NCBI GenBank assembly: GCA_965198945.1
Contig: CBDAQI010000011.1
Location: 1-64,000, forward strand
DNA from: Thermodesulfobacteriota bacterium
GTDB taxonomy: Bacteria; Desulfobacterota_D; UBA1144; Nemesobacterales; Mycalebacteriaceae
Direction of reading: 5' to 3'
Length of the DNA: 64,000 bases
Shown: positions 1 to 64,000 of the stretch, one piece after another
Position numbering within the stretch: position 1 is the stretch's first letter
How the letters are laid out: each line of letters begins with the position of its first letter
Program-made: the position numbers and the translations under genes
Notes under the pieces: model-generated
Seen by the model: the letters and a program-made list of their open reading frames with translations, nothing else
Told to the model about the DNA's origin: nothing
Database searches by the model: none

Positions 1-227
1 TTTTTCCATAGCCGAGGCGGATTTGATGATGAGGGGACCCGGTGATTTTCTGGGCACAAAGCAGTCCGGCATGCCGGATTTTCGTTTTGCTGATCTGGTT
101 ATGGATGGCGGCGGTTTTGGCCGAGGCAAGGAAGGTGGCGGTTGAAGTTTTGAAAAAAGACCCCGGTTTGAAAGATAAAAAATATGCAAAACTGCGTGAG
201 ATGATTGAGCAAATTCCACGCAGATAG
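1..227 (+). CDS. recG: 3' end of ATP-dependent DNA helicase RecG (partial; apparent 1-nt frameshift near 104-110)
   Basis: Frame 2 reads [32 protein letters not shown] (RecG TRG motif). The typical tail [20 protein letters not shown] continues in frame 3 to TAG at 227. Confidence 0.88.
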
Positions 228-322
228 AGTGTGCGTACAAAAATTCATATACATATTTTTAGGTTTTTCCTGTTTTTGTGAAATAATGCCTGTTCCGTTT
301 TTTCCTTTTTTATATTTTTATA

Positions 323-574
323 GTCATTCCCGTGAAAGTTTGTCCCCGTGAAAACGGGGACGGGAATCCAGTATTTTATTCCAAAATACTTTGGAGAAGA
401 TCGGTCGTAACACCAAGGCAGAGTGTTCCGTTTCATCTTTTTACCGGAGTGCAGACGAAGTTGTTTTTTAATAAAGAGTTGTTTTGTTGTCGCTTCCACT
501 CTGCCGGCAGACGACATTGCCTTTGTTGAGACATGGCTTGCCCTGCTCTGGATTCCCATTTGCACGGGAATGAT
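323..574. repeat. Inverted pair of dRS3/REP-like palindromes
   Basis: GTCATTCCCGTGAAA[GTTTGTCCCCGTGAAAACGGGGA]CGGGAATCCAG at 323-371 and the reverse copy CTGGATTCCCATTTGCACGGGAATGAT at 548-574. Confidence 0.85.
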
Positions 575-824
575 GGTGTGTAAGGGGTGAAAAGAATGAC
601 CGGAAGACGGTTGCGGCAATGGTGGAAAAATAACTGAAATTCGGTCTCATAATATGCATATATCACCTCTCCCTAAACGGTTTTTCACTAATCAGCTCCG
701 CTACTTTTCATCAATAAATCCTCTGTAAACAAAGGGTTACATAGTTCTTGACAATTTTTTTGGTCGCACGAAAAAATTTTTCCTATAATGGGAGTATCAA
801 TATGTAATGAAGAGGTGGAAAACT

Positions 825-1343
825 ATGGCAAATGCAAGATGGAATTTAAGGAGCACGGGTCAGCCGGTTGAGGTCAGTCTGCCTGCTGCGGGCATCTGTT
901 GCAATGTCGGTTCATATTCTGTTTCTGAAAACAGAATGCTGCTGATTAAGGCGAATTTAAGTTATAGGCTTTTAGGAGTCAGTGGCACAAGCTCCGGAAT
1001 GACCGGAACACAAAGTTTTGCGGCTTTCGTTTCATCTGACTTTCTTAGAAAGGGAGGGACTAAATACCTTGACCCGCGAAAAACACAATTTTCTTCATCA
1101 AATCCGGACATGCAAAATTTTCAAATAAAACTGGGTGTTAAAACCGAAGGTGACAACCATCAGTTGCAGATTTTCAAGGATCAGGCGCCGGATTTTTCAG
1201 CGGAAGGTGTTTTTTATATTCCAAGCAACAGCATCAGTGTGGAAATTTCCGAGATTGATATGAAAGACCAAAAGGCTTCCATAGCGACTTCAAGAATTGC
1301 CGATGGAACTGCCACATCCGGCAAAATAGAGTCAACGCTGTAA
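825..1343 (+). pseudogene. Fibre-like family copy 1, truncated
   Basis: N-domain aligns with copies 2-4 (SENRMLLIKA, TQSFAAFVSSDFLRKGG, HQLQI). The frame breaks in the stalk: ..IADGTATSGKI, then VNAVTSTN in a shifted frame. RBS GAGGTGG precedes ATG 825. Confidence 0.7.
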
Positions 1344-1451
1344 CATCAACAAACATGGAAGAGTCTTTCAGGATTTTGGCCCGGTTCTTAATTCAACAAG
1401 TGAATTTATGAAAATTCTTTTTCCTTTCCGCTTTGCAAAAAGTGACTTGTA

Positions 1452-1730
1452 TCAAAAATGTCTGCGGACACGGGAATCTTCATCTTTTTCCGATATAAGA
1501 TAACCCTGCTGATACTGACCGCCTTTGTTGTGATAAAGACGGATTCCGGAAGGTGTTTCTATGTAGTTGCCGGATATTTTACAACCGTTCGGAATCTCAA
1601 CTTCATAGATTGAGAACGACAGCGTTTGTGATCCCAGGTTGAATTTTCTGCGTTTTTCTCCGATTTTTTCCACATTCAAAACGGCATTCTTTGCGTGTGG
1701 AAAGACCTGACCCCTGACTTCTATTTTCAT
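1452..1730 (-). CDS. Hypothetical protein (92 aa)
   Basis: Protein-like ORF with a 4-nt overlap to the upstream ORF, in the aroC transcription unit. Confidence 0.65.
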   Translation of the reverse strand: MKIEVRGQVFPHAKNAVLNVEKIGEKRRKFNLGSQTLSFSIYEVEIPNGCKISGNYIETPSGIRLYHNKGGQYQQGYLISEKDEDSRVRRHF

Positions 1731-2077
1731 CCGTTTTCCTCAACCTTTATTTTGTATAAAGACCCTACGCACATGAGAAGATGCGCAATCTTCTCGTTTC
1801 TACGGTATTTCGGTTTCCGCTCAAGAGTTTTTTCGCATGTTTCGCATCTGTCACGGGTTTCAGAGCGGAAACCGCAGTCACACTCAAAAACCGTCTCTTC
1901 ATGCCAGCACATAAGAGAGTAAACCAACTCGTTTATTCCCCAACCTACCATTACATTTCCCCATTCATCAATGGCTTCCACCAACTCTTTCCTGTAAGGT
2001 TCGGGAACTTCACTGAAATCGCCCAGATAAACACGCTCGCCCGATGAAGCGTAAACTCCGAAATTCCGTACCGTCAC
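1727..2077 (-). CDS. Hypothetical protein with CxC..CxxC zinc-ribbon-like motif
   Basis: ECDCG..RCETC; 4-nt overlap with the aroC stop. Confidence 0.7.
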   Translation of the reverse strand: MTVRNFGVYASSGERVYLGDFSEVPEPYRKELVEAIDEWGNVMVGWGINELVYSLMCWHEETVFECDCGFRSETRDRCETCEKTLERKPKYRRNEKIAHLLMCVGSLYKIKVEENG

Positions 2078-3144
2078 AGTTTTGAAATCCCGTTTATAAG
2101 CAGATGGTCCACAAGAACCAGATTGACCATTGCTTCGGCAATCGGAACGGCCCTAGGGCACAGACACGGATCGTGCCTGCCTTTTACAACCAGATTTTTG
2201 GGATTGCCTTTCTTGTCAACGGTCTTCTGTGTTTTGGATATTGATGAGGTCGGTTTTACGGCTATTCTTACCACGAGGTCTTCGCCGTTTGTTATGCCGC
2301 CGAGCAGGCCGCCCGCATTATTTGTCCGGAATCCCAGAGAGCCGTCTTTTTTCTTGAACATCAAATCGTTTACTTCGGAGCCCTGTTTCCTTGTAATATC
2401 AAAACCCATACCCACTTCAAAACCTCTTATGCCCCCTATGCTCATCAGGGCTGATGCAAGATCCGCGTCAAGTTTGTGAAACACGGGGTTTCCCAGTCCC
2501 GCGGGCAGTCCGTTTGTTACAACTTCAACAGTTCCCCCCACGGAGTCTCCCCGTCTTCTGACTGAATCTATCAGTTCAAACATTTGCTCGGATTTGCCCG
2601 GATCAGGGCAGCGCACCGGGTTTTTTTCTATATGACTGAAATTCACTTTTTCAGCCACAATCTCGCCCACGCTTCTTACAAAACCGCGTGTTTTGATTCC
2701 TTTTTTCCCAAGTATTTTCTTTGCGACTGCGCCCGCGGCGACCCGGCCGACCGTTTCCCGCGCCGAAGCCCTGCCTCCGCCCCTGTAGTCTCTGAAAGCG
2801 TATTTTTCATCATATGTGAAATCCGCGTGTCCGGGGCGGTATGTGTCTTTTATTTTTTCATATGATGATGAAATAACATCATTATTTCTGACAAGCATGG
2901 ATATGGGAGAGCCGAGAGTTTTTCCTTTGAAAACACCGGAAAGAATCTCAACCCTGTCCGCCTCCCTGCGCTGGGTTGTAACCTTGCTCTGCCCGGGGCG
3001 GCGGCGGTCAAGTTCGGACTGAATATCTGTTTCTGACAGCCTGAGCCCCGCAGGACAGCCGTCCAACACAACCCCGACCGCATCTCCGTGGGATTCTCCC
3101 CATGTTGTGATTCTGAAAAATGTTCCGAATGTATTGCCGGGCAT
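2074..3144 (-). CDS. aroC: Chorismate synthase
   Basis: GESHG, RPGHAD, GGGRASARET, KPTSSI and GRHDPC motifs. Confidence 0.98.
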   Translation of the reverse strand: MPGNTFGTFFRITTWGESHGDAVGVVLDGCPAGLRLSETDIQSELDRRRPGQSKVTTQRREADRVEILSGVFKGKTLGSPISMLVRNNDVISSSYEKIKDTYRPGHADFTYDEKYAFRDYRGGGRASARETVGRVAAGAVAKKILGKKGIKTRGFVRSVGEIVAEKVNFSHIEKNPVRCPDPGKSEQMFELIDSVRRRGDSVGGTVEVVTNGLPAGLGNPVFHKLDADLASALMSIGGIRGFEVGMGFDITRKQGSEVNDLMFKKKDGSLGFRTNNAGGLLGGITNGEDLVVRIAVKPTSSISKTQKTVDKKGNPKNLVVKGRHDPCLCPRAVPIAEAMVNLVLVDHLLINGISKL

Positions 3145-3181
3145 TTGAATATAATACCTGTTACTAAATTCCGTTTTAGTC

Positions 3182-4171
3182 TTAAATCAGCCCCTCGGAC
3201 TTAAACCACTCAACAGTTTTTCTCATGCTTTCCTCTATAGAGCCGCATTTGTATCCGAGCTCTCTCTCCGCTTTTGAGCAGTCCGCATACCAGTTATAGC
3301 GTGAGAGTTTGACCGAGTCCAAATCCATTGTTGAGTAGTTCGGGAACGCAAAGCCCAAAACTCTCTCCGCCGCAAATGCCGAAATATATGCGACCGTATA
3401 AGGGATTTTAAGTTTTGGCGCGGGGATTTCAGTTATATCTTCAAGCAGACGGAAATATTCAAGCACCGTCAGGTTTTTGTTGCTCAGAATGTATTTTTTT
3501 CCGGTCTTGCCTTTTTCAGCCGCGAGCAAGTGACCCTCCGCCACATCTTCAACATCGGTAAGGTTCAAGGTTCCGTCCATATATCCGGGAAAACGCCTCT
3601 TGCAATACCATAAAACCGAGCCCACGCTGGACAGATATCTGTCTCCTGCGCCTATGACGACCGAAGGGTTGGTAATCACCACATCAAGCCCCTTTTTACA
3701 AAAATCAAGAGCGGCGGCCTCAGCGGCGCGTTTTACGTTCATATACCCTATGTCCGCTCCGTGAAAAGACGGGTCGGGAACCGTTTTTTCGGTTATCAAT
3801 TTTCCGGTGTCAGCAGGCCCGATAGCCGCAACGCTGCTTGTAAAAACAACCCTGTCGACACCCGACTCCAGCGCGGCGGAAAGAACATTTTTTGCTCCCC
3901 CGACATTTATTTCAACCATTTTTTCATAGTCTCTTTTTTTGAAAGAAACAAACCCCGCGCAGTGATAAAGGGTTTCGCACCCCTCAAGCGCCTTCAGCAC
4001 CGAACCCCTGTCGGTTATGTCTCCGCTCACTTTTGTGAGTCCGAGCCCTTCTATGTTTTCACCTTTGCTTGTCGGGCGCACAAGAACGCGGACATCCTCC
4101 CCTTTCTCTTTGAGTTTGCGCGCGACATGAGAGCCGATGAACCCCGTTGCCCCAGTAATTAAAACAGCCAT
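3182..4171 (-). CDS. NAD-dependent epimerase/dehydratase (HpnA/dihydroflavonol-reductase-like SDR)
   Basis: GATGFIGS Rossmann motif, TSS, YxxxK (YMNVK). Confidence 0.88.
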   Translation of the reverse strand: MAVLITGATGFIGSHVARKLKEKGEDVRVLVRPTSKGENIEGLGLTKVSGDITDRGSVLKALEGCETLYHCAGFVSFKKRDYEKMVEINVGGAKNVLSAALESGVDRVVFTSSVAAIGPADTGKLITEKTVPDPSFHGADIGYMNVKRAAEAAALDFCKKGLDVVITNPSVVIGAGDRYLSSVGSVLWYCKRRFPGYMDGTLNLTDVEDVAEGHLLAAEKGKTGKKYILSNKNLTVLEYFRLLEDITEIPAPKLKIPYTVAYISAFAAERVLGFAFPNYSTMDLDSVKLSRYNWYADCSKAERELGYKCGSIEESMRKTVEWFKSEGLI

Positions 4172-4316
4172 GCCAATGCCTCCGGATTGAAAATTCTAAT
4201 TTAGAAGTTAGAAGTTTGAGCTGTAATTGTCAACGGCTGTTTGTTTTATGCGCATCTGATTGCGCGTCTTGCCTGTGTTTGCCGCCTCGTATATTCTGGA
4301 GCAGTCCGGAAGTTTT

Positions 4317-5015
4317 ATGTCTTCAGCATTTGCAATCCAGATGGAAAAGGTCGGCAAGAGTTATGAGGGCCGCCATGTTCTGAGAGGTCTGGACTTTAGT
4401 GTTGAGAGGGGTAAAACTGTTTTCATTTTTGGAGAGAACGGCTCCGGGAAGACCTCCCTTTTGAAAATCGTCTGCGCTCTCACAAAACCCACCTCCGGCA
4501 AAGCAAGTATTTGCGGCTTTGACACGGCTTGCGCCGCCTCGCGGGTGCGGGAAAAAGTCGGTTTTGTTTCTCATGAAGACTGTCTTTATGAAGATTTGAG
4601 CGTTTTTGATAACTTATGTTTTTTCTGCAGACTGCAGGGGGTTGAAAAACCTGCGGACAGAGCCGGGGAGTTGATTGAGAGTTTTGAGATACCTTCCTCC
4701 CGCATTCCCGCCGGGCTACTCTCGGCGGGAATGAAAAAAAGGGCTTCAATAGCGCGCGCGGTTTCACACAATCCGGAGGTTCTTGTTATGGACGAGCCGT
4801 TTTCCAGCCTTGACGGCAGGGGCAGGGCGATTCTTTCGGAGTTCGTTGAAAATCTGAAAACTGCCGGAAAAACGGCTCTTATTTCAACGCATCTGATTAC
4901 GGAAGGGATTGAACTGTCTGATTTGGCGGCTTTGCTCAAAAACGGACATATATCTTTTTGTGAAAAGGCAAGCGGGGCGCTTGGAGAGCGTATTGTCGCG
5001 GAAATGAGCGTTTAG
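4317..5015 (+). CDS. ccmA: Heme export ABC transporter ATPase CcmA
   Basis: GENGSGKT, LSAGMKKR, DEPF; upstream of ccmB and ccmC. Confidence 0.9.
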   Translation: MSSAFAIQMEKVGKSYEGRHVLRGLDFSVERGKTVFIFGENGSGKTSLLKIVCALTKPTSGKASICGFDTACAASRVREKVGFVSHEDCLYEDLSVFDNLCFFCRLQGVEKPADRAGELIESFEIPSSRIPAGLLSAGMKKRASIARAVSHNPEVLVMDEPFSSLDGRGRAILSEFVENLKTAGKTALISTHLITEGIELSDLAALLKNGHISFCEKASGALGERIVAEMSV

Positions 5016-5037
5016 GGGAGACCGCCGGGAGTTTTTT

Positions 5038-5712
5038 GTGAGACAGATTTTAACTATTTTTCTCAAAGACGTTTCAATTGAGATGTCGGGCGGCGGGATT
5101 TTCCCCGCCGTTGCGGTTTTCGCCGTTACCCTGGCTTCCGTTCTGCATTTTACAAATATTTTCCCGTCTTCAGCCGCGGTTATTTCAGCCGCCCCGGCGG
5201 TTTTCTGGATTTGCATTCTGTTTGCCGCCACCATAGCGTTTGAGCGCTCTTTTGAGGTTGAAAGAAAATCCGAGGCCTTACGCTCAATTCTTATGTCGCC
5301 GGTTGACAGGGGAGCGGTCTTTATCGGAAAGATGCTTGCCAACATGCTTCTTCTTTCAGCGATTGAGGCAGTTTTTATTCCGTTTTTTATTCTTTTTTTC
5401 AAAATTGAACTGTGGCGTGTTGTTGTTCCCTTTCTGTCTGTTGTGGTGGCGGCAACGGCGGGAGTTTCCGCCGTGGGAACCCTGTTGTCAGCGCTTTCCG
5501 CACAAACAAAAACCAAGGGGGTGATTTTTCCGGTTTTGCTTTTCCCGCTTTTGATTCCGGTTTTAATAAGCGCGTCTCAGGGGCTTTCGGTCATTTTCGG
5601 CGGCGCTCCCGAACACGACTTCTTCCGTTATTTGAAAATTCTTGTCAGTTTTGATCTGACCTTTATTGCCGCGGGGACACTTGTTTACGGGTATATCATT
5701 GAAGAGATTTAG
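5038..5712 (+). CDS. ccmB: Heme exporter permease CcmB
   Basis: Multi-TM protein with ERSF..E and IFPVLLFPLLIPVLI; context. Confidence 0.9.
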   Translation: MRQILTIFLKDVSIEMSGGGIFPAVAVFAVTLASVLHFTNIFPSSAAVISAAPAVFWICILFAATIAFERSFEVERKSEALRSILMSPVDRGAVFIGKMLANMLLLSAIEAVFIPFFILFFKIELWRVVVPFLSVVVAATAGVSAVGTLLSALSAQTKTKGVIFPVLLFPLLIPVLISASQGLSVIFGGAPEHDFFRYLKILVSFDLTFIAAGTLVYGYIIEEI

Positions 5713-5724
5713 GAGGAACGGGAT

Positions 5725-6399
5725 TTGAGTGTTTCAAAAAAAACAGTTTTTGTTTCCGCTTTGCTGACAATGGTTGCGGCGGTGTGGATGTCAGTTTTCT
5801 ATGCTCCGACCGAGGTTATAATGGGGCACGCGCAGAGAATCTTTTATTTTCATATGGGCGCGGTGGCGGCCATGACGATTGCTTTTATTATAGTTTTTAT
5901 TTCAAGCATAGCTTTTCTGCGAACAAGAAGTTTGGAATGGGATATTCGCGCCGCCTCATCGGCTGAAGTCGGGGTTGTTTTCACGCTTATAACAATCCTC
6001 ACCGGAGCCATCTGGGCAAAACCGTCATGGGGAACCTGGTGGGTGTGGTGGGATGCTCAGCTGCAAGCCACTTTTGTGCTGTTTCTTCTGTATTCGGGCT
6101 ACATTATTCTCAGAAGAGCGTTGCCGCAAAATGAGAAAAGCTCTGTAATTGCGGCGGTTTTCGCTTGCCTTGCCTTTATTGATCTGCCCTGGGTTTATGT
6201 GTCTGCTCGTGTGGTGAAAAGGGATATTTCTCCGGTGGTTTTCGGTCCCGGAGGTTCCGGAATAGCTCCTGAAATGATGCACACGCTGCTTGTTAACATC
6301 GCCGCTTTCACACTGCTTTTTATACTGATTTTACGGGAACGTGAAAGAATTGAAATTTTGAGAAGACGGGTGTCAAACCTGCGGGGGCGTGAAATTTAA
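5725..6399 (+). CDS. ccmC: Heme exporter CcmC
   Basis: QRIFYFH and the WWD motif WAKPSWGTWWVWWD. Confidence 0.92.
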   Translation: MSVSKKTVFVSALLTMVAAVWMSVFYAPTEVIMGHAQRIFYFHMGAVAAMTIAFIIVFISSIAFLRTRSLEWDIRAASSAEVGVVFTLITILTGAIWAKPSWGTWWVWWDAQLQATFVLFLLYSGYIILRRALPQNEKSSVIAAVFACLAFIDLPWVYVSARVVKRDISPVVFGPGGSGIAPEMMHTLLVNIAAFTLLFILILRERERIEILRRRVSNLRGREI

Positions 6400-6413
6400 G
6401 CGCGCACTTTGAG

Positions 6414-7259
6414 CTAACCGGTTTTCTTTAATTCCCCGGCGCTGACGCTTTCGTATTCGCTTACTATTCTGCTTACGGTTGAATAGTGGATCCCGAAATA
6501 ATCCGAAATTTCCTTAATTGAGAAAAATCCGGAGCAATAGGCCGTGAAAATGGCTTGTTTTCTGTCTGTTATTCCGGTGACAAAGCCCTCAATGCTTCTG
6601 ATCCCCGCCCTCTGTTTTATCGGTATCTCTCTGGAATGAGAATGACCGGACGCAAATCTTGAGACATGTTCAATAAAATCGTCGTCTCCGAGATAGATTT
6701 GGCGTTTGACATCTTTGAGAATGTCGCTCTGCTGCGGTTCGGATATAAAATTTTCAAACTCCGAAGCGCTTCCGAAAATTTCCGCAATTCTGTCAGGGTC
6801 TATAAAAGACAAGTTTTCTTTGCCGCACGACGCCCGGCAGCTGCTCCATTTCCACTGCATCGGAGAGTTTATAAGGCCCTTTCTTACCGGATTTGTAACA
6901 GTGTGCCTGATAAGGGTTTTCAGATATTTTTCTTTCTGAAAAATTACCGAATTAAACCTTCCCGTGAAAAGGTGTCCCGAACGGTTGTTTTTTCTGTTGA
7001 AAGACTGCGTATAAACACCGTTCAGCTGCCTCATTCCGGCCGAGAGGTTTGCTCCCGGAGTTTCAATGACTATGTGGTAATGGTTGTCCATCAGGCAGTA
7101 GGCATGGCAAATCCATCCAAACCTGGCACAGACCGACTCAAAGGTGCGCATCCACAGCCTGCCGTCATCCGAACTGAGAAATACGCGCTGCGAGGCGTTA
7201 CCTTTTGAAGTTACAAAATAACAGGCGTTTTCAAACTCTATTCTCAGCGGGCGTGACAT
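6414..7259 (-). mobile_element. REP-associated tyrosine transposase (Y1/HUH, RAYT-type) with C-terminal HTH; catalytic Tyr appears replaced by His
   Basis: MSRPLR, AYCLMDNHYH, GHLF.GRF, NPVRKG, W.WSS and C-terminal IKEISDYFGIHYSTVSRIV. Confidence 0.88.
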
Positions 7260-7318
7260 TTTGAAAGCGATTATAAAGTTTTTAATTCCGAAAGGTCAAG
7301 ACCTGACCCGTCTAAATT

Positions 7319-7678
7319 TTACTTTGATGGTTTTTTTTGAGTCGCCGGCCGGTTTTTCTCCCGGTTTTTGCGGGCTTCGGCAATAACGGATTGAATTTCT
7401 ATTACCGTCATGTTCATCTTATACCAGCCCGGTTCGTAGCTTCCCTCATTATTCTCTTCTATTTCTTTTTCCGGGATTCTCATGAGAACATGGATGTAGC
7501 CGCTTGAGTCAACAAGCGGGTCTCCCGTAATCAGGTTCGGAAACTCATCAAGCCCGCACTCTCTCTGCCAGGGCCTGATGTCAAAAAGATGCAGGCAGTC
7601 TTTGAGCGGAATTTGAAACATCAGCTTGTCTTCTGACACCTCTTTGTCTTCAACCGAAAAATAAAAAATATCAGCCAT
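7319..7678 (-). CDS. Hypothetical protein (119 aa)
   Basis: RBS AGGAG upstream; protein-like composition. Confidence 0.7.
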   Translation of the reverse strand: MADIFYFSVEDKEVSEDKLMFQIPLKDCLHLFDIRPWQRECGLDEFPNLITGDPLVDSSGYIHVLMRIPEKEIEENNEGSYEPGWYKMNMTVIEIQSVIAEARKNREKNRPATQKKPSK

Positions 7679-7702
7679 TTCAAAACTCCTTTTACAGCGA
7701 AA

Positions 7703-8983
7703 TTACCCGTGCGGCGCTTTACTTCCTATGTCTTTTCTATACACAAGCACACCGCGTCCGGTTTTTTCTTCAATCGCCCCAACGGCCCGGTAAGCTTCCC
7801 TTGCGGCTTCCCTTATTGTATCGCCAAGGGCCGTAATCCCCAAAACCCTTCCTCCGGCGGTCATAAATCCGCCATTGTTTTTTGCCGTTCCCGAATGGAA
7901 TACATTAAGGCGCGAGGTTTCGTCCGGAACCGCTTTCAATTCCGCGCCTTTTTGATAAGTCCCCGGATATCCGCTTGAAGCCATTATAACGCACACCGCA
8001 GCTCCGTCTTTCCAGAGCGGGGGTCTTTGTTTTTCAAGAGTTCCGTCCGCCGCCGCCGCAAGAATGGGAACAATGTCCGATTCCATTCTCATCATCAGCG
8101 GCTGGGTTTCGGGGTCTCCGAAACGGCAGTTGAATTCAAGCACTTTAATATCTTCCTGTTCCATGATAAGCCCGGCGTATAAGACTCCCTTATAGGGCAT
8201 GCCTTCTTCTCTCATACCTTTCACAACCGGCTCCATAATTTCGTTCATTATTCTTTTGCAGACTCCGGGCGTCGCTATCGGCGCCGGAGAGTAGGCTCCC
8301 ATGCCACCGGTGTTCGGTCCCTTGTCACCGTCAAGAAGCCGTTTATGATCCTGAGACGGTTCAAGCGGCATAACCGTCCGCCCGTCCGACACGGCAAAAA
8401 ATGACAGTTCCTCACCGCAAAGAAATTTCTCCATCACAATACGGCTGCCGGACTCCCCGAACACTTTGTCACGCATGATTGAGAGCAGAGCGTTTTCCGC
8501 ATCCGTCCGTTCCGGGCAAATAAAAACACCCTTGCCGGCCGCAAGCCCGTCCGCCTTTATGACAATGGGAAAGCTTGCATTTCCGAGCGCTTCGGTCGCC
8601 TTTTCAACTTTTTCAAACACTTTGAAATCCGCCGTCGGTATTGAGTGTCTTTTCATGAAATGTTTTGAAAAGACCTTGCTTCCCTCAATTTGCGCCGCCG
8701 CTTTTGAGGGTCCGAAAACCCTTATGTTTTCGGCTTCCAGACTATCCGCAATGCCGAGAGAGAGGGGGACTTCCGGCCCCACAACCACGAGATCCGGGGT
8801 TTCTGAAAGAGCCAGAGACACAAGCCCCCGCGTGTCTGCAACATCAGCCGGAACACATCGCGCCCGCTTTGAAATTCCCGCGTTTCCCGGCGCACAGACA
8901 ATTTCCGAAACAAGAGGGCTGCGTGCGATTTTCCAGCAAAGCGCGTCTTCTCTGCCGCCTCCGCCTATTACAAGAATTTTCAT
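7703..8983 (-). CDS. purD: Phosphoribosylamine-glycine ligase
   Basis: GGGGRE, APGNAG, KADGLAAGKGV, GPNTGGMGAY, EFNCRFGDPE. Confidence 0.98.
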   Translation of the reverse strand: MKILVIGGGGREDALCWKIARSPLVSEIVCAPGNAGISKRARCVPADVADTRGLVSLALSETPDLVVVGPEVPLSLGIADSLEAENIRVFGPSKAAAQIEGSKVFSKHFMKRHSIPTADFKVFEKVEKATEALGNASFPIVIKADGLAAGKGVFICPERTDAENALLSIMRDKVFGESGSRIVMEKFLCGEELSFFAVSDGRTVMPLEPSQDHKRLLDGDKGPNTGGMGAYSPAPIATPGVCKRIMNEIMEPVVKGMREEGMPYKGVLYAGLIMEQEDIKVLEFNCRFGDPETQPLMMRMESDIVPILAAAADGTLEKQRPPLWKDGAAVCVIMASSGYPGTYQKGAELKAVPDETSRLNVFHSGTAKNNGGFMTAGGRVLGITALGDTIREAAREAYRAVGAIEEKTGRGVLVYRKDIGSKAPHG

Positions 8984-8991
8984 CGTTTCCT

Positions 8992-10821
8992 TTACTCCAC
9001 CGTCACAACCTTGGCAAGGTTTCTCGGCTGGTCAACATCTTTGCCGAGTGTGCGCGCCACGTGATATGCAAACAACTGCAAAGCGATGACCGAGACGAGC
9101 GGATTTGTGATAATACCGCACTCAGGCACTCTTATCACCCTGTCTTTTTCATCCAGGTTCGGCAAGTCAGTCCCGGACGTTATGGCGATAACTCTTCCGC
9201 GCCGCGCCTTTACTTCGGCCATGTTGGAAAGCAGTTTTTCAAATGATTTTTCCTCCGGCGAGGGGAACACAAAAACCACCGGCATTTTTTCATCAATCAG
9301 CGCTATGGGGCCGTGCTTCATCTCACCGGCGGCCGCGGCTTCGGCGTGTATGTATGACAATTCCTTCAGCTTCAGAGCTCCTTCAAGCGCCACCGGATAT
9401 CCGAGCCCGCGGCCCAGATACATCAGGTTTGAGTATCCGGAAAATTCAGCCGCGATTTCGGCTATTTCATCATCAAGAGCGAGACATTTTGACTGCAGTT
9501 CCGCCACCCGGCGCAGCTCCTTTTCCATCTTCCGCGCTTGTTCTCCGATCATTCCGCGGGCTCTTGCAAAAAACAGCGCGAGAGCGCAGAAAACCGCCAC
9601 CTGTGTGGTGAAGGTCTTTGTTGATGCCACCGACACTTCCCGCCCGGCTTTTGTCAGAATAACATTGTCCGCCTCTCCCAAAATTTTCCCGAAGGGGTTG
9701 TTTGTCACAACCGCCGTCTTCGCTCCTCTCGCTCTTGCTTCCGCAAGGGCAAGGGAGGTGTCCATTGTTTCTCCGGACTGTGATACGGCGACTGCCAGAG
9801 TTCCGGGACCCAGTTCGGAGCCCCGGTAACAGAACTCCGAGGCGATTTCAGCGTCCGCGGGTATCTTGGATAGGGACTCAATCAGATAACGCCCCGCAAT
9901 TGAAGCGTAATGCGAAGTGCCGCATCCGAGGAAAATAATTCTTTCAACACCCCGCGCAAAGTCGCCGTCCAAGCCTTCAAAAGGCACATCGGCGCCGTGC
10001 AGCCTGCCTCTCAAAGTGTTTGTGATGGCATGCGGCTGGTCATAAATCTCCTTTATCATATAGTGCGAAAAACCCTCTTTGTCCGCAAGCATGTAGCCGT
10101 CATCTTCAACTGTTTTTGAGGGGCGTTTTACGATGTTGCCGTCCGAATCGGTTATCGTGACGCCTTCGGGTTTCAAGACCGCCAAATCCCCGTCCCTGAG
10201 CATGGTGAATTTTCCGCACCACTCTGAGAGAGCGGGCACATCGGATGAAACAAATTTTTCGTCCTCCGTGTCCGCGATTACAATAGGCGAAAACCTTTTG
10301 GCGGCGACTATGGTGTCGGGCTCTTTCTCGGACACCACCGCAATTGCCAGACACCCTTTTATTTCGGCAAACGCTTTTCTTACGGCGTCCGCAACCGTGT
10401 CTCCCGATTCATGGAATCCGCAAATAAGATGGGCTATGACTTCGGTATCAGTATCTGAGACAAAAACTCTTCCTTCCGCCTCCAGACTCAGGCGCAGGGT
10501 TTTCCAGTTTTCAACAACTCCGTTGTGAACAACGCTTACGGGGCCTGCTCTGTGCGGGTGCGCGTTGGCGCGGCTTTCGGGGTCTCCGTGAGTGGCCCAG
10601 CGCGTGTGTCCTATTCCCGCTCCGCCCGCGGGAGGAGGGGAGCCCATTTCTTTGACAAGCCGGTCTATTTTGCCCGGGCTTTTGAAAACCGAAGCGCCGT
10701 TTTCCCCGACAATGCATATCCCGGCGGAGTCATAGCCGCGGCTGTCAAGTTTTTCAAGTCCGGAGCGAATGACATCGCATGTTCTTTCCGGAAATCCGAC
10801 ATAGCCGATTATTCCGCACAT
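8992..10821 (-). CDS. glmS: Glutamine-fructose-6-phosphate aminotransferase
   Basis: MCGIIG start (TGATG overlap with glmU), GHTRWATHG, SQSGET, PRNLAKVVTVE. Confidence 0.98.
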   Translation of the reverse strand: MCGIIGYVGFPERTCDVIRSGLEKLDSRGYDSAGICIVGENGASVFKSPGKIDRLVKEMGSPPPAGGAGIGHTRWATHGDPESRANAHPHRAGPVSVVHNGVVENWKTLRLSLEAEGRVFVSDTDTEVIAHLICGFHESGDTVADAVRKAFAEIKGCLAIAVVSEKEPDTIVAAKRFSPIVIADTEDEKFVSSDVPALSEWCGKFTMLRDGDLAVLKPEGVTITDSDGNIVKRPSKTVEDDGYMLADKEGFSHYMIKEIYDQPHAITNTLRGRLHGADVPFEGLDGDFARGVERIIFLGCGTSHYASIAGRYLIESLSKIPADAEIASEFCYRGSELGPGTLAVAVSQSGETMDTSLALAEARARGAKTAVVTNNPFGKILGEADNVILTKAGREVSVASTKTFTTQVAVFCALALFFARARGMIGEQARKMEKELRRVAELQSKCLALDDEIAEIAAEFSGYSNLMYLGRGLGYPVALEGALKLKELSYIHAEAAAAGEMKHGPIALIDEKMPVVFVFPSPEEKSFEKLLSNMAEVKARRGRVIAITSGTDLPNLDEKDRVIRVPECGIITNPLVSVIALQLFAYHVARTLGKDVDQPRNLAKVVTVE

Positions 10822-12215
10822 CAGCTTTTTTCTTTCCCGCCTGCAGGTTTGCGCCACTTGCCGATTTCTTTCTGTCTGCTTCTGCCGACGGCAAGAGTGT
10901 TCGGGGAAACATCTTTTGTTATTACCGACCCCGCGCCCGTCGCCGCGCCTTTCCCGATTTTTACCGGAGCCACGAGCATTGTGTCACTGCCGATGAAAAC
11001 CCCGTCTCCGATTTTTGTGCGATGTTTGTCCGCGCCGTCATAGTTGCATGTGATTGTTCCGGCCCCTATGTTGACACGGGCGCCGAGCTCTGAATCTCCA
11101 ATATATGAGAGGTGCGGGACCTTGGAGTTTTTCCCGACCGAAGATTTTTTGATTTCAACAAAAGAACCGGCTTTTGCTCCCTCCATAAGGAGAGAGCCCG
11201 GGCGCAGTCTCGCAAAGGGGCCGGCAGTTGCCCCGGCGCGCATGACACATCCGTCAAGCATTGAAGAAAACTCCACACGGCAGCCCCCGGCAAGTTTGCT
11301 GTTTTTGATTTGAGAGCCGGACTCTATTACACAGTCCGCGCCTATGCTGCTGCTATTTATGAAACAGCACGGGTGTATGATTGTTCCCCTTCCTATTTTT
11401 GTCTCAGGGCAGACGTAACTTGTCGCGGGATCAAGTATAACAACGCCGCGCCTGATGAGACGCGCGTTTACCGTTTCTCTCATAAAAGTTTGAGCGGCGG
11501 CGAGTTCCTCCCGTGTGTTGACACCGGCGATTTCTCCAAAGTCCGCAGACACGACCGTGCAGACCCGCTTCCCGCCGCGCAGAGCGGCTTCAACGAGGTC
11601 TGTGATGTAGTATTCATGACCGGCATTTTTTTTCTCAAGAGACCCGATAGCGTCGCGCAGGAAGCTGATTGCGAAGCAGTATATCCCCGCATTCACTTCT
11701 CGTATTTTTTTCTCATCGGCACTTGCGTCTCTGTGTTCAACTATTTTTTCCGGTTCGCCGCTCCGCCCGCGCACCACCCGTCCGTATCCGTCCGCATTTT
11801 CCGCAAGAGCGGTTACGAAGGAGACTGCCGCATCGTTTTTCCCGTGGTTTGACACCAGTTTTTTAATCAAAGCGCCCGTAACCGCGGGCATGTCGCCGTT
11901 TATGACGACAACGTTTCCCCGCTTGCCCGCGATGGCTTCAAGCGCGGTTGAGAGAGCGTGCCCCGTGCCCTGCTGTTTTTTCTGGAGAATAAAACGGAAG
12001 ACACCCTCGTTTGTCCCGCCGGGAGAAAGGCATTCAACCACCGAGTCGGAATCAAAGCCGACCACCACAACTGTTTTTGAAGGTTTCAGAGGCGTCAGGG
12101 AAGCCGCGACATGGCGGACGATCGGTGTTCCCAGAACCGGAAGCAGCCCCTTCTGGCGCTTGCCGCCCATTCTGGAACTGTTCCCCGCACAGAGAATTAC
12201 GGCATAAAAAGACAA
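10821..12215 (-). CDS. glmU: Bifunctional UDP-GlcNAc pyrophosphorylase/acetyltransferase
   Basis: QQGTGHA, GYGRVVR, hexapeptide repeats, HLSYIGD, GAGTITCNYDG. Confidence 0.97.
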   Translation of the reverse strand: MSFYAVILCAGNSSRMGGKRQKGLLPVLGTPIVRHVAASLTPLKPSKTVVVVGFDSDSVVECLSPGGTNEGVFRFILQKKQQGTGHALSTALEAIAGKRGNVVVINGDMPAVTGALIKKLVSNHGKNDAAVSFVTALAENADGYGRVVRGRSGEPEKIVEHRDASADEKKIREVNAGIYCFAISFLRDAIGSLEKKNAGHEYYITDLVEAALRGGKRVCTVVSADFGEIAGVNTREELAAAQTFMRETVNARLIRRGVVILDPATSYVCPETKIGRGTIIHPCCFINSSSIGADCVIESGSQIKNSKLAGGCRVEFSSMLDGCVMRAGATAGPFARLRPGSLLMEGAKAGSFVEIKKSSVGKNSKVPHLSYIGDSELGARVNIGAGTITCNYDGADKHRTKIGDGVFIGSDTMLVAPVKIGKGAATGAGSVITKDVSPNTLAVGRSRQKEIGKWRKPAGGKEKS

Positions 12216-12242
12216 AATTTAAGTCCGCAGAAGAAACTCATA

Positions 12243-12668
12243 TTAAAACGGAATGTCATCATCCATATTGCTTTCAGGTATTTCAAGCGGAGGTTTGGCT
12301 GGTTCGTCGCTGGGGGGCTGTTCTCCGGAAGCTTCGCGCGAGCCGCCGAGAAACTGGAGTTCTCTTGCGTTTATCTCCGTTGTGTATTTTGTGTTTCCGT
12401 CCCTGTCTTCCCACGACCTTGTCTGTATTGAGCCTTCCACATAAACGGGCCTGCCTTTGGACAGATACTGCCCGCAGATTTCAGCGAGCCTGCCCCAGGC
12501 GACAATTCTGTGCCACTCCGTTCTTTCACGTTTTTCTCCGTCTTTACCGGTCCACGATTCGTTTGTGGCCACGGAGAAATTTGCAACCGCCTGACCCGAA
12601 GCTGTGTATTTCATCTCAGGGTCGCTTCCGACATTTCCTATTAAAATTGCTTTGTTTATTCCTCTCAT
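12243..12668 (-). CDS. ssb: Single-stranded DNA-binding protein
   Basis: [17 protein letters not shown]-terminal DDDIPF. Confidence 0.98.
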
Positions 12669-12703
12669 AGCCCCTCCGGGAACGGAAATTTAATGTCTCT
12701 ATT

Positions 12704-13297
12704 TTATCGTTTCCTCACTGATCGCGCAACGGATTTCTCACAGGGGAGAATTTTCAAGAGCTTTTCAACAATCCTTGCCGTCATTCCCCATATTTTCTGT
12801 CCCCCGCAGAAAAACTCGGGCTTTTCCTTGCCACCGCCGCGCTTCAAATCACAGACGGGCATCCAGAATATTTGCTCAACCTCGTCTCTGACCCGTGCCT
12901 CGGGATCTGAAAAAAGCGCACAGACAAAGGGTGTTACCATATATGCTTTGCCCTTGCTCCCTGCCGAAAGCGCTGGAATTTCATCATCAAGTCTTCCCGC
13001 AATTTTTGCTTTGCTTTCAAGATCAACCCCGATTTCCTCTCTGGTTTCCCTTATTGCGGTTGCGAGCAGATCTGCATCATTTTCCTCTTTCATTCCTCCG
13101 GGGAAAGCCATATGGCCCGAAAACCTGTCCTGCGGATTTTGAGACCGTTTGATAAAGCACAGTTCCACTCCCCTCCGGCCGCGCTTGAAAATCACCATCA
13201 CCGCCGCAGGCACGGCATATTCCGGTGTTTCAAGCATCCGGACTGGACGCGCGGCTATATTTTTTTCAAGACCCGCTATGAAGTTTTCATATAACAT
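12704..13297 (-). CDS. Nudix hydrolase, CoA pyrophosphatase family
   Basis: AFPGG..E...ATAIRETREEIG; IWGMTA. Confidence 0.9.
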   Translation of the reverse strand: MLYENFIAGLEKNIAARPVRMLETPEYAVPAAVMVIFKRGRRGVELCFIKRSQNPQDRFSGHMAFPGGMKEENDADLLATAIRETREEIGVDLESKAKIAGRLDDEIPALSAGSKGKAYMVTPFVCALFSDPEARVRDEVEQIFWMPVCDLKRGGGKEKPEFFCGGQKIWGMTARIVEKLLKILPCEKSVARSVRKR

Positions 13298-13298
13298 T

Positions 13299-15257
13299 TC
13301 ACTTCAGACTCGCCTTTATGTTTCCCCATCTGTCCGTTTCACACTCAAATTCCCGTGTTATTATCAACACTGAACTGTTTTCAAGAACAAGGGCCGGGCC
13401 GTCAAACCTGAACCCCGCTTCCAATTCCGGGCGTTCATAAACCTTGAAACTTTTTAACGCCCCCCCGGCCCAAATTTCTTTCTCACGAGTGCCGGGCGGT
13501 TTTCCGCCATATGGACGGATTTCGGGTGTCTCAGCGAGGCTTTTCCCGCTGTGAAACCGTATTCTTACCGAGGTGGTTTCCACGGGCCTGTCCGGCATTG
13601 AGTATCCGAATCTTTGAAAATGCAAGAGGTGAAAAGCGGAAACAAGTTCGCCGGAAAACGGAACGGTTATCTCGTGTGACTGTCCCCGGTATCTCATGTC
13701 AACAAACCGTTGGGTTTGGAAATCGCCTCCTTCTCCATGCTCCGCCCGTGCCTTGTTTTCAAGTTCCCCCAGAGCGTCCGGCACTTTTCCGGTTTCATCT
13801 TCGGGGTTGGCAAAAAAGCTTTTCACATAGTCTGTGTATATGTCTGACAGAAGCATTCCAAGGGCCGAAAGCGCCGCCGGATATGCGGGGAAAATCACCT
13901 TTTCCATGCCGGTTTCAAGCGCGAGTTCACAACAGTGAAGCCCGGCGGCGCCGCCAAAACCGAAAAGCGAAAATTCTCTGATGTCAACCCCTCTGTCCGC
14001 GGCTATCACCCTTATAAGCCTTTCCATTGATGAGTTGACGACTTTTATGACTGATTCGGCTTTTTGCAAGACATCTTTTGAACCCATTTCAAGATTTTGT
14101 ATGGCGGCATGGGCTCTTTGCGGAAAAATTTTTTTTCTTCCGCCGAGAAAACGCTCCGCATCTATTCTTCCGAGCACCACATTGGCGTCCGTAACGGTCG
14201 GAAAGTTTCCTTTTCCGTAACATGCGGGCCCCGGTTCGGCTCCGGCGCTCTGCGGTCCGGTTTTTAAAATCCCCCCGGAATCTATTCGCGCTATTGAGCC
14301 GCCCCCCGCCCCGATGGTCGCTATGTCCACACAAGGGACTCTGAGCGGAATACCTCCCACGCTGCTTTGGGCTGCAAACGCAGGCGCGCCGTCGCAAAGC
14401 GACACATCGGTTGAGGTGCCTCCCATATCAAGGGTTATTATTTTTGTCTCACCCGTCTTCTCAGCCGTTTTGAAAGCCCCGATCACTCCGGCCGCCGGTC
14501 CCGATGTGGCTATTTTTACGGGCTCATCCGCAACTTTGTCCGGCGATGTGATTCCGCCGCTTGATTGAACTATTGAAACCTTTGCTCTGCCGAGAGAGGA
14601 TGAGAGAGATTTCATGTAGTTTGCGACCTTTGGAATCAAATAAGAGTTTGCGACCGTTGTGGAAGCTCTTTCATATTCCCTGAATTCCGGAGACACGTTT
14701 GACGAAACGGACACCGCGATACCGAGCTCCCTGATTTTACGGGCGGCCTCCAACTCATGGGACGGATTGGCGTAGGAATGAAGAAAACAGACTGCGGCCG
14801 ATTCGGCTCCGAGTTTTTCAACGGCCTCCCGCAGTTTTTTAAGTTCTTTGTCCGAAAAAGGAACGGCAACGGCTCCGTCCGGGCCAATTCTTTCTTTTGC
14901 GCCCACCCTCATTGAGCGCGGCGTAAGACTTTTGTCTTTTTCCCAGAAAAGGTCGTAGAGACTGCCGCGGTTTTGCCTTCCTATTTCAATGATGTCTTCA
15001 AAACCCCGGGTTGTTACAAAGACCGTTTTGGCGCCTTTTCTTTCTATAAGAGTGTTTGTCGCCACGGTTGTTCCGTGGATAACTTCAAAGTTTTCCGGGA
15101 AATTTTTTGAAAGATGTGAAACGCCTTGAACTATTGCGAGGACGGGATTTTCAGGTCTAGAGGGAACTTTGTGAACCCGCACCGCACCGTCTTTGAAGAA
15201 AGCGAAATCGGTAAAAGTTCCTCCGACATCAATTCCTATTTTGAGCTTGAAGCTCAT
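13299..15257 (-). CDS. Hydantoinase/oxoprolinase subunit A family
   Basis: GIDVGGTFTD, HGTTVATN, SGPAAG, DMGGTSTDV, SAGAEPGPACYG. Confidence 0.93.
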   Translation of the reverse strand: MSFKLKIGIDVGGTFTDFAFFKDGAVRVHKVPSRPENPVLAIVQGVSHLSKNFPENFEVIHGTTVATNTLIERKGAKTVFVTTRGFEDIIEIGRQNRGSLYDLFWEKDKSLTPRSMRVGAKERIGPDGAVAVPFSDKELKKLREAVEKLGAESAAVCFLHSYANPSHELEAARKIRELGIAVSVSSNVSPEFREYERASTTVANSYLIPKVANYMKSLSSSLGRAKVSIVQSSGGITSPDKVADEPVKIATSGPAAGVIGAFKTAEKTGETKIITLDMGGTSTDVSLCDGAPAFAAQSSVGGIPLRVPCVDIATIGAGGGSIARIDSGGILKTGPQSAGAEPGPACYGKGNFPTVTDANVVLGRIDAERFLGGRKKIFPQRAHAAIQNLEMGSKDVLQKAESVIKVVNSSMERLIRVIAADRGVDIREFSLFGFGGAAGLHCCELALETGMEKVIFPAYPAALSALGMLLSDIYTDYVKSFFANPEDETGKVPDALGELENKARAEHGEGGDFQTQRFVDMRYRGQSHEITVPFSGELVSAFHLLHFQRFGYSMPDRPVETTSVRIRFHSGKSLAETPEIRPYGGKPPGTREKEIWAGGALKSFKVYERPELEAGFRFDGPALVLENSSVLIITREFECETDRWGNIKASLK

Positions 15258-15296
15258 TTACGGGTCAGAATTACCCCCGTTGCGCCAACCGTCTCT

Positions 15297-15602
15297 TCAG
15301 TTTTTTCCGCCTTCGGGGTAAGACAGCTCAATTTCTCCTTCCGCTATCTCTTTGAGAGCGCTGAGAACGGGTTTGTGTTCTTCATTGATTTGCGAGCTTC
15401 TGTCAATTGATCTTTCCACGACTTCGGGTGAGGGAATCTCAGTTGTTTCTTCAGACTCTGATACTTCAGCCATCTTTTTTGCCTTCTCAAGGGCTTCCAC
15501 TTTCTTTTCCACTATCTGTTTTGCTCTTTTCATTGCGACAACGGAAAGCGCAAATCTGTTTTCCACAATTTCCATACAGTCTTCTATCGTAACTCTTGCC
15601 AT
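15297..15602 (-). CDS. rpoZ: RNA polymerase omega subunit with internal acidic insert
   Basis: MARVTIEDC..NRF.L..VA.KRAKQ ... KP...AL.EIAEG. Confidence 0.93.
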   Translation of the reverse strand: MARVTIEDCMEIVENRFALSVVAMKRAKQIVEKKVEALEKAKKMAEVSESEETTEIPSPEVVERSIDRSSQINEEHKPVLSALKEIAEGEIELSYPEGGKN

Positions 15603-15685
15603 GTCAGCAAACTCCCGTGCCGCGGCCGTCTGTTAATCCACGGCTCGTGCATGTAAAGTATAACACAAATCGGTTTATTGGAAAG

Positions 15686-16357
15686 ATGGCAATGGATACC
15701 GGGCTGGTAAAATTCGGGAAAGACGGGCTTGTTCCCGTGATAGTTCAGGACTGTGAGAATGGAAGGGTTCTTATGATGGCGTGGGCGAACGAGGAGGCCT
15801 TGAGAAAAACCGGAGAAACGGGCCTGACCCATTTCTGGAGCCGCTCGCGTGGAAAACTCTGGAACAAGGGTGAAGAGTCCGGGAACTTTCAAGAGGTCAG
15901 AGAAATACTTTTTGACTGCGATCATGATTGCGTTCTTGTGCTTGTCCGGCCCCGGGGGCCTTCCTGCCACACGGGAGAGGAAACCTGTTTTCATAACGGA
16001 GAAAACGGCCGTCCGGCCTCCCTTCCGGCTTTTGAAAAAGGCTCCATGGCCGCCATGGGAAAGGTTTTTCAAATCCTGAAAGACAGGAAGCAAAATCCTA
16101 AAAAGGGCTCTTATACAAGCGCTCTTTTTGAGGCCGGAACGGACAGAATTGCAAGGAAAATAGCCGAAGAAGCCGGAGAGACCATAATTGCCGCGAAAAA
16201 TTTTAATCGTGAAGAACTGATATCCGAAACGGCCGACCTGTGGTTCCATTGCATGTTGATGCTCGCTGATCAGGGGCTTTCTCCGGCGGACATAGACAGG
16301 GAGTTTGAAAAAAGACTGGGCGTTTCGGGTTCGGAGAGAAAAAACAAAAAACCTTAA
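15686..16357 (+). CDS. hisIE: Bifunctional phosphoribosyl-AMP cyclohydrolase/phosphoribosyl-ATP pyrophosphatase
   Basis: WSRSR.KLW.KGEESG, DCDHD, CHTG..TCF, SYT..L, KIAEEAGE, ADLWFH. Confidence 0.95.
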   Translation: MAMDTGLVKFGKDGLVPVIVQDCENGRVLMMAWANEEALRKTGETGLTHFWSRSRGKLWNKGEESGNFQEVREILFDCDHDCVLVLVRPRGPSCHTGEETCFHNGENGRPASLPAFEKGSMAAMGKVFQILKDRKQNPKKGSYTSALFEAGTDRIARKIAEEAGETIIAAKNFNREELISETADLWFHCMLMLADQGLSPADIDREFEKRLGVSGSERKNKKP

Positions 16358-16372
16358 AAGGGCGGTCATTAA

Positions 16373-18148
16373 ATGTGGGCACTTAAAAGAACAGACAACT
16401 GCGGAGCTTTGCGCTTATCCGATGAAGGACGCGATGTTACCGTTATGGGCTGGGTTCAGTCAGTCCGTGATCACGGAGGGGTGATTTTCGTTGATATACG
16501 CGACCACGAAGGCATTGTTCAGGCCGTTTTTGACCCCTCAAGGGGAAGTCCGCATTCGGTTGCGGAAGCTTTTAGAAGCGAATGGGTTGTGGCCGTTTGC
16601 GGAAAGGTTATAAAAAGAGACGAGGCGATGATTAACGATTCCATGCCCACCGGGGAAATAGAAGTGGTCGCTTCAGAGTCTGTTGTGTTAAACACCTGCC
16701 CGGAACTTCCGTTTCCGATTGAAGATGAGATTGGAGCCGATGAGCCGGTCAGGATGAAATACAGGTTTCTTGACCTTCGCAGACCGGTCATGCATGAGGC
16801 CCTTCTTCTCCGTCACCGTGTTGTTTCCGCGGCGCGCGCTTTTCTGGAATCGTCCGGTTTTGCGGAGATAGAAACTCCGATTCTTACAAAAGCCACACCT
16901 GAAGGGGCAAGGGATTTTGTTGTTCCGTGCAGACAGACTGACGGACATTTTTATGCGCTGCCGCAGTCTCCGCAGATTCTAAAACAGACTCTTATGGCTT
17001 CGGGGTTCAACCGCTACTATCAGATAGCGCGCTGTTTCCGTGACGAAGACCTCAGGGCGGACCGGCAGCCGGAGTTTTCTCAAGTGGACATTGAGATGGC
17101 TTTCGCAGATGAGCATGATGTTATGGATGTTGTTGAGGGGCTTCTCAAGCGGTGTTTTGAGGTCGGGGAAATACGGGTTGATTTGCCTTTCCCCAAAATT
17201 GACTACAAAGACGCAATCGCCCTTTACGGAAACGACCATCCCGACATGCGGTTCGGTCTTGAGCTTTGCGAGGTGTCCGAAGTTTTTGAAGCCACCGGAT
17301 TCAAGGTTTTTGCATCCGCTCTCTCAAGGGGCGGAATTATAAAGGCGCTCGCATTTGAGGAGGGCTCCGCCGCTCTTTCAAGAAAAGACATAGACGAATT
17401 GACCGAAGAGGCGATTTCAATGGGCGCCGGCGGCCTTGCGTGGATAAGAATCACTGCGGACGGGCAGTGGCAGTCTCCGGTGGCAAAGTTTCTTTCGGAA
17501 GATGAAAAAACCGCGCTTCTCGGCAAAACCGGGCTCGCGGATTCAAAGACCGGAGGACTAATCTTTTTCGGCGCGGGCGACCAGGCGACAGTCAATACGG
17601 TTCTTTCTGCCACCAGAATCTCAGTCGCGCGGCGTCTCGGTCTTATAAAAGAGAATGATTATAAATTCGTGTGGGTGGAAAATTTCCCCCTGTTTGAGCG
17701 CGAACCGGGCGGACGCCTGAAGGCGGTTCACCACCCATTTACGGCGCCGATTGGCGGAAGTGCGGCGGAGATTGAATCTTCTCCCGAAGAGGCGCTTTCA
17801 AGAGCCTACGACATAGTTCTGAACGGTGTGGAGCTTGGCGGGGGCAGCATAAGAATACACACGAGGGAAATGCAGGAAGCGGTTTTGAGGGTTGTGGGAA
17901 TTGATAAAGACAAAGCCGAGGAGCAATTCGGGTTTTTTCTCAGAGCCCTTGAGTTTGGGGCTCCCCCGCACGGCGGAGTTGCTCTGGGGCTTGACAGGCT
18001 GCTGATGATGATTGCCGGAAGCGGCACCATAAGAGATGTTACGGCTTTTCCCAAAACCCAGAAAGGGGTTTGTCCGCTTACCGGAGCTCCCTCGGCAATA
18101 GAGTCGGAGAGGATGGCGGAGCTCGGTTTGAGAAAAGTTGAAAGCTGA
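16373..18148 (+). CDS. aspS: Aspartate-tRNA ligase
   Basis: RDHGG, TPEGARDF, ALPQSPQ, FRDEDLRADRQPEF, GAPPHGG. Confidence 0.98.
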   Translation: MWALKRTDNCGALRLSDEGRDVTVMGWVQSVRDHGGVIFVDIRDHEGIVQAVFDPSRGSPHSVAEAFRSEWVVAVCGKVIKRDEAMINDSMPTGEIEVVASESVVLNTCPELPFPIEDEIGADEPVRMKYRFLDLRRPVMHEALLLRHRVVSAARAFLESSGFAEIETPILTKATPEGARDFVVPCRQTDGHFYALPQSPQILKQTLMASGFNRYYQIARCFRDEDLRADRQPEFSQVDIEMAFADEHDVMDVVEGLLKRCFEVGEIRVDLPFPKIDYKDAIALYGNDHPDMRFGLELCEVSEVFEATGFKVFASALSRGGIIKALAFEEGSAALSRKDIDELTEEAISMGAGGLAWIRITADGQWQSPVAKFLSEDEKTALLGKTGLADSKTGGLIFFGAGDQATVNTVLSATRISVARRLGLIKENDYKFVWVENFPLFEREPGGRLKAVHHPFTAPIGGSAAEIESSPEEALSRAYDIVLNGVELGGGSIRIHTREMQEAVLRVVGIDKDKAEEQFGFFLRALEFGAPPHGGVALGLDRLLMMIAGSGTIRDVTAFPKTQKGVCPLTGAPSAIESERMAELGLRKVES

Positions 18149-18196
18149 CGATGTCCGGGTTGCCGTGCTCAACTTCTTTGGCGGCCGCATAGTCAA

Positions 18197-19108
18197 ATGA
18201 ATCTTTTTTTTATGGGAACACCGGAATTTGCCTCAGTTTCGCTCAAAGCGCTTGCGCAAACACATAATGTTATGAGGGTTGTCTGCAGGCCTGACAAGCC
18301 AGCCGGTCGCGGAAGACGCTTGTCTGCTCCCGATGTGAAAAGAGTGGCGCGTGAGCTTTCAATTCCGGTTCTTCAACCTGAAAGTCCGGGGGAGATTATC
18401 GCAGAAATTAAAAAACTAAAGCCTGAATCTGTCTGTGTAGTGGCTTACGGAAAAATTATTCCGCAAGCGATGCTGGGGCTTGTACGGCACGGGTTTATCA
18501 ATTTGCATGCCTCGCTCCTGCCCGCATACAGGGGGACGGCTCCCATAAACCGGGCCGTAATGGCCGGAGAAAAAAAGACCGGTGTTACGACAATGCTGAT
18601 CAATGAAAAACTTGATTCCGGCGATATTTTGCTTCAAAAAGAGGTTGCCGTCAGAGACGGTGAAGATTCTGAGAGGCTCGCTTGCAGGCTTGCGGCAGAG
18701 GGAGCGGCTCTGTTGATTGAAACGCTTGCGGGAATTGAAGACGGCTCGGTCCGCCCGGTTGCACAGAATGATTTGGATGCGACATATGCTCCGATTCTTA
18801 CAAAAGAAGACGGACGCATAGACTGGGGAAAACCAGCTCACGAAATAATAAACAAAATACGGGGCGCTTTGCCCTGGCCCGGCGCATTCACCGTTCTTCG
18901 CGGAAAAACCCTGAAAATATTTCAAGCCGCAGAATCATCCGGAGAAGGAAAACCCGGAGAAATTTTGAAATCCGGAAGCGCCTTAATTGTGGCCGCCGGA
19001 AGCGGCGCCGTTGAAATCAAACAGCTTCAGCTTGAGGGAAAAAGAAGAATGGATGCCGCCGATTTTCTCCGGGGCGCGGATTTCAAAACAGTATGTTTTC
19101 TCGGTTGA
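18197..19108 (+). CDS. fmt: Methionyl-tRNA formyltransferase
   Basis: FMGTPEFA, NLHASLLP.YRG.API, LD.GD. Confidence 0.97.
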   Translation: MNLFFMGTPEFASVSLKALAQTHNVMRVVCRPDKPAGRGRRLSAPDVKRVARELSIPVLQPESPGEIIAEIKKLKPESVCVVAYGKIIPQAMLGLVRHGFINLHASLLPAYRGTAPINRAVMAGEKKTGVTTMLINEKLDSGDILLQKEVAVRDGEDSERLACRLAAEGAALLIETLAGIEDGSVRPVAQNDLDATYAPILTKEDGRIDWGKPAHEIINKIRGALPWPGAFTVLRGKTLKIFQAAESSGEGKPGEILKSGSALIVAAGSGAVEIKQLQLEGKRRMDAADFLRGADFKTVCFLG

Positions 19109-19111
19109 GAA

Positions 19112-20002
19112 CTAATCGCCATTGTGCCTTGTCGCCCACATCAATTTTGTTTTCAGAATTGAGAAATAGTCCATAAAGGGCGATTTTACGAGATTAACCG
19201 AAGATTCTGATTTGGTTACCACAATCTCATAACCCGCGCCGACCGGGAAGTCAATCTGCCCGTCAAGGGTTGCTCTGAGTTTTCGGCTTTCCGACAGGGG
19301 AGGGGAGCGGAAACGGATTTCCCTTTCATTTGAAACAACAAGGGGACGGTTCGCCAGCGTGTGCGGGCAGATGGGGGTTATAACTGCGAGAGGAAGAGTG
19401 GGGTAAACCACCGGGCCTCCGGCTGAGAGAGAGTATCCGGTGGAACCCGTTGGTGTGGAGCATATTATTCCGTCCGCCTTGAATGTTGTTATATGAGAGC
19501 CGTCTATGTGGAGTTCAAGGTCTGTTATTTTTGTCGATTCGGCGCCGTTCACAACAATCTCATTGAGCGTCTCACCCACGCGCGTTTTCGTGCCGTTTCC
19601 CTCAACACAGACCGAAAACATGTCTCTGCGCTCAACTTTATAGTCTCCGCTGACAATTTTTTCAACCATCCGCTCCGTCTCATCAACTTTGCATTCGGCG
19701 AGAAAGCCCAGTCCGCCGAGGTTTATGCCGAGCATCGGGGTGGAACTCCCGCTCAAAAGACGAGCCGCGCTGAGAAAAGTGCCGTCTCCCCCCAGAGAGA
19801 AAACCATGTTTGAGAGAGACGGAATTTCATTTGCATCGGCGAGGCCTGAAACACCTGACAGTTTTCCGAGTTCCTTTTCAACCACATGTTCAATGCCGGT
19901 TTTTTCAAACATTCTGCAAAGCCGCACAGTCATTTTTCTGACTTCTTTGCTGCTTTTCATTCCCACGATTCCTATCTTTCTGATTTTTTTTGCTCCTGCC
20001 AT
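19112..20002 (-). CDS. nadK: NAD+ kinase
   Basis: GGDGTFL, NE, DG..STPTGSTGYSLSAGGP. Confidence 0.96.
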   Translation of the reverse strand: MAGAKKIRKIGIVGMKSSKEVRKMTVRLCRMFEKTGIEHVVEKELGKLSGVSGLADANEIPSLSNMVFSLGGDGTFLSAARLLSGSSTPMLGINLGGLGFLAECKVDETERMVEKIVSGDYKVERRDMFSVCVEGNGTKTRVGETLNEIVVNGAESTKITDLELHIDGSHITTFKADGIICSTPTGSTGYSLSAGGPVVYPTLPLAVITPICPHTLANRPLVVSNEREIRFRSPPLSESRKLRATLDGQIDFPVGAGYEIVVTKSESSVNLVKSPFMDYFSILKTKLMWATRHNGD

Positions 20003-21103
20003 CACTCCGTCTCCTCGGAGGTGAGATAGTTTCTTACGAAATCCTCAAGTTTCCCGTCAAGCACCGCTTCCACATCGCTGCTTTCAAAGCCGGTTCTGTG
20101 GTCTTTCACCATCCTGTAAGGGTGCATAACATATGACCTTATCTGGCTTCCCCAGCCGATTTCTTTTTTTGAGGAGCTGAGTTCGCTGATTTTCTCCAGT
20201 TTTTTCTCGCTTTCAATTTTATAAAGCCGCGCTTTAAGAACTTTCATTGCGGAAAGTTTATTCTGGTGCTGAGACCTTTCATTCTGGCAGCTGACCACCG
20301 TTCCGGTCGGAATGTGTGTTATCCGTACCGCAGAGTCTGTTTTGTTAACATGCTGACCGCCTTTGCCTCCGGCCCTGAAAGTGTCAATTCTCAAATCTTT
20401 TTCGTCTATGCTGATTTCCACCGAATCATCCACTTCCGGAGAAACAAACACGGATGCAAAAGAAGTATGGCGTCTTTTATTGGAGTCAAAGGGCGATATT
20501 CTCACAAGGCGGTGCACACCGCTTTCGCCTTTGAGATAACCGTAGGGGTGGTCGCCTGAAACAATCATTGTTGCGCTTTTTATTCCCGCTTCATCTCCGT
20601 CCTGGCAGTTGAGTATGTTTACGGAAAACCCGCTTCTGTCACAGTAACGCAGATACATTCTGTAAATCATATCCGACCAGTCCTGGGCTTCCGTTCCGCC
20701 TGCGCCCGAGTTTATTTCCACAATTGCGCCTTTGGGGTCGTCTTCGCCGCCGAGCATTTTTTTGAATTCAAACGTGCTCACTTTTTCCGCGAGAGAGTCC
20801 AGAACTGAGCAAAGCTCGGTTTCCAGTTCACTGTCGGGCTCCTCACCGCACAGTTCGGCAAGGGCTTGCGCTTCCCGCATGCCGGTTTCCAGATCCAGCC
20901 AATCGTCAATATTTTTCTTAAGAGATGAGCGTTCGGAAAGAACGGACTGTGCTTTTTCACGGTCGTTCCAGAAGTCCGGACTGTTTGAAATTTCGTCTAT
21001 TTCATCAAGTCTTTTCTGTTTGTCGGTGAGGTCAAAGAAAACCTCTTATGGATTCGGCACGTTTTTTGAGATTTTCAATATCAGGTTTTTCTGCGTCTTT
21101 CAT
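20002..21103 (-). CDS. prfB: Peptide chain release factor 2 with programmed +1 frameshift
   Basis: ATG at 21103 gives MKDAEKPDIENLKKRAESIRGFL, then CTT TGA C (21031-21037) preceded by SD-like AGAGGT. The +1 frame continues DLTDKQKRL..; SPF and GGQ motifs present. Confidence 0.97.
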
Positions 21104-21118
21104 TTATGTGATACTCCT

Positions 21119-23886
21119 TCACGGGCCGGTTTGGATTATACACGAAAGGGTTATAGGTTGTGCTCCATCTGTTAAGTCCGGAGCATTTGCCACGCTTGCA
21201 GTATGAGCAGCGATGCAGATATAAGTATTATTGTCCCTATATCTGACCATGGAAGCCGAAGAAGATGAGCTTGCGGCTTAATCTGGTACTCCGTCAACCC
21301 ATACTTTAGCCCATTGTAATCCCGGCACACCCTGCGGGCAGGCGGATCCGGGTGGCCCCTTCTCGGCTTATACGGGATACGCCTGGCTCCAGCCTGAATT
21401 GGAATTGTCATGCGGGTCATGAGTAAACCATGCCTGATATACTGTATGAGTTGCGAAATTGATGCCAGTGGGTTCCGTCTGGCTCCAGTCGCCAAGACTG
21501 CTGGTGATCATTTTTGTTGAATGATCGTAAACAATCGCCTCGGTGGGCAGAAACGGAGCGTTGCTTTCGCCGGGGCCTTCTTCCACTGACTGAAAGATAT
21601 AAACCCTATAGGGGCCTTGAGCTCCGCGTATACTTGAAATATCTCCTATCTTTTCAACCGTAACGGCTCCGTCCGCAATCTTATCGGTTGTAATTGTGCC
21701 ATTAGCAATGTTCTCTGATGTAACACTTGCAACATCCCGCATGGTCATATTGGTATTGAGATGATAAACATCCAGCCATATCTTGTTATGGTCTACTCCG
21801 CCGGAAGACTGCGGCCAATAAGCAAGTAGTGTATAGTTTGTAGTTCGGCCGATAGCAACGGGTATTTCACCACCTGCCGAGTTTGTAAGAGACATTGTTA
21901 GTTGAGCAGCAGAGTCAAAGTTTGCACCTGCAGTTGTAGCTGGCAATGCTCTTAGCTTGGCAACGGAAATCCATTGATCGCTTTCTATTTTTCCTTCATC
22001 CCATACGCTTCCCATATCAAGAATAAGCCATCCGTCTACAGGGATTTCTATGCCGGTATTGACCGAACTGGTTCGGGGATCTAACACAGCAGACTGTCTA
22101 AATTCCCCAATTTTTGTTATAGCGCCACCCACAGCGCCGGAGATATTTCCGACAAATACCCATGAGGTGGGAGTTCTGACTCCGCTGTCGTCTGTTGCCT
22201 GCACAAAAATATCGCCACGGCGCACTGTCTGACGAGTTGTATAGGCAACGGAGTTTTCAGTAATTGTGAATCTTGTTCCAACCTCACTGCCGGACAGGGG
22301 TATGTCCCTGATAGCCAGTGCGCAGCCTACGGAATCTGTTCTTTGAAAGTCCGATGCTCTGTCAAAACAGACAACCATGCCACCCGCGGCATAATTTGGT
22401 GCGTTCAATTCCGCCGGGTTTCCTTCATTGTCAAAGCCTAGGAACTTGTTCGCCGTGCCATGGGCAAGTTGCACAAGTCCGACTGAATCGTCTGGCACCT
22501 TTGATGCCGGAATGGTAGCCGTATTGCCAGTCTCTGCCCAGTCAGCAACATTTGCCTGAATCCTGGCATCAACCTGTGACTGATTCAAAAGGTTTGAGGT
22601 ATCGGGAATCTCACTGTCCCGCGCTACACTGTCGGGGATTTTGCTGTCCGGTATTGTGTCGGTATTTCCTTCAGTCGCCCACTCGGCCGCATTGGAAGAC
22701 GAACCCTCCTTTTCCACCGGAATGCCGTTCTAGTCAAAGCCCAGAAACTTATTCGCCGTGCCGTGCGCAAGCTGTGCAAGGCCAACGGAGTCATCGGCTA
22801 TCTTGGATTGTGTTACCGCACCGTCAGCAAGTTTCGGATTTGTAACCGCACCGTCAGCGATTTTGGGTGTTGTAACCGCTCCATCGGCGATGTTAGTCTC
22901 AATAACAGCGGAGTTGGGTATTTTCCCCGTCACTATCGCTCCGGGCGCTATGTGTATGCTGCCCACAGCATTAGGGGCTATCGTTCCGGGCGTAACAGCT
23001 CCGGGGTTTATGTTAACCGACTCCACAGCATTGGGAGCTATCTTCCCCGGTGTAATAGCTCCGGGGGCTATCTGTATTGAGCCCACGGAACCGTCCACTA
23101 TATTGCCCGAAGTTACGGCATTGGGAGCCAGCTTTCCTGAAGTTACAACGCCGTCTCCGAGTTCAAGCGAACCCACGGCTCCGGCGGCTATGGTGCCCGA
23201 ATTCACCGCGTTGGGAGCCATCTTTCCAGCAGTAACGGCTCCAGGTGCAATCTGCAATTCACCCACAGTTCCCCGCGCTATGTTAGTGGAAGTTACCGCA
23301 TTGGCGCCTATCTTCTCAGAAGTAACAGCCCCATCTGCAATTTTCTGGGTTGTTACCTCTCCGTCGGCAAGGTCGGGTTTAACCTCAAAAATCTCCACCT
23401 CTATATCGTCGGTTGGAATAAAAGAAAAAAGACCTTCTCTAAAGACCCCCGGAATTTCCTTCTCTTTTGCACCCTCCCGGCACTGGTCAACGGAATTTCC
23501 CCCCTCTTTTGAATCATCGGACGCCACACCGCACCTTGCAATCCGCAACTGATGACCACCCCATTGAGCTTTTACCGCAAGTTTCGTGTCAAAATTACGC
23601 AAAACCTCTCTCGCAATATTAAACTGCCCGCATTCCAACTCCAGGTATCTGATTCCTCTTTCTCTCAGAAAGTTGGATGAAACCATACCGGCAAAAGTTT
23701 GTGTCTCTATCGGTGGGTATAGTGCTCTGGAGAAAGGATGGAACACCCTGTATTTCAATCGTGCCGTAATCATCAGCATCCTGTCTTCCGGAACCGCATA
23801 GTCTCCGCGATATTGTGGTAAGTGTCTTCCTTGGGTAATTCCACATCACCGTTAAACACACTGTTTAGTTTCCAATTTGTTCCCAT
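21119..23886 (-). pseudogene. Fibre-like family copy 2, multiply disrupted long allele
   Basis: ATG 23886; 2-nt insertion near 23807; 20 IAxGAVT decapeptides; in-frame TAG at 22730-22732 where paralogues have GAG; continues as ORF 21368..22717; decayed tail past TAA 21368 (GPPGS..PQG, VRYRDNNTYICIAAHT). Confidence 0.8.
22772..23371 (-). repeat. 20 tandem 30-bp (10-aa) coding repeats [IL]AxGAVTxxK
   Basis: LADGEVTTQK IADGAVTSEK ... LADGAVTQSK IADDSVGLAQ, counted from the translation. Confidence 0.9.
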
Positions 23887-23955
23887 AGTATTATCCTCCT
23901 ATGAATTAAATTTTGGTTATGCACTGTTATAGGGAAAAACTGTTTTTGTTGGCAA
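23887..23955 (-). promoter_or_regulatory. Family promoter/leader (TTGCCA-18-TATAAC, RBS AGGAGG)
   Basis: Near-identical to 42807-42875 and 29853-29921. Confidence 0.7.
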
Positions 23956-24108
23956 CTAAAAATATGAAAAAAAGATAAAAAGCTGTGTTTAAGAGGGTTG
24001 ATTGATGAAATGGAAACCGGTTGTTGAATTAAAAAACGGCCAACTTGCCCCCTGTAATTATCTGCCTGACACGGAATCCGAGGTTTATGACAGAAATTTG
24101 TCGAAATA

Positions 24109-24598
24109 CTGGATTCCCGTCCCCGTTTTCACGGGGACAAGTTTTCACGGCAATGACGAGAAAAGTTAGAATGAAGGTGGAAGTATGGGAAAACACAACA
24201 ATTTACTTCCTCCGTGACTCCCATGAAAGGTTGCACTCGTGAAAATGATAGGGACGGGGGTGGCTCTCTTTCGTCATTGTTCCCGTTCTTTTAGGTTTTC
24301 CAGCACCCTTCTACGTTATTCCCGCTTCCCTCTCGTCATTCCCGTGGAAACGGGAATCCAGTATTATGTTGAAAACACATTGCGGAAGATCAGCCGTAAC
24401 GCCAATTTAGAATGTTTTGTTCCGTCTGTTTCCTACGAGGTTAGTTTTTTAATTTTCAGGTTGCCTTGAGTCGCTTTTTCTCAGCTGGCGGACAACATTG
24501 TGTTTTTGAGTCATTTGTTGTCTTTCCCTGGATACCCGTTCCCATCCCCGTTTTCACGGGGACATGCTTTCATGAGGACATGCTTTCACGGTAATGAC
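24109..24598. repeat. Cluster of dRS3/REP-like palindromes
   Basis: Copies at 24109-24157 (nested), 24335-24361 (ATTCCC-GTGGAAAC-GGGAAT) and 24528-24598 (doubly nested). Confidence 0.85.
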
Positions 24599-24661
24599 AG
24601 GAAGGGATTAGAATGACCGGAAAGCTTGTCTCATAATTGAATTTTTACTCCAATCTGAAAC

Positions 24662-24880
24662 TCACCTGTAAGTGTGCTCTCTTAAGTGCTCTCTGTCCGT
24701 GATTATCTTTAACACCGTTCCACAATAGTCGCAGGTGAAAACAACTTTTTTCGGCGGATGGCTTATGCCGAGTATCACAAGCACCCAGCCGAGAGCGGAG
24801 TATCGTGACTTCGGAGATACAAGCGGCGAATCAAGTTTGTTGCCGCATTCGCAGATGGTATTTTCAGCCCGGTCGCTCAA
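24662..24880 (-). CDS. Small zinc-ribbon membrane protein (CxC-hydrophobic-CxxC)
   Basis: CECG ... LGWVLVILGI ... CDYCG; 4-nt overlap with the upstream gene. Confidence 0.7.
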   Translation of the reverse strand: MSDRAENTICECGNKLDSPLVSPKSRYSALGWVLVILGISHPPKKVVFTCDYCGTVLKIITDREHLREHTYR

Positions 24881-25680
24881 AACGCCTCATTTAACCGTTT
24901 GAATTGCTCTCTTTCAAGCCGCCAGCCCGAACAGCCGCAGTTTTCAATCGTTCTTTCAACACTGTCCGATTTCGGAATAACAACCACACAATCATGGCAC
25001 AAACACCAGTTCAGAGCCACCTGTGCTTCGGTTTTTCCGGTCTCTCCGGCAATTTCACTCAAGACCCCGTATTTACCGCTCCCGTGCGACTTGCGGCACA
25101 AACTTCCGCTTCCAAGAGGTGTGTAGGCAATTACCGTCACTCCCCTGTCTTCGCAGAAAGGCAGTAAATCATTTTCAATTTCTCTGTCATTCAAACTGTA
25201 GCGCACCTGATTTGAAACAAGCGGGGTGTTTCCCATATAGCTCTGCGCCTCCTCAAATTCCGCAACTGAAAAATTGCTCACTCCGACAAAACGCACAATC
25301 TTATCGTCCACAAGTTTCTGCATCGCCCTCATTGTATCTCTGATGGGGAAAACCGGATTGGGCCAGTGAATCTGATAAAGGTCTATCGTTTCCACTCCAA
25401 GATTTTTGAGACTTCCGTCCGCTGCTTTAAGCACGTCGTCATAACCGAGATTTTTCCCGGAAACCTTTGTCGCGATGAAAACATCGCCGCCCACGCACGC
25501 CGCCGCTTCTCCTGAAACCCTCTCAGTGCCGTAGCCCTCGGCCGTGTCTATAAAACGCGCCCCGAGTTTGATGCCGACTCTGAGCGGCTCAGTGCCGGCC
25601 CGGTAGTTCCATGTTCCCAGACCGACTTCGACAATTTTTACATCAGTGTTTCCCAGAGTTTTAAGGCCGACCGTTAGCAT
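24877..25680 (-). CDS. Aldo/keto reductase
   Basis: GLGTW, IDTAE.Y, IDLYQIHWP, GVSNF, IPKS. Confidence 0.95.
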   Translation of the reverse strand: MLTVGLKTLGNTDVKIVEVGLGTWNYRAGTEPLRVGIKLGARFIDTAEGYGTERVSGEAAACVGGDVFIATKVSGKNLGYDDVLKAADGSLKNLGVETIDLYQIHWPNPVFPIRDTMRAMQKLVDDKIVRFVGVSNFSVAEFEEAQSYMGNTPLVSNQVRYSLNDREIENDLLPFCEDRGVTVIAYTPLGSGSLCRKSHGSGKYGVLSEIAGETGKTEAQVALNWCLCHDCVVVIPKSDSVERTIENCGCSGWRLEREQFKRLNEAF

Positions 25681-25688
25681 ACGGGCTC

Positions 25689-26306
25689 TTATCTCTTTCC
25701 GTTTGTGGACAGAAATACAAAAGCTGCCGCGGCGCCGCCGGCAAAATTAGCCGCAAAATACAGAAGGAGGCCGGATAAGTCAGTAAAACCCCGGATAAAA
25801 AGCCCCGTCGCAACGGCCGGATTGAAAACCGCTCCCGAAACGGAACCGAAGGCTATCGCCCCCGCAAGCACCACAAGCCCTATCGCAAGACCGTAAAAAG
25901 AGTTGCCTTCCGTGCCCGCGGCCGTGGCGACATTCAGAACCACAAAACAAAGCGCAAAAGTGAAAAAGATCTCCGCAATCAGAAGCGTCCCGGTCTTAAA
26001 AACAACGGCCGTTTCCGGCGCGGGAATGAAAAATGTTGAAAGCAGACCGGCGCAAACCCCGGCGGTAATCTGCGATGCCGCGTAGGGGACCACTTCCCGT
26101 CCGTCCGCATTTCCGCGTAAAAAAAGTGAAAGTGTTACGGCCGGATTGTAATGGGCTCCCGATATGTGGCCTCCGGCAAATATCATAGCCATCAAAATCC
26201 CGGCTATCGCAAACGGGGCGAACTGTCCCGAAGACGCTCCGACCGTAAAAACAAGAAAGAAAGTGCCTACAAATTCAACAGCGAGTTTTTGTGTCAGACT
26301 GCGCAT
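25689..26306 (-). CDS. MIP family channel (aquaporin-like)
   Basis: SGAHYNPAVT and FNPAVA (two NPA motifs); RBS GGAGG before ATG 26306. Confidence 0.93.
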   Translation of the reverse strand: MRSLTQKLAVEFVGTFFLVFTVGASSGQFAPFAIAGILMAMIFAGGHISGAHYNPAVTLSLFLRGNADGREVVPYAASQITAGVCAGLLSTFFIPAPETAVVFKTGTLLIAEIFFTFALCFVVLNVATAAGTEGNSFYGLAIGLVVLAGAIAFGSVSGAVFNPAVATGLFIRGFTDLSGLLLYFAANFAGGAAAAFVFLSTNGKR

Positions 26307-26421
26307 TTCAAATGTTCCTCCCGCTAAATTCAGTTCGCTAATTATCCGTTTCATGGACAATTATTCAAGTTCCGCGTTTCTTTTTGACAACATCGGAGGC
26401 AATGGCTACACTCAAAGTCAA

Positions 26422-26829
26422 ATGGCAATGAAAAAGATCATAACTATTCAGCCCGACAGTCCCGACGCAAAAGAACCGCGGAGTTCCGGAGTTGAATTCA
26501 AAAAGTTTGAGAAAAAGAACGCCGCTCCCGTTGAACTGACCGAAGAAACTGTCTTTGAAGCTCTCGGAGGCGTTAATGACCCGGAGCTTCCCGTAAGCAT
26601 TGTTGAGCTCGGACTGGTTTACGATGTTCAGATTTCCGGAGCGGACATCGGTTTGAAAATGACTTTGACAACTCCCGGATGTTCAATGGGCGGTATGATT
26701 GCTGGCCAAGCGGAAGAAGCGCTCAAAAACATAGGGGCAAGAAACGTAATTGTGCAAATGGTCTGGGACCCGCCATGGAATCCTGACATGATGAGCCCGG
26801 AAGCAAAACGCAAACTTGGCGTGGAGTAA
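26422..26829 (+). CDS. DUF59/SufT-like Fe-S cluster assembly factor
   Basis: DPEL.VSIVELGLVY, MTLTTPGC, WDPPW. Confidence 0.92.
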   Translation: MAMKKIITIQPDSPDAKEPRSSGVEFKKFEKKNAAPVELTEETVFEALGGVNDPELPVSIVELGLVYDVQISGADIGLKMTLTTPGCSMGGMIAGQAEEALKNIGARNVIVQMVWDPPWNPDMMSPEAKRKLGVE

Positions 26830-26843
26830 TTTCCTCAAGGCAG

Positions 26844-27905
26844 ATGAATCTCACACCCGAAGCCGTTGCAAGACGGTTAAAACAGGTTAAATATCCCGGT
26901 TTTACAAGGGACATAGTCTCATTTGGGATTCTTAAAGATGTCAGCGTGGATGAAAATTCCGCCGTGAAAATTTCCCTTGTTCTTCCAAAAAACGACCCTG
27001 AAATACAAAAACAGATAGAAGAACGGGTCAGAACGGCGGTTCTTGAGACTCCGGGAGTGGAAGAGGTTTCAATTCAGACCCAGTCAAGAGAATCGTCGGG
27101 GCCGCGGCAGACCTCCGGCACGGCGCAGACCCGGCATTCAAAACTGCCTGAAATAAAAAACTATGTTGCAGTCGCAAGCGGAAAAGGCGGCGTGGGCAAA
27201 TCCACAGTCGCGGTCAATCTCGCAGTGGCTCTCGGCAAAAAGAGACAGAATGTGGGTTTGATGGATGCGGACATTTGGGGCCCGAGCGCTCCGGTGATGA
27301 CCGGAACCCTGGTAGAAACACCGGTCGCCACGGCCAACAAAAAAATACTTCCCATAGAAAAATACGGTCTGAAAATTGTGTCAATAGGCTATCTGATAAA
27401 GCAGGAAGAAACGGTTATATGGCGGGGCCCGATGGTGCATGGGGCGGTTAAGCAGTTCGTGGAGGATGTGGAGTGGGGAAACACCGATTATCTTGTAATA
27501 GACCTGCCTCCGGGAACCGGAGACGCCCAGCTTTCAATCGCACAGACCGCTCCGCTGAGCGGAGGGGTTATCGTCACAACCCCGCAGGAGGTCTCACTGA
27601 TAGATGTGCGGCGCGGAATTCTTATGTTTGAAAAACTGAATATTCCGGTAATCGGAATAGTTGAAAATATGAGCTATCTGAACATTCCCGGCGGCAAAAC
27701 AATGGACATTTTCGGGCGCGGCGGAGGAAAGGCAATGGCGGACAAGTTCAAGGTGCCGTTTCTCGGCGAGATACCGATTGATCCGGAAATAAGAAAAAGC
27801 GGAGACTCTGGAGTGCCGATAGTGGAGTCAGATCCCGACTGTGCGGCTTCGCTTGCGTTTATGAAAATTGCGGACGAAGTTCTAAAACAACTGGAAGAAA
27901 ACTGA
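26844..27905 (+). CDS. apbC: Mrp/ApbC Fe-S cluster carrier ATPase
   Basis: SGKGGVGKST, WRGPM, DLPPGTGD, VTTPQ, ENMS. Confidence 0.93.
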   Translation: MNLTPEAVARRLKQVKYPGFTRDIVSFGILKDVSVDENSAVKISLVLPKNDPEIQKQIEERVRTAVLETPGVEEVSIQTQSRESSGPRQTSGTAQTRHSKLPEIKNYVAVASGKGGVGKSTVAVNLAVALGKKRQNVGLMDADIWGPSAPVMTGTLVETPVATANKKILPIEKYGLKIVSIGYLIKQEETVIWRGPMVHGAVKQFVEDVEWGNTDYLVIDLPPGTGDAQLSIAQTAPLSGGVIVTTPQEVSLIDVRRGILMFEKLNIPVIGIVENMSYLNIPGGKTMDIFGRGGGKAMADKFKVPFLGEIPIDPEIRKSGDSGVPIVESDPDCAASLAFMKIADEVLKQLEEN

Positions 27906-27919
27906 AAGAGGAGGTTGCT

Positions 27920-28225
27920 ATGAGCGAAGACAAAAAAGAGCAGACTGAAAACCGGCAGACTGGCGAGTTGAAAATGGACTTTTCCAACTTTGTTCTCTCT
28001 CTGAATGCATCGGCGATTATGCATCTGGGAGACATTCCCGACCCTAACACAAAAGAGCGGAACGTAAATCTGCCGGCCGCAAAGCATACGGTTGACATTC
28101 TTGAGATTCTTCAGGATAAGACCAAAGGAAACCTGACTGATGAAGAACAAAAACTTATAGATGACGTGCTTTTCAGTTTGAGAATGAGGTATGTGCAGGC
28201 TACAAAGCCGGCGGAAAAAAATTGA
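27920..28225 (+). CDS. DUF1844-like protein
   Basis: F..FVLSL..SA..HLG.IP.P..NL.AAK..DIL.IL..KTKGNL. Confidence 0.8.
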   Translation: MSEDKKEQTENRQTGELKMDFSNFVLSLNASAIMHLGDIPDPNTKERNVNLPAAKHTVDILEILQDKTKGNLTDEEQKLIDDVLFSLRMRYVQATKPAEKN

Positions 28226-28325
28226 ACAGACAAAAACAGTTTTTAATGCAAAGCTTTTAGGAGCTTGCTCCTCACCCGCCCCGAAGTGACTTAGTTCATA
28301 ATTTCAAGTCTTGGAATTGGTAAAA

Positions 28326-29435
28326 ATGCGTAATTTGCTGAAAACAGAGGTGTTTTTTACAGTTCTGTCTTTATTTTTATGTCTCAATGCTTTTGCCGGA
28401 GGAGAACACGAGACCGGTATACAGCTGAATAAAGAAGGCTTCAGACCCATTGACGCCGACGGCCATGCGCCCATTGGTGTTATGGGTGACCATACACACA
28501 ATAAAGGCGAATGGATGCTGTCTTATCGCTATATGTATATGGATATGTCAGGAAACCGCAGCGGCAGTAAAGGGATAAGCACTGAGAAGATTCTTGATAT
28601 GCCAAACCGTTTTTTCGGAAAACCCGGACAGCCTCCGAAATTGCGTATAGTGCCGACAGACATGAAGATGAGTATGCATATGCTCGGTGCAATGTATGCG
28701 CCTGACGACAGGGTAACAATGATGGTTATGCTGTCATATATGGAAAAATCCATGCGTCATATCACCTTCAACATGCCTGGAACAAGCAGGGTCGGTAATT
28801 TCAAAACAAAAGCAGGTGGCATTGGTGATACGAAACTGTCGGCTCTGATAAGGTTGTTTGATGATGACATTCACAATCTGCATCTTAACATGGGGTTGAG
28901 TCTGCCTTCCGGTTCAAATACAAAGCGCGGCGATGTGCTGACACCCATGGGAACATACATGAATGTGCGGCTGCCATATGCAATGCAACCGGGTTCCGGC
29001 ACATTTGACCTGTTGCCGGGGCTGACTTATACCGCAAGGCTGAAACCATTTGGTTTGGGAGCGCAATATGTCGGCACTTTTCGCGCCAACAGGGATAACG
29101 GTTACAACCTTGGAGACAAGCAGGATATAAGCGCATGGATTAGTTACCAGTGGCGGTCCTGGATAAGCATTTCCGGCAGAATGGTTTATCTGTACCAAGA
29201 AAATATAGAGGGGATTGACCCGCAGATAGTCGGCCCGGTGCAAACCGCAGACCCGAATAACTACGGCGGTGATACTCTTACATTATTGTTTGGGGTTAAT
29301 TTCGCCGGTCAAACGGGCCTGCTTCGCGGCAACCGCATTGCGTTGGAAGCCGGAATACCCGTATATCAAGACCTGAATGGCACACAACTTGAAACAGATT
29401 TTACAATAACCGCCGGATGGCAATACACATTTTAG
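28326..29435 (+). CDS. Outer-membrane beta-barrel transporter-like protein (HAPIGVMGDH family, Met/His rich)
   Basis: Signal peptide, HAPIGVMGDHTH, RLPYAMQ.GSG, C-terminal WQYTF. Confidence 0.8.
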   Translation: MRNLLKTEVFFTVLSLFLCLNAFAGGEHETGIQLNKEGFRPIDADGHAPIGVMGDHTHNKGEWMLSYRYMYMDMSGNRSGSKGISTEKILDMPNRFFGKPGQPPKLRIVPTDMKMSMHMLGAMYAPDDRVTMMVMLSYMEKSMRHITFNMPGTSRVGNFKTKAGGIGDTKLSALIRLFDDDIHNLHLNMGLSLPSGSNTKRGDVLTPMGTYMNVRLPYAMQPGSGTFDLLPGLTYTARLKPFGLGAQYVGTFRANRDNGYNLGDKQDISAWISYQWRSWISISGRMVYLYQENIEGIDPQIVGPVQTADPNNYGGDTLTLLFGVNFAGQTGLLRGNRIALEAGIPVYQDLNGTQLETDFTITAGWQYTF

Positions 29436-29630
29436 CGTTTCTGTCATTTATGAGGCGGAAGAAGAATTTTGATGTCGGTGTGGAGTTTAACTACAGCACG
29501 GGGTTGAAGGGAGACATAACGGTTCAGAACAGGAACTATGAGTTGAATCCCGCTGATGAAAAGGGTGTTTTGTTTACAATGAGGTTTGTGATGTAGGGGA
29601 TGCTTTTCTCTTCATTTCTGCATTTTCTCT

Positions 29631-29755
29631 GTCATTCCCAATTCTTTCCCCGTCATTCCCCTTTCTCCCGTCATTCCCGTGGAAACGGGAATCCAGTATT
29701 CCGACAAGTCCTGCCATAAACCCTCGGATTCCGTGTCAGAGGCAGAATGACAGGG
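29631..29755. repeat. dRS3/REP-like palindrome with stuttered left ends plus a degenerate inverted partner
   Basis: GTCATTCCC three times, full copy at 29670-29696, partner CGGATTCCGTGTCAGAGGCAGAATGAC. Confidence 0.8.
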
Positions 29756-29921
29756 GGTATATTGGCCATTCTTTAATTCAATAATGGGTTCATTTCTCAT
29801 CAACAAAACCCCTGAAGCACAGCTCCTTATCTCTTTCCATACCTCCTTTATTTGCCAACAAAGATAGTTTTTTCCTATAACAGTGCATAACCAAAATTTA
29901 ATGCATAGGAGGAAAACAACT

Positions 29922-30779
29922 ATGAATAATTGGAATCTAACAAATGTAAGCGATGTGAGTGTGGACTTGTCCACCGCAGACGCTTACCACAATGTCGGGA
30001 ATTATACGGTTCCCGAAGACAGGATGCTGCTGATTACGGCGAGTTTGAACTATACGCAGTTGGGCGGCTCCGCAACGTTGGAGACGCAGAGTTTTGCGAC
30101 TATTGTTTCGTCGGACTTTCTCAGAGAAGGAGGAATCAGATATCTGGAACTGGACAGGGGGCAATTTGCTTCTTCAGACACGAATCTGCACGATTTTAAC
30201 GCAAGGTTTATGTTGAAATCGCAATGGGGCAGCCATCAGCTGCAGATTTCAAGAGAGGATAACGGGCAGTCGCCCTTTGCTCCGGTGGACAGCGCTGTTT
30301 ACTCTGAAAGCAACAGTGTGAGAGTGCGGGTTTTTGAAGTCGGTTTGGAGTTGTCCGATGATGTCGTAACTCAATCCGCAATAGCCGATGATTCGGTCGG
30401 GTTGGAACAGCTTGCGCATGGGACGGCGAACAAGTTTCTGGGCTTTGATGAGAGCGGCAACCCGGCGGAGAAAGATGCTCCATCCGATACTACTTTATGG
30501 AGAGGTGATTGGACTGCCGGCGATTACATAGTGGGGCAAATGGTTCAACATGCCGGCAACATATATTTATGTGTTTCGGCAAGAACTTCTGCAAATACAG
30601 AGAACCCTTCAGCAGATACGAACAGCTGGTCCCCTCTTTCAGGCGGAAGCTCAACAGGAGGCGGAGCGTTGACGGGCGGGAGTTACAATGCCGCAACGGG
30701 CGCTCTGACTTTTACAAGACAGGGACTTGCGGACATTCAAGTTAACATCGGAGTAATACCGACAATCAGGAGAGTGTAA
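29922..30779 (+). CDS. Fibre-like family copy 3 (N-domain, 2 stalk repeats, linker, CBM5/12-like module)
   Basis: RBS AGGAGG; VPEDRMLLITA; DDSVGLEQLAHGTANKFLGFD; WRGDWTAGDY..GQMVQH.GNIYLC. Confidence 0.8.
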   Translation: MNNWNLTNVSDVSVDLSTADAYHNVGNYTVPEDRMLLITASLNYTQLGGSATLETQSFATIVSSDFLREGGIRYLELDRGQFASSDTNLHDFNARFMLKSQWGSHQLQISREDNGQSPFAPVDSAVYSESNSVRVRVFEVGLELSDDVVTQSAIADDSVGLEQLAHGTANKFLGFDESGNPAEKDAPSDTTLWRGDWTAGDYIVGQMVQHAGNIYLCVSARTSANTENPSADTNSWSPLSGGSSTGGGALTGGSYNAATGALTFTRQGLADIQVNIGVIPTIRRV

Positions 30780-30781
30780 AA

Positions 30782-31399
30782 ATGGGACTGCGATTTGAAA
30801 ACTTTGGCATTGATACTTTTGATATAAGATTGCCTGACGGCTACAGCCCATCTGACGGAGACCTTGAAATACAAGGAATACAGGGCGGTAGCTCCACACA
30901 ACGCCTTAAATCCACGGACGGGAGCGGGGCAAGATACAACTGGAATGGGAATGTTTTGTCTCAGGCGTATAAATCTCTGGTTATACCCGCAAATCGCTGG
31001 AGGCGAGCCTCGGTGGGAAACTGCATAGGAGTTAGGTCAACAGCCGTAAACGATAGGAGGGTTGAAGTAACATCCGTAACAGCCCTACCCATAAAGGTAA
31101 GACATAAACAGAGCGGTTCATTGTTGGATTTTCTTCTTTGTATTGAAGATTTGAACAGACAAACCAGAATAAGTGTTGCAGTTGACAACGGCCGATATTC
31201 ACATGCCATTCGCAATGTTTCCGCCTTTACGATTCAAGGAACTGCTTACCAGTTATTAACCAATTGGAATCACGGTGATATGACCTGGAAGTATGGTGAT
31301 TTGGCAGTGAGTCAATCTAATTTTGAATTTCCCGGACAGGAAGTAATTTTGTCTTTTCCTTCCGACCAGCCGTTTGAGTTTGTTCCGTATCCGTCATGA
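30782..31399 (+). CDS. Stand-alone (or frameshift-separated) C-terminal domain of the fibre-like family
   Basis: CIGVRST..LPIKVRHK..DF.LCIE and FPSDQPFEFVPYP match copy 4 CLGIRST..LPVKIRRK..DF.ICVE and LPTDQPFEFVQYP. Confidence 0.75.
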   Translation: MGLRFENFGIDTFDIRLPDGYSPSDGDLEIQGIQGGSSTQRLKSTDGSGARYNWNGNVLSQAYKSLVIPANRWRRASVGNCIGVRSTAVNDRRVEVTSVTALPIKVRHKQSGSLLDFLLCIEDLNRQTRISVAVDNGRYSHAIRNVSAFTIQGTAYQLLTNWNHGDMTWKYGDLAVSQSNFEFPGQEVILSFPSDQPFEFVPYPS

Positions 31400-31420
31400 A
31401 AAAACGGTCTGCGCCGGACT

Positions 31421-32653
31421 TTATCCCTCAACCAGCAGTGACTCAGGGTCTTCCACAAGTTCTTTCAGCCTGACAAGGAACTGAACGGCTTCTCTGCCGT
31501 CAACAACTCTGTGGTCGTAACTGAGAGCAACCAGCATTATCGGCCTTATTACGACCTCTCCGTCCACAACGGCCGGACGCTGCTTAATTGCGTGGAGACC
31601 CAGAATTCCGACCTGTGGCGGGTTGAGAATTGGGGTGCTCAGCATGGAACCGAAAACACCTCCGTTTGTTATGGAGAATGTCCCCCCCATAATCTCGTCT
31701 ATTTTCAATTTGCCTTCCTCGGCTTTTTCCGCAAACTGCCTGACCTCTTTTTCAAGCTCCGCGAAACTCTTTTTGTCCGCATCGCGTATAACCGGAACAA
31801 CAAGACCGCTTGAGGCGCCTATAGCCACCCCTATGTCGTAGAAATGTTTGTAGACAATTTCATCTCCCTGAATCTCCGAATTGATCTGAGGAAACGCCTT
31901 CAAAGCTCCCACCGATGCCTTGATGAAAAATGAAGACATTCCGAGTGAAACTCCGTATTTTTCCTTGAAAGAATCTTTGCGTCTCTTTCTAAGGTCCATA
32001 ACCGCGCTCATGTCCACCTCGTTGAAAGTGGAAAGAATCGCCGCTTCCCTCTGCGCTTCAAGCATGCGCCGCGCTATGGTTTTACGGCGGGCGGTCATCT
32101 TTACCCTTTCCTCTCTCCTGCTCAAAGCTGAAAGGGACGGGAAAATATCAGCCTGTTCATGAGATTTTTCTGCCGCAGCGGGCTGCTCGGTTTTGCGTGC
32201 GGCGGCTTGTTCAACATCCGCTTTTGTTATGCGCCCGCTCCGGCCTCCGGGTTCTACGGTTGACAAATCTATGTTTTCGTTGCGGGCAATGTTTTTCGCA
32301 ACCGGTGTTGAGCGTATCTCCGGCGCCGGCTGTGACGGAGAAACGGGTTTTTCCTCTCTATCCCGGGGCGGCTCGCTTTGAGGCGGCTGTTCACCGGCGG
32401 GGGCGGCCGCTTCCGCGGATTCATCTATGGCTCCAAGAGCGTCTCCGACACGCACTTCGTCTCCTTCGTTTTTACCGATCTCCGTAATCACCCCGCTTGC
32501 AGTGGCGGGCACCTCAAAATTGGCCTTTTCGGTCTCAAGTTCAACCACAGTCTCCCCGGTGCTTACGGGTTCTCCTTCCCGCTTGAGCCATTTCACCACC
32601 GTCGCTTCTATAACCGAGTCGCCCAGATCGGGCACCACTATTTCCATTGCCAT
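31421..32653 (-). CDS. sucB: 2-oxoglutarate dehydrogenase E2
   Basis: Lipoyl domain ETEKA, E3-binding domain, STPILNPP, DHR.VDG. Confidence 0.96.
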   Translation of the reverse strand: MAMEIVVPDLGDSVIEATVVKWLKREGEPVSTGETVVELETEKANFEVPATASGVITEIGKNEGDEVRVGDALGAIDESAEAAAPAGEQPPQSEPPRDREEKPVSPSQPAPEIRSTPVAKNIARNENIDLSTVEPGGRSGRITKADVEQAAARKTEQPAAAEKSHEQADIFPSLSALSRREERVKMTARRKTIARRMLEAQREAAILSTFNEVDMSAVMDLRKRRKDSFKEKYGVSLGMSSFFIKASVGALKAFPQINSEIQGDEIVYKHFYDIGVAIGASSGLVVPVIRDADKKSFAELEKEVRQFAEKAEEGKLKIDEIMGGTFSITNGGVFGSMLSTPILNPPQVGILGLHAIKQRPAVVDGEVVIRPIMLVALSYDHRVVDGREAVQFLVRLKELVEDPESLLVEG

Positions 32654-32680
32654 TTTATCCTCCGTATTGTTTTTTGAGGG

Positions 32681-35524
32681 CTAAACATCAGTAGCCATCG
32701 TCACGCCGCTTTTCTGAAGTTTATCAATTTCCTTTGCGCTGAAAGCCTGCTCCATAAGTATCGCCTGATTTACTTTGTGCATTGACATTGACCCTTCAGC
32801 CGGGCTTGAATTGCGTTTTCTCGCTATGACATGCAGAGGCAGTTTTTTTGAGCGGGCGATTTTGCGCAAATAAGGGTTGAGAAACCCCCAAGCTCCCATA
32901 TTTATCGGCTCTTCCTGGAGCCACACAATTTCTTTTGCGCCTGAATAGTTTTTCACCGCAGACCCTATCTCTTCAACCGGCGGATAGTAGAGCTGCTCAA
33001 CTCTTATTACGGCTATTTCCGGGTGTTTCTTTCTCATCTCCGACATTTCAAGATCTATGGCCACTTTCCCGCTGCACAGAATTACTCTGCGCACCCCTTC
33101 CGCATCTTCGCCGCGCAAAGAGTCATCTATTATGGGCATAAACCTGCCGGAAGAAAACTCGTTCAGAGATGATGACACAAGCGGATTTCTAAGCAGGCTT
33201 TTCGGAGTCATTACAACAAGCGGCAGAGGGTCTTTTTTCAGCACCGCAGCCTGTCTTCTCATAACATGAAAAAATTGAGCGGAGCTTGTGCAGTTCACAA
33301 CTCTCATGTTTTTCTCCGCAGCCATATCAAGAAATCTTTCAAGCCGCGCGCTGGAGTGGTCGGGACCCTGCCCCTCATATGCGTGCGGCAGCAGCAGAAC
33401 AAGAGACGGAAGCTGACCCCACTTTGAGCGTCCGGAAACCAGGTATTCATCTATGAGCGGCTGCGCCCCGTTTATAAAGTCTCCGTATTGGGCTTCCCAT
33501 ATTATAAGAGTTCCGGGTTTTTGTATGCTGTAACCGTATTCAAATCCTATGCAGGCGTTTTCAGTCAGGGGGCTGTTTATGATTTCAAACGCCGCGTTTG
33601 ATTGAGGAAAGTTTTGCAGAGGCGCGTATTCTTTTCCCGAATCCGGGTCGTGAAGCACTGCGTGCCTGTGGCTGAAAGTCCCTCTCTGGCAGTCCTGACC
33701 GCTGAGCCTTATTGGCACCCCGTCGGCGAGAATTGAAGCATATGCAAGCTCTTCTCCCATAGCCCAGTCTATTGTAGGTTCTTTCGGGTTTGAGAGGACA
33801 TCCCGCCTTTTTTCACGCGATTTGCGGATTTTGTAGTTGATGGACAACCCTTCGGGCAGTTCAAGAAGGGATTTGCTTATCTCCTTCAGTTTCGCGGCCG
33901 GGAAAGCGGTTTTCACCTTTTTAGCCGCTTCCGTTTCAGGAATAAAAACCTGCGCATCGTTTTCCGTCTTTGAAGGCAGAGACTCAAAAATTCCCGTGAG
34001 GCGCTCAATATTTTCTTCAAACATCTTTTCCGCGGCGCTTTTTTCCATTACTCCCGCGCCTACACAGCGCTCGGCAAGTATTTCTCTTGCCGTCGGATGT
34101 TTTCTGATCTTTTCATAGAGAAGAGGCTGGGTGAAACCCGGTTCGTCTCCTTCGTTGTGTCCGTGGCGACGGTAGCCTATCAGGTCTATCAGGAAATCCT
34201 TTTGAAATTGCCTTATATAGGCAAAAGCTATTCTGACCGCCTCCATGCAGGCCTCGGGTTCGTCTGTGTTGACATGTATTACGGGAACTTCAAAACCTTT
34301 TACCAGATCGCTTGAATAGAGCGTGCTTCTGCTGTCTTTCGGAATGGTCGTATAGCCTATCTGGTTGTTTGTTATTATGTGCAGGGTTCCGCCGGTGCTG
34401 TATCCGGGTATCAAAGACATATTCAGCGTTTCCGCATTTATACCCTGTCCGGGAAAAGCGGCGTCTCCGTGAACAACCACAGGCATGGAATATGTCGGCT
34501 CAAATTTGGGCGCGCCGGGTGATGAAGAGTCCGTCCCGGCTCCCCGCGCCATACCCTGTATTACGGGATTGACCGATTCAAGGTGGCTGGGGTTGGGGGC
34601 CAGCACTATTTCCAGTATTTCCGAAAGCTCTCCTGCGTTTCCGTTCAGCTTGAGGGGCTTTACCGCGCCTTCATGATACTTCACATCCCCGGTCCATCCC
34701 ATGTCATCCCTGAAATCCCTTTCATAAACCGGGTCTTTGAACTTTATCAATGAATTTTTGTAAGGTTTGTCCATAACATGGTGCATCACATTGAGCCGCC
34801 CCCTGTGAGCCATTCCGAGCGTTATGTGGTAAACCCCTGAATTGGAGGCGAGATGGGTAAACTCGTTCAGCATGGGGACAAGCATGTCAATTCCCTCAAT
34901 GGAAAAACGGAACTTGCCCGGAAAAACCTTGTGAAGAAACTTCTCAAGCGCTTCAACCCGGGACAACTGTTCCAAAATTGACTTGAGGTCAACCGGAGCA
35001 ACCGGAGGCCTAAACATCCCGGATTCCACCACATCCATAATCCAACCCCTTTCTTCCGAGTAGTAGATATGCTGAAAATCGTAGCCGGAAAAAGACGAAT
35101 ACACTTTTCTGAGTTTTTCAATCGCCTCTCCGGCGCTTGAACAGCCTTTTGAAACCGGACTTTTTATTATTGAAGCCGGGAGTTTTGCGAGATCTCCATC
35201 GGTCAGGCCGTGAAATTCCGGTCTCAACGCCTTATCTCCCGGCGCTTTGTGTCCGAGAGGGTCTGTTTTACTTCCAAGGTGCCCGTTGAGTCTTATTGCC
35301 TGAGCAAAATTGGCCGCGGCAACCATATTTGAAGAGTCCGCGCCCGCCTCCGCGGCTGACAAACCGCCGTTTGTAGTTGCCGACAAGCCGTTCTGATACG
35401 GAGCGAGCGCTTCAAAAAGTGCGCGGGCTGCAGGATCAACGGAATCGCGGTCTTGCAGATAGCGGTTATACAACTCTGCCACAAGCGCTGAATTCGGTCC
35501 GTGAAAAAGTTCTTCCAGCGTCAT
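32681..35524 (-). CDS. sucA: 2-oxoglutarate dehydrogenase E1
   Basis: GMAHRGRLN, GDVKYH, NPSHLE, HGDAAF.GQG, GHNE.D, HSSARLERFL. Confidence 0.97.
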   Translation of the reverse strand: MTLEELFHGPNSALVAELYNRYLQDRDSVDPAARALFEALAPYQNGLSATTNGGLSAAEAGADSSNMVAAANFAQAIRLNGHLGSKTDPLGHKAPGDKALRPEFHGLTDGDLAKLPASIIKSPVSKGCSSAGEAIEKLRKVYSSFSGYDFQHIYYSEERGWIMDVVESGMFRPPVAPVDLKSILEQLSRVEALEKFLHKVFPGKFRFSIEGIDMLVPMLNEFTHLASNSGVYHITLGMAHRGRLNVMHHVMDKPYKNSLIKFKDPVYERDFRDDMGWTGDVKYHEGAVKPLKLNGNAGELSEILEIVLAPNPSHLESVNPVIQGMARGAGTDSSSPGAPKFEPTYSMPVVVHGDAAFPGQGINAETLNMSLIPGYSTGGTLHIITNNQIGYTTIPKDSRSTLYSSDLVKGFEVPVIHVNTDEPEACMEAVRIAFAYIRQFQKDFLIDLIGYRRHGHNEGDEPGFTQPLLYEKIRKHPTAREILAERCVGAGVMEKSAAEKMFEENIERLTGIFESLPSKTENDAQVFIPETEAAKKVKTAFPAAKLKEISKSLLELPEGLSINYKIRKSREKRRDVLSNPKEPTIDWAMGEELAYASILADGVPIRLSGQDCQRGTFSHRHAVLHDPDSGKEYAPLQNFPQSNAAFEIINSPLTENACIGFEYGYSIQKPGTLIIWEAQYGDFINGAQPLIDEYLVSGRSKWGQLPSLVLLLPHAYEGQGPDHSSARLERFLDMAAEKNMRVVNCTSSAQFFHVMRRQAAVLKKDPLPLVVMTPKSLLRNPLVSSSLNEFSSGRFMPIIDDSLRGEDAEGVRRVILCSGKVAIDLEMSEMRKKHPEIAVIRVEQLYYPPVEEIGSAVKNYSGAKEIVWLQEEPINMGAWGFLNPYLRKIARSKKLPLHVIARKRNSSPAEGSMSMHKVNQAILMEQAFSAKEIDKLQKSGVTMATDV

Positions 35525-35651
35525 CGTGTAATGATTTCCTCAAGCAATTGAAGCGCCATTCCCAACCTGCCGAAGCAGTGCAATAGTAATACAGATTTGG
35601 GGCGTAGACAATATATATCCTAATAATTTTTTTCAGGATTTCTCCGTCCCG

Positions 35652-36128
35652 CTACCTGTTTTTCTTGGGCCTGTCTTTTTCCTCTATGTAGCCGGTGAGT
35701 TTCACCTTGCTCCTTACTTCGGGAGGCAGATTGCTCAAATCCGGTTTTGGCATGTCTGTTGAAAGGTCGCTTGTGAAAGAGAAGGAAGAAATAACTTTTT
35801 CAGTTTTTTTTGAGCCGCAGGAAGGGCATTTGACCTTTTTTTCATCACCTTTTTCGTATATCAGTTCGGAGAACCGGAAAACGTCCGTATTGATAAAAAA
35901 CATCATTGAGCCGTCTTCAGAATAACGGACCATATCCTGCCCGCCCGCCTGCGGCTTGCCGGCTTCCGCTTCCATTTTTCCATTTTGAAGGTCTATAATC
36001 TGGGCGTTGCGAACAACCTCATTTTTCTTGACGACTGAAGACAGAGACTTGCCGTCGCCCATTATTTTTTTCATGGCCTTTTCGGCGCTGTTTCTGCAAT
36101 TTACGCATTCATATTCAAACAAAGGCAT
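35652..36128 (-). CDS. FmdB-like zinc-ribbon protein with large insertion
   Basis: MPLFEYECVNC ... FSEL ... CPSCGS...KVISSF. Confidence 0.8.
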   Translation of the reverse strand: MPLFEYECVNCRNSAEKAMKKIMGDGKSLSSVVKKNEVVRNAQIIDLQNGKMEAEAGKPQAGGQDMVRYSEDGSMMFFINTDVFRFSELIYEKGDEKKVKCPSCGSKKTEKVISSFSFTSDLSTDMPKPDLSNLPPEVRSKVKLTGYIEEKDRPKKNR

Positions 36129-36140
36129 TTCTTCCGGCTC

Positions 36141-36632
36141 CTATCCTTTGAAGTATTGATTCAGATTATCCTGCCCGACCCAGTTCTGTTGTTCTTCATC
36201 TTTTTGCACCTTGTAGTCTTTGTGCCATCCAAGGTCATCTCCGGGGCCCGGCTCCCTGTCTCTCTTGTCAAAAATCGCCTTGAAGGTTGAAAAAATCCTC
36301 CTAACTTTCTTCCCTTTGCATGAAGGGCACTTAGGAGCCGGCTCACCGGGATCCATCAATTCGCTGAATTTGAAGTCTTTCAGTTCAAGATAGAGACCCT
36401 TGCCGCTTTCAAGCGAGTATTTGAATCTGCGAACATTGCGTGACGGGGTTTTCTCTCCGAGAGAAAAAAGTTTCCCTCCGGTTTTTTCTTTTGTAACTTC
36501 TATGTAGATAAATCCCGGATTCTCACGGGAAATCTCAGAAGCGTTTTTTTTGTTAAGACCGCCGACAAGTTTTGAGATGTCTCTGTTAAACTTGTCCATG
36601 CAGCCTTCGCATTCATACTCATAAAGGGGCAT
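36141..36632 (-). CDS. FmdB-like zinc-ribbon protein with large insertion
   Basis: MPLYEYECEGC ... FSEL ... CPSCKG..RRIFS. Confidence 0.8.
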   Translation of the reverse strand: MPLYEYECEGCMDKFNRDISKLVGGLNKKNASEISRENPGFIYIEVTKEKTGGKLFSLGEKTPSRNVRRFKYSLESGKGLYLELKDFKFSELMDPGEPAPKCPSCKGKKVRRIFSTFKAIFDKRDREPGPGDDLGWHKDYKVQKDEEQQNWVGQDNLNQYFKG

Positions 36633-36685
36633 AATGAATCTCAGGAAGTTTTACACATATTTGCCATTTTTGAAAGGGAGACATT

Positions 36686-37495
36686 TTGAAAACACCCGCG
36701 GTGAAAAATTCCGAACTGATTGTTGAAGTTTCAGGAGCGGTGGCTTCGCTTGAAATAAACAGGCCTGAAAAGATGAACTCGCTTTCTCCGGATGTTCTTT
36801 CTGAGATTGTCCGCACGCTTGAAAGATTCAAAGACGAGGGCTCGGTTCGCTGTGTTATTCTGTCGGGGCGCGGCGGCAAGGCGTTCTCATCGGGATATGA
36901 TTTTTCCTTTCTCGGTTCCCGCGAGATGCTGCGCGACTACGAAAAAGACAAACATCCCCTTGCGGCCGCGTGCGAAGCTGTGGAAAACTTTCCGAGACCG
37001 GTGCTCGCCATGGTTTGCGGACATGCCTTGGGCGGAGGACTTGAGCTTGCGGCCGCGTGCGACATGATCATCTGCTCGGAAAATTCAAAGTTTTCCATAC
37101 CGCCGGCAAAACTCGGTATTGCATACCCGCTTTCTGGACTGCGGAGAATCTCCGGTCTGGTGGGATTTTCAAACGCCGCAAGAATGTTTTTCACCGCGGA
37201 AACTTTTACGGCGCGGGAAGCTCTGGAAATGGGGCTTGCATGCGAAGTTGTTCCGGAACAAGAGTCTCTCCTTAATCAAACATATCAAACAGCCCGCCGT
37301 ATTGCCGGCAATGCTCCTCTTTCAACGGAAGCGGCAAAACTGGGACTGAATATTTTGAGAATGTCCGCGCAAATTTCCTCTAAAAATGAGGAGAAAATGC
37401 GAAAGATCCTTGAAAAAATTCAGAACAGCGCCGATTTCAAAGAAGGAATCAAATCGGTTTCAGAAAAAAGAAAGCCCTTTTTTGAAGGCCGTTGA
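36686..37495 (+). CDS. Enoyl-CoA hydratase/isomerase family
   Basis: NRPEKMNSL, AFSSG.D, GHALGGGLELA, P.KLG. Confidence 0.92.
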   Translation: MKTPAVKNSELIVEVSGAVASLEINRPEKMNSLSPDVLSEIVRTLERFKDEGSVRCVILSGRGGKAFSSGYDFSFLGSREMLRDYEKDKHPLAAACEAVENFPRPVLAMVCGHALGGGLELAAACDMIICSENSKFSIPPAKLGIAYPLSGLRRISGLVGFSNAARMFFTAETFTAREALEMGLACEVVPEQESLLNQTYQTARRIAGNAPLSTEAAKLGLNILRMSAQISSKNEEKMRKILEKIQNSADFKEGIKSVSEKRKPFFEGR

Positions 37496-37496
37496 T

Positions 37497-38384
37497 CTAT
37501 TCACCGTATAGTTCTTCAAGAAATTCTCTGTCTTTGCTCCATCCGCTCTTTACAAGCACTTCCAGTTCAAGAAAAACTTTTTTCCCCAGAAAATTTTCAA
37601 TGTCGCTCCGTGCTCGCGACCCTATTTTTTTCAGCATGCCGCCGCCTTTTCCAATCACTATTTTTCTGTGCGATTCTTTTTCAATAAAGACTTCGGCTTT
37701 TATATAAAAGGTTTTCCCCGAACGCATTTCCCTTACCACTACCGCTGATTGATACGGCACTTCGCCATGAGTCAAACGGAATATTTTTTCCCTGACAAAC
37801 TCTGCGGCGACAAATTTCTCCATTTGGTCGGTGCTGCTGTCACTCGGGAACAGCTTTTTCCCTTGAGGCAAAATTTTTTTTATTATTTGAATCAAGCTGT
37901 CCATACCTTTCCCCTTGAGGGCGGAAACGGGGACAATTTCCGCAATTTTTGCGCCGAATTTCGCGGAGCCTTCCATGGTTTGAAGAAGTGATTTCCGGCT
38001 GACAATATCAATTTTGTTGAGCGCCACCACAACCGGACGGGAGGATTCTTTAATCGCCTTTACCTCACCCCCGCCAAAGGGAGCTGATGCATCCGTAACA
38101 ACGAGATTGAGTTCTCTTTCAAGAGATGAGAGCGCCGACGAAGCCATCTTTTTGCCCAGTTCTCCCAACGGACGCGCTATTCCGGGTGTGTCCGTGAAAA
38201 CTATTTGGGCTTCATCGTCCGTCAGTATCCCGTTTATACGGTTTCGTGTTGTGTTGGGTTTTGGTGATGAGGCGCAGATTTTTGTCCGGACAAGCGCGTT
38301 AACAAGTGTGGATTTTCCCACATTTGTTCCTCCCACCACTGACACAAAGCCGAACTTGTATTTTTTATGATTCTCCATTTCCAT
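37497..38384 (-). CDS. era: GTPase Era
   Basis: NVGKSTL, TTR, DTPG, NKID, KH domain IVIGKGG. Confidence 0.95.
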   Translation of the reverse strand: MEMENHKKYKFGFVSVVGGTNVGKSTLVNALVRTKICASSPKPNTTRNRINGILTDDEAQIVFTDTPGIARPLGELGKKMASSALSSLERELNLVVTDASAPFGGGEVKAIKESSRPVVVALNKIDIVSRKSLLQTMEGSAKFGAKIAEIVPVSALKGKGMDSLIQIIKKILPQGKKLFPSDSSTDQMEKFVAAEFVREKIFRLTHGEVPYQSAVVVREMRSGKTFYIKAEVFIEKESHRKIVIGKGGGMLKKIGSRARSDIENFLGKKVFLELEVLVKSGWSKDREFLEELYGE

Positions 38385-38517
38385 AGCCGTTCCCGCGCAA
38401 GCGGCAAACCCGAATTGCCCTGAAAAAATTTATTCCATTCACTTTAACCTCTGTAGTTTTCCATCAAAATGTAGATTTGTCCGAGAGTCTTGAAAGCACA
38501 AATCCCGTCCCTCCCCC

Positions 38518-38556
38518 GTCATTCCCGTGAAAGCTTGTCCTCATAAAAACGGGGAA
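38518..38556. repeat. Partial dRS3/REP-like palindrome
   Basis: GTCATTCCCGTGAAAGCTTGTCCTCATAAAAACGGGGA. Confidence 0.7.
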
Positions 38557-38584
38557 AAGATTTTGAATTACTTTGGCTGTCTCT

Positions 38585-39862
38585 TTACTTTTTTCTTTTT
38601 TCCCACTTTTCATCAAGATATTTTTTGAGAGCGGCTTCCCGCCCCCTGTCTGACGGTCTGTAGTAAATTCTGTTCCTGATTTTCCCGGGCAGATTTTCCT
38701 GCCCTGAGAAGGCGTCTTCCTCATCGTGCGGATAGCGGTAGCCTTTGCCGTAGCCCATATCTTTCATCAAACGTGTCGGCGCGTTGCGTATATGCATCGG
38801 AATTTCAAGATAGGGGTATTTTTTCACATCCGCTTCCGCTTTTCTCAAACCCGAATACGCCGCGTTGCTTCTCGGACAGCTCGCCAGATAAGTCGCGGTT
38901 TGCGCAAGCACAATCCGCGCTTCGGGCATCCCTATGTAGTTGACCGCAGTGAAGCAGTCCGTTGCAAGCGTAAGAGCATATGGCTCGGCGTTTCCTATGT
39001 CTTCCGATGCGAGAACAATCAGCCTCCTTGCTATAAAAAGAGGTTCTTCTCCGGCCTCAAGCATGCGTGCCAGATAATAAAGCGCGGCGTCGGGGTCGCT
39101 CGCCCGCACACTTTTTATGAAAGCGGAAATAGTGTTGTAATGCTCATCGCCGTCTTTATCATAGCGGACTCCCTTCTGATAAACGTTTCTGATCGTTTGC
39201 GCGTCAACATCCCTCGCACAGATGGAAACCGCCATTTCAAGAGCGTTCAGAAGAGTTCTCGCGTCTCCGCCGCACATTCTGATTAAATCTTTTCGCGCTT
39301 CGGGAGTGATTTTTGCGCTTTTTAACGCTTCGTCTTTTTCAATTGCCCTGTCAATTATCAGTGATAAATCCTCATCTCCGAGCGGTTCAAGTTTATAGAC
39401 CGCACACCTTGAAAGAAGCGGGGCTATGACCTCAAAAGACGGGTTTTCTGTTGTTGCCCCTATGAGTGAAATTTCTCCCTCTTCCACACTTTTGAGCAGA
39501 GTCGCCTGCTGGGCTTTATTAAACCTGTGTATTTCGTCTATAAACAGAACCGCGCCCGCGCCGCCGTTTGTTTTTACTTTCTCGGCATGGGAAAGCGCTT
39601 CCCTTATCTCTTTCACTCCCGAAGAAACCGCATCAATACTGATAAACTCGGCGCCGCTTTCGTCTGTCAATACGCGGGCAAGAGTGGTTTTCCCCGTTCC
39701 CGGAGGGCCCCACAGAATCATTGAGCGTGAGCCGCTTTTGCTCTGGGCCGAGAGCAGCAGAATCCCGTTTTTTCCAAGCAGGTGCTTCTGTCCGGCGATT
39801 TCTTCGAAGGATTCGGGACGCATGCGTTCGGCAAGAGGGGCCTTGTCAATATGCGACTTCAT
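38585..39862 (-). CDS. rarA: Replication-associated recombination protein A (MgsA/RarA)
   Basis: PLAERMRP, WGPPGTGKTT, DEIHRFNKAQQ, ATTENPSF, SEDIG.A; true start ATG 39862. Confidence 0.96.
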   Translation of the reverse strand: MKSHIDKAPLAERMRPESFEEIAGQKHLLGKNGILLLSAQSKSGSRSMILWGPPGTGKTTLARVLTDESGAEFISIDAVSSGVKEIREALSHAEKVKTNGGAGAVLFIDEIHRFNKAQQATLLKSVEEGEISLIGATTENPSFEVIAPLLSRCAVYKLEPLGDEDLSLIIDRAIEKDEALKSAKITPEARKDLIRMCGGDARTLLNALEMAVSICARDVDAQTIRNVYQKGVRYDKDGDEHYNTISAFIKSVRASDPDAALYYLARMLEAGEEPLFIARRLIVLASEDIGNAEPYALTLATDCFTAVNYIGMPEARIVLAQTATYLASCPRSNAAYSGLRKAEADVKKYPYLEIPMHIRNAPTRLMKDMGYGKGYRYPHDEEDAFSGQENLPGKIRNRIYYRPSDRGREAALKKYLDEKWEKRKK

Positions 39863-39943
39863 GCGGATATTATACTGAAAGCCCGCAAGGTGCATTCTCA
39901 AACGGAAAGATTCAATTTTCTTTTCGGCTATAATAAAAACCAA

Positions 39944-40975
39944 ATGAATACAAAACTTTTGAAAAAACTTTGTGACATTCCCGCAATTCCCGGAGACGAG
40001 GGAGCGGTCAGAGATTTTGCCGTTTCTGAGCTTGCGAAATATGCAAAAGACATATCCGTTGACACAATGGGAAACGTTATAGCCCATATAGGTGGAAAAG
40101 GCGGAAAACTTGTTGTTGATGCCCACATGGATGAAGTGGGTTTTATGGTGAGCCACATAGATGAAAAAGGGTTTGTGAGGGTTCACGCGCTCGGAGGCAT
40201 GGACGCGAAGGTTTTTTACGGACAGCGGCTTGTTGTTCACGGTCTGAAGACCCTTTATGCCGTTGTTGCGGCAATCCCTCCCCATGTAAGCAAAGCGGGC
40301 GGCGCCAGTGGCGTTCCGGAAATTGAAGACTGTGTTCTTGACCTTGGTCTTTCGGCGGACAAGGTGAGAAAGTATGTGAAGGTCGGGGACGCCGTAACCT
40401 TTGACACCGAGCTGCGCGAAACTGAAGACGCTGTGATTTCGCGCGCCATTGATGACAGAGTCGGAATTTTTGTCATCCTTGAAATGCTCGCCGCAAAACC
40501 GAAACCGAGTTGCGACTTGTTTGTTACTCTGACGGTGCAGGAGGAACCCGGTTTGAGAGGGGCGCGTTTGATCACGCCGGCGCTTGAGCCGGATTTTGTG
40601 CTCGTTCTTGAGGGAACGGTCACAATGGATTTGCCCGGAATCCCCGCGCACAAAACCCTTGCCAATGTTGGCAAAGGACCTGAAATCCGGCTTTCAGACC
40701 GCTATCTTGTGGCGGACAGGGAATTCAGTTTCTTCATAAAATCCGTCGCGGACAAGAAAAAAATTCCGTCTCAAATCACAGTTAAAAAAGCCGGCGGAAC
40801 AAACGCGACCGCGATGCAGGTAACGGGCCGGGGAAGCAAAGCGGCGGTTGTTTCCGTGCCGACAAGGTATTTGCACAGCCCGAGTTCCGTGGCTTACAAG
40901 AGCGACATTGAGGCCACAATAAAACTGGTTAAGGGCGTTGTTGATGGTATGGGAGATTTTCATGCAAAACGGTAA
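39944..40975 (+). CDS. M42 family metallopeptidase
   Basis: AHMDEVG, AIDDR.G, TVQEE.GLRGA, GGTNA, RYLHSP. Confidence 0.93.
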   Translation: MNTKLLKKLCDIPAIPGDEGAVRDFAVSELAKYAKDISVDTMGNVIAHIGGKGGKLVVDAHMDEVGFMVSHIDEKGFVRVHALGGMDAKVFYGQRLVVHGLKTLYAVVAAIPPHVSKAGGASGVPEIEDCVLDLGLSADKVRKYVKVGDAVTFDTELRETEDAVISRAIDDRVGIFVILEMLAAKPKPSCDLFVTLTVQEEPGLRGARLITPALEPDFVLVLEGTVTMDLPGIPAHKTLANVGKGPEIRLSDRYLVADREFSFFIKSVADKKKIPSQITVKKAGGTNATAMQVTGRGSKAAVVSVPTRYLHSPSSVAYKSDIEATIKLVKGVVDGMGDFHAKR

Positions 40976-41957
40976 AGAACTCGGAAGGATGAAAAAAATT
41001 AAACTCAGGGAAATATGGAAAGACGAGGCAGGAGATTTTACTCCTTGGCTTGCCGAGGAAGAGAATCTGGCTCTTCTCGGCGACACAATAGGGCTTGAAC
41101 TGGAACTTGAGGGTAGAGAGACGAGTGTCGGAGATTTCAGAGCGGACATTATGGCGCGCAATACCGCGGACGGAACCGTTGTTTTGATTGAAAACCAGTT
41201 GAAACGCACAGACCATGTCCATTTGGGACAGTTGATGGCTTACACCGCGGGGCTGGAGGCGGCCACAGTCGTGTGGATTGCTTTAAGGTTCACAGATGAA
41301 CACATGGCGGCTTTGGACTGGCTAAATGAAAATACGGATGACCAATTCAGTTTTTTCGGGCTGGAAGTAGAGTTATGGCGAATAGGAAACAGCATTCCCG
41401 CGCCAAAATTCAATATAGTTTCAAAGCCTAATGACTGGAGCCGGGAGGCAAGGGTCGGCGCTCAAAAAGAGTTGTCTGAGACCGATAAGTTTCGCCTTAA
41501 CTATTGGAAGCATTTTAGAAAATATATGGAAGACCAGAACACTAAACTGAAATTGCCAAAACCTAATAAGCTACATTATATGACTTTCAGCATAGGCAGG
41601 AGTGATTTCAAATTGGTTACTGTAATCCGCTTCCAAAACCCAAAAAGGATCCAGTGTCAATTTGAGGCTTGGAGAGATTATTCGGGGCCGATGTTCAGAT
41701 ATCTTGAGGAGAACAAGCTGGAAATTGAAAAAGAATTCGGAGCCAGTTTGGATTTTAAAAAAACCAAAAAGGGCGGTGGTATGTCTCTGTCTGTATTTTT
41801 GCACACTGACCCCCAAAATAAGAATGAGGCCGAAAGGGAAAAACAGTTCAAATGGTTTGAAGATAATCTCATGAAGTTTGACAGGATTTTCCGCCCATTG
41901 GTAAAAGATTTCAATCCCGATGAATGGGAAGAATACGAAGAAGATGAGATTGAGTAA
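40962..41957 (+). CDS. DUF4268-type protein with N-terminal PD-(D/E)xK nuclease-like domain
   Basis: LRE.W.DEA.DFTPWL, VG.FRADI, IENQL..TDH.HLGQL..Y.AG. Confidence 0.82.
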   Translation: MQNGKELGRMKKIKLREIWKDEAGDFTPWLAEEENLALLGDTIGLELELEGRETSVGDFRADIMARNTADGTVVLIENQLKRTDHVHLGQLMAYTAGLEAATVVWIALRFTDEHMAALDWLNENTDDQFSFFGLEVELWRIGNSIPAPKFNIVSKPNDWSREARVGAQKELSETDKFRLNYWKHFRKYMEDQNTKLKLPKPNKLHYMTFSIGRSDFKLVTVIRFQNPKRIQCQFEAWRDYSGPMFRYLEENKLEIEKEFGASLDFKKTKKGGGMSLSVFLHTDPQNKNEAEREKQFKWFEDNLMKFDRIFRPLVKDFNPDEWEEYEEDEIE

Positions 41958-41959
41958 AA

Positions 41960-42292
41960 ATGTGTGCGGCAAGCCTTTCGGGTATTTTCAAGACTTTTCT
42001 TTCCGATTTTCCCGGAGATAAACCGGATTCAGTTTTCACTGATTTTGAAATCGCCGTCAAAAACAAAAAATACGACATTCAGGACATGACAATAATTGAG
42101 GCGGTTCTGAAAGAGGACAGAGACTCTCTCAAAGAGTCTTTTATTGAAGGATTTTCAAACTATGAAAAGTCCGCCGGTTCGGCTGACTGGAACGCGGAAA
42201 AGTCCGCAAAGGCGATTGAGATTTTTCTTGCGTCTCTTGACGGTCTTGTGAACTATTACTATAGCAACACAATTGCGGGTCAGTTTTCCTGA
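41960..42292 (+). CDS. Hypothetical protein (110 aa)
   Basis: Tightly packed ORF between the DUF4268 gene and gloA. Confidence 0.7.
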   Translation: MCAASLSGIFKTFLSDFPGDKPDSVFTDFEIAVKNKKYDIQDMTIIEAVLKEDRDSLKESFIEGFSNYEKSAGSADWNAEKSAKAIEIFLASLDGLVNYYYSNTIAGQFS

Positions 42293-42304
42293 AAGGAGTA
42301 ATTT

Positions 42305-42688
42305 ATGAAATACCTGCACACAATGATAAGGGTCGGAGATTTGGAAAGGTCAATCCGTTTCTATACAAATGTTTTGGGTCTTGTTCATCACCGCACAACG
42401 GACTATCCGGACGGCAAGTTTTCACTCGCTTTTCTCGGTTACGGTAACGAAACCGAGCCGTTTCTTGAACTCACTTACAATTACGGAGTGACTGAATACG
42501 AACACGGCGGCGGATACGGGCATATGGCGTTTGCAGTTGAAGACATATACGCCGCGTGTGAAAAGATTTCCGAACTTGGCGGAAAGGTTGTTCGCGCTCC
42601 CGGGCCGATGAAACACGGCAAAACTGTGATTGCCTTTGTGGAAGACCCTGACGGGTACAAAGTTGAGCTGATAGAAAGAAATTCATAG
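42305..42688 (+). CDS. gloA: Lactoylglutathione lyase (glyoxalase I)
   Basis: [28 protein letters not shown]. Confidence 0.96.
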
Positions 42689-42806
42689 ATACCGCATATT
42701 TCTCAAAAAACACTCCTGAATAATCTCTTTTTCAAACGCGGCAAGGCAACTGCCGTCTCATAAGCCCCTTTGAACAAACGGGCTTCTTATTTTTTTCTTC
42801 TTGTTT

Positions 42807-42875
42807 TTGCCAAGGGAAACAGTTTTTCCCTATAACAGTGCATAACCAAAATTTAATTCATAGGAGGATAATACT
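42807..42875 (+). promoter_or_regulatory. Family promoter/leader
   Basis: TTGCCA 42807-12, 18-nt spacer, TATAAC 42831-36, then AGTGCATAACCAAAATTTAATTCATAGGAGGATAATACT-ATG. Confidence 0.7.
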
Positions 42876-44381
42876 ATGGGAACAAATTGGAAACTAAACA
42901 GTGTGTTTAACGGCGATGTGGAATTGTCCAAGGAAGACACTTACCGCAATATCAGAGACTATGCGGTTCCGGAAGACAGGATGCTGATGATTACGGCACG
43001 ATTGAAATACAGGGTGTTCCATCCTTTTTCCAGAGCACTATACCCACCAGCAAAGACACAGACTTTTGCCGGTATGGTTTCGTCCAACTTTCTGAGGGAA
43101 AGGGTTATCAGATACTTGGAGCTGGAATGCGGGCAGTTTAATATCCAGAGAGCGGTTTTGCGTGATTTTGACACGAAACTTATGGTAAAAACTCAATGGG
43201 GCAGCCATCAGCTGCAGATTTCAAGAGAGGATAACGGGCAGTCGCCCTTTGCTCCGGTGGACAGCGCTGTTTACTCTGAAAACAACAGTGTGAGAGTGCG
43301 GGTTTTTGAAGTCGGTTTGGAGTTGTCCGATGATGTCGTAACTCAATCCGCAATAGCCGATGATTCGGTCGGGTTGGAACAGCTTGCGCATGGGACGGCG
43401 AACAAGTTTCTGGGCTTTGATGAGAGCGGAAATCCGGTGGAGAAAGACGGTTTGTCTTCTACTGCAAGCGGAACATTAGAATGGCGTAATGAATGTGCGG
43501 CGGGTGAATCATATTCAGGCACGGCTCCACAATCATTGGTTAGATATGCATCTGACGGCAATGTGTATATCTGCACTCAAAGTCATACTTCAGTTGCAAC
43601 ACAAACTCCGTCTGCAATTACAATTCCCGGTGCCACTTGGCAGATGGGTGTAGAGCGGCACTGTTTGGGTATTCGTTCAACAACTGTTGCTGATACAAGA
43701 GGTGCTGTTACTGAAATTCCTTCGTTGCCTGTTAAAATTAGAAGAAAAAACACAGGAGCTATTTTTGATTTTTATATATGTGTAGAGGCGCAAAGATCTG
43801 TTGGAAGTGGACACGGGTTACTTGGGATAACTTTATCAATTTGTGATGGTAATTCCGCCGCACCTTTTGACGATGGAAATGCCTTTAATGGTAGAAATGG
43901 AGTAAAACGACTTACTATCGGTGATATAGAAATTTCTCCTTTTGATGATTATCGTCAGTTCAGAGAGAATATGTATCACATTTATGAAGACGATACTCCG
44001 GGTGATAGATCCCAATTTGAGAATTTAGGCGCAGACGGTTCAGATGTGGTTATTTCTCTGCCGACAGACCAACCGTTTGAGTTTGTGCAGTATCCGGCTG
44101 TAAACGTTCCCGGCAGCACAGAGGGCAGTAACTTTTGGCAATTATTCAGCGGGCCGGGAGACGGATTAAAAAACACTTATTCGGCTTTTATAAGAAGTTC
44201 TTCAACTCCTTCCGTGCCGACAAGCATATCTGTAACAAACGGAGATGTTACAACCGTGGCCGGAACCGGCTGGTCAACTTCAGTGCCGTCCGGCAGTGCC
44301 AAGTTGTGGGAGGCGCGGGTGCGCTCGTCAACGGTCAGTGGAACCGTTACCGGAGGATTTACACTCATTCCATATGGATAA
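42876..44381 (+). CDS. Fibre-like family copy 4 (intact, mosaic)
   Basis: N-domain, DDSVGLEQLAHGTANKFLGFD linker, CBM-like VRY..GNVYICTQSHTS, DQPFEF domain, FIRSSSTP..PT..GW..VP.G..LW motif. Confidence 0.85.
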   Translation: MGTNWKLNSVFNGDVELSKEDTYRNIRDYAVPEDRMLMITARLKYRVFHPFSRALYPPAKTQTFAGMVSSNFLRERVIRYLELECGQFNIQRAVLRDFDTKLMVKTQWGSHQLQISREDNGQSPFAPVDSAVYSENNSVRVRVFEVGLELSDDVVTQSAIADDSVGLEQLAHGTANKFLGFDESGNPVEKDGLSSTASGTLEWRNECAAGESYSGTAPQSLVRYASDGNVYICTQSHTSVATQTPSAITIPGATWQMGVERHCLGIRSTTVADTRGAVTEIPSLPVKIRRKNTGAIFDFYICVEAQRSVGSGHGLLGITLSICDGNSAAPFDDGNAFNGRNGVKRLTIGDIEISPFDDYRQFRENMYHIYEDDTPGDRSQFENLGADGSDVVISLPTDQPFEFVQYPAVNVPGSTEGSNFWQLFSGPGDGLKNTYSAFIRSSSTPSVPTSISVTNGDVTTVAGTGWSTSVPSGSAKLWEARVRSSTVSGTVTGGFTLIPYG

Positions 44382-44424
44382 TCCAATTGCAGGACAATGG
44401 TAACGGTTGAGGTGAAACCAAATT

Positions 44425-44450
44425 GAAGGGGAGGCAAAAACCTCCCCTTC
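44425..44450. terminator. Hairpin between convergent copy 4 and uvrC
   Basis: GAAGGGGAGG-CAAAAA-CCTCCCCTTC. Confidence 0.7.
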
Positions 44451-44507
44451 GGTTTATTCAGGCGGTTTAATAATGTTTTTGAGAGGATTCTGTGGCCGCC
44501 TTTTATA

Positions 44508-44539
44508 CTGGATTCCCGGCCCGTTTTCACAAAAATGAC
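44508..44539. repeat. Degenerate dRS3/REP-like palindrome
   Basis: CTGGATTCCCGGCCCGTTTTCACAAAAATGAC. Confidence 0.65.
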
Positions 44540-44599
44540 AGTGGTTTAGACGTCACTGAAAAGAATTTTGCTTATGACGCACCTTATATTTTTTCATTC

Positions 44600-46246
44600 C
44601 TACCTGAAAAACTGTTTCGCCCTGAGAGTTTTGTGATAGCCAAGAGCGAAACGGTGCGCTTCGTCCCTTATTTTCATCAGCAGAAAAAGCCCTTCCTTGT
44701 TTTTGACCGGCGTCCAGGGAGTTTTTCTGCCGGGTGTGTAAATTGCGTCTTCCCGATCATTTTTACGCCCCTTGGCAATGGCGGCAATGTCAGCCGCGCC
44801 GTAAACGCCCGCGTTCTTCATTGTATCAACCGCCGCGGACAACTGCCCCTTGCCGCCGTCTATGAGAAGCAGGTCCGGCAACTCCCAGCCGGGTTCGTCC
44901 ACTCTCTTGAACCGTCTTGAAAGCATCTCTCTTATTCCCGCAAAGTCATCCTGCCCGGAAACGGTTTTTATTTTGTAGCGTTTGTAACGTTTTTTGTCCG
45001 GTTCGGCGTCGATAAATCTCACGAGCGACCCGGTTGTCTCCCTGCCTTGGGTGTTTGATATGTCAAAACATTCTATTGAACGGGGAATTTTTGACAGTTT
45101 CAGAGATTTCTTCAGAACTGACAGGACATCCTTATCCTTTTCTTCCCTGAGCTGTTTTCTTCTGAGAGTCTCCGCAGCATTTTCTCCCGCGAGACGCAGA
45201 AGTTTCATTCTCGCACCTCTTTTCGGGGCGACTATTTTTACCGAACCGCCGCGTTTTTCCGCCAGCCATTCTTCATATATATGTTTGTACTCCGGAGCGG
45301 AAGGAACCACTATTTCAGGCGGAACCCCTCTGCCGCCATCATAAAACCTTCCCAGAAACTCTCCGAGAGCGCCGGAAAAGCACACTCCCGTGTTTTTCGC
45401 CGAGAGCTCCGCCTTGTCCACAATTCCGCCGTCCCTCTGGAAAAGAACCACAAACTCAAAATTTTCTTCGTCCGCCGCCATCTCTATGATGTCTTTGTCC
45501 GTGAAACTTGAAGGGGAAATCTTTTCAAATCCGCCGTTTTCTCCGAGCGCTTCCAACTGGTCTCTATAGTATGAGGCGTCTTCGTATCTCATTTCATCTG
45601 AGGCGTTTCTCATCTTTTCTTTAAGAAATTTTACGGCGTTTTTCCCGTCGCCTTTGAGAAACGCTTCCGCTTTTACACACAGAGCGCGGTATTGCGTTTT
45701 GTCTATCATGCCGGCGCACGGGCCTGAGCAGAGACGCATATCATAGTTAAGGCACGGGCGGTTTTTGTGTCGTTTGAACTTGTTGTTTGAGCAGTCTCTC
45801 ACTGAAAAAAGTTTGTGGACGAGTTTCGCATTTTTTTTCAGCCCGCCGCCGCGTGAAAACGGTCCGAAATAGGATGCGCCATCCGCATTTACACGCCGGG
45901 TTATTGAGAGCCGCGGGAATTCCTCGTTCATTGAGAGCCGCAGAGAGGCGTAGGTTTTATCGTCTTTCAACTGTATGTTGAACTTCGGTTTGTGTTTTTT
46001 AATGAGTGAGTTTTCAAGTATGAGGGCTTCGTGTTCGTCGCCGGAAAGGATGTAATCAATATTTGCCGTTTCACCCATGAGGTATGAAATCTGCGGCCTT
46101 GAGTCTTTTTTCCGGCTGAAATACGATCTTACGCGGCTTTTCAAATTTGCCGCTTTACCGATGTAAATAACCCGCCCGCCCGAGTTTTTCATCATATAAA
46201 CACCGCAGGAAGACGGCAGTGATTCATAATTCATATTCTCCGGCAT
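44600..46246 (-). CDS. uvrC: Excinuclease ABC subunit C (no C-terminal HhH)
   Basis: GVY..IYIGKA..RV.SYF GIY-YIG domain, Cys cluster, UVR domain, ECFDIS, LIDGGKGQ, RDEAHRFA. Confidence 0.95.
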   Translation of the reverse strand: MPENMNYESLPSSCGVYMMKNSGGRVIYIGKAANLKSRVRSYFSRKKDSRPQISYLMGETANIDYILSGDEHEALILENSLIKKHKPKFNIQLKDDKTYASLRLSMNEEFPRLSITRRVNADGASYFGPFSRGGGLKKNAKLVHKLFSVRDCSNNKFKRHKNRPCLNYDMRLCSGPCAGMIDKTQYRALCVKAEAFLKGDGKNAVKFLKEKMRNASDEMRYEDASYYRDQLEALGENGGFEKISPSSFTDKDIIEMAADEENFEFVVLFQRDGGIVDKAELSAKNTGVCFSGALGEFLGRFYDGGRGVPPEIVVPSAPEYKHIYEEWLAEKRGGSVKIVAPKRGARMKLLRLAGENAAETLRRKQLREEKDKDVLSVLKKSLKLSKIPRSIECFDISNTQGRETTGSLVRFIDAEPDKKRYKRYKIKTVSGQDDFAGIREMLSRRFKRVDEPGWELPDLLLIDGGKGQLSAAVDTMKNAGVYGAADIAAIAKGRKNDREDAIYTPGRKTPWTPVKNKEGLFLLMKIRDEAHRFALGYHKTLRAKQFFR

Positions 46247-46431
46247 CACTGATTGTATTTTAACATTCGGTAAAATTCCGTTGCAAAAATACCCGGCGCA
46301 TCGGCGCAGAAAAAAGGCAATGCTCCTGATTGGTCTGACTGGCGGCGAGTGGTGGATGCGGGTCTCAGGTTGTGTCACCCGCCGCGGCAAGAGGAATTAG
46401 CCCGGAAGGCTGTATCAGAAATCCCGGTTTT

Positions 46432-47853
46432 TCAAATTTTCCGTGCTGCGGCTATGAAAAACGCCGCAATTGAATTGAAAGACAGGAGCAGAAGATCCAG
46501 ACGCAGCCCCGAAACAACATTCGGTACGAATCCGAAAAGCGACATCAAAAACAGAATTAAACTCACGGCGGTTAATGACGGAAGCGCGGTTCCGTATTTT
46601 TGCTTCCCGCTCATGATTGACAGGAGAATCATGGGCGCCATAAGAGCGGTTCCCATAAAGCCTTTCACCGCAAGTGTTATGAGGTCATCCGGGCTTTTGA
46701 TTGCAAGAATGAAGGACGCCGCGCAGAAAACAAGAATTACAATTTTAACAAAAACAATCGGAGACATTCTCAATTTTTCGCTTATTCTTCCGAGCGCATT
46801 GTTTATCTCAGAGCCAAGCGCAAAAAACTGTGAGTCTGAAGTTGACATTGCGGCGGCGAGTATCCCTATAAGTGCTATTGCGCCTATTACGGCATTTTGT
46901 TCAAGGATAAGTTTTCCTATGAAGTCCGGCCCGCTTTCGGCGGTCATTGCAACCGCACCGTAAAGACCGATTATAAGTCCCGCAATTAAGAGAAGAAAAG
47001 TGAAAGAGGCGTGCAGAACCGGCACCTTGCGCCTTTCATTCATGCCTTTGAGAATTGAAAGTCTTGAAGTCAGCTGGGGCTGCGAAACCGGAAGTAGAAC
47101 AATTGATATGAGGCCCGCAAGAAGCCACTGGGTTGACAGAAGACTCTTCGGGCCGGGTACGGACAGAAGGGCGGGGTTTGTGATTTTTACGGTCTCAATG
47201 AGCTCTCCAAGTCCGCCGAATTTGGAAAGAACCACCGCCGCCATTATCCATATAACGGTAAACAGCATTATTCCCTGAAGCGCGTCGCAATACATTATTC
47301 CCCTGAGTCCTCCGATGGAAGAGTAGAAAAACATGAGAGCGAGAATAAGAAGAGCCCACCCCCATTGGGGAATGTGATAGGGGACAACAGCCGAAAGAAG
47401 GCCTGACGCCCCCTTTATCTGTATGGCTATGTAGGGAACAAGAAAAATTACAAGGCCCATTACATAAACCGTCACCCCGATTCCGCCGAAAGTTTTGCGC
47501 AGCAGGTCTGAAATGCTCCGGAAGTCTGACGAAGCCACCCTCTCTCTCAGTTTGAAAGCGAGCCAGAGTGTGAAGACCGCCAGAGCCATGTCCGTTACGC
47601 CGAGGAATATCCATGTTCCCACACCGTGAACCCTGAAGAAGTTGGGCATTCCTATCAGAATGAAAGTGCTGTAAAGGGTTGCGAAGAATGTGAGGAACCC
47701 TATTATCGTTCCGAGGTTTCCTCCCGCGAGGAAAAATTCGCGCTCATCCCCTTCCGTTCCGCTTTTATTCTTTCTGTTGCCGACTACGGCAAGAGTTATA
47801 AGAACCGCCAGATAGACGGCTCCGACCGCGATGAATGTTGCTCCCTTGCTCAC
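46432..47853 (-). CDS. Sodium:solute symporter family protein
   Basis: EFFLAG..G, AT.YS.F..G.P, GGLRG..D..QG, AAAMST.DS. Confidence 0.92.
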   Translation of the reverse strand: MSKGATFIAVGAVYLAVLITLAVVGNRKNKSGTEGDEREFFLAGGNLGTIIGFLTFFATLYSTFILIGMPNFFRVHGVGTWIFLGVTDMALAVFTLWLAFKLRERVASSDFRSISDLLRKTFGGIGVTVYVMGLVIFLVPYIAIQIKGASGLLSAVVPYHIPQWGWALLILALMFFYSSIGGLRGIMYCDALQGIMLFTVIWIMAAVVLSKFGGLGELIETVKITNPALLSVPGPKSLLSTQWLLAGLISIVLLPVSQPQLTSRLSILKGMNERRKVPVLHASFTFLLLIAGLIIGLYGAVAMTAESGPDFIGKLILEQNAVIGAIALIGILAAAMSTSDSQFFALGSEINNALGRISEKLRMSPIVFVKIVILVFCAASFILAIKSPDDLITLAVKGFMGTALMAPMILLSIMSGKQKYGTALPSLTAVSLILFLMSLFGFVPNVVSGLRLDLLLLSFNSIAAFFIAAARKI

Positions 47854-47861
47854 CTTACAGT

Positions 47862-48065
47862 TTATTCTTCCCTTGAAGTCAGCATTGCAACCACAAGCAC
47901 AATGTAGATTGCAAGAGAAATTCCCATGCTTACCCAGAGAGTTCTCGGCAGACCCAGCAGATAGGGTTCTGGGTTTCCTTGGGGAATCACCGCCGGAATA
48001 AAAGCCAGGGCTGTGAGAAAAATCGTGACGGGAATGAAAATTTTCCAGCGTTTTGAGTTCTTCAT
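47862..48065 (-). CDS. Small 2-TM partner of the solute symporter
   Basis: PYLLGLP..LW motif; directly upstream of the SSS gene. Confidence 0.8.
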   Translation of the reverse strand: MKNSKRWKIFIPVTIFLTALAFIPAVIPQGNPEPYLLGLPRTLWVSMGISLAIYIVLVVAMLTSREE

Positions 48066-48138
48066 ATTAGCACTTTCCGCCGTCCGCTTTATAAGACTCT
48101 ACATATTATGTAATAATGTTGCCGGGTTTTACAAACAA

Positions 48139-49473
48139 ATGAAACGGAAGAACGCCGGGAAAGAAACGCCTTTGCTTTACATTGAAACCTACGGGTGTCA
48201 GATGAATGAGTATGACTCCGACAGAATACGGGCGGCGCTTGGAGCCCGGAAAACACCCGACCCTTCTCTTGCCGATTACATAGTGGTGAACACCTGCGCC
48301 ATCAGACAGAAAGCCGATCACAAAGCTTTCAGCAGCGTGGGAAAGTTCAAAAATCTGAAACAAAAAAATCCCGGAGTTGTAATAGGGATGGCGGGTTGCG
48401 TGGCTCAGTTATACGGGGATGCTCTGTTGAAAAAAAATCCGCATCTTGATTTTGTCATCGGTCCGCGTTCAATACCGAAACTCCCCGCTCTAATAGACGA
48501 CATAGAGCGCTCAAGAGAAAATGAAAGCGCGGGCAGGTCGGAAACCTCTTTTGATGTTGAAGAGACTTTTGCAATCTCCCCGGCGCATGAAAAATCAAAA
48601 GTCGGCGCGTTTGTGTCCGTTCAGCAGGGCTGTAATAAGAAATGTGCCTACTGCATAGTGCCGACCGTCAGAGGCGCGGAGATTAACAGGCCTCTGGAAG
48701 GAATAATGGAAGAAACACGGATGCTTGTGTCAAAAGGGGCGAAAGAAATAACTTTTGTCGGTCAAACGGTCAACTCCTGGAAGCATGACGGTAAAAGATT
48801 CGGAGACCTTCTGCATACGGCCGGGGAAATTGAAGGGCTTGAAAGGATTCGTTTTACAACCCCGTATCCGCGAGACATAACAAGGAAGATGGTTGAAGCG
48901 ATGAGCGATGTTAAAAAGGTATGCCGCCACATCCACCTCCCGGTTCAGTCCGGTTCTGACAGGGTGTTGAAACAGATGAACCGCACTTATACCGTGAAAT
49001 GGTATCTTGAGGCCGTTGACAGGCTCAGGGACTTTGTTCCCGACATAGCGGTTTCAACTGATGTGATAATCGGGTTTCCGGGAGAAACCGACGAGGATTT
49101 TGCCCGAACAATGAATTTGCTTGATAAAGTGCGTTTTGACAGCTCTTTTTCATTCAAGTTTTCCCCGCGTCCCGGAACTCCCGCCGCTGACTCCGCAGAG
49201 CGGGTCAGCCCTGATGTGGCGGAAAGCCGCCTCTCCGTTTTTCAGGAAAGGCAGAGAGAGATTACTCTTGAAAGCAACCGTGAAAGAGAGGGCAGGGAAG
49301 AGGAAGTGCTTGTGTCCGGAGAGGGCAGGCACGGAAGCGGCTGGATGACGGGACGAACAACACACAACAGAATAGTTAATTTCATCGGAGCCCCAAGCTT
49401 GACCGGAACTCTTGCGAAAGTGCTTGTTAAAGACGGCCTTCCCAATTCCCTTCGCGGGGAGCTTGTTTCGTGA
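48139..49473 (+). CDS. miaB: tRNA methylthiotransferase MiaB
   Basis: TYGCQMNEYDS, NTCAIR, GCVAQ, CNKKCAYC radical-SAM motif, TRAM domain. Confidence 0.96.
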   Translation: MKRKNAGKETPLLYIETYGCQMNEYDSDRIRAALGARKTPDPSLADYIVVNTCAIRQKADHKAFSSVGKFKNLKQKNPGVVIGMAGCVAQLYGDALLKKNPHLDFVIGPRSIPKLPALIDDIERSRENESAGRSETSFDVEETFAISPAHEKSKVGAFVSVQQGCNKKCAYCIVPTVRGAEINRPLEGIMEETRMLVSKGAKEITFVGQTVNSWKHDGKRFGDLLHTAGEIEGLERIRFTTPYPRDITRKMVEAMSDVKKVCRHIHLPVQSGSDRVLKQMNRTYTVKWYLEAVDRLRDFVPDIAVSTDVIIGFPGETDEDFARTMNLLDKVRFDSSFSFKFSPRPGTPAADSAERVSPDVAESRLSVFQERQREITLESNREREGREEEVLVSGEGRHGSGWMTGRTTHNRIVNFIGAPSLTGTLAKVLVKDGLPNSLRGELVS

Positions 49474-50435
49474 AAAAGACGGAAAAAACCGTCGCCCTTA
49501 TAAGTCCGCGCGGTTTCTGCGCCGGTGTGGAGAGGGCCATAGCGATTGTTGAAAAAGTTTTGGAGAAGCATGGGCCTCCAATCTACGTCAAACATGAGAT
49601 AGTTCACAACAAAACGGTTGTTGAAGATTTCAAAAGACGGGGCGTGATTTTTATTGAGAATCCGGGCGAAGTTCCCTCCGGGATGCCCATAGTTTATTCC
49701 GCCCACGGAGTTTCGCGTGCGGTTAGGCGTGCGGCTGAAGAAAGGGGTCTGGAAATATATGACGCCACATGTCCTCTCGTTTCAAGGATTCACGCCGAAG
49801 TCTCGCGTTTGCGCTCAAATGGTTACGAAATTGTGATGATAGGGCACAGGGGTCATCCCGAAGTGGAGGGAACCCTCGGCCAGTCTGACGGTGGGATCCA
49901 CCTTGTTGAAAATGAAAGTGATATAGCCGCGCTCAAAGTTAAAGACCCTTTGAAACTTGGATATGTTACGCAGACCACCCTTTCCGTGGACGACACGCGG
50001 GCTCTTGTCAGCCTGCTCCGCGAAAAATTTCCCCATATACGCCTGCCCAAAAAAGACGATATTTGTTATGCGACGCAAAACCGCCAGGACGCGGTGAAAA
50101 AATGGGCCTCGGATTGTGATGTTGTTTTTGTGGTGGGCTCTGAAACAAGCTCTAACTCAAACCGTCTGAAAGAAGTCGCCCAGCTGCTCGGAGCGAGGGC
50201 TTATCTTGTGGACAGCGCGGAGGATATAGACCCGGAATGGCTCCGGGGAGTTAAAAAAATAGGCCTTACGGCCGGGGCTTCGGCTCCGGAAAGAATAGTG
50301 GAAAATACTGCGTCCCGTTTGCGCGGATGGATGGACGGGGCGGTTGTAAAAGAGTTGGAAGTGGTCAAAGAAGACGTTCATTTCAGTGTGCCGAAAACTC
50401 TTCTCCGCGATTCGGAATCTCTTAATCGTCCCTGA
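49470..50435 (+). CDS. ispH: 4-hydroxy-3-methylbut-2-enyl diphosphate reductase
   Basis: RGFCAGV, SAHG, DATCP.V, ICYATQNRQ, SSNS.RL, GAS.P. Confidence 0.97.
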   Translation: MKKTEKTVALISPRGFCAGVERAIAIVEKVLEKHGPPIYVKHEIVHNKTVVEDFKRRGVIFIENPGEVPSGMPIVYSAHGVSRAVRRAAEERGLEIYDATCPLVSRIHAEVSRLRSNGYEIVMIGHRGHPEVEGTLGQSDGGIHLVENESDIAALKVKDPLKLGYVTQTTLSVDDTRALVSLLREKFPHIRLPKKDDICYATQNRQDAVKKWASDCDVVFVVGSETSSNSNRLKEVAQLLGARAYLVDSAEDIDPEWLRGVKKIGLTAGASAPERIVENTASRLRGWMDGAVVKELEVVKEDVHFSVPKTLLRDSESLNRP

Positions 50436-50447
50436 TAAAAAGTCTTT

Positions 50448-50907
50448 TTGACAAGCAACCGGATTTTATTTATATTAACGGCCCTGCCGGAAAAATTTAT
50501 TCAACTAATTATTCAATTAATTAAAAAATTTCCGAAAATATTTTCCCCGTTTTTTCTTCGCCTCCGCCCGTTTTTTCTTTGACAAATGGCGAAACGGCAT
50601 TTATCTTAAACGTCCCGCCAAAAATAATTAGTCTCTGAACTCTCAAAACCGGTCTGCGGAAAAGCCATAAAACTTTTTCCTCAAATAAAATCAGGGTTTT
50701 TTCCGCTTTGGTTTCAAATTTTTCCGCCGATTAACTTATTTCCTTTTGACAAATCGGAAGATTGCATTTATTTTAACGGTCCCACCGGAAAAACCGGCCC
50801 CGAAAAACCCCTGATAAAACAAGCGATTTTTGCCGGAATTACTTTCCTGTTTTTCTGAAAAATTCCCGATTTTTTTCTTTGACAAGGTTTGAGGCTGTGT
50901 TTAGAAT
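50448..50907 (+). promoter_or_regulatory. Four tandem sigma70-type promoters
   Basis: TTGACA at 50448, 50579, 50746 and 50879, each followed after exactly 17 nt by TATATT, TATCTT, TATTTT and TAGAAT respectively. Confidence 0.8.
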
Positions 50908-50970
50908 CGCCCCCCGTGAAAATGATTTCCGGAAAAATCAATTCAAAAAAAATATGAGGTGATTTCTTAA

Positions 50971-51312
<342 letters not shown>

Positions 51313-51340
51313 AATAAAAAACTTAAAGGAGAATTTTAAT

Positions 51341-52687
51341 ATGAACAAAAATCACGATTTGATGAAAAATATCAAAATGGCGGTGAAAAAGGCGCCGAAA
51401 ACTTTTTTGTTTTCTCTTGTAATTTTTGTCGCCGCGGCCGTTAACACATATGCCGCCCCGGAAACCACGCCGGAAATGTTTACGGTTAACAACCTCTGGC
51501 TGCTTCTGGCCACAATTCTGGTCTTTATAATGCACCTTGGTTTTGCGGCTCTTGAAAGCGGCCTGACGAGATCAAAAAACACCGTCAACATACTTTTCAA
51601 AAATGTTTCGGTAATTACGATAGGTATCCTCACTTACGCTTTTTGCGGATTCAATCTTATGTATCCGGGCTTTGCCGAAGGCGCTTCGGGCTTCTTAGGG
51701 TTTGCCGGATTTGGAATTTCCTCTCCCGACGGGGCGGCGGGTCTGATTGGATACGCGGACGGCAGTTATACTTATTTTGCGGACTTTATTTTTCAGGCCA
51801 TGTTTGCCGCCACCGCAGCCACAATAGTTTCGGGAGCTGTTGCGGAAAGAATTAAACTGGGGAGTTTTCTTGTTTTTGCGGTTATTTATGTGGCTTTTGT
51901 ATACCCGGTCGCAGGTTCATGGAAATGGGGCGGCGGATGGCTTGACGCAATGGGTTTTTACGATTTTGCGGGTTCCACCATCGTCCACAGTGTCGGAGGA
52001 TGGGGGGCACTTGTCGGCGCCTTAATGCTCGGGGCGAGGGTAGGAAAATATGTGGACGGAAAAGTCAGGGCTCTTCCCGGACACAGCCTGCCGCTTGCCA
52101 CAATCGGGGTTTTTCTGCTCTGGTTCGGATGGTACGGGTTTAACGGCGGTTCGGTTCTTTCTGCTGATCCGGGTCTTGTTTCTCTTGTGTTTGTAACAAC
52201 TTCACTCGCCGCGGCGGCGGGGGTTGTCGGAGCGATGGGCACAGCCTGGATCATAAACAAAAAACCCGACCTTTCAATGATACTTAACGGCTCTCTCGCG
52301 GGCCTTGTGGGAATCACGGCCGGAGCCGATGTGATAAGTCCCGGAAACTCTTTTGTGGTGGGTTTAATTGCGGGAATTCTCGTTGTTCTGTCGGTAATTT
52401 TTATGGACAGAATCAAAATAGACGACCCGGTCGGGGCAATTTCGGTTCACTTGACATGCGGAATCTGGGGAACTCTTGCCGTGGGAATTTTCAGCACAAA
52501 CCCGGAACATACTTTCTTCAAGCAGATGGCGGGTGTGGTCGCATACGGGGTTTTCTGCACCGTCTTTGCGATACTGATTTTCTTCGCCGTCAAAACGGTA
52601 ATGGGTCTGCGGGTTTCCAGAGAGGAAGAAATTACCGGACTTGATTTGGGTGAACATGGAATGGAAGCATATGATATTCAGAAATAA
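51341..52687 (+). CDS. amtB: Ammonium transporter
   Basis: DFAGS.IVH, LWFGW.GFN.GS, DDP..AI.VH, GLD..EHG. Confidence 0.96.
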   Translation: MNKNHDLMKNIKMAVKKAPKTFLFSLVIFVAAAVNTYAAPETTPEMFTVNNLWLLLATILVFIMHLGFAALESGLTRSKNTVNILFKNVSVITIGILTYAFCGFNLMYPGFAEGASGFLGFAGFGISSPDGAAGLIGYADGSYTYFADFIFQAMFAATAATIVSGAVAERIKLGSFLVFAVIYVAFVYPVAGSWKWGGGWLDAMGFYDFAGSTIVHSVGGWGALVGALMLGARVGKYVDGKVRALPGHSLPLATIGVFLLWFGWYGFNGGSVLSADPGLVSLVFVTTSLAAAAGVVGAMGTAWIINKKPDLSMILNGSLAGLVGITAGADVISPGNSFVVGLIAGILVVLSVIFMDRIKIDDPVGAISVHLTCGIWGTLAVGIFSTNPEHTFFKQMAGVVAYGVFCTVFAILIFFAVKTVMGLRVSREEEITGLDLGEHGMEAYDIQK

Positions 52688-52760
52688 TTTTAACTGAGTA
52701 TTAATTTCCCCGCCCGGGGAATTAAAAAATAAGGGAATTACAAATAGGAGGTAATTAATT

Positions 52761-54119
52761 ATGAGAAAATTTCTCAACGGGCTTTTAATTGTTTTGAGTT
52801 TGCTGGTTGTTCCGCAGCTCGGCGCGCCGGCCGCAAAGGCGGATGTTCCAATGACTCAGTTTGTGGAGGGCGTTAATATTGGAGTGTCGCTTGACACCAC
52901 ATACCAGTATGTCTTCAATTGCGATAAGGAGAAGGTTTCGGAATGTCCGGCCGAAAGGGGTCTTTATGCCGAACACAACGACTTCTCAATAGACGCCTTC
53001 ACACTCTCTCTTGAAAAAGAGGCAGATGGCGCCGGCGTATCTCCGATGGAGAAGATCGGTTTCAGGGCGGACATTCTTTTCGGAGAGCAGGCTGAGTATC
53101 TCGGTTTCGGGTTCAACTCTGACGGAGACGGTTCGGTCAGCCCCTATCAGGCATATGTAAGCGTTGCTCCTTCGGAGAATTTCGGTATCATCGCGGGGCA
53201 GTTCACAACGCTTGCGGGCTGGGAGCTTATAGAAGCCAAGAACAACACCAACATCACCAGAGGTCTTCTGTTCTACAGAATCCCGTTTGCCCACTCGGGA
53301 GTCCGCGCTTCATATAATGCGGGGGCGTTTGACCTGACCTTCGGCATAAGCAATGACTGGGACGCGGTTGACGATGTGAATGACGGAAAGACTTTTGAGT
53401 TTCAAGCGGCTTATTCGCATTCGTCGGAAACCGGGTTTATAAACGATCTGTGGGCCGGAGCAACCGTTTATGTGGGCAAGAGTGAATTTCTGGAGAATCG
53501 TTTTTTGGAAACCAGTGTGTTTGATGCGGAGGGGGACGGCGGTAATGCTATTGTGGAAAACAGGAAACCGGTTGTTAAAGAGAACGATGTGGCGGTGGAA
53601 GAGATTTTCAGGACGGGCGCTGATGTTGCAATACCCCATAAAAACAACACGCGTACTCTCTTAACGCTTGTTACAAGCGTTACGTCCGGGAAATTCACAT
53701 TTGTAGGAGATGCGGAGTTTACATGGGTGCAAGACGGAGTTGCAAAGGGGGTATACACAAAGTTTGACAGCGACAATCCGCGGACGACGACCGTTGAGAC
53801 TTCGTTACTGACCGGATTGAAATACGAGAACTTCTTCCGCTGGGGAGTCGGAGGATACGCAATTTATCAGCCGAACTCCGATATGACCCTTTCCCTCAGG
53901 GCGGAATACGTTGATGACTCCGATACGACGAATGCGGTGAAACTTTTTGAAATAACGCCGACCGTGGGATGGAAGCCTTTTGGCGAAACCGAAATGGGAA
54001 CTCTGGAAACCCGTTTTGAATACCGTATGGACAGAGCCGATATCAAATACTTTCGGAGCGACAGCGGCCTGAAGAAAACACAGCACGCGCTGATTTTTCA
54101 GCTTCTGTATTTCATATAG
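52761..54119 (+). CDS. Outer-membrane beta-barrel porin-like protein
   Basis: Signal peptide; QAYV, G.F.T..G.E.I...N.N.TR.LLF..PF.H.G motifs; C-terminal aromatic strand. Confidence 0.78.
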   Translation: MRKFLNGLLIVLSLLVVPQLGAPAAKADVPMTQFVEGVNIGVSLDTTYQYVFNCDKEKVSECPAERGLYAEHNDFSIDAFTLSLEKEADGAGVSPMEKIGFRADILFGEQAEYLGFGFNSDGDGSVSPYQAYVSVAPSENFGIIAGQFTTLAGWELIEAKNNTNITRGLLFYRIPFAHSGVRASYNAGAFDLTFGISNDWDAVDDVNDGKTFEFQAAYSHSSETGFINDLWAGATVYVGKSEFLENRFLETSVFDAEGDGGNAIVENRKPVVKENDVAVEEIFRTGADVAIPHKNNTRTLLTLVTSVTSGKFTFVGDAEFTWVQDGVAKGVYTKFDSDNPRTTTVETSLLTGLKYENFFRWGVGGYAIYQPNSDMTLSLRAEYVDDSDTTNAVKLFEITPTVGWKPFGETEMGTLETRFEYRMDRADIKYFRSDSGLKKTQHALIFQLLYFI

Positions 54120-54161
54120 AGACGGTCTGATTTACAAAACGGCTCGCGCCTGACTTTCAGG

Positions 54162-54198
54162 AAAAAGCCGACCCCGATTTATTTGCGGTCGGCTTTTT
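54162..54198 (+). terminator. Intrinsic terminator
   Basis: AAAAAGCCGACC...GGTCGGCTTTTT. Confidence 0.8.
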
Positions 54199-54221
54199 CT
54201 ATTGTAAAATGAAACTTTCGC

Positions 54222-54294
<73 letters not shown>

Positions 54295-54386
54295 GTTTTC
54301 CCTTAAAGTGTTGACAATAGCAGTCAATGTTGGGTAGATTTGGAAAGTTAAGTTATTTTATTTAACAAAATTTGAGTGTTTTTGTT

Positions 54387-54800
54387 ATGACTTTTGGAGA
54401 CTATCTGAGAGCAAAGCGCAAGCAGAGAGGCATAACCCAGGGCGCGCTCGCGCACTACCTGGATGTTTCAAAGGTGTATATACACCAGCTTGAGACCGGC
54501 AAGGCCGACTCGCCTTCACGCGAAAGGTGCCACCAGATTGCGCAGTATCTGCGTGTAAGCGTTGAGGAAATATGGAATCTCTCCAGGCGTGAAAAGCTGC
54601 ACAAGTTTATTGAAAAAGAGCTTATTGGTGAGAAAGATCTTGAGATACTCACCGATGAGGAGAGATATCTTGTCAAGTTATACAGGGTTCTTGATGACGA
54701 GGTAAAAAAGGACTTCAATGGGATGGTCTTTATGTTGTTCAAGCATTATGAGAACTCTGAGGCTAAAAAGATACTTGAAGAATTTCTTAAATGCGCCTGA
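54387..54800 (+). CDS. XRE-family HTH transcriptional regulator
   Basis: FGDYLR.KR..RG.TQ..LA..L.VS..YI.QLE.G. Confidence 0.9.
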   Translation: MTFGDYLRAKRKQRGITQGALAHYLDVSKVYIHQLETGKADSPSRERCHQIAQYLRVSVEEIWNLSRREKLHKFIEKELIGEKDLEILTDEERYLVKLYRVLDDEVKKDFNGMVFMLFKHYENSEAKKILEEFLKCA

Positions 54801-55573
54801 TTATAAGTTTTATTGACAGACTAAATCTTTTCTTCAAAATTCTCTTCATAGAAGCCGCCATTTTTTTCCTTATCGGCGCAGTTTTCTACAGCCAGTTCAG
54901 TAGCGCCAAATCCGATGTTATAAGCAAGACCGTTGCGGCTTCGGAGTTAATTGGCGATGAGGCGGCGGAGTTTGCCGTCCACCACCCGAACCCGACAAGT
55001 GAAGAATTCTACAATTTTCTCAGAAACAAGCACGGGGCCGCCGGAGTTTTCAAAACATTCAATGTTGTTCCCTCTTCATTCGGGGTCGTATTCACAAAAG
55101 AAGCCTGGGAGGCAAGGCAGGCAAGAAGCATGTATTCCGACAGAGGCTACGGCGTCAGTGACAAGGGCGGGTTTTTCTCCGTTTCCGTTCCGTTTCTGGT
55201 GGGTGTGGATGGGAACCCATACGGAGTTGTTACGATCAACTCGTCAAAAACACTTATTATGAAACAGGTCTTGAAAGACCACCTTCTTTTGTATCTGGCG
55301 CTTTTTGTTGTTTTGAACAACCAGGTCTTTATTTTGCATTACTTCGCCACAAGGAAACAGAAAAACATAATAGACAAGCACTATGCCAGGCCATACCTTA
55401 AGGTGCATTCCATCGGAGCGCTGAAGGTTATGCGTAAAATACTTGAGGAGATCATTGAAGATCACCCCGGAGAACCGGCAAAGAAAGAGACGGCACATTC
55501 TCCGGAAGACGAAAAAAAAGCCGGATCAAAAAAAATAATTCCCCTTTCCCAATTCCTTTCGAGAAAAAACTGA
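54791..55573 (+). CDS. Hypothetical 2-TM membrane protein with periplasmic sensor-like loop
   Basis: TM - ~125 aa - TM - cytoplasmic tail; overlaps the XRE gene. Confidence 0.7.
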   Translation: MRLIISFIDRLNLFFKILFIEAAIFFLIGAVFYSQFSSAKSDVISKTVAASELIGDEAAEFAVHHPNPTSEEFYNFLRNKHGAAGVFKTFNVVPSSFGVVFTKEAWEARQARSMYSDRGYGVSDKGGFFSVSVPFLVGVDGNPYGVVTINSSKTLIMKQVLKDHLLLYLALFVVLNNQVFILHYFATRKQKNIIDKHYARPYLKVHSIGALKVMRKILEEIIEDHPGEPAKKETAHSPEDEKKAGSKKIIPLSQFLSRKN

Positions 55574-55577
55574 ACAA

Positions 55578-56642
55578 ATGAATCTCTCCCGATTCATGGG
55601 AGTTGAGGGCCGTATCAGCGGATTGTTAAAGCCCGCCGCACCCGCGGTTGGAGTTGATATAGGCTCGCATTCAATCAAGATTGTTGTTTTGAAAAAAGCC
55701 TCCGGAGCCGAGGCGGATTTCTCCGCGACCGCCGGAGAGTTTTTTCTTGATTCCGGTCTGCCTGATTCTGTTGCTTCCGGTCTGTTGTTTTTGCGGGATG
55801 ATTTCGGACTGAGTGGCAGAAAAGCGGCCGTTGCGGTTTCCGGCGGTTCGGTTTTTACAACCCCTTTGAAAGTTCCCGCCTCATGCGCGGGCTGTCCAAA
55901 AATGACGGAAGAGGCGGTTTGCTCTCATTTAAGCAAATTCTTCCCCGGTGGCATGGAAGCCTACGGCTGCGGTTTTTATCAGTATCCGGAAAGTCCGGAA
56001 GATATTGTCGCTGCGGTTGTGAAAAAAGAAGCCGTTTCCGAACGTGCGACCGCTCTTTCAGAATCGGGTATTATTCCCGCCGTTATTGACTATGAAGGAT
56101 TTGCCGTTATTAACGCATACAACCACTCTTTTGAACGGGGTCCGGTCTGCGGCGATTCGGACGGTCTGACGGTTTTGCTCAATATCGGGCATTCGTTAAT
56201 CAATTTCTCAGTTCTTGAAGACTCAAAAACCGTTTTTACAAGAGACATTTTCTACGGTTCCGGCAAACTGACTTCCGAAATTGCTCTTCTGTGCAATATG
56301 AAAGCGGATGAAGCGGAATCCGCAAAAACCTCTCTTTGCGAAACTGACGACACGGGACTTCTGGATGCCGCACGGAATTTCTCTCTAGAGGCGGCTCGGG
56401 AAGTGAGGTGCAATCTTGAGATGTTTGCCGATTTGGAAAATAAAAAAGTTGCAAAAGTGGTTCTTTCGGGCGGAGGCTCGCTTCTTCACGGTTTAAGTGA
56501 CACTTTTTCCGAAATTCTCGGAGCGGATGTTGAATATGCGGATCCTCTAAAAGGTTTTTCCGCCGGGGATGAAGGCTATTTAAGCGGATTGTCACCGAAA
56601 ACCGCCGTTGCGTTTGGTCTCGCGCTCAGAATGACGGATTGA
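55578..56642 (+). CDS. pilM: Type IV pilus assembly protein PilM
   Basis: VGVDIGSHSIK, LNIG, LSGGGS.L.GL, VA.GLALR. Confidence 0.88.
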   Translation: MNLSRFMGVEGRISGLLKPAAPAVGVDIGSHSIKIVVLKKASGAEADFSATAGEFFLDSGLPDSVASGLLFLRDDFGLSGRKAAVAVSGGSVFTTPLKVPASCAGCPKMTEEAVCSHLSKFFPGGMEAYGCGFYQYPESPEDIVAAVVKKEAVSERATALSESGIIPAVIDYEGFAVINAYNHSFERGPVCGDSDGLTVLLNIGHSLINFSVLEDSKTVFTRDIFYGSGKLTSEIALLCNMKADEAESAKTSLCETDDTGLLDAARNFSLEAAREVRCNLEMFADLENKKVAKVVLSGGGSLLHGLSDTFSEILGADVEYADPLKGFSAGDEGYLSGLSPKTAVAFGLALRMTD

Positions 56643-56649
56643 GTGTGAA

Positions 56650-57060
56650 GTGATAAAAATTAACTTTAATAAAAGAAAGATACGCAAAAGACGCCGGATG
56701 GCCTTTGCCATTGGTTGCGTCGCGCTTGCGGCCACTCCCTTTGCATATTTGAAAAGAGTGGAAATTACGGGAGCCGTGCCCGCGCTCGGAAATCAAAAAA
56801 GTGTTGTCCGCAGCCGGACCTCTTCTCCGGAAAAATCCTCCGTGTCATACAAAAGAAAAACCCCCGCGGGAAAAAATTTCAGAGTGGCGGGTTTTGTCAG
56901 GTTCGGCGACAGAGACTTTGCAATGCTCATTTCCAAAGGCCGTACCCTATGGGTGGAGGAGGGGCATAGCGCGTTCGGATTCAAGATAGCAAAAATAGAG
57001 GAGGAGGGGGTTTTCACTGAAAGTGGTCCGGAGACGGATAAAAAGATTTTTTCCCGTTGA
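56650..57060 (+). CDS. Small PilN-N-terminus/PilP-like protein
   Basis: MIKINF plus TM, then beta domain ..AGFV...AML...V.EG....KI.KI..; lies between pilM and pilQ. Confidence 0.6.
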   Translation: MIKINFNKRKIRKRRRMAFAIGCVALAATPFAYLKRVEITGAVPALGNQKSVVRSRTSSPEKSSVSYKRKTPAGKNFRVAGFVRFGDRDFAMLISKGRTLWVEEGHSAFGFKIAKIEEEGVFTESGPETDKKIFSR

Positions 57061-57064
57061 AAAA

Positions 57065-58457
57065 ATGAGAAGAATAAAAGTTTTATTTCCGTTTTTTTTG
57101 TTTCTTCTGCACGGTTTTTATGTTTTCCGGGCCAGCGCCTGCCAAAGACGGTCCCGTTTATGAAAAAGGGGCTCCCTGGGCTTTTGACTTCCGTAATTTA
57201 TCTTTCGGCCCGGACGAGCCCGTCTACAGAGGCGAGAAGGGAACCTTCATATACAGGGGGGCAAATGTCCGCGAGGTCATAAGACAGATAGCAAAAATCG
57301 GCGGTTTCAACATTATCATCACCGGGGATGTGAGCGGAACGGTTGACATGAAACTCAGAGACGTTCCCTGGGATCAGGCGCTCTCCGTTGTGCTTGCCGA
57401 GAGCGGGCTCGGCGCTTTTGTGGAAGGCAGTATAGTTAAAATTTCATCCCTTGAGAGCATAGGAAAAAGGCGCAGGGAAAAATCGGACACGGCTTCGCTT
57501 GTTGAGAAAACCGAGAAGCTTGTTTCCAGGCAGTTTTTCGTAAACTACGCTGCGGCGCGCGACATGGCGGCCGGAGTCAAACCTCTTCTGACAAAGAGGG
57601 GTAGGTTTGCCGTTGATGAAAGAACAAACAGCCTGACAATTCTTGAGACGCCGCTCAATATGGCGAGAATCTCCGAAATCATAGAATCGCTTGACAAACC
57701 CACTCCGAAAATACTTATTGAGTCAAGAATAGTTCAGGCGGGCACTGATTTTTCGCGTGAACTCGGAATTCAGTGGGGAGTTCATTACACAAGCAAAAAA
57801 ACCGGGGCGCGTTTCCCTTCAAACATACAGATTGGAGGGACAAGAATAACAACCCCCTTCGGCAGCGTCGGCGACGGTTTTATAGTTGATATGCCGGCTT
57901 CGGCGGGTTTCGGAAGCGGCGGAACCCTTGGGGTTGTTCTCGGAAATCTTGCCGGAACTTTTGACCTTGATGTGCGGCTTTCCGCGCTTGAAGACAAGGG
58001 AAAGGTGAAAATACTTTCCTCGCCCAAGATCATAACGGTTGACAACTCGGTTGCGAGAATAGAACAGGGAATCTCAATTCCTTTTTCAACCGTGTCGGAG
58101 CAGGGCACGCAAACGGAATTTGCGGATGCGACTTTGAACCTTGAGGTCAGACCCAAAATCACAAACGACGGCAATATATTCATGTATATTTATATTACTG
58201 ACAACTCACCGGACGCCACTTTTTCGGTCGGCTCCCGGCCTTCAATCAGAAGAAACGAAGCGAAAACCAGGGTTCTCGCGGAAGACGGAGAGACTATAGT
58301 CCTTGGCGGAATAGTTACCACAACGGCAAGCAAAATCAGCACTAGAGTGCCTTTTCTTTCTTCAATTCCGCTTCTCGGCGCCGCTTTCAGGAGCTCAAAA
58401 AGGCAAACCGTGGAAAGAGAGCTTATTCTTTTTATAACGCCGCGGATAATTCTTTAG
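57065..58457 (+). CDS. pilQ: Type IV pilus secretin PilQ (signal peptide out of frame by 1 nt)
   Basis: L.DVPWDQAL, DERTNSL, ELGIQWG, S.P..T.DN..A.IEQG, GETIVLGG, VPFL..IP.LG..F, ELILFITPRI. Confidence 0.9.
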
Positions 58458-58465
58458 AGAAAATT

Positions 58466-58705
58466 TTATGAGTCCGGACGGTCTTCCGAAGACGGCAGAA
58501 AACCCGTAATCAAAGCCACGGCGGCCGCCAGCCCGCCGACTCCGCCGATAATTTTGAAATACAGCTCCCAGTTTATGTGTGTGTTCAATGATATGCCGTA
58601 TCCAACTACGAAAAAAATAAAGGCGACTACGGCTATGCTTCCGGGGATATTTCTTCTTAGCATTGTTTTTGAGACCTCCGAGCTGTTGTCCCGCAATTTA
58701 TACAA
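58466..58705 (-). CDS. Hypothetical 2-TM protein (possibly the 3' part of an interrupted gene starting at 58864)
   Basis: Two hydrophobic segments; upstream frame open except one TAA at 58739-58741. Confidence 0.5.
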   Translation of the reverse strand: MYKLRDNSSEVSKTMLRRNIPGSIAVVAFIFFVVGYGISLNTHINWELYFKIIGGVGGLAAAVALITGFLPSSEDRPDS

Positions 58706-58987
58706 ACTGATTTTTATTTCAAGGGATTCCCAATACGCTTATTCCGTGTAGAATAAAAGACGAATGCAAATTTTCTCAGATCCGTTCGGCATCTCAATTT
58801 TTCCAAGTCGTTCCTTAAGCAGCTTTCCGGTTTTTATCGCCCGTCTTTTTCTTCTTGAGGCCATAGGGGTTTGTGCGCAGGGCGGGCGGGTTTCGGGGAT
58901 TGCCGGCGGAGACGCCAAAATCTCCGCTCCCGGAAGTCTTTTGTCCGGGAGAAAGGGGTATCCCGGAATTTCCCCGCGGCGGATAAT

Positions 58988-60733
58988 ATGGCGGTGAAAC
59001 GCACAAGACACCGTCCGGCGCCGGTCTCCGTGCGTGCGCCGAAAAAATCTCCCGGAAAAAAGCCTGCGGAACTCCCGGAACTTTTTCTCGCAAAAGCAGT
59101 AGCTTCGCCCGAAGGCATGGTTCTGGTTCCCAGAAGCCGTGATTTTTCATCTGTTGTCGTTGAAAAATCATCACAGAAACTCAGAAACGGTTTTCTTATT
59201 CTGGTCAGAAATGTCGGCAAACGGAAACAATACGGTAAAGAGCTTGTTCCCGTTGTGAAAGTGGAAAAAATCATAGGCAGAGCGGGGGAGTTTGAAGCCG
59301 AAAAAAAAGCCGTTGAATACAAGTATTCACTTCCCGGAGATTTTCCGGCCGCCGTTTTGAATAATGCTGAAGAGGTTTGCCGGGTGCGTCCTTCGCAGGC
59401 GGCGTCCGGCAGGGTTGATTTAAGAAAAAAGACCATATTCACAATAGACGGTGATGACGCCAAAGACTATGACGACGCCGTCGGCATAAGAAAAAACGGT
59501 TCGGGGTTCACTTTGTGGGTTTGTATCGCCGATGTTTCACACTATGTCAAAAAAGGCGATCCTCTTGACAAAGAAGCGCTTCGGCGCGGCACAAGCGTTT
59601 ATCTTGAGAATCGCGTCATACCGATGCTTCCCGAGACACTTTCAAACGATCTTTGCAGTCTTGTGCCCAATAAAGACCGTCTGACAAAAACCGTTGAGAT
59701 GGAATTTTCCCGCAACGGCGTTCTTGGAGATTTTCACATTTATAACAGTGTAATAAAAAGTTCCGCGCGCCTCACCTATTCGCGTGTTACGGAATTTCTT
59801 AATCGGGGCAAGGCCGGAGACCTCCCGCCTGATATCAGAAACAGTCTCAAGATGATGAAAGACCTTTACATCAAAATGAAAAAACTCAGCCTTGAAAACG
59901 GAGAGCTTGATTTTGAACTGCCGGAGCCGGAAATAATCAGAGGCGCGGACGGCAGTGTGAGTGAGGTGCGCAATGCGGAGAGGGGCGTTGCCAACATGAT
60001 TATTGAGCAGTTTATGATAGCCGCCAACAGAGCGGTCGGCTCGCGTCTTTTTGAGAGCGACGGATGCGGGGTTTACAGAATCCATGAACCTCCGACGGAG
60101 ACTTCCGTTTCCGAACTTTTTTCAGAACTCCGCAGGCTCGGATACAAGGCTCATTTGCCCGAAAACGGCGAGGTCGGCAAATCAATTCAAAAACTGCTTT
60201 ACGATTTCAGAGGCAGAAAACAGGAAAGCGCGGTCAAGATGCTGACGCTGAAATCCCTGCAGAGGGCGGTTTATTCAACGCGCGAAATCGGCCATTTCGG
60301 ACTTGGTATTGAGAGATATTCGCATTTTACTTCTCCCATCAGAAGGTATCCGGATCTTATTGCTCACAGGATGGTTGAATGTCTGGTAAACTGCGGGAAA
60401 ACCGGTTTTTCACGCGATGCTCTTGAGGGTATATGTGAAAAGACTTCGGTTCTTGAGAGAAACGCGGAGAGGGCGGAGAGGGAGATAGTCGGGCTTGAGA
60501 CCGCAAACTTTATGAAAACTCTCAAGGGCAGGGTTTTCACGGGAAAAGTTATCAGCATTCTGCCTTTCGGGATGTTTCTTGAGTTGGGTGAAATTTGCGC
60601 CGAGGGTTTTGTTCCGCGTGAGATGATGAAAAGGGGCGGTCGGAGAAAATGGTTCAATTTGGGTGATGAGGTGAATTTAAGGGTTGTGGGCGCTGATTTG
60701 GAAAAGAGAAGAACTATTATGGAGCCCGTATAA
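58988..60733 (+). CDS. rnr: Ribonuclease R / RNB family exoribonuclease
   Basis: TIDGDDAKDYDDA, IADVS, HFTSPIRRYPD, S1 domain; start uncertain. Confidence 0.92.
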   Translation: MAVKRTRHRPAPVSVRAPKKSPGKKPAELPELFLAKAVASPEGMVLVPRSRDFSSVVVEKSSQKLRNGFLILVRNVGKRKQYGKELVPVVKVEKIIGRAGEFEAEKKAVEYKYSLPGDFPAAVLNNAEEVCRVRPSQAASGRVDLRKKTIFTIDGDDAKDYDDAVGIRKNGSGFTLWVCIADVSHYVKKGDPLDKEALRRGTSVYLENRVIPMLPETLSNDLCSLVPNKDRLTKTVEMEFSRNGVLGDFHIYNSVIKSSARLTYSRVTEFLNRGKAGDLPPDIRNSLKMMKDLYIKMKKLSLENGELDFELPEPEIIRGADGSVSEVRNAERGVANMIIEQFMIAANRAVGSRLFESDGCGVYRIHEPPTETSVSELFSELRRLGYKAHLPENGEVGKSIQKLLYDFRGRKQESAVKMLTLKSLQRAVYSTREIGHFGLGIERYSHFTSPIRRYPDLIAHRMVECLVNCGKTGFSRDALEGICEKTSVLERNAERAEREIVGLETANFMKTLKGRVFTGKVISILPFGMFLELGEICAEGFVPREMMKRGGRRKWFNLGDEVNLRVVGADLEKRRTIMEPV

Positions 60734-60740
60734 AGTCCGG

Positions 60741-60827
60741 CGGAGGGAAGGGGATTCGAACCCCTGAGAGCCCTGAGGCCCCACTGGTTTTCGAGACCAG
60801 CGCCTTCGTCCGCTCGGCCATCCCTCC
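60741..60827 (-). tRNA. tRNA-Ser (CGA), CCA not encoded
   Basis: GGAGGGATGGCCGAGCGG..CTGGTCTCGAAAACCAG, long variable arm, GGTTCGAATCC. Confidence 0.95.
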
Positions 60828-60954
60828 GGGGGTTAAGTTACACACGGCGGGCACTGCGGGCAAATTGCCGTTAGTCTAAATGCCGGATTCCACCCCGTTT
60901 TGATATGAGACAGTTTTTTACATGGGGCACGTTTTTGCGTAAATGATTTTCTTT

Positions 60955-61057
60955 GTCATTCCCAAACTATTTGCCCGTCACTCCCGCAGAATCGGGAGTC
61001 CAGTAATTTAGCTGTATTTCAGCCGGAGTTTATACCCCGAAGGGTAAGGGAATGACA
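60955..61057. repeat. Degenerate dRS3/REP-like inverted pair
   Basis: GTCACTCCCGCAGAATCGGGAGTCCAG at 60977-61003 and ..GGGAATGAC. Confidence 0.7.
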
Positions 61058-61094
61058 ACAGGTGATGACTCAAAGCCATATTGCATAATGGTTT

Positions 61095-61658
61095 TTAGCC
61101 GGATAACTCACGATAGCGAAAGCAATCAACCGTATGGTCATTGACCATACCCACCGCTTGCATAAAAGCGTAACAAATTGTTGAACCCACAAAGGTAAAA
61201 CCGCGTTTCTTTAAATCTTTAGACATTTTATCGGATACCTCGGTATTGGCCGGTATTTCTGATAATGACCGCCATGCATTCTGGATCACTTTGCCGTCGG
61301 TAAACTGCCAGATGTAATTATTAAATGTGCCAAATTCCTCCCGCACCTTAATAAAAGCCTTTGCGTTTGTTACCGTGCCGTTTACTTTGAGTTTATTTCT
61401 AATAATACCGGGATTATTCATCAATGACTTTATCCTGGTTGCTTTATAGTTTGCGACTTTATTAAAATCAAACCGGTCAAACACCTCGCGGTAAACCGGG
61501 CGCTTGCGTAATACCGTGATCCAGCTCAAACCGGCCTGGGCAGCTTCCAGAACCAGAAATTCAAATAATTTCCGATCGGTATGGACCGGGACACCCCACT
61601 CCCTGTCGTGATACTTAATATTGAGTGTGTCATCCCCACACCATTCACACCTAATCAT
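61095..61658 (-). CDS. tag: DNA-3-methyladenine glycosylase I
   Basis: RC.W, YHD.EWG.P, LE..QAGLSW, GF.FVG..ICY.FMQA.G..NDH...C. Confidence 0.96.
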   Translation of the reverse strand: MIRCEWCGDDTLNIKYHDREWGVPVHTDRKLFEFLVLEAAQAGLSWITVLRKRPVYREVFDRFDFNKVANYKATRIKSLMNNPGIIRNKLKVNGTVTNAKAFIKVREEFGTFNNYIWQFTDGKVIQNAWRSLSEIPANTEVSDKMSKDLKKRGFTFVGSTICYAFMQAVGMVNDHTVDCFRYRELSG

Positions 61659-61836
61659 GGCAAGCTTCCTTCATTGTTATTCAAATCAAAAAATTATTGA
61701 TGATACTTTAACATTATTTTGTACCTGTTTATGTGGCTGATAGATTTTGTCGTTTGGGTGGGTGGTGATAAAGGATTTGAAGGAGAGGGTTTTGGGTTTT
61801 CAGGGGGAAAAGGCGAAGATGGTTCAGCTTTCCTCC

Positions 61837-62495
61837 GTCATTCCCGCCCCGTTTTCACGGGGACAAGTTTGCGCGGTAATCCAGAATAACACTGAGAATA
61901 CCTTCAAGTCTTCTGATTTGATTTTTATTTTTATATGTGCAATTTTCCGCGAGGGGGGTGCCGGGTGTAATTTTTGCGATTATGAATACTGGATTCCCGT
62001 TTCTTTTCCGTCATTTCCGTTTTTTCTTTCGTCATTCCCGTGCAAGCGGGAATCTAGCATAACGCTGAGAATGCCTTCAAGTCTTCTGATTTGATTTTAT
62101 TTTTATATGTGCAATTTTCCGCGAGGGGTGCGGTGTGCAATTTTTGTGATTATGAATACTGGATTCCCGTTTCCACGGGAATGACGACGGGGGTGTTTTT
62201 CTCGTCATTTCCGCGAACGCATGTCCCCATCCCCGTTTTCACAGGGACATGCGTTCATGAGGACAATCTTCCACGGGAATGACGAAGGAGGTGTTTTTCT
62301 GTCATTCCTGCTTTTTCCCCATCATTTCCCGAAAGCGGGAATCCGGCATAACAATATGAATGCATTTAACTTTTCGGATTTTCATTCTTGCTTCTGCGGT
62401 TACAATCTTTTCCATGAATAATACTATTGCTGATTCCTTTGCTTCCGGTATTGAAAGAACCGCTCGTGAAATTCCGGATTCCCGTTTCCCGGGGT
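61837..62495. repeat. Array of palindrome-spacer-palindrome units
   Basis: Palindromes at 61837, 61989, 62031, 62159, 62205, 62322 and 62475; spacers 61894-62002 and 62067-62172 are near-identical. Confidence 0.85.
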
Positions 62496-62539
62496 GGCAA
62501 AACTCCGCCGGAATATAGTGGTAAACACACTGTCGCCAA

Positions 62540-64000
62540 ATGAAATACGACGCAAAAAATAAAAAAGACGTCCCGCCACCAGTGCCGGAGCCGGAAGAAT
62601 TTTTCCCCGAAGCGGTCATTGTCGGAGAAAAAACTTTTATGAATCCCGATGATGTCGCGTCTTATTTTCTCCCCGGAGGAAAAGTGGAAAAAACCTTTGG
62701 CGAGGGATACGAATTCAGAAAACATCAACAGTCCCTTGTGCGCGAAATCGCATCGGCTTTCAACGGCGACCACTTCTCGCTTCTTGAAGCGCCCACGGGC
62801 ATAGGAAAAACGCTTTCATATCTTCTGCCCGCAGCCAAATGGGCTGTTTTGAGCGGAGAGAAAGTCATTATTTCAACAAACACAATCAATCTTCAGGATC
62901 AAATTATCAGCAAGGGTATTCCTCTTCTTGGCGATGTTCTTGGACACAGGGTGGAATACGCTCTGGCAAAAGGGATGAGAAATTATCTGTGCCTGCTTCG
63001 TATGAATGAAGTGAAAAGCGAACTGCCGTTTGGACAGGGTTCCCGTCATTCCCGCGAAAGCGGGAATCCAGTATCGGGAGAGGCTACCGGAGAACTCCGG
63101 ACTCCCGAAGTGGTTTCCAAAGAGACCGGTTTGCACGGAAATGAAGAAATAAACCGCACAGACTTCGCGCGGGACGGGGAGGACGAGGCGCGGAGAATAA
63201 TTGAATGGGGAGAGAAAACCCGCGACGGTTCGGTTCCTGATATGGGCTGGACTCCTTCTGAGCGCCAGTGGGACAGGTTTGCCGCGGAAAGCGAAAGCTG
63301 TGTGAGAAGAGACTGCCCGCACTACGGCGAATGTTTCTTTTTCAAGGCGAGAAGGAAAATTGCCAAAGCTGACCTGATAGTTGTCAATCACCATCTTCTT
63401 TTTGCTGATATTTCCATCAAACATTCGGCGGGAAAAGATGACGCGGGTGTTCTGCCCCCGGCGGGCAGGCTTGTGATAGACGAAGCGCATAACATCGCAG
63501 GCTCCGCCACGGTTCATTTCACATTGAAGACATCCAGCCTCGGTGTTGCGAAAACTCTGAACCGTCTCACGCGCGCGGCTTCCCGCTCAGTCCGTCTCGC
63601 CGCAATGAACGGGAGCGCCACGGACGGACGCGTGTTGGAAATCCTTTCCGCAATGCGCAAGGTTCTGCTGCCGAGGATAAAAAAAGTGGAAAAGTCTTCC
63701 GGGCGATTTTTTGAATCACTGCGCAAATCCTTTGAAAAGGTCTCCGGAAAGGGGGTTCGTCGTTTCAGTGTTCGCGTTATGGATAGTGATCTTGAACAAG
63801 GCGGCCGGTGGGAGCAAGCCGCTTCTCTGTGTCCGGAAATGAGCGCCGGCATGGCGGATCTGTCGGGCGAGGTGAGCAAAGCTCTCGCCGTTCTCGGCGA
63901 ATCGGGGGGTGATGAAACTGTCGGTATTACGGCTGAGTTGAAAGCGGTTTTTGCGGGTCTTGTTCGTCACTGTGATGTGATACGCAGTTTTGCCGACACG
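62540..64000 (+). CDS. dinG: DinG/YoaA family Fe-S helicase (5' part, runs off the window)
   Basis: EAPTGIGKTLSYL, STNTINLQDQ, KGMRNYLC, C....CP....CF, VNHHLL, DEAH; open from ATG 62540. Confidence 0.92.
   Translation, partial: MKYDAKNKKDVPPPVPEPEEFFPEAVIVGEKTFMNPDDVASYFLPGGKVEKTFGEGYEFRKHQQSLVREIASAFNGDHFSLLEAPTGIGKTLSYLLPAAKWAVLSGEKVIISTNTINLQDQIISKGIPLLGDVLGHRVEYALAKGMRNYLCLLRMNEVKSELPFGQGSRHSRESGNPVSGEATGELRTPEVVSKETGLHGNEEINRTDFARDGEDEARRIIEWGEKTRDGSVPDMGWTPSERQWDRFAAESESCVRRDCPHYGECFFFKARRKIAKADLIVVNHHLLFADISIKHSAGKDDAGVLPPAGRLVIDEAHNIAGSATVHFTLKTSSLGVAKTLNRLTRAASRSVRLAAMNGSATDGRVLEILSAMRKVLLPRIKKVEKSSGRFFESLRKSFEKVSGKGVRRFSVRVMDSDLEQGGRWEQAASLCPEMSAGMADLSGEVSKALAVLGESGGDETVGITAELKAVFAGLVRHCDVIRSFADT

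Follow-up and report, generated by a model that had tools for sequence, protein, structure and literature searches.

The four phage-fibre-like genes of the window, that is, the whole 64,000-nucleotide stretch of DNA analysed here, are best read, with about an even chance of being right, as members of a lineage-restricted multigene family encoding homotrimeric, phage-tail-fibre-like fibres with an orphan N-domain. The host is a streamlined marine Thermodesulfobacteriota bacterium with a genome of 1.39 Mb (assembly 95.3% complete, 0.01% contamination), in which tblastn found eight family loci, four inside the window and the remaining four on other contigs. An HMM built from our own alignment of the N-domains (A1) gave nine matches at the same eight loci, and the four loci that the original prediction had placed in the window, as single copies between housekeeping genes with no prophage nearby, were all recovered there (E 1e-57 to 1e-78) in that setting. 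The copy-number search it had proposed was negative in all 60 related genomes (0/5 of the same genus, 0/55 others of the same order), the window's own being the one positive genome of 61. The full architecture is intact at five of the eight loci, with proteins reaching 558 aa, and the damaged or incomplete three are copy 2, which is broken, copy 1, which is headless, and the copy on contig C4, which carries an out-of-frame tip remnant. The public run listing held no RNA runs containing the window stretch.

The copies in the window differ in completeness, and the early view of them as whole genes holds for copy 4 and fails in part for the others. Copy 1 (825..1343, plus strand; HMM E 1.1e-64) encodes 172 aa, consisting of the N-domain and two stalk decapeptides followed by a stop, without neck or tip. 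Copy 2 (21368..23886, minus strand, ATG at 23886) is interrupted by a +2 frameshift (two extra bases) near codon 27, at about 23806, with the rest of the N-domain and a stalk of about 19 units in the ORF 22730-23779, and again by an in-frame TAG (22730-22732), where the paralogues have Glu, directly after its first neck (22733-22795). A QVDAR/DWAETGNT repeat module lies between this TAG and the second neck (22430-22492), and the ORF 21368-22717 carries a tip of about 340 aa, all on the minus strand. Both lesions are spanned, with 0 differences, by exact public-run contigs, the TAG by X1 record 2 and the frameshift by one from a second sample (X4 record 25, depth 2). Copy 3 (29922..30779, plus strand) encodes 285 aa, in which one stalk unit and the neck (30387-30449) follow the N-domain and a CBM5/12-like stretch leads into a Gly-rich tail, and the DQPFEF domain first assigned to it is a separate ORF of 205 aa (30782..31399, plus strand) in a different frame, with its own AGGAG 8 nt ahead of its ATG. 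Copy 4 (42876..44381, plus strand; HMM E 1.2e-78) is intact, its 501 aa running in the order N-domain, one stalk unit, neck (43359-43421), CBM-like stretch, DQPFEF module and C-terminal module, with no in-frame start upstream of 42876. Its 5' leader (42782..42875, plus strand), a shared part of the repeat unit, contains AGGAGG 8 nt before the ATG and a promoter-like TTGCCA-18 nt-TATAAC, which is to be taken as putative and as read by eye, since a consensus scan did not flag the site. About 60 nt 5' of the ATG are identical in copy 4, copy 2 (23887-23983, minus strand) and C13, and every copy comes with a leader of its own and with a strong ribosome-binding site. A GC-rich hairpin (44420..44455), 40 nt past the copy 4 stop, was scored terminator-like on the minus strand only.

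The stalk consists of strictly 10-residue repeats, 2-21 units across copies, and is closed by a neck with the consensus IADDSVGLxQLAHGTANKFLGFD, after which the variable C-terminal tips begin. The decapeptides and the DDSVGL linker that had been noticed in copies 2-4 were borne out: about 19 units stand in perfect register ahead of the neck in copy 2, about two units in copy 1 and one or two in copies 3 and 4, and DDSVGLxQLAHGTANKFLGFD occurs twice in copy 2 and also in copies 3 and 4. As the neck shares the 10-residue register of the stalk, it represents the stalk's terminal 2.5 units. The likeness to phage fibres found ample support, the best PHROG match being phrog_892 (tail fiber, E 1.2e-41), with phrog_28766 at E 1.2e-28; the C6 stalk was matched by 131 phage records, among them the tail fiber-like protein of S-TIP37 (E 8e-29, identity 33-39%), and between the neck motif and a fibre-cluster ORF from a T7-like viral contig, identity over 45 aa is 51%. 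By these similarities, the shaft repeats are homologous to phage-fibre repeats. The same decapeptide stalk type is also present in trimeric autotransporter adhesins (TAAs) of this genome and genus, which leaves the description of the family as 'host-domesticated' uncertain. Structure prediction, run with three copies and our own shallow alignment and thus outside the tool's calibration, gave a homotrimer with ipSAE 0.65, 0.66 and 0.67 against 0.00 for the best control (pLDDT 74-75), with predicted contacts mainly in residues 146-195, a stalk unit and the neck. The proposed trimer check thus yielded a predicted homotrimer (ipSAE 0.66), whereas the N-domain monomer (pLDDT 50.7) and the tip (pLDDT 34) were modelled poorly.

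The N-domain, a beta domain of about 145 aa, stands at the start of each gene and is an orphan. None of the N-domains matched Pfam at E<=1, and a search of the profile against 1.84e9 (1.84 billion) protein representatives returned 11 matches at E<=1e-3, six of them from the window's genome. The sole clear match from outside was a 136-aa fragment (P0007, E 4e-28), the other four being weak and three of these tandem-repeat or NACHT proteins; this search gave no credible outside family and no sequence link to the N-domain of the Bdellovibrio MAT proteins discussed below. Scans of viral, metagenome and genome contigs and of cultured phages found no N-domain, and hhalign against the two fibre ORFs of the T7-like contig gave probabilities of 0.1-0.2%, which, with the lack of a Pfam match, led us to reject kinship with Phage_T7_tail (PF03906). 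In the fold comparison, the weak monomer model came closest to tail-tip proteins of phages lambda and T1, at Z 7.8-8.3, the tool's stated noise level, and the C-terminal domain of the MAT protein Bd2133 scored Z 7.2, within noise, the PDB holding C-terminal parts of MAT proteins only.

These fibres might instead belong to a virus-like particle (a phage, a satellite or an unknown non-contractile bacteriocin) whose other genes are absent from the assembly or too novel to be recognised, with the N-domain serving as particle attachment and the copies as host-range cartridges, an explanation that we consider unlikely. It draws on the stalk and neck common to T7-like phage fibres, on a podovirus fibre ORF (on L043) with the same order of N-domain, neck and tip as here, on the noise-level tail-tip folds, on the accessory nature of the family, absent from all five same-genus genomes, and on the missing signal peptide, a trait of virion proteins. 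The latter absence, noted at the outset, was supported by a crude test in which the maximal 12-aa Kyte-Doolittle hydropathy of the first 45 residues was 0.5-1.6, against 2.5-2.75 in three secreted proteins of this genome that served as controls. Against a particle, searches of the 95.3%-complete, 0.01%-contaminated assembly returned no match to Phage_sheath_1, Baseplate_J or GPW_gp25, with controls positive, and did not find HK97 capsid, Terminase_6N or Phage_portal; the N-domain is unrelated to that of T7 tail fibres and was found neither in viral contigs nor in cultured phages, the 1.84e9 representatives gave no credible outside family, and eight dispersed single genes with their own leaders are unlike a prophage. 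The loading of these fibres on a tailocin or an extracellular contractile injection system encoded elsewhere, as originally suggested, is not supported, no sheath, baseplate J or gp25 gene having been found in the assembly, and a tail fibre within a phage structural module was rejected on the housekeeping neighbours and on the genome-wide search, which found none of the six virion families.

The suggested search for type I secretion found no ATPase above cut-off (best 171 bits against 510, and 266 bits against 726), so that an adhesin secreted by the type I route and retained through a module at its N-terminus was rejected for want of a dedicated type I ABC exporter; a TolC-like gene near the C4 copy belongs to an AcrB-type efflux set. 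A diversity-generating retroelement target was likewise rejected, as the RVT_1 reverse transcriptase had 0 matches genome-wide.

The copies are mosaics, with conversion tracts of 97-100% identity that break off within the N-domain or immediately 3' of the neck, and the notion of a diversifying family gains its support from these tracts and from chimeric copies. Copy 4 resembles copy 2 and C13 at 42801-43218 (85-100%) and copy 3 and C4 at 43219-43452 (97-100%), and at its 3' end it is 97.5% identical to C4 over 321 bp, a tract that reaches 44482 and includes the hairpin. Copy 3 and C4 are 99.6% identical over 1034 bp (29442-30475), ending 26 nt past the neck; this 5' half of copy 3 was co-duplicated from the C4 locus together with a 3'-end remnant of an S8-like outer-membrane gene (29442-29596) and a REP-like element (29600-29760). 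In C5 and C6 the DNA is identical across some 360 codons, after which the tips diverge. At the site of copy 4, the uvrC-gloA interval measures only 176-330 bp in two relatives. Copies 2 and 3 lie head to head, and the block that they enclose (24877..29435; genes for an aldo-keto reductase, an aquaporin, apbC and an OMP) is inverted relative to two of the three relatives compared, the inverted part being its first three genes when set against two same-genus genomes. As the sequence pattern of the shared tracts shows, homologous recombination and gene conversion among the dispersed copies reshuffle the repertoire; no dedicated recombination sequence or enzyme for the family was identified.

The location of the copies at synteny breakpoints and the absence of the family from the relatives examined would also suit a selfish or decaying repeat family, in which a phage-acquired fibre gene was spread by REP recombination or a RAYT transposase and is now eroding with no present cellular role. 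REP-like palindromic elements lie upstream of copy 2 (24048..24365), 10 of the 28 genome-wide REP-like matches are no further than about 450 bp from a family gene, a RAYT-like gene is present at 6414-7259, its score of 75.8 bits falling short of the cut-off of 80, and three of the eight loci are broken or partial. We nevertheless hold such decay to be improbable, given that five loci are intact, ribosome-binding site and leader are conserved, about 11 kb is kept in a streamlined genome, and dN/dS of the N-domains is 0.28-0.52 (26 of 28 copy pairs scorable; the same range for copy 1 against the other copies). With dS reaching 1.76, these values indicate long-term constraint; the N-domain is under purifying selection and the copies, not all of them intact, are therefore not the mere relics that had been named beforehand as fatal to the idea.

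The combination of a constant N-domain with exchangeable tips was borne out, and the tip modules first proposed stood in part. The DQPFEF module is real, common to copy 4 (residues 239-408, fused in frame) and the ORF 30782-31399 at 28-30% identity; the CBM5/12 matches stay below the Pfam cut-off of 26.2 bits (copy 3, 22.1 bits, E 1.5e-4; C4, 19.9; copy 4, 14.6, E 0.034), and the proposed Gly-X-Y collagen repeat is absent, with only a Gly-rich tail in copy 3 and no Pfam match to a collagen family. The C5 and C6 tips diverge with pS 0.38-0.70 and pN 0.29-0.39, and tip dN/dS is below 1, with no positive selection detected. The sub-threshold CBM5/12 match suggests that the variable tips may bind different ligands, probably glycans. 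That the chains are instead an intracellular anti-phage decoy, co-trimerising with T7-like phage fibres so that the foreign N-domain blocks attachment of the hybrid to the tail and progeny is poisoned, is highly improbable: it is consistent with the missing export signal, the phage-shared neck and stalk and the variable tips and has no further support, PADLOC gave a meaningful match for none of ten proteins (one repeat-driven match, E 3.5e-5), the loci have no defence-island context, and we know of no precedent for such a decoy.

In the fibre family as we favour it, each chain would thus comprise an orphan beta-sandwich N-domain, a beta-stalk of 10-residue repeats, a neck and an exchangeable tip, and three chains are predicted to associate via stalk and neck. 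The constant N-domain would anchor the fibre to a lineage-specific structure, for which we think the cell envelope more likely than a virus-like particle, and broken or partial copies may act as sequence reservoirs for conversion.

Among known systems, T7-like (Autographiviridae) marine phage fibres such as that of S-TIP37 share with the family the decapeptide stalk, the DDSVGLxQLA..GNP neck motif, the anchor-shaft-tip layout and the lack of a signal peptide, and differ in their N-domain (PF03906) and in that the eight paralogues lie among housekeeping genes, outside any phage genome. The YadA-like TAAs of the same genome and genus are likewise trimeric adhesins with this type of stalk repeat, but they have YadA-like head repeats besides a signal peptide and, at the C-terminus, a membrane anchor; no copy has any of these, and identity with TAAs was rejected since signal peptide and YadA-type anchor are present in the genome's true TAAs. 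Cassette and gene-conversion systems of variation include Neisseria pilE/pilS and the CDI/Rhs orphan-tip arrays, which the family resembles in its conserved 5' part and junction motif, variable 3' modules, partial or broken copies as possible donors and recent conversion tracts, and from which it differs in that each donor copy retains a leader and a start codon and in that the tips are not toxins and have no immunity genes. The closest analogue, in architecture only, is the MAT (mosaic adhesive trimer) superfamily of Bdellovibrio bacteriovorus, where the beta-rich N-domain of about 130-145 aa directly follows a signal peptide and has no PDB homologue and an unknown binding partner (Caulton et al. 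2024, PMC10769870). Our family differs in lacking that signal peptide (by the crude hydropathy test) and the S74 chaperone-protease domain, which was found in none of its proteins, and its host is not a known predator. The likeness lies in dispersed chromosomal genes (eight here, 21 in Bdellovibrio), a conserved beta-rich N-domain of similar size that in neither case has a PDB homologue, phage-fibre-like shafts, trimeric here by prediction, and swappable tips.

All four loci named in the original prediction exist in the window, at 825..1343 (+), 21368..23886 (-), 29922..30779 (+) and 42876..44381 (+) (here c1 to c4), and the first ~145 residues of each form a related, beta-rich domain, the N-domain, whose six-row alignment (A1) has 24 invariant columns, including ML.I.A.L.Y, TQ.FA..VSS.FLR and HQL. 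The decapeptide stalk described behind this domain is present as well, with a slightly corrected count: cut into tens, the c2 stalk yields about 19 units rather than about 20, of the form xxIAxGAVTx and in a register that never shifts, and c1 stops after two units. The element DDSVGLxQLAHGTANKFLGFD, previously called a linker, is also there, but because it keeps the decapeptide register it is the conserved terminal neck of the stalk and not a separate linker. Among the proposed tips, the DQPFEF module at c3 was recovered but lies in an ORF of another frame, with its own AGGAG, and is not part of c3; the CBM5/12-like tip gave matches, but all of them under the Pfam cut-off; and no real repeat was seen behind the supposed Gly-X-Y motif. 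Over the whole genome (1.39 Mb, 14 contigs, the window being C11:1-64000; 95.3% complete, contamination 0.01%), tblastn and the A1 profile recovered four further copies, on contigs C4, C5, C6 and C13 and named after them here. The C5 (553 aa), C6 (558 aa) and C13 (379 aa) copies are intact, and behind the C4 copy (392 aa) comes a remnant in another frame, 98.6% identical to the C-terminus of c4.

The family is narrowly distributed. The profile found these eight loci in the window's own genome, the single positive among 61; the 60 relatives, 5 of the same genus and 55 others of the same order, gave no match. When HMMER was run in full on 1.84 billion representatives, the N-domain had 11 hits at E<=1e-3, of which six came from the genome itself and one from outside (P0007, E 4e-28) is a fragment of 136 aa, encoded by a metagenome contig of 2.2 kb; the other four were weak, and the three inspected (all but P0011) are tandem-repeat or NACHT proteins and are taken as spurious. 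Pattern scans for the N-domain in viral, metagenome and genome contigs gave no match, a word-indexed search returned own-genome proteins only (4 of 187 candidates), as did residues 150-501 of c4 against a collection of 5.8e9 (3 of 6651 candidates), and c4 matched nothing among cultured phages. No relatives of the N-domain were found in Pfam, PHROG, PDB sequences or the ESM Atlas, with no significant match in the PDB sequence searches, and the domain is unrelated to the N-domain of the T7 fibre. The fold comparison started from a weak, all-beta AlphaFold2 monomer model (pLDDT 50.7), and its VIA-align hits, among them lambda J at Z 8.3, T1 tail tip and 4-1BBL at 7.8 and Bd2133 CTD at 7.2, are generic beta-sandwiches (TNF-like, GOLD, jelly-roll) at the noise level stated for the tool. 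For the c4 tip, residues 196-501, prediction gave no usable model (pLDDT 34).

What lies behind the N-domain resembles phage fibres. In PHROG, 19 families match the c2 stalk, led by phrog_892, 'tail fiber' (E 1.2e-41), and among cultured phages 131 records match the C6 protein, none of them across more than 80% of it; those in the top rows carry tail fibre, tail fiber-like, host-specificity or hypothetical annotations and come from T7-like cyanophages, roseophages and others. A pairwise check limits the C6-phage match to the repeats, the seeming extension into the N-domain being repeat-driven. The neck motif recurs on a T7-like viral contig (L043, IMG/VR, 4666 bp), in an ORF of the fibre cluster that is 51% identical over 45 aa and adjoins a gene with a Phage_T7_tail N-domain. 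This contig has a cluster of three fibre-type genes at 913-4271, the third with a Pgp3-like C-terminal trimer domain. In c2 a further repeat, QVDAR..DWAExGNT..IP, is located between two necks; the downstream ORF of this copy matched six outside metagenome proteins, which share just 9-20% of the query and have no Pfam family, and in the four inspected the common part is this repeat, while cultured phages gave no match to the ORF. On these sequence likenesses a phage origin of the stalk is likely, not certain, because the identical type of decapeptide stalk occurs in trimeric autotransporter adhesins (TAAs) of this genome and of its relatives. TAA-like giant adhesins of 1633 aa and more than 1854 aa are encoded here at L005 (G000:C12:136000-147963), 3211-8789 and 10720-11940, and at L006 (G000:C10:9000-17000), 1-5562, and have YadA-type head repeats, signal peptides, C-terminal anchors and, in their stalks, the decapeptide of the fibre family.

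Trimer modelling, suggested as a check in the original prediction, was carried out on c4. Three copies of c4 residues 1-205, with the paralogue alignment supplied and three controls, scored ipSAE 0.65, 0.66 and 0.67 against 0.00 for the best control (pLDDT 74-75), a shallow custom alignment with three copies being outside the calibration of the tool and the score possibly aided by likeness to solved phage fibres. The runs have at least 91% of contacts in common, and the confident ones lie mainly in residues 146-195, the stalk unit and neck, the others in the N-domain. The model offers support for, not proof of, a homotrimeric fibre. In structure, the reading as modular, trimeric fibres whose N-domain is constant, whose shaft and neck are of phage type and whose tips can be exchanged is well supported, and so, on the evolutionary side, is that of a species-restricted, recombining family of paralogues under purifying selection.

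For the role of such fibres, analogy gives roughly an even chance to envelope-anchored or otherwise cell-associated binding fibres that would diversify by conversion. That they are instead fibres of an unseen particle is unlikely, although this rival is kept alive by the absence of a signal peptide, which held up on comparison with three secreted controls of the same genome: the copies have no N-terminal hydrophobic stretch. The proposed loading on a tailocin or eCIS encoded elsewhere finds no counterpart in the genome, in which Phage_sheath_1, Baseplate_J and GPW_gp25 gave 0 matches, and the reported lack of capsid and terminase genes extends genome-wide to HK97 capsid, Terminase_6N and Phage_portal, as well as to RVT_1; the controls of each search matched, in an assembly that is 95% complete and of a kind from which mobile contigs can be lost in binning. 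Type I secretion ATPase models scored far under their cut-offs over the whole genome. With no match to these particle families, no type I ATPase above its cut-off and no hydrophobic N-terminus, neither a particle nor an export route was thus identified. A TolC-like gene near the C4 copy was rejected as a type I exporter, since it belongs to an AcrB-type efflux set.

The cell-associated reading also faces the rival of a selfish or decaying family, which we consider quite improbable. Pairwise Nei-Gojobori estimates on the N-domains (26 of 28 pairs scored, two identical or near-identical pairs having no ratio) gave dN/dS of 0.28-0.52 at dS from 0.37 to 1.76, which indicates long-standing purifying selection and not the unconstrained relic set against the original prediction. 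One copy is visibly broken: relative to its paralogues c4 and C13, c2 has two extra bases near codon 27 and an in-frame TAG exactly at their Glu position after GFD, past which the ORF at 21368-22717 continues c2 and encodes its second neck and a tip some 340 aa long. An alternative genetic code was rejected as an explanation of the TAG, as other ORFs read normally. The region is contained in four public runs, contig-type, from two samples of one study, with no RNA runs among those listed. The TAG is covered by an exact contig (X1 record 2, 22534-22991, 0 differences) and the +2 site by another from the second sample (X4 record 25, 23399-24322, 0 differences, depth 2), a modest backing for real lesions, because both samples are of one study and one is possibly the assembly's source. 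Other variants and joints on aligned public contigs are mostly paralogue contigs and REP elements and weigh neither for nor against inversion isomers; a contig with a 2-nt deletion at 23806 bears the diagnostic bases of c4. In L045 (G000:C4:22000-33500), an AcrB-type transporter (5303-8420) and its membrane-fusion adaptor (8413-9529) are each split into two overlapping ORFs, further frameshifts that may be either real decay or assembly slips.

The copies are mosaics of one another. From about 75 nt 5' of its ATG to ~43218, c4 follows c2 and C13 (85-100% identity), and from there to ~43452, about 35 nt past the neck, it follows c3 and C4 (97-100%). C4 and c3 share a tract of 1034 bp (99.6% identity) that ends 26 nt after the neck and takes in a REP-like element as well as 155 bp from a neighbouring S8-like gene, the last 321 bp of C4 and c4 are 97.5% identical, including ~100 nt beyond the stop, and C5 and C6 have ~360 codons of identical DNA followed by sharp tip divergence (pS 0.38-0.70, pN 0.29-0.39). 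The tips are therefore old and distinct and the 5' parts homogenised by recent conversion; positive selection on the tips cannot be claimed, because tip pN/pS stays <1. Over the 60 nt 5' of the ATG, c2, c4 and C13 have one and the same sequence, which contains AGGAGG; a promoter-like TTGCCA-18-TATAAC in this leader was read by eye and not flagged by the scan. The S8-like lipoprotein/outer-membrane gene is itself multi-copy (L003 6707-8590 (-), L004 6226-8252 (+); Peptidase_S8 weak, E 5.6e-6), with 1064 bp 100% identical between contigs C4 and C13; its C13 copy is split into two ORFs, and a 3' remnant lies upstream of c3 (29442-29596). A DGR was rejected as the source of variation, with no reverse transcriptase (RVT_1) in the whole genome, and so was a site-specific invertase shufflon, with 0 recombinases among the 40 window ORFs scanned; the two tyrosine recombinase matches genome-wide are both distant from any copy.

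As originally described, the copies sit among housekeeping genes (aroC, ccmABC, purD, glmSU, aspS, fmt, nadK, prfB, apbC, sucAB, era, rarA, gloA, uvrC and similar). The uvrC-prfB interval is short and free of a fibre gene in three complete same-genus genomes, and uvrC and gloA, which enclose c4 here, are 176-330 bp apart in two of them (G001, G002). An aldo-keto reductase/aquaporin/apbC block, flanked here by head-to-head c2 and c3, is reversed in G002 and the third genome, G003, and arranged in yet another way in G001, from which we infer an inversion by recombination between the inverted paralogues c2 and c3. A REP-like palindromic element has 28 matches genome-wide, 10/28 within ~450 bp of a family gene, and a RAYT-like gene (REP-associated tyrosine transposase) at 6414-7259 (-) scores 75.8 bits, under the cut-off of 80. 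A DUF4268 gene (40938-41957, +) some 900 bp upstream of c4 was not matched by tblastn when the syntenic intervals of three genomes from the genus were searched, so this spot resembles a variable hotspot. Next to each other at 35652-36632 (-) lie paralogous genes for proteins of 158 and 163 aa, both with an FmdB-type zinc ribbon. The prfB ORF at 20002-20880 (-) spans profile positions 68-352 only, consistent with the programmed +1 frameshift usual in release factor 2.

An intracellular anti-phage decoy is very improbable, a PADLOC search of the family having given no meaningful match, and the remaining probability goes to something else. Within the reading as cell-associated binding fibres, a fuller scheme of cassette-style variation in a streamlined planktonic bacterium is put forward tentatively, as a possibility rather than an expectation: dispersed full, partial and broken copies would undergo gene conversion at two conserved exchange junctions, within the N-domain and at the neck, and so swap their anchor halves and their tips; inversions of the chromosome would be driven by these copies too; and the signal-less trimeric fibres would dock on an envelope structure through the previously unseen N-domain, by a non-Sec route. 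From the original idea of a domesticated fibre family with a constant anchor and swappable tips, the constant N-domain and the variable tips stand, while binding and anchoring are what we infer. The N-domain is a clean orphan family and a good target for structure determination, the copies illustrate how paralogues reshape a small chromosome, and the missing anchor and export route of the fibres is a concrete question that the family raises.

The fibre design itself is already known, from phage fibres and from the mosaic adhesive trimer (MAT) fibres of Bdellovibrio bacteriovorus; new to the databases searched are the N-domain family and, for a streamlined marine bacterium, a dispersed set of signal-less fibre genes shuffled by conversion. 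Cell-encoded phage-like fibres with swappable tips have so far been documented in a predator, and if the reading is true, an independent version with an unrelated anchor in a 1.39-Mb marine bacterium suggests that the design arises repeatedly and that even streamlined plankton devote ~1% of the genome to a variable binding repertoire. The MATs, a 21-gene family whose N-domain lacks a homologue in the PDB and is presumed to attach to the surface of the predator (PMC10769870), are the closest analogue, and it is by this likeness, together with the architecture, that the proteins are read as probable extracellular binding fibres anchored via their N-domain, the decisive difference being that the family here has no signal peptide.

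Follow-up and report, generated by a model that had tools for sequence, protein, structure and literature searches.

The copy 4 locus

The window is the whole stretch of DNA that was analysed, 64,000 nucleotides from contig CBDAQI010000011.1 of a Thermodesulfobacteriota bacterium, and the features discussed here are collected in Table 1. Copy 4 is an intact coding sequence within a cassette flanked by a glyoxalase-like gene (end 42688) and uvrC (end 44600). In G001 and G002, two genomes of the same genus, these two genes are convergent and adjacent with short gaps only, and relative to both of them copy 4 is an insertion. The homology of copy 2 to copy 4 starts at 42782 and that of copy 3 (c3) at 42806, and the homology of the copy on contig C4 (c5) stops at 44482.

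The cassette opens with a leader that is 100% identical across copy 2, copy 4 and the copy on contig C13 (c6), as the initial annotation had stated for the first two. Two further loci share it with 95.8% identity over 48 bp, so that five of the eight copies carry the leader. Read by eye, it contains TTGCCA, an 18-nt spacer and TATAAC, followed by AGGAGG and ATG; the promoter is a by-eye reading only, and the leader escaped a consensus promoter scan because the second hexamer has a final C. By inspection, the N-terminus of copy 4 (MGTNWKLNSVFNGDVELSKED..) and those of its relatives have no hydrophobic leader or signal peptide. No flanking inverted repeats were found at copy 4, the locus having only weak pairs and a terminator hairpin, and there was no G4 motif nearby and no Rfam match in 42600-44700 at E<=0.1.

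Table 1. Positions of copy 4, its tracts and the related copies in the window
Feature	Position	Strand	Description or basis
Copy 1, short member	825..1343	+	N-domain and one or two stalk units
Copy 2	21368..23945	-	Copy-4-type leader and N-domain, 20-unit stalk, two disabling lesions
Copy 3, 5' kilobase, near-exact copy of the c5 locus	29442..30475	+	1034 bp, 4 mismatches (99.6%)
Copy 4 cassette (stretch homologous to other family loci)	42782..44482	+	Homology extents
Conserved leader	42817..42880 (64 bp)	+	Identity among loci
5' tract common to c6 (contig C13)	42817..42944 (128 bp)	+	Perfect run
Copy 4 coding sequence	42876..44381	+	501 aa, intact; open reading frame list and translation
N-terminal domain core, copy-2/C13 type	42876..43193	+	Identity by segment
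Patch: neck, 2-unit stalk and conserved linker	43194..43459	+	Near-identity to copy 3/c5
Left crossover block CAATGGGG (conserved QWG block)	43194..43201	+	Informative sites
Sole patch difference	43282	+	A (AAC) in copy 4; G (AGC) in copy 3 and c5
Copy-4-specific middle	43460..44162 (703 bp)	+	Distant similarity to the second ORF of copy 3
3' tract common to c5	44163..44482	+	313/321 identical, perfect core of about 235 bp

A dispersed family of fibre-like proteins

The family had initially been counted as four copies, but the whole 1.39-Mb genome (95.28% complete) holds eight loci, which are dispersed among housekeeping genes. Their products share a common plan, in which a beta-rich N-terminal domain of about 110-170 aa, with no known relatives, is followed by a variable neck, a stalk of 2 to about 20 ten-residue units of the form xIaxGAVTxx, a type known from phage tail fibres, then a conserved linker (..DDSVGLAQLAHGTANKFLGFDxxGNP..) and C-terminal modules that vary, one of them CBM5/12-like. 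The linker is the most conserved protein block of the family. The N-domain is under purifying selection (dN/dS about 0.3), and seven of the eight loci have kept an ATG-started N-domain. Three of the copies, copy 2, copy 3 and c5, have frame breaks or stops, which may mark pseudogenes or be slips of the assembly. In copy 2, a 2-bp frameshifting insertion severs the MGTNWKLNSV start from the remaining gene and an in-frame TAG stands in place of E in GFDE. Outside the eight loci there were no cassette fragments, the other matches being stalk-like repeats in an autotransporter adhesin only.

Copy 2 has 20 in-register stalk units of ten residues and copy 4 has two. The units were counted at the protein level because they have diverged at the DNA level, where TRF reported only 2.5 copies for the stalk of copy 2 and no repeat in copy 4. 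The counts behind the earlier proposal that a 20-unit stalk had been swapped for a 2-unit stalk are thus correct; the replacement itself was only inferred from copy 2, and c6, which has the same N-domain type as copy 4, carries a short stalk.

Several other copies also share near-identical tracts. The 5' kilobase that copy 3 has in common with c5 includes a 53-codon 3' fragment of the neighbouring subtilase-like gene (29435-29593), and another pair, c7 and c8, is 100% identical over 1487 bp and about 60% identical thereafter. Across the family, tracts of 128 to 1487 bp of near-identity lie in otherwise diverged copies of this one genome.

The family was found in none of 40 related genomes. A search of 1.84 billion representative proteins with an N-domain profile returned 11 proteins, comprising six paralogs from this genome, four unrelated proteins and a metagenome fragment of 136 aa, the sole outside relative found; the four (P0008-P0011) were rejected as relatives, being repeat or NACHT proteins. 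Patterns from the N-domain profile gave 30 matches in viral contigs, 101 in metagenome contigs and 55 in genome contigs, none of which was confirmed. The N-domain had no match in Pfam or PHROG, and residues 1-147 of copy 4 had none by tblastn against 50,697 phage records at E<=1. A cyanophage match that reached into the N-domain (query residues 57-150) was driven by the repeats and was not accepted as homology. The copy 2 stalk matched 18 PHROG families (phrog_892, E 1.2e-41; phrog_28766, E 1.2e-28), and cyanopodophage tail-fibre-like proteins show 33-39% identity to the stalk; copy 4, with its two stalk units, matched no PHROG family at E<=0.01. The copy 4 middle is 27% identical at the amino acid level to the second ORF of copy 3 and had no match in Pfam, PHROG or phage, and the C-terminal part of copy 4 likewise had no phage match. 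The Pfam search found no S74, Rhs, CdiA or other domain.

Structure prediction gave a mean pLDDT of 30.4 for the whole of copy 4 alone, and a pLDDT of 49.4 and pTM of 0.47 for the N-domain with seven paralogs. With a model of such low confidence, Foldseek returned no match among viral models at E<=0.001, and VIA-align against 48,161 chains gave a best Z of 6.4 and none at Z>=8; these generic beta-sandwiches were set aside as non-specific. The best ESM Atlas score (0.77) was below the lead threshold, and a PDB sequence search with c7 gave a single weak stalk match (E 0.0032). A literature search on Dadabacteria and tail fiber found nothing related. The protein family is previously undescribed.

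Copy 4 is a mosaic of tracts

Over the N-domain core, copy 4 is identical to copy 2 at 292/318 positions (91.8%) and to c6 at 85.5%, and to copy 3 at only 197/303 (65.0%), c5 being also at 65%; the description of the upstream part as close to copy 2 and far from copy 3 therefore holds. At 43194 the resemblance switches. The 236 bp of 43194-43429 match 30222-30457 of copy 3 at 235 positions, the one mismatch being the AAC/AGC difference already reported, and they are identical to c5 at 235/236 positions as well. Copy 2 agrees with copy 4 at 105/236 positions (44.5%) and is therefore not homologous to it there.

Among the informative sites, the copy 2 type is last seen at 43193 and the copy 3 type first at 43202. 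A maximum chi-square breakpoint test on 245 informative sites placed the switch between them, inside CAATGGGG, and the observed chi-square was reached in 0/10000 permutations. Together with the pairwise alignments, this bears out the chimeric nature of copy 4. Perfect identity at the left junction extends over 8 bp only.

Both breakpoints had been assigned to conserved blocks. This is correct for the left one in the QWG block but not for the right one, which had been placed in GGCTTTGA-GAG (GFDE). That block is the point where copy 3 and c5 diverge from each other, and the following segment, 43430-43459, whose PVEKDGLSS had been thought to resemble copy 2, is identical to c5 (30/30). The tract that copy 4 shares with c5 is therefore 266 bp long and does not end in GGCTTTGA-GAG; the alignments put the right breakpoint at 43459/43460, 30 bp past the GFDE block. 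The closest partner of the patch is accordingly not copy 3, as first proposed, but c5, which lies outside the window. Beyond 43459/43460 the copies as now sequenced have no mutual homology.

In order, copy 4 consists of 128 bp identical to c6, a copy-2-like N-domain, 266 bp of c5 type, 703 bp of its own and 321 bp again shared with c5. The last tract takes in the final 74 codons with their stop codon and continues for about 100 bp into the flank, where a hairpin lies at 44425-44450. The GC fraction alternates along the tracts (0.443, 0.523, 0.432, 0.502). Read from these alignments, copy 4 is a multi-tract mosaic.

The patch differs from its partners by one change, and the dS of the N-domain is 0.22 to copy 2 and about 1.0 to copy 3. 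One difference in 236-266 bp, set against these values in the adjacent domain, supports reading the patch as a recent transfer and not as a conserved stretch. This part of the earlier interpretation stands; a dedicated system for antigenic variation or shuffling is not indicated.

Origin of the patch

We consider it likely that a real and recent exchange took place between paralogs, and that copy 4 is a chimera built by non-reciprocal recombination. Dispersed paralogs would recombine non-reciprocally, by gene conversion or by segment replacement, and would have done so recently, as tracts so alike must come from a recent exchange. The general recombination machinery may carry this out; the pathway is our inference, and RecA is encoded in the genome. 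The junctions that survive would be those that sit at module borders, and the c3/c5 and c7/c8 pairs would have arisen by the same recombination between paralogs. As both other A-type copies have a different neck, the transfer of a B-type neck into an A-type gene is suggested. With 8 bp of identity on the left and no homology past 43459/43460, the junctions are ill suited to a single RecA-type conversion; two or more events, a donor allele outside the sample or illegitimate joining would have to be invoked.

The second of these options leads to the strongest alternative, which we regard as unlikely but worth weighing. The whole of 43194-44482 could have entered from another strain, from an unsampled c5-type allele that already contained the copy 4 middle, c5 then being only the nearest surviving relative. 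Such an import would account for the tracts on either side of the unique middle both being nearest to c5, for the 703-bp middle that has no donor in the genome and for the lack of flanking homology where the 266-bp tract ends on the right. However, the family was found in no second genome or metagenome contig, save for the one 136-aa fragment, and a crossover at QWG would still be required. With one genome, import is inseparable from an exchange between paralogs.

An error of assembly or polishing, by which the copy 3/c5 patch was threaded into copy 4 or overwrote a similar sequence there, has only a small chance of being the explanation. Exact repeats of 0.13-1.5 kb between the family loci could favour such an error, and the X1 and X2 Logan contigs have only G at 43282, so the A of copy 4 is unconfirmed. 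Among the Logan records listed, none bridges 43193/43194 (one ends at 43177 and the next begins at 43194), which means that the left junction is taken from the assembly alone; a 50-nt string across it had 0 matches in metagenome_contigs. The right junction is bridged by X2 record 13. Against an artefact, the depth of the patch contig is 3.7x the single-copy depth in X1 (52.2 vs 14) and 2.8x in X2 (8.83 vs ~3.2), which fits three exact copies and not two. The patch is present at about three copies, which argues against repeat collapse. The copy-4-specific contigs on either side (42998-43177 and 43430-44204) have single-copy depth and show no differences, and the eight bases shared at the junction are too few for false joining by an assembler. 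A mis-pairing of repeat exits would alter the 3' part after the patch, not the abutment of a copy-2-type 5' end with a copy-3-type neck.

The other shared tracts also show raised depth in the Logan contigs, with 39 vs 14 in the flanks for 42817-42944, shared with c6, and 34.8 vs ~14 for 44175-44474, in the 3' tract shared with c5. The runs that cover the locus best may be those from which the assembly was made and are to that extent not independent of it. The second sample, X3, has contigs on 42238-42855 and 44167-44917 and none on the copy 4 body; at a depth of 2-12 and with read-sized contigs, this is evidence neither of absence nor of another allele. An apparent joint in X1 from 43447 to 44067 was rejected as a deletion form, its 30-nt side fitting the contig of copy 3 itself.

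It is less likely still that a system dedicated to variation, such as a pilE/pilS-like locus, an invertase shufflon or a diversity-generating retroelement, produced the patch, and the shuffling akin to antigenic variation that had been suggested is not indicated. Very recent tracts are present in at least three copy pairs, and the three copies with frame breaks or stops could be donors only. Antigenic variation by gene conversion is known from Neisseria pilE/pilS, Borrelia vlsE and Anaplasma msp2, and the family resembles these systems in its short near-identical tracts among dispersed paralogs, in encoding a putative surface-binding protein and in having some copies disabled. Unlike pilE/pilS, there is no lone expression site served by promoterless silent cassettes; the copies have their own start codon (seven of eight with an ATG-started N-domain) and most have the leader. 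There is also no store of cassettes beyond the eight loci and no G4-like element or flanking inverted repeat at copy 4. RVT_1 and Resolvase each had 0 matches in the genome, at 95.28% completeness, which bears on retroelements and on Gin/Cin/Rci-type switches, respectively, and no integrase, transposase or other recombinase was seen among the flanking genes scanned. Adenine-targeted mutagenesis of a variable repeat, as in a diversity-generating retroelement, would change many adenines, whereas the patch and its partners disagree at one site.

Finally, purifying selection on the protein segment has next to no probability as the cause of the identity, even though the patch ends in the linker, because all synonymous positions are identical over 236-266 bp when the neighbouring domain has a dS of about 1.0 to the same partner, and the neck of copy 2 and c6 is unrelated in sequence (44% identity).

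Comparison with other modular proteins

Rhs and CdiA systems are known for orphan-cassette displacement. The family is similar in that a conserved border block, here QWG and the GFDxxGNP linker, marks the joint to divergent downstream modules; it differs from Rhs/CdiA in that toxin and immunity modules are absent, as are orphan 3' cassettes, and Pfam shows neither an Rhs nor a CdiA domain.

Phage tail-fibre genes are mosaic, with exchange of segments between unrelated phages. Like them, the family has a conserved N-terminal part, a repetitive stalk and exchangeable distal parts, its identity switches sharply at module borders, and its stalk repeats match PHROG tail-fibre families and cyanopodophage proteins. 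Unlike phage fibre genes, its members are single cassettes among housekeeping genes in a cellular chromosome, the exchange is between paralogs in one genome, and the N-domain and the C-terminal part of copy 4 have no phage match. Phage_sheath_1, Phage_capsid, Baseplate_J, TerL_ATPase and Phage_portal each had 0 matches in the genome (95.28% complete). We read the proteins as putative trimeric, fibre-like binding proteins with exchanged tips.

Another close parallel is the mosaic adhesive trimer (MAT) fibre superfamily of Bdellovibrio bacteriovorus, which has 21 chromosomal paralogs related to phage fibres. Each is built from a beta-rich N-terminal domain that is conserved, measures about 130 aa and lacks structural homologues, followed by a fibre stalk and a C-terminal tip that differs among members, and the authors suggest 'tip swapping'; a signal peptide precedes the N-domain and an S74 protease/chaperone domain is found in 13 of the 21 (PMC10769870). 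The present family is alike in being a set of chromosomal paralogs (eight here) with an orphan beta-rich N-domain, a stalk and variable C-termini, but is unlike the MATs in that inspection shows no signal peptide and the Pfam search gave neither S74 nor any other domain. The N-domain profile search found no MAT-like protein among the 1.84 billion representatives. The host, unlike Bdellovibrio, is a small-genome bacterium; it is apparently free-living and marine.

Meaning for the family and its host

The recombination itself is an ordinary, known process, and the novelty lies in the family and its setting. We put forward, as a doubtful possibility, that the eight genes form a host-owned, phage-derived repertoire of fibres with a new N-terminal anchor, whose necks, stalk lengths and tips are continually re-assorted between loci, having originated and multiplied in a single species and serving either as a MAT analogue or as mimics that interfere with podophages. 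Such mimics would act against podophages with similar fibres, at the stage of assembly or of adsorption. The eight copies take about 1% of the ~1.4 Mb genome. Should the proteins prove to be fibres that act at the surface or on virions, the family would be a compact natural case of modular fibre diversification outside phages, and its exact junctions would help to show where fibre modules can join. This bears on how exposed proteins may vary in streamlined marine bacteria.

Mosaic structure of copy 4

Copy 4 was initially annotated as a copy-2-type gene carrying a 236-bp copy-3 patch, and this patch was confirmed, its sole difference from 30222-30457 being at 43282, where copy 4 reads A (AAC) and copy 3 reads G (AGC). 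Upstream of it, copy 4 was found to be close to copy 2 and far from copy 3, as had been described (see table). The upstream alignment with copy 2 (minus strand, 23983-23535) was 90% identical over 449 bp, and the 81% identity of the copy 3 alignment can be explained only by the patch falling inside the aligned stretch. A maximum chi-square scan of 245 informative sites located the switch within CAATGGGG (between 43193 and 43202); the observed maximum was reached in 0/10000 permutations. The left breakpoint therefore lies in a conserved block (QWG), as annotated, but the right one does not. The match between copy 4 and the fibre-family locus c5 spans the same 236 bp and continues for 30 bp more (43430-43459, 30/30), therefore the tract is 266 bp long and ends after ..PVEKDGLSS, past the GFDE block. 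The reported stalk lengths agreed with our count of in-register ten-residue units, 20 in copy 2 vs 2 in copy 4.

The first 128 bp of copy 4 are identical to c6, the N-domains of both being 85.5% identical overall, and the last 321 bp, which hold the terminal 74 codons plus a terminator-like hairpin, are common to c5 (313/321, with a perfect core of ~235 bp). GC content alternates along the tracts (0.443, 0.523, 0.432 and 0.502).

Over N-domain codons 29-106, the dS and dN/dS of copy 4 were 0.22 and 0.29 with c2, 0.44 and 0.27 with c6, and about 1.0 and 0.34 with c3. The only difference in the patch is non-synonymous, and a single difference, set against these dS values, shows the patch to be much more recent than the gene around it. 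As the synonymous sites are identical too, the identity of the patch cannot be the result of selection on the protein.

The locus was found as Logan contigs in three public runs of one study, which may include the source of the assembly itself, therefore the support from them is not independent. The contig ends fall exactly at the repeat borders predicted from the family alignment, and the copy-4-specific contigs showed 0 differences from the window. The right junction (43459/43460) is bridged by record 13 of run X2 (43400-44204). None of the Logan records listed bridges the left junction (43193/43194), and only G is seen in them at 43282, so that this junction and the A are both readings of the assembly. 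Both points could favour an assembly artefact as the origin of the chimera. However, the depth of the patch fits ~3 exact copies (c3, c4 and c5), not two, and a false join is unlikely, given that identity between copy-2-type and copy-3-type sequence at the junction is limited to 8 bases. We therefore consider an artefact very improbable.

Features of the fibre family and its surroundings (window positions unless a contig is named; X1 and X2, Logan depth in two public runs)
Feature	Location	Observation	X1	X2
c1	825-1343	short member
c2	21368-23945 (-)	2-bp frameshift, in-frame TAG
c3	29922-31399	two frames
c4	42876-44381	intact, 501 aa
c5	contig C4	two frames
c6	contig C13	open frame
c7	contig C6	open frame
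c8	contig C5	open frame
Single-copy flanks			about 14	2 to 3.2
64-bp leader	42817-42880	copy 2 and copy 4 identical
Leader tract shared with c6	42817-42944		39	9.28
Upstream segment	42876-43193	copy 2 292/318 (91.8%); copy 3 197/303 (65.0%)
Copy-4-specific	42998-43177		16.1	4
Patch	43194-43429	copy 2 105/236 (unrelated); copy 3 235/236	52.2	8.83
Copy-4-specific	43430-44204 (43400-44204 in X2)		14	3
3' tract shared with c5	44163-44482
3' tract, depth	44175-44474		34.8	3.64
c3/c5 common stretch	29442-30475	1034 bp, 4 mismatches
c7/c8 common stretch	contig C6 609-2095 and contig C5 (L003, L004)	1487 bp, 100%
Copy 2 lesions	23803-23886, 22717-22732
Frame changes, c3 and c5	30746-30790; contig C4 about 36200-36310
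Subtilase copies	L001 (contig C4) 4710-6590; L002 (contig C13) 4226-6249; contig C10 39966-41993
Subtilase fragment	29435-29593	53 codons
REP-like hairpins	552, 24338, 29673, 62034, 62163, 63048	ATTCCC-N8-GGGAAT
DUF4268 gene	40938-41957	between MgsA-like gene and small ORF at 41954
YadA-type adhesin	contig C12 139213-144809 (-)	one frame break

Mosaicism across the family

Mosaicism is a property of the whole family, beyond copy 4 alone. Eight loci were identified by tblastn and an N-domain profile in the 1.39-Mb genome (14 contigs, the window being C11; completeness 95.28%, contamination 0.01%), and all inferences on the family rest on this one genome and its assembled contigs. Copy 3 and c5 part at the GFDE block, and their common stretch takes in the 3' fragment of a subtilase-like gene that is complete upstream of c5, indicating that copy 3 is itself a recent chimera. 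The identical part of c7 and c8 covers the upstream region, N-domain, long stalk, linker and ~55 further codons, after which identity falls to ~60%. These two loci have different upstream neighbours, and c7 ends 119 bp from a contig end.

In copy 2, the 2-bp insertion follows codon 27 and the TAG lies in the GFDE block; the leader is perfect. As both lesions are outside homopolymers they look real, and the sequence of copy 2 suggests a pseudogene whose leader has stayed intact. Copy 3 and c5 each have a single frame change, which may be genuine or due to an assembly slip; the ORFs of copy 3, both taken together, run collinear with copy 4.

Encoded proteins and genomic context

Copy 4 had 0 Pfam and 0 PHROG matches, and copy 3 matched CBM_5_12 weakly, under the Pfam cut-off. 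The copy 2 stalk matched 18 PHROG families (best E 1.2e-41), most of which are tail fibres, and the c7 stalk had 33-39% identity with tail-fibre-like proteins from phages, marine podophages among them. Stalk segments of a giant trimeric YadA-type autotransporter adhesin (a 1640 aa open frame plus a 311-aa C-terminal anchor frame) resemble the family repeats, and the stalk repeat is therefore an element of fibres in general.

By the sequence searches, the N-domain (alignment A1) is an orphan domain. In 5.8 billion clustered proteins, its sole matches were paralogs from its own genome. A profile search of 1.84 billion representatives returned 11 proteins: 6 own paralogs, a 136-aa fragment encoded on a metagenome contig of 2196 bp, and 4 unrelated repeat or NACHT proteins. 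Of 40 further genomes searched, 5 from the same genus and 35 from the order, none yielded the domain, and it had no match at E<=1 in phage records. No hydrophobic leader was seen at the N-termini by inspection.

Housekeeping genes surround all eight loci, with no integrase or transposase among the neighbours scanned, and phage sheath, HK97 capsid, baseplate J, large terminase and portal families gave 0 matches each in the genome. In two genomes of the same genus (G001 and G002), the glyoxalase-like gene and uvrC adjoin in convergent orientation, separated by short gaps, therefore the copy 4 cassette (1.7 kb) was inserted in this lineage. The DUF4268 gene had no tblastn match in 8-kb syntenic stretches of G001, G002 and the related genome G003, and may be another lineage-specific insertion near copy 4.

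A second paralog family, of lipoprotein-type subtilases (Peptidase_S8, weak match) with a beta-barrel-like C-terminus, has three copies and a fragment, with 91-96% identity between C-terminal halves and 34-39% between N-terminal halves. Three of these four sequences directly adjoin a fibre-family gene (c3, c5 and c6), and the C13 copy is in two ORFs. The REP-like hairpin occurs 33 times in the genome, against an expectation of about 0.05 per 393 kb after shuffling. Several family copies have it upstream, copy 4 does not, and it is carried by a 151-bp element that is 100% identical at three loci.

Origin of the mosaics

Mosaic phage tail fibres have a modular architecture and sharp identity switches. 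The family resembles them in both, but genomic context and N-domain each place it outside that group. The MAT fibres of Bdellovibrio, 21 in number and encoded on the chromosome, have swappable tips and a conserved N-domain that is beta-rich and ~130 aa long (PMC10769870). The family is set apart from them by signal peptide (judged by inspection), S74 domain and detectable homology. Antigenic variation of the pilE/pilS type, DGRs and invertase switches each have a defining feature that was looked for here and not found in the family.

The initial annotation had likened the exchange to antigenic variation or tail-fibre shuffling. A dedicated system of this kind is not indicated, as no reverse transcriptase, serine recombinase or silent cassette store was found in the genome, and neither flanking inverted repeats nor a G4 motif at copy 4. 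RecA is present. With these features missing, and with family copies having their own start codon and most a common leader, occasional non-reciprocal recombination between paralogs is favoured as the origin of the mosaics. The direction of transfer could be argued by parsimony only, the other two copies of the same N-domain type having a different neck.

The junctions are poor substrates: the left has 8 bp of perfect identity within a ~75%-identity block, and the right no flanking homology among present sequences, therefore several events, an unsampled donor allele (43194-44482) or illegitimate joining are needed. Under such occasional recombination, the paralogs would exchange sequence now and then, non-reciprocally, and the junctions that survive would sit at module borders.
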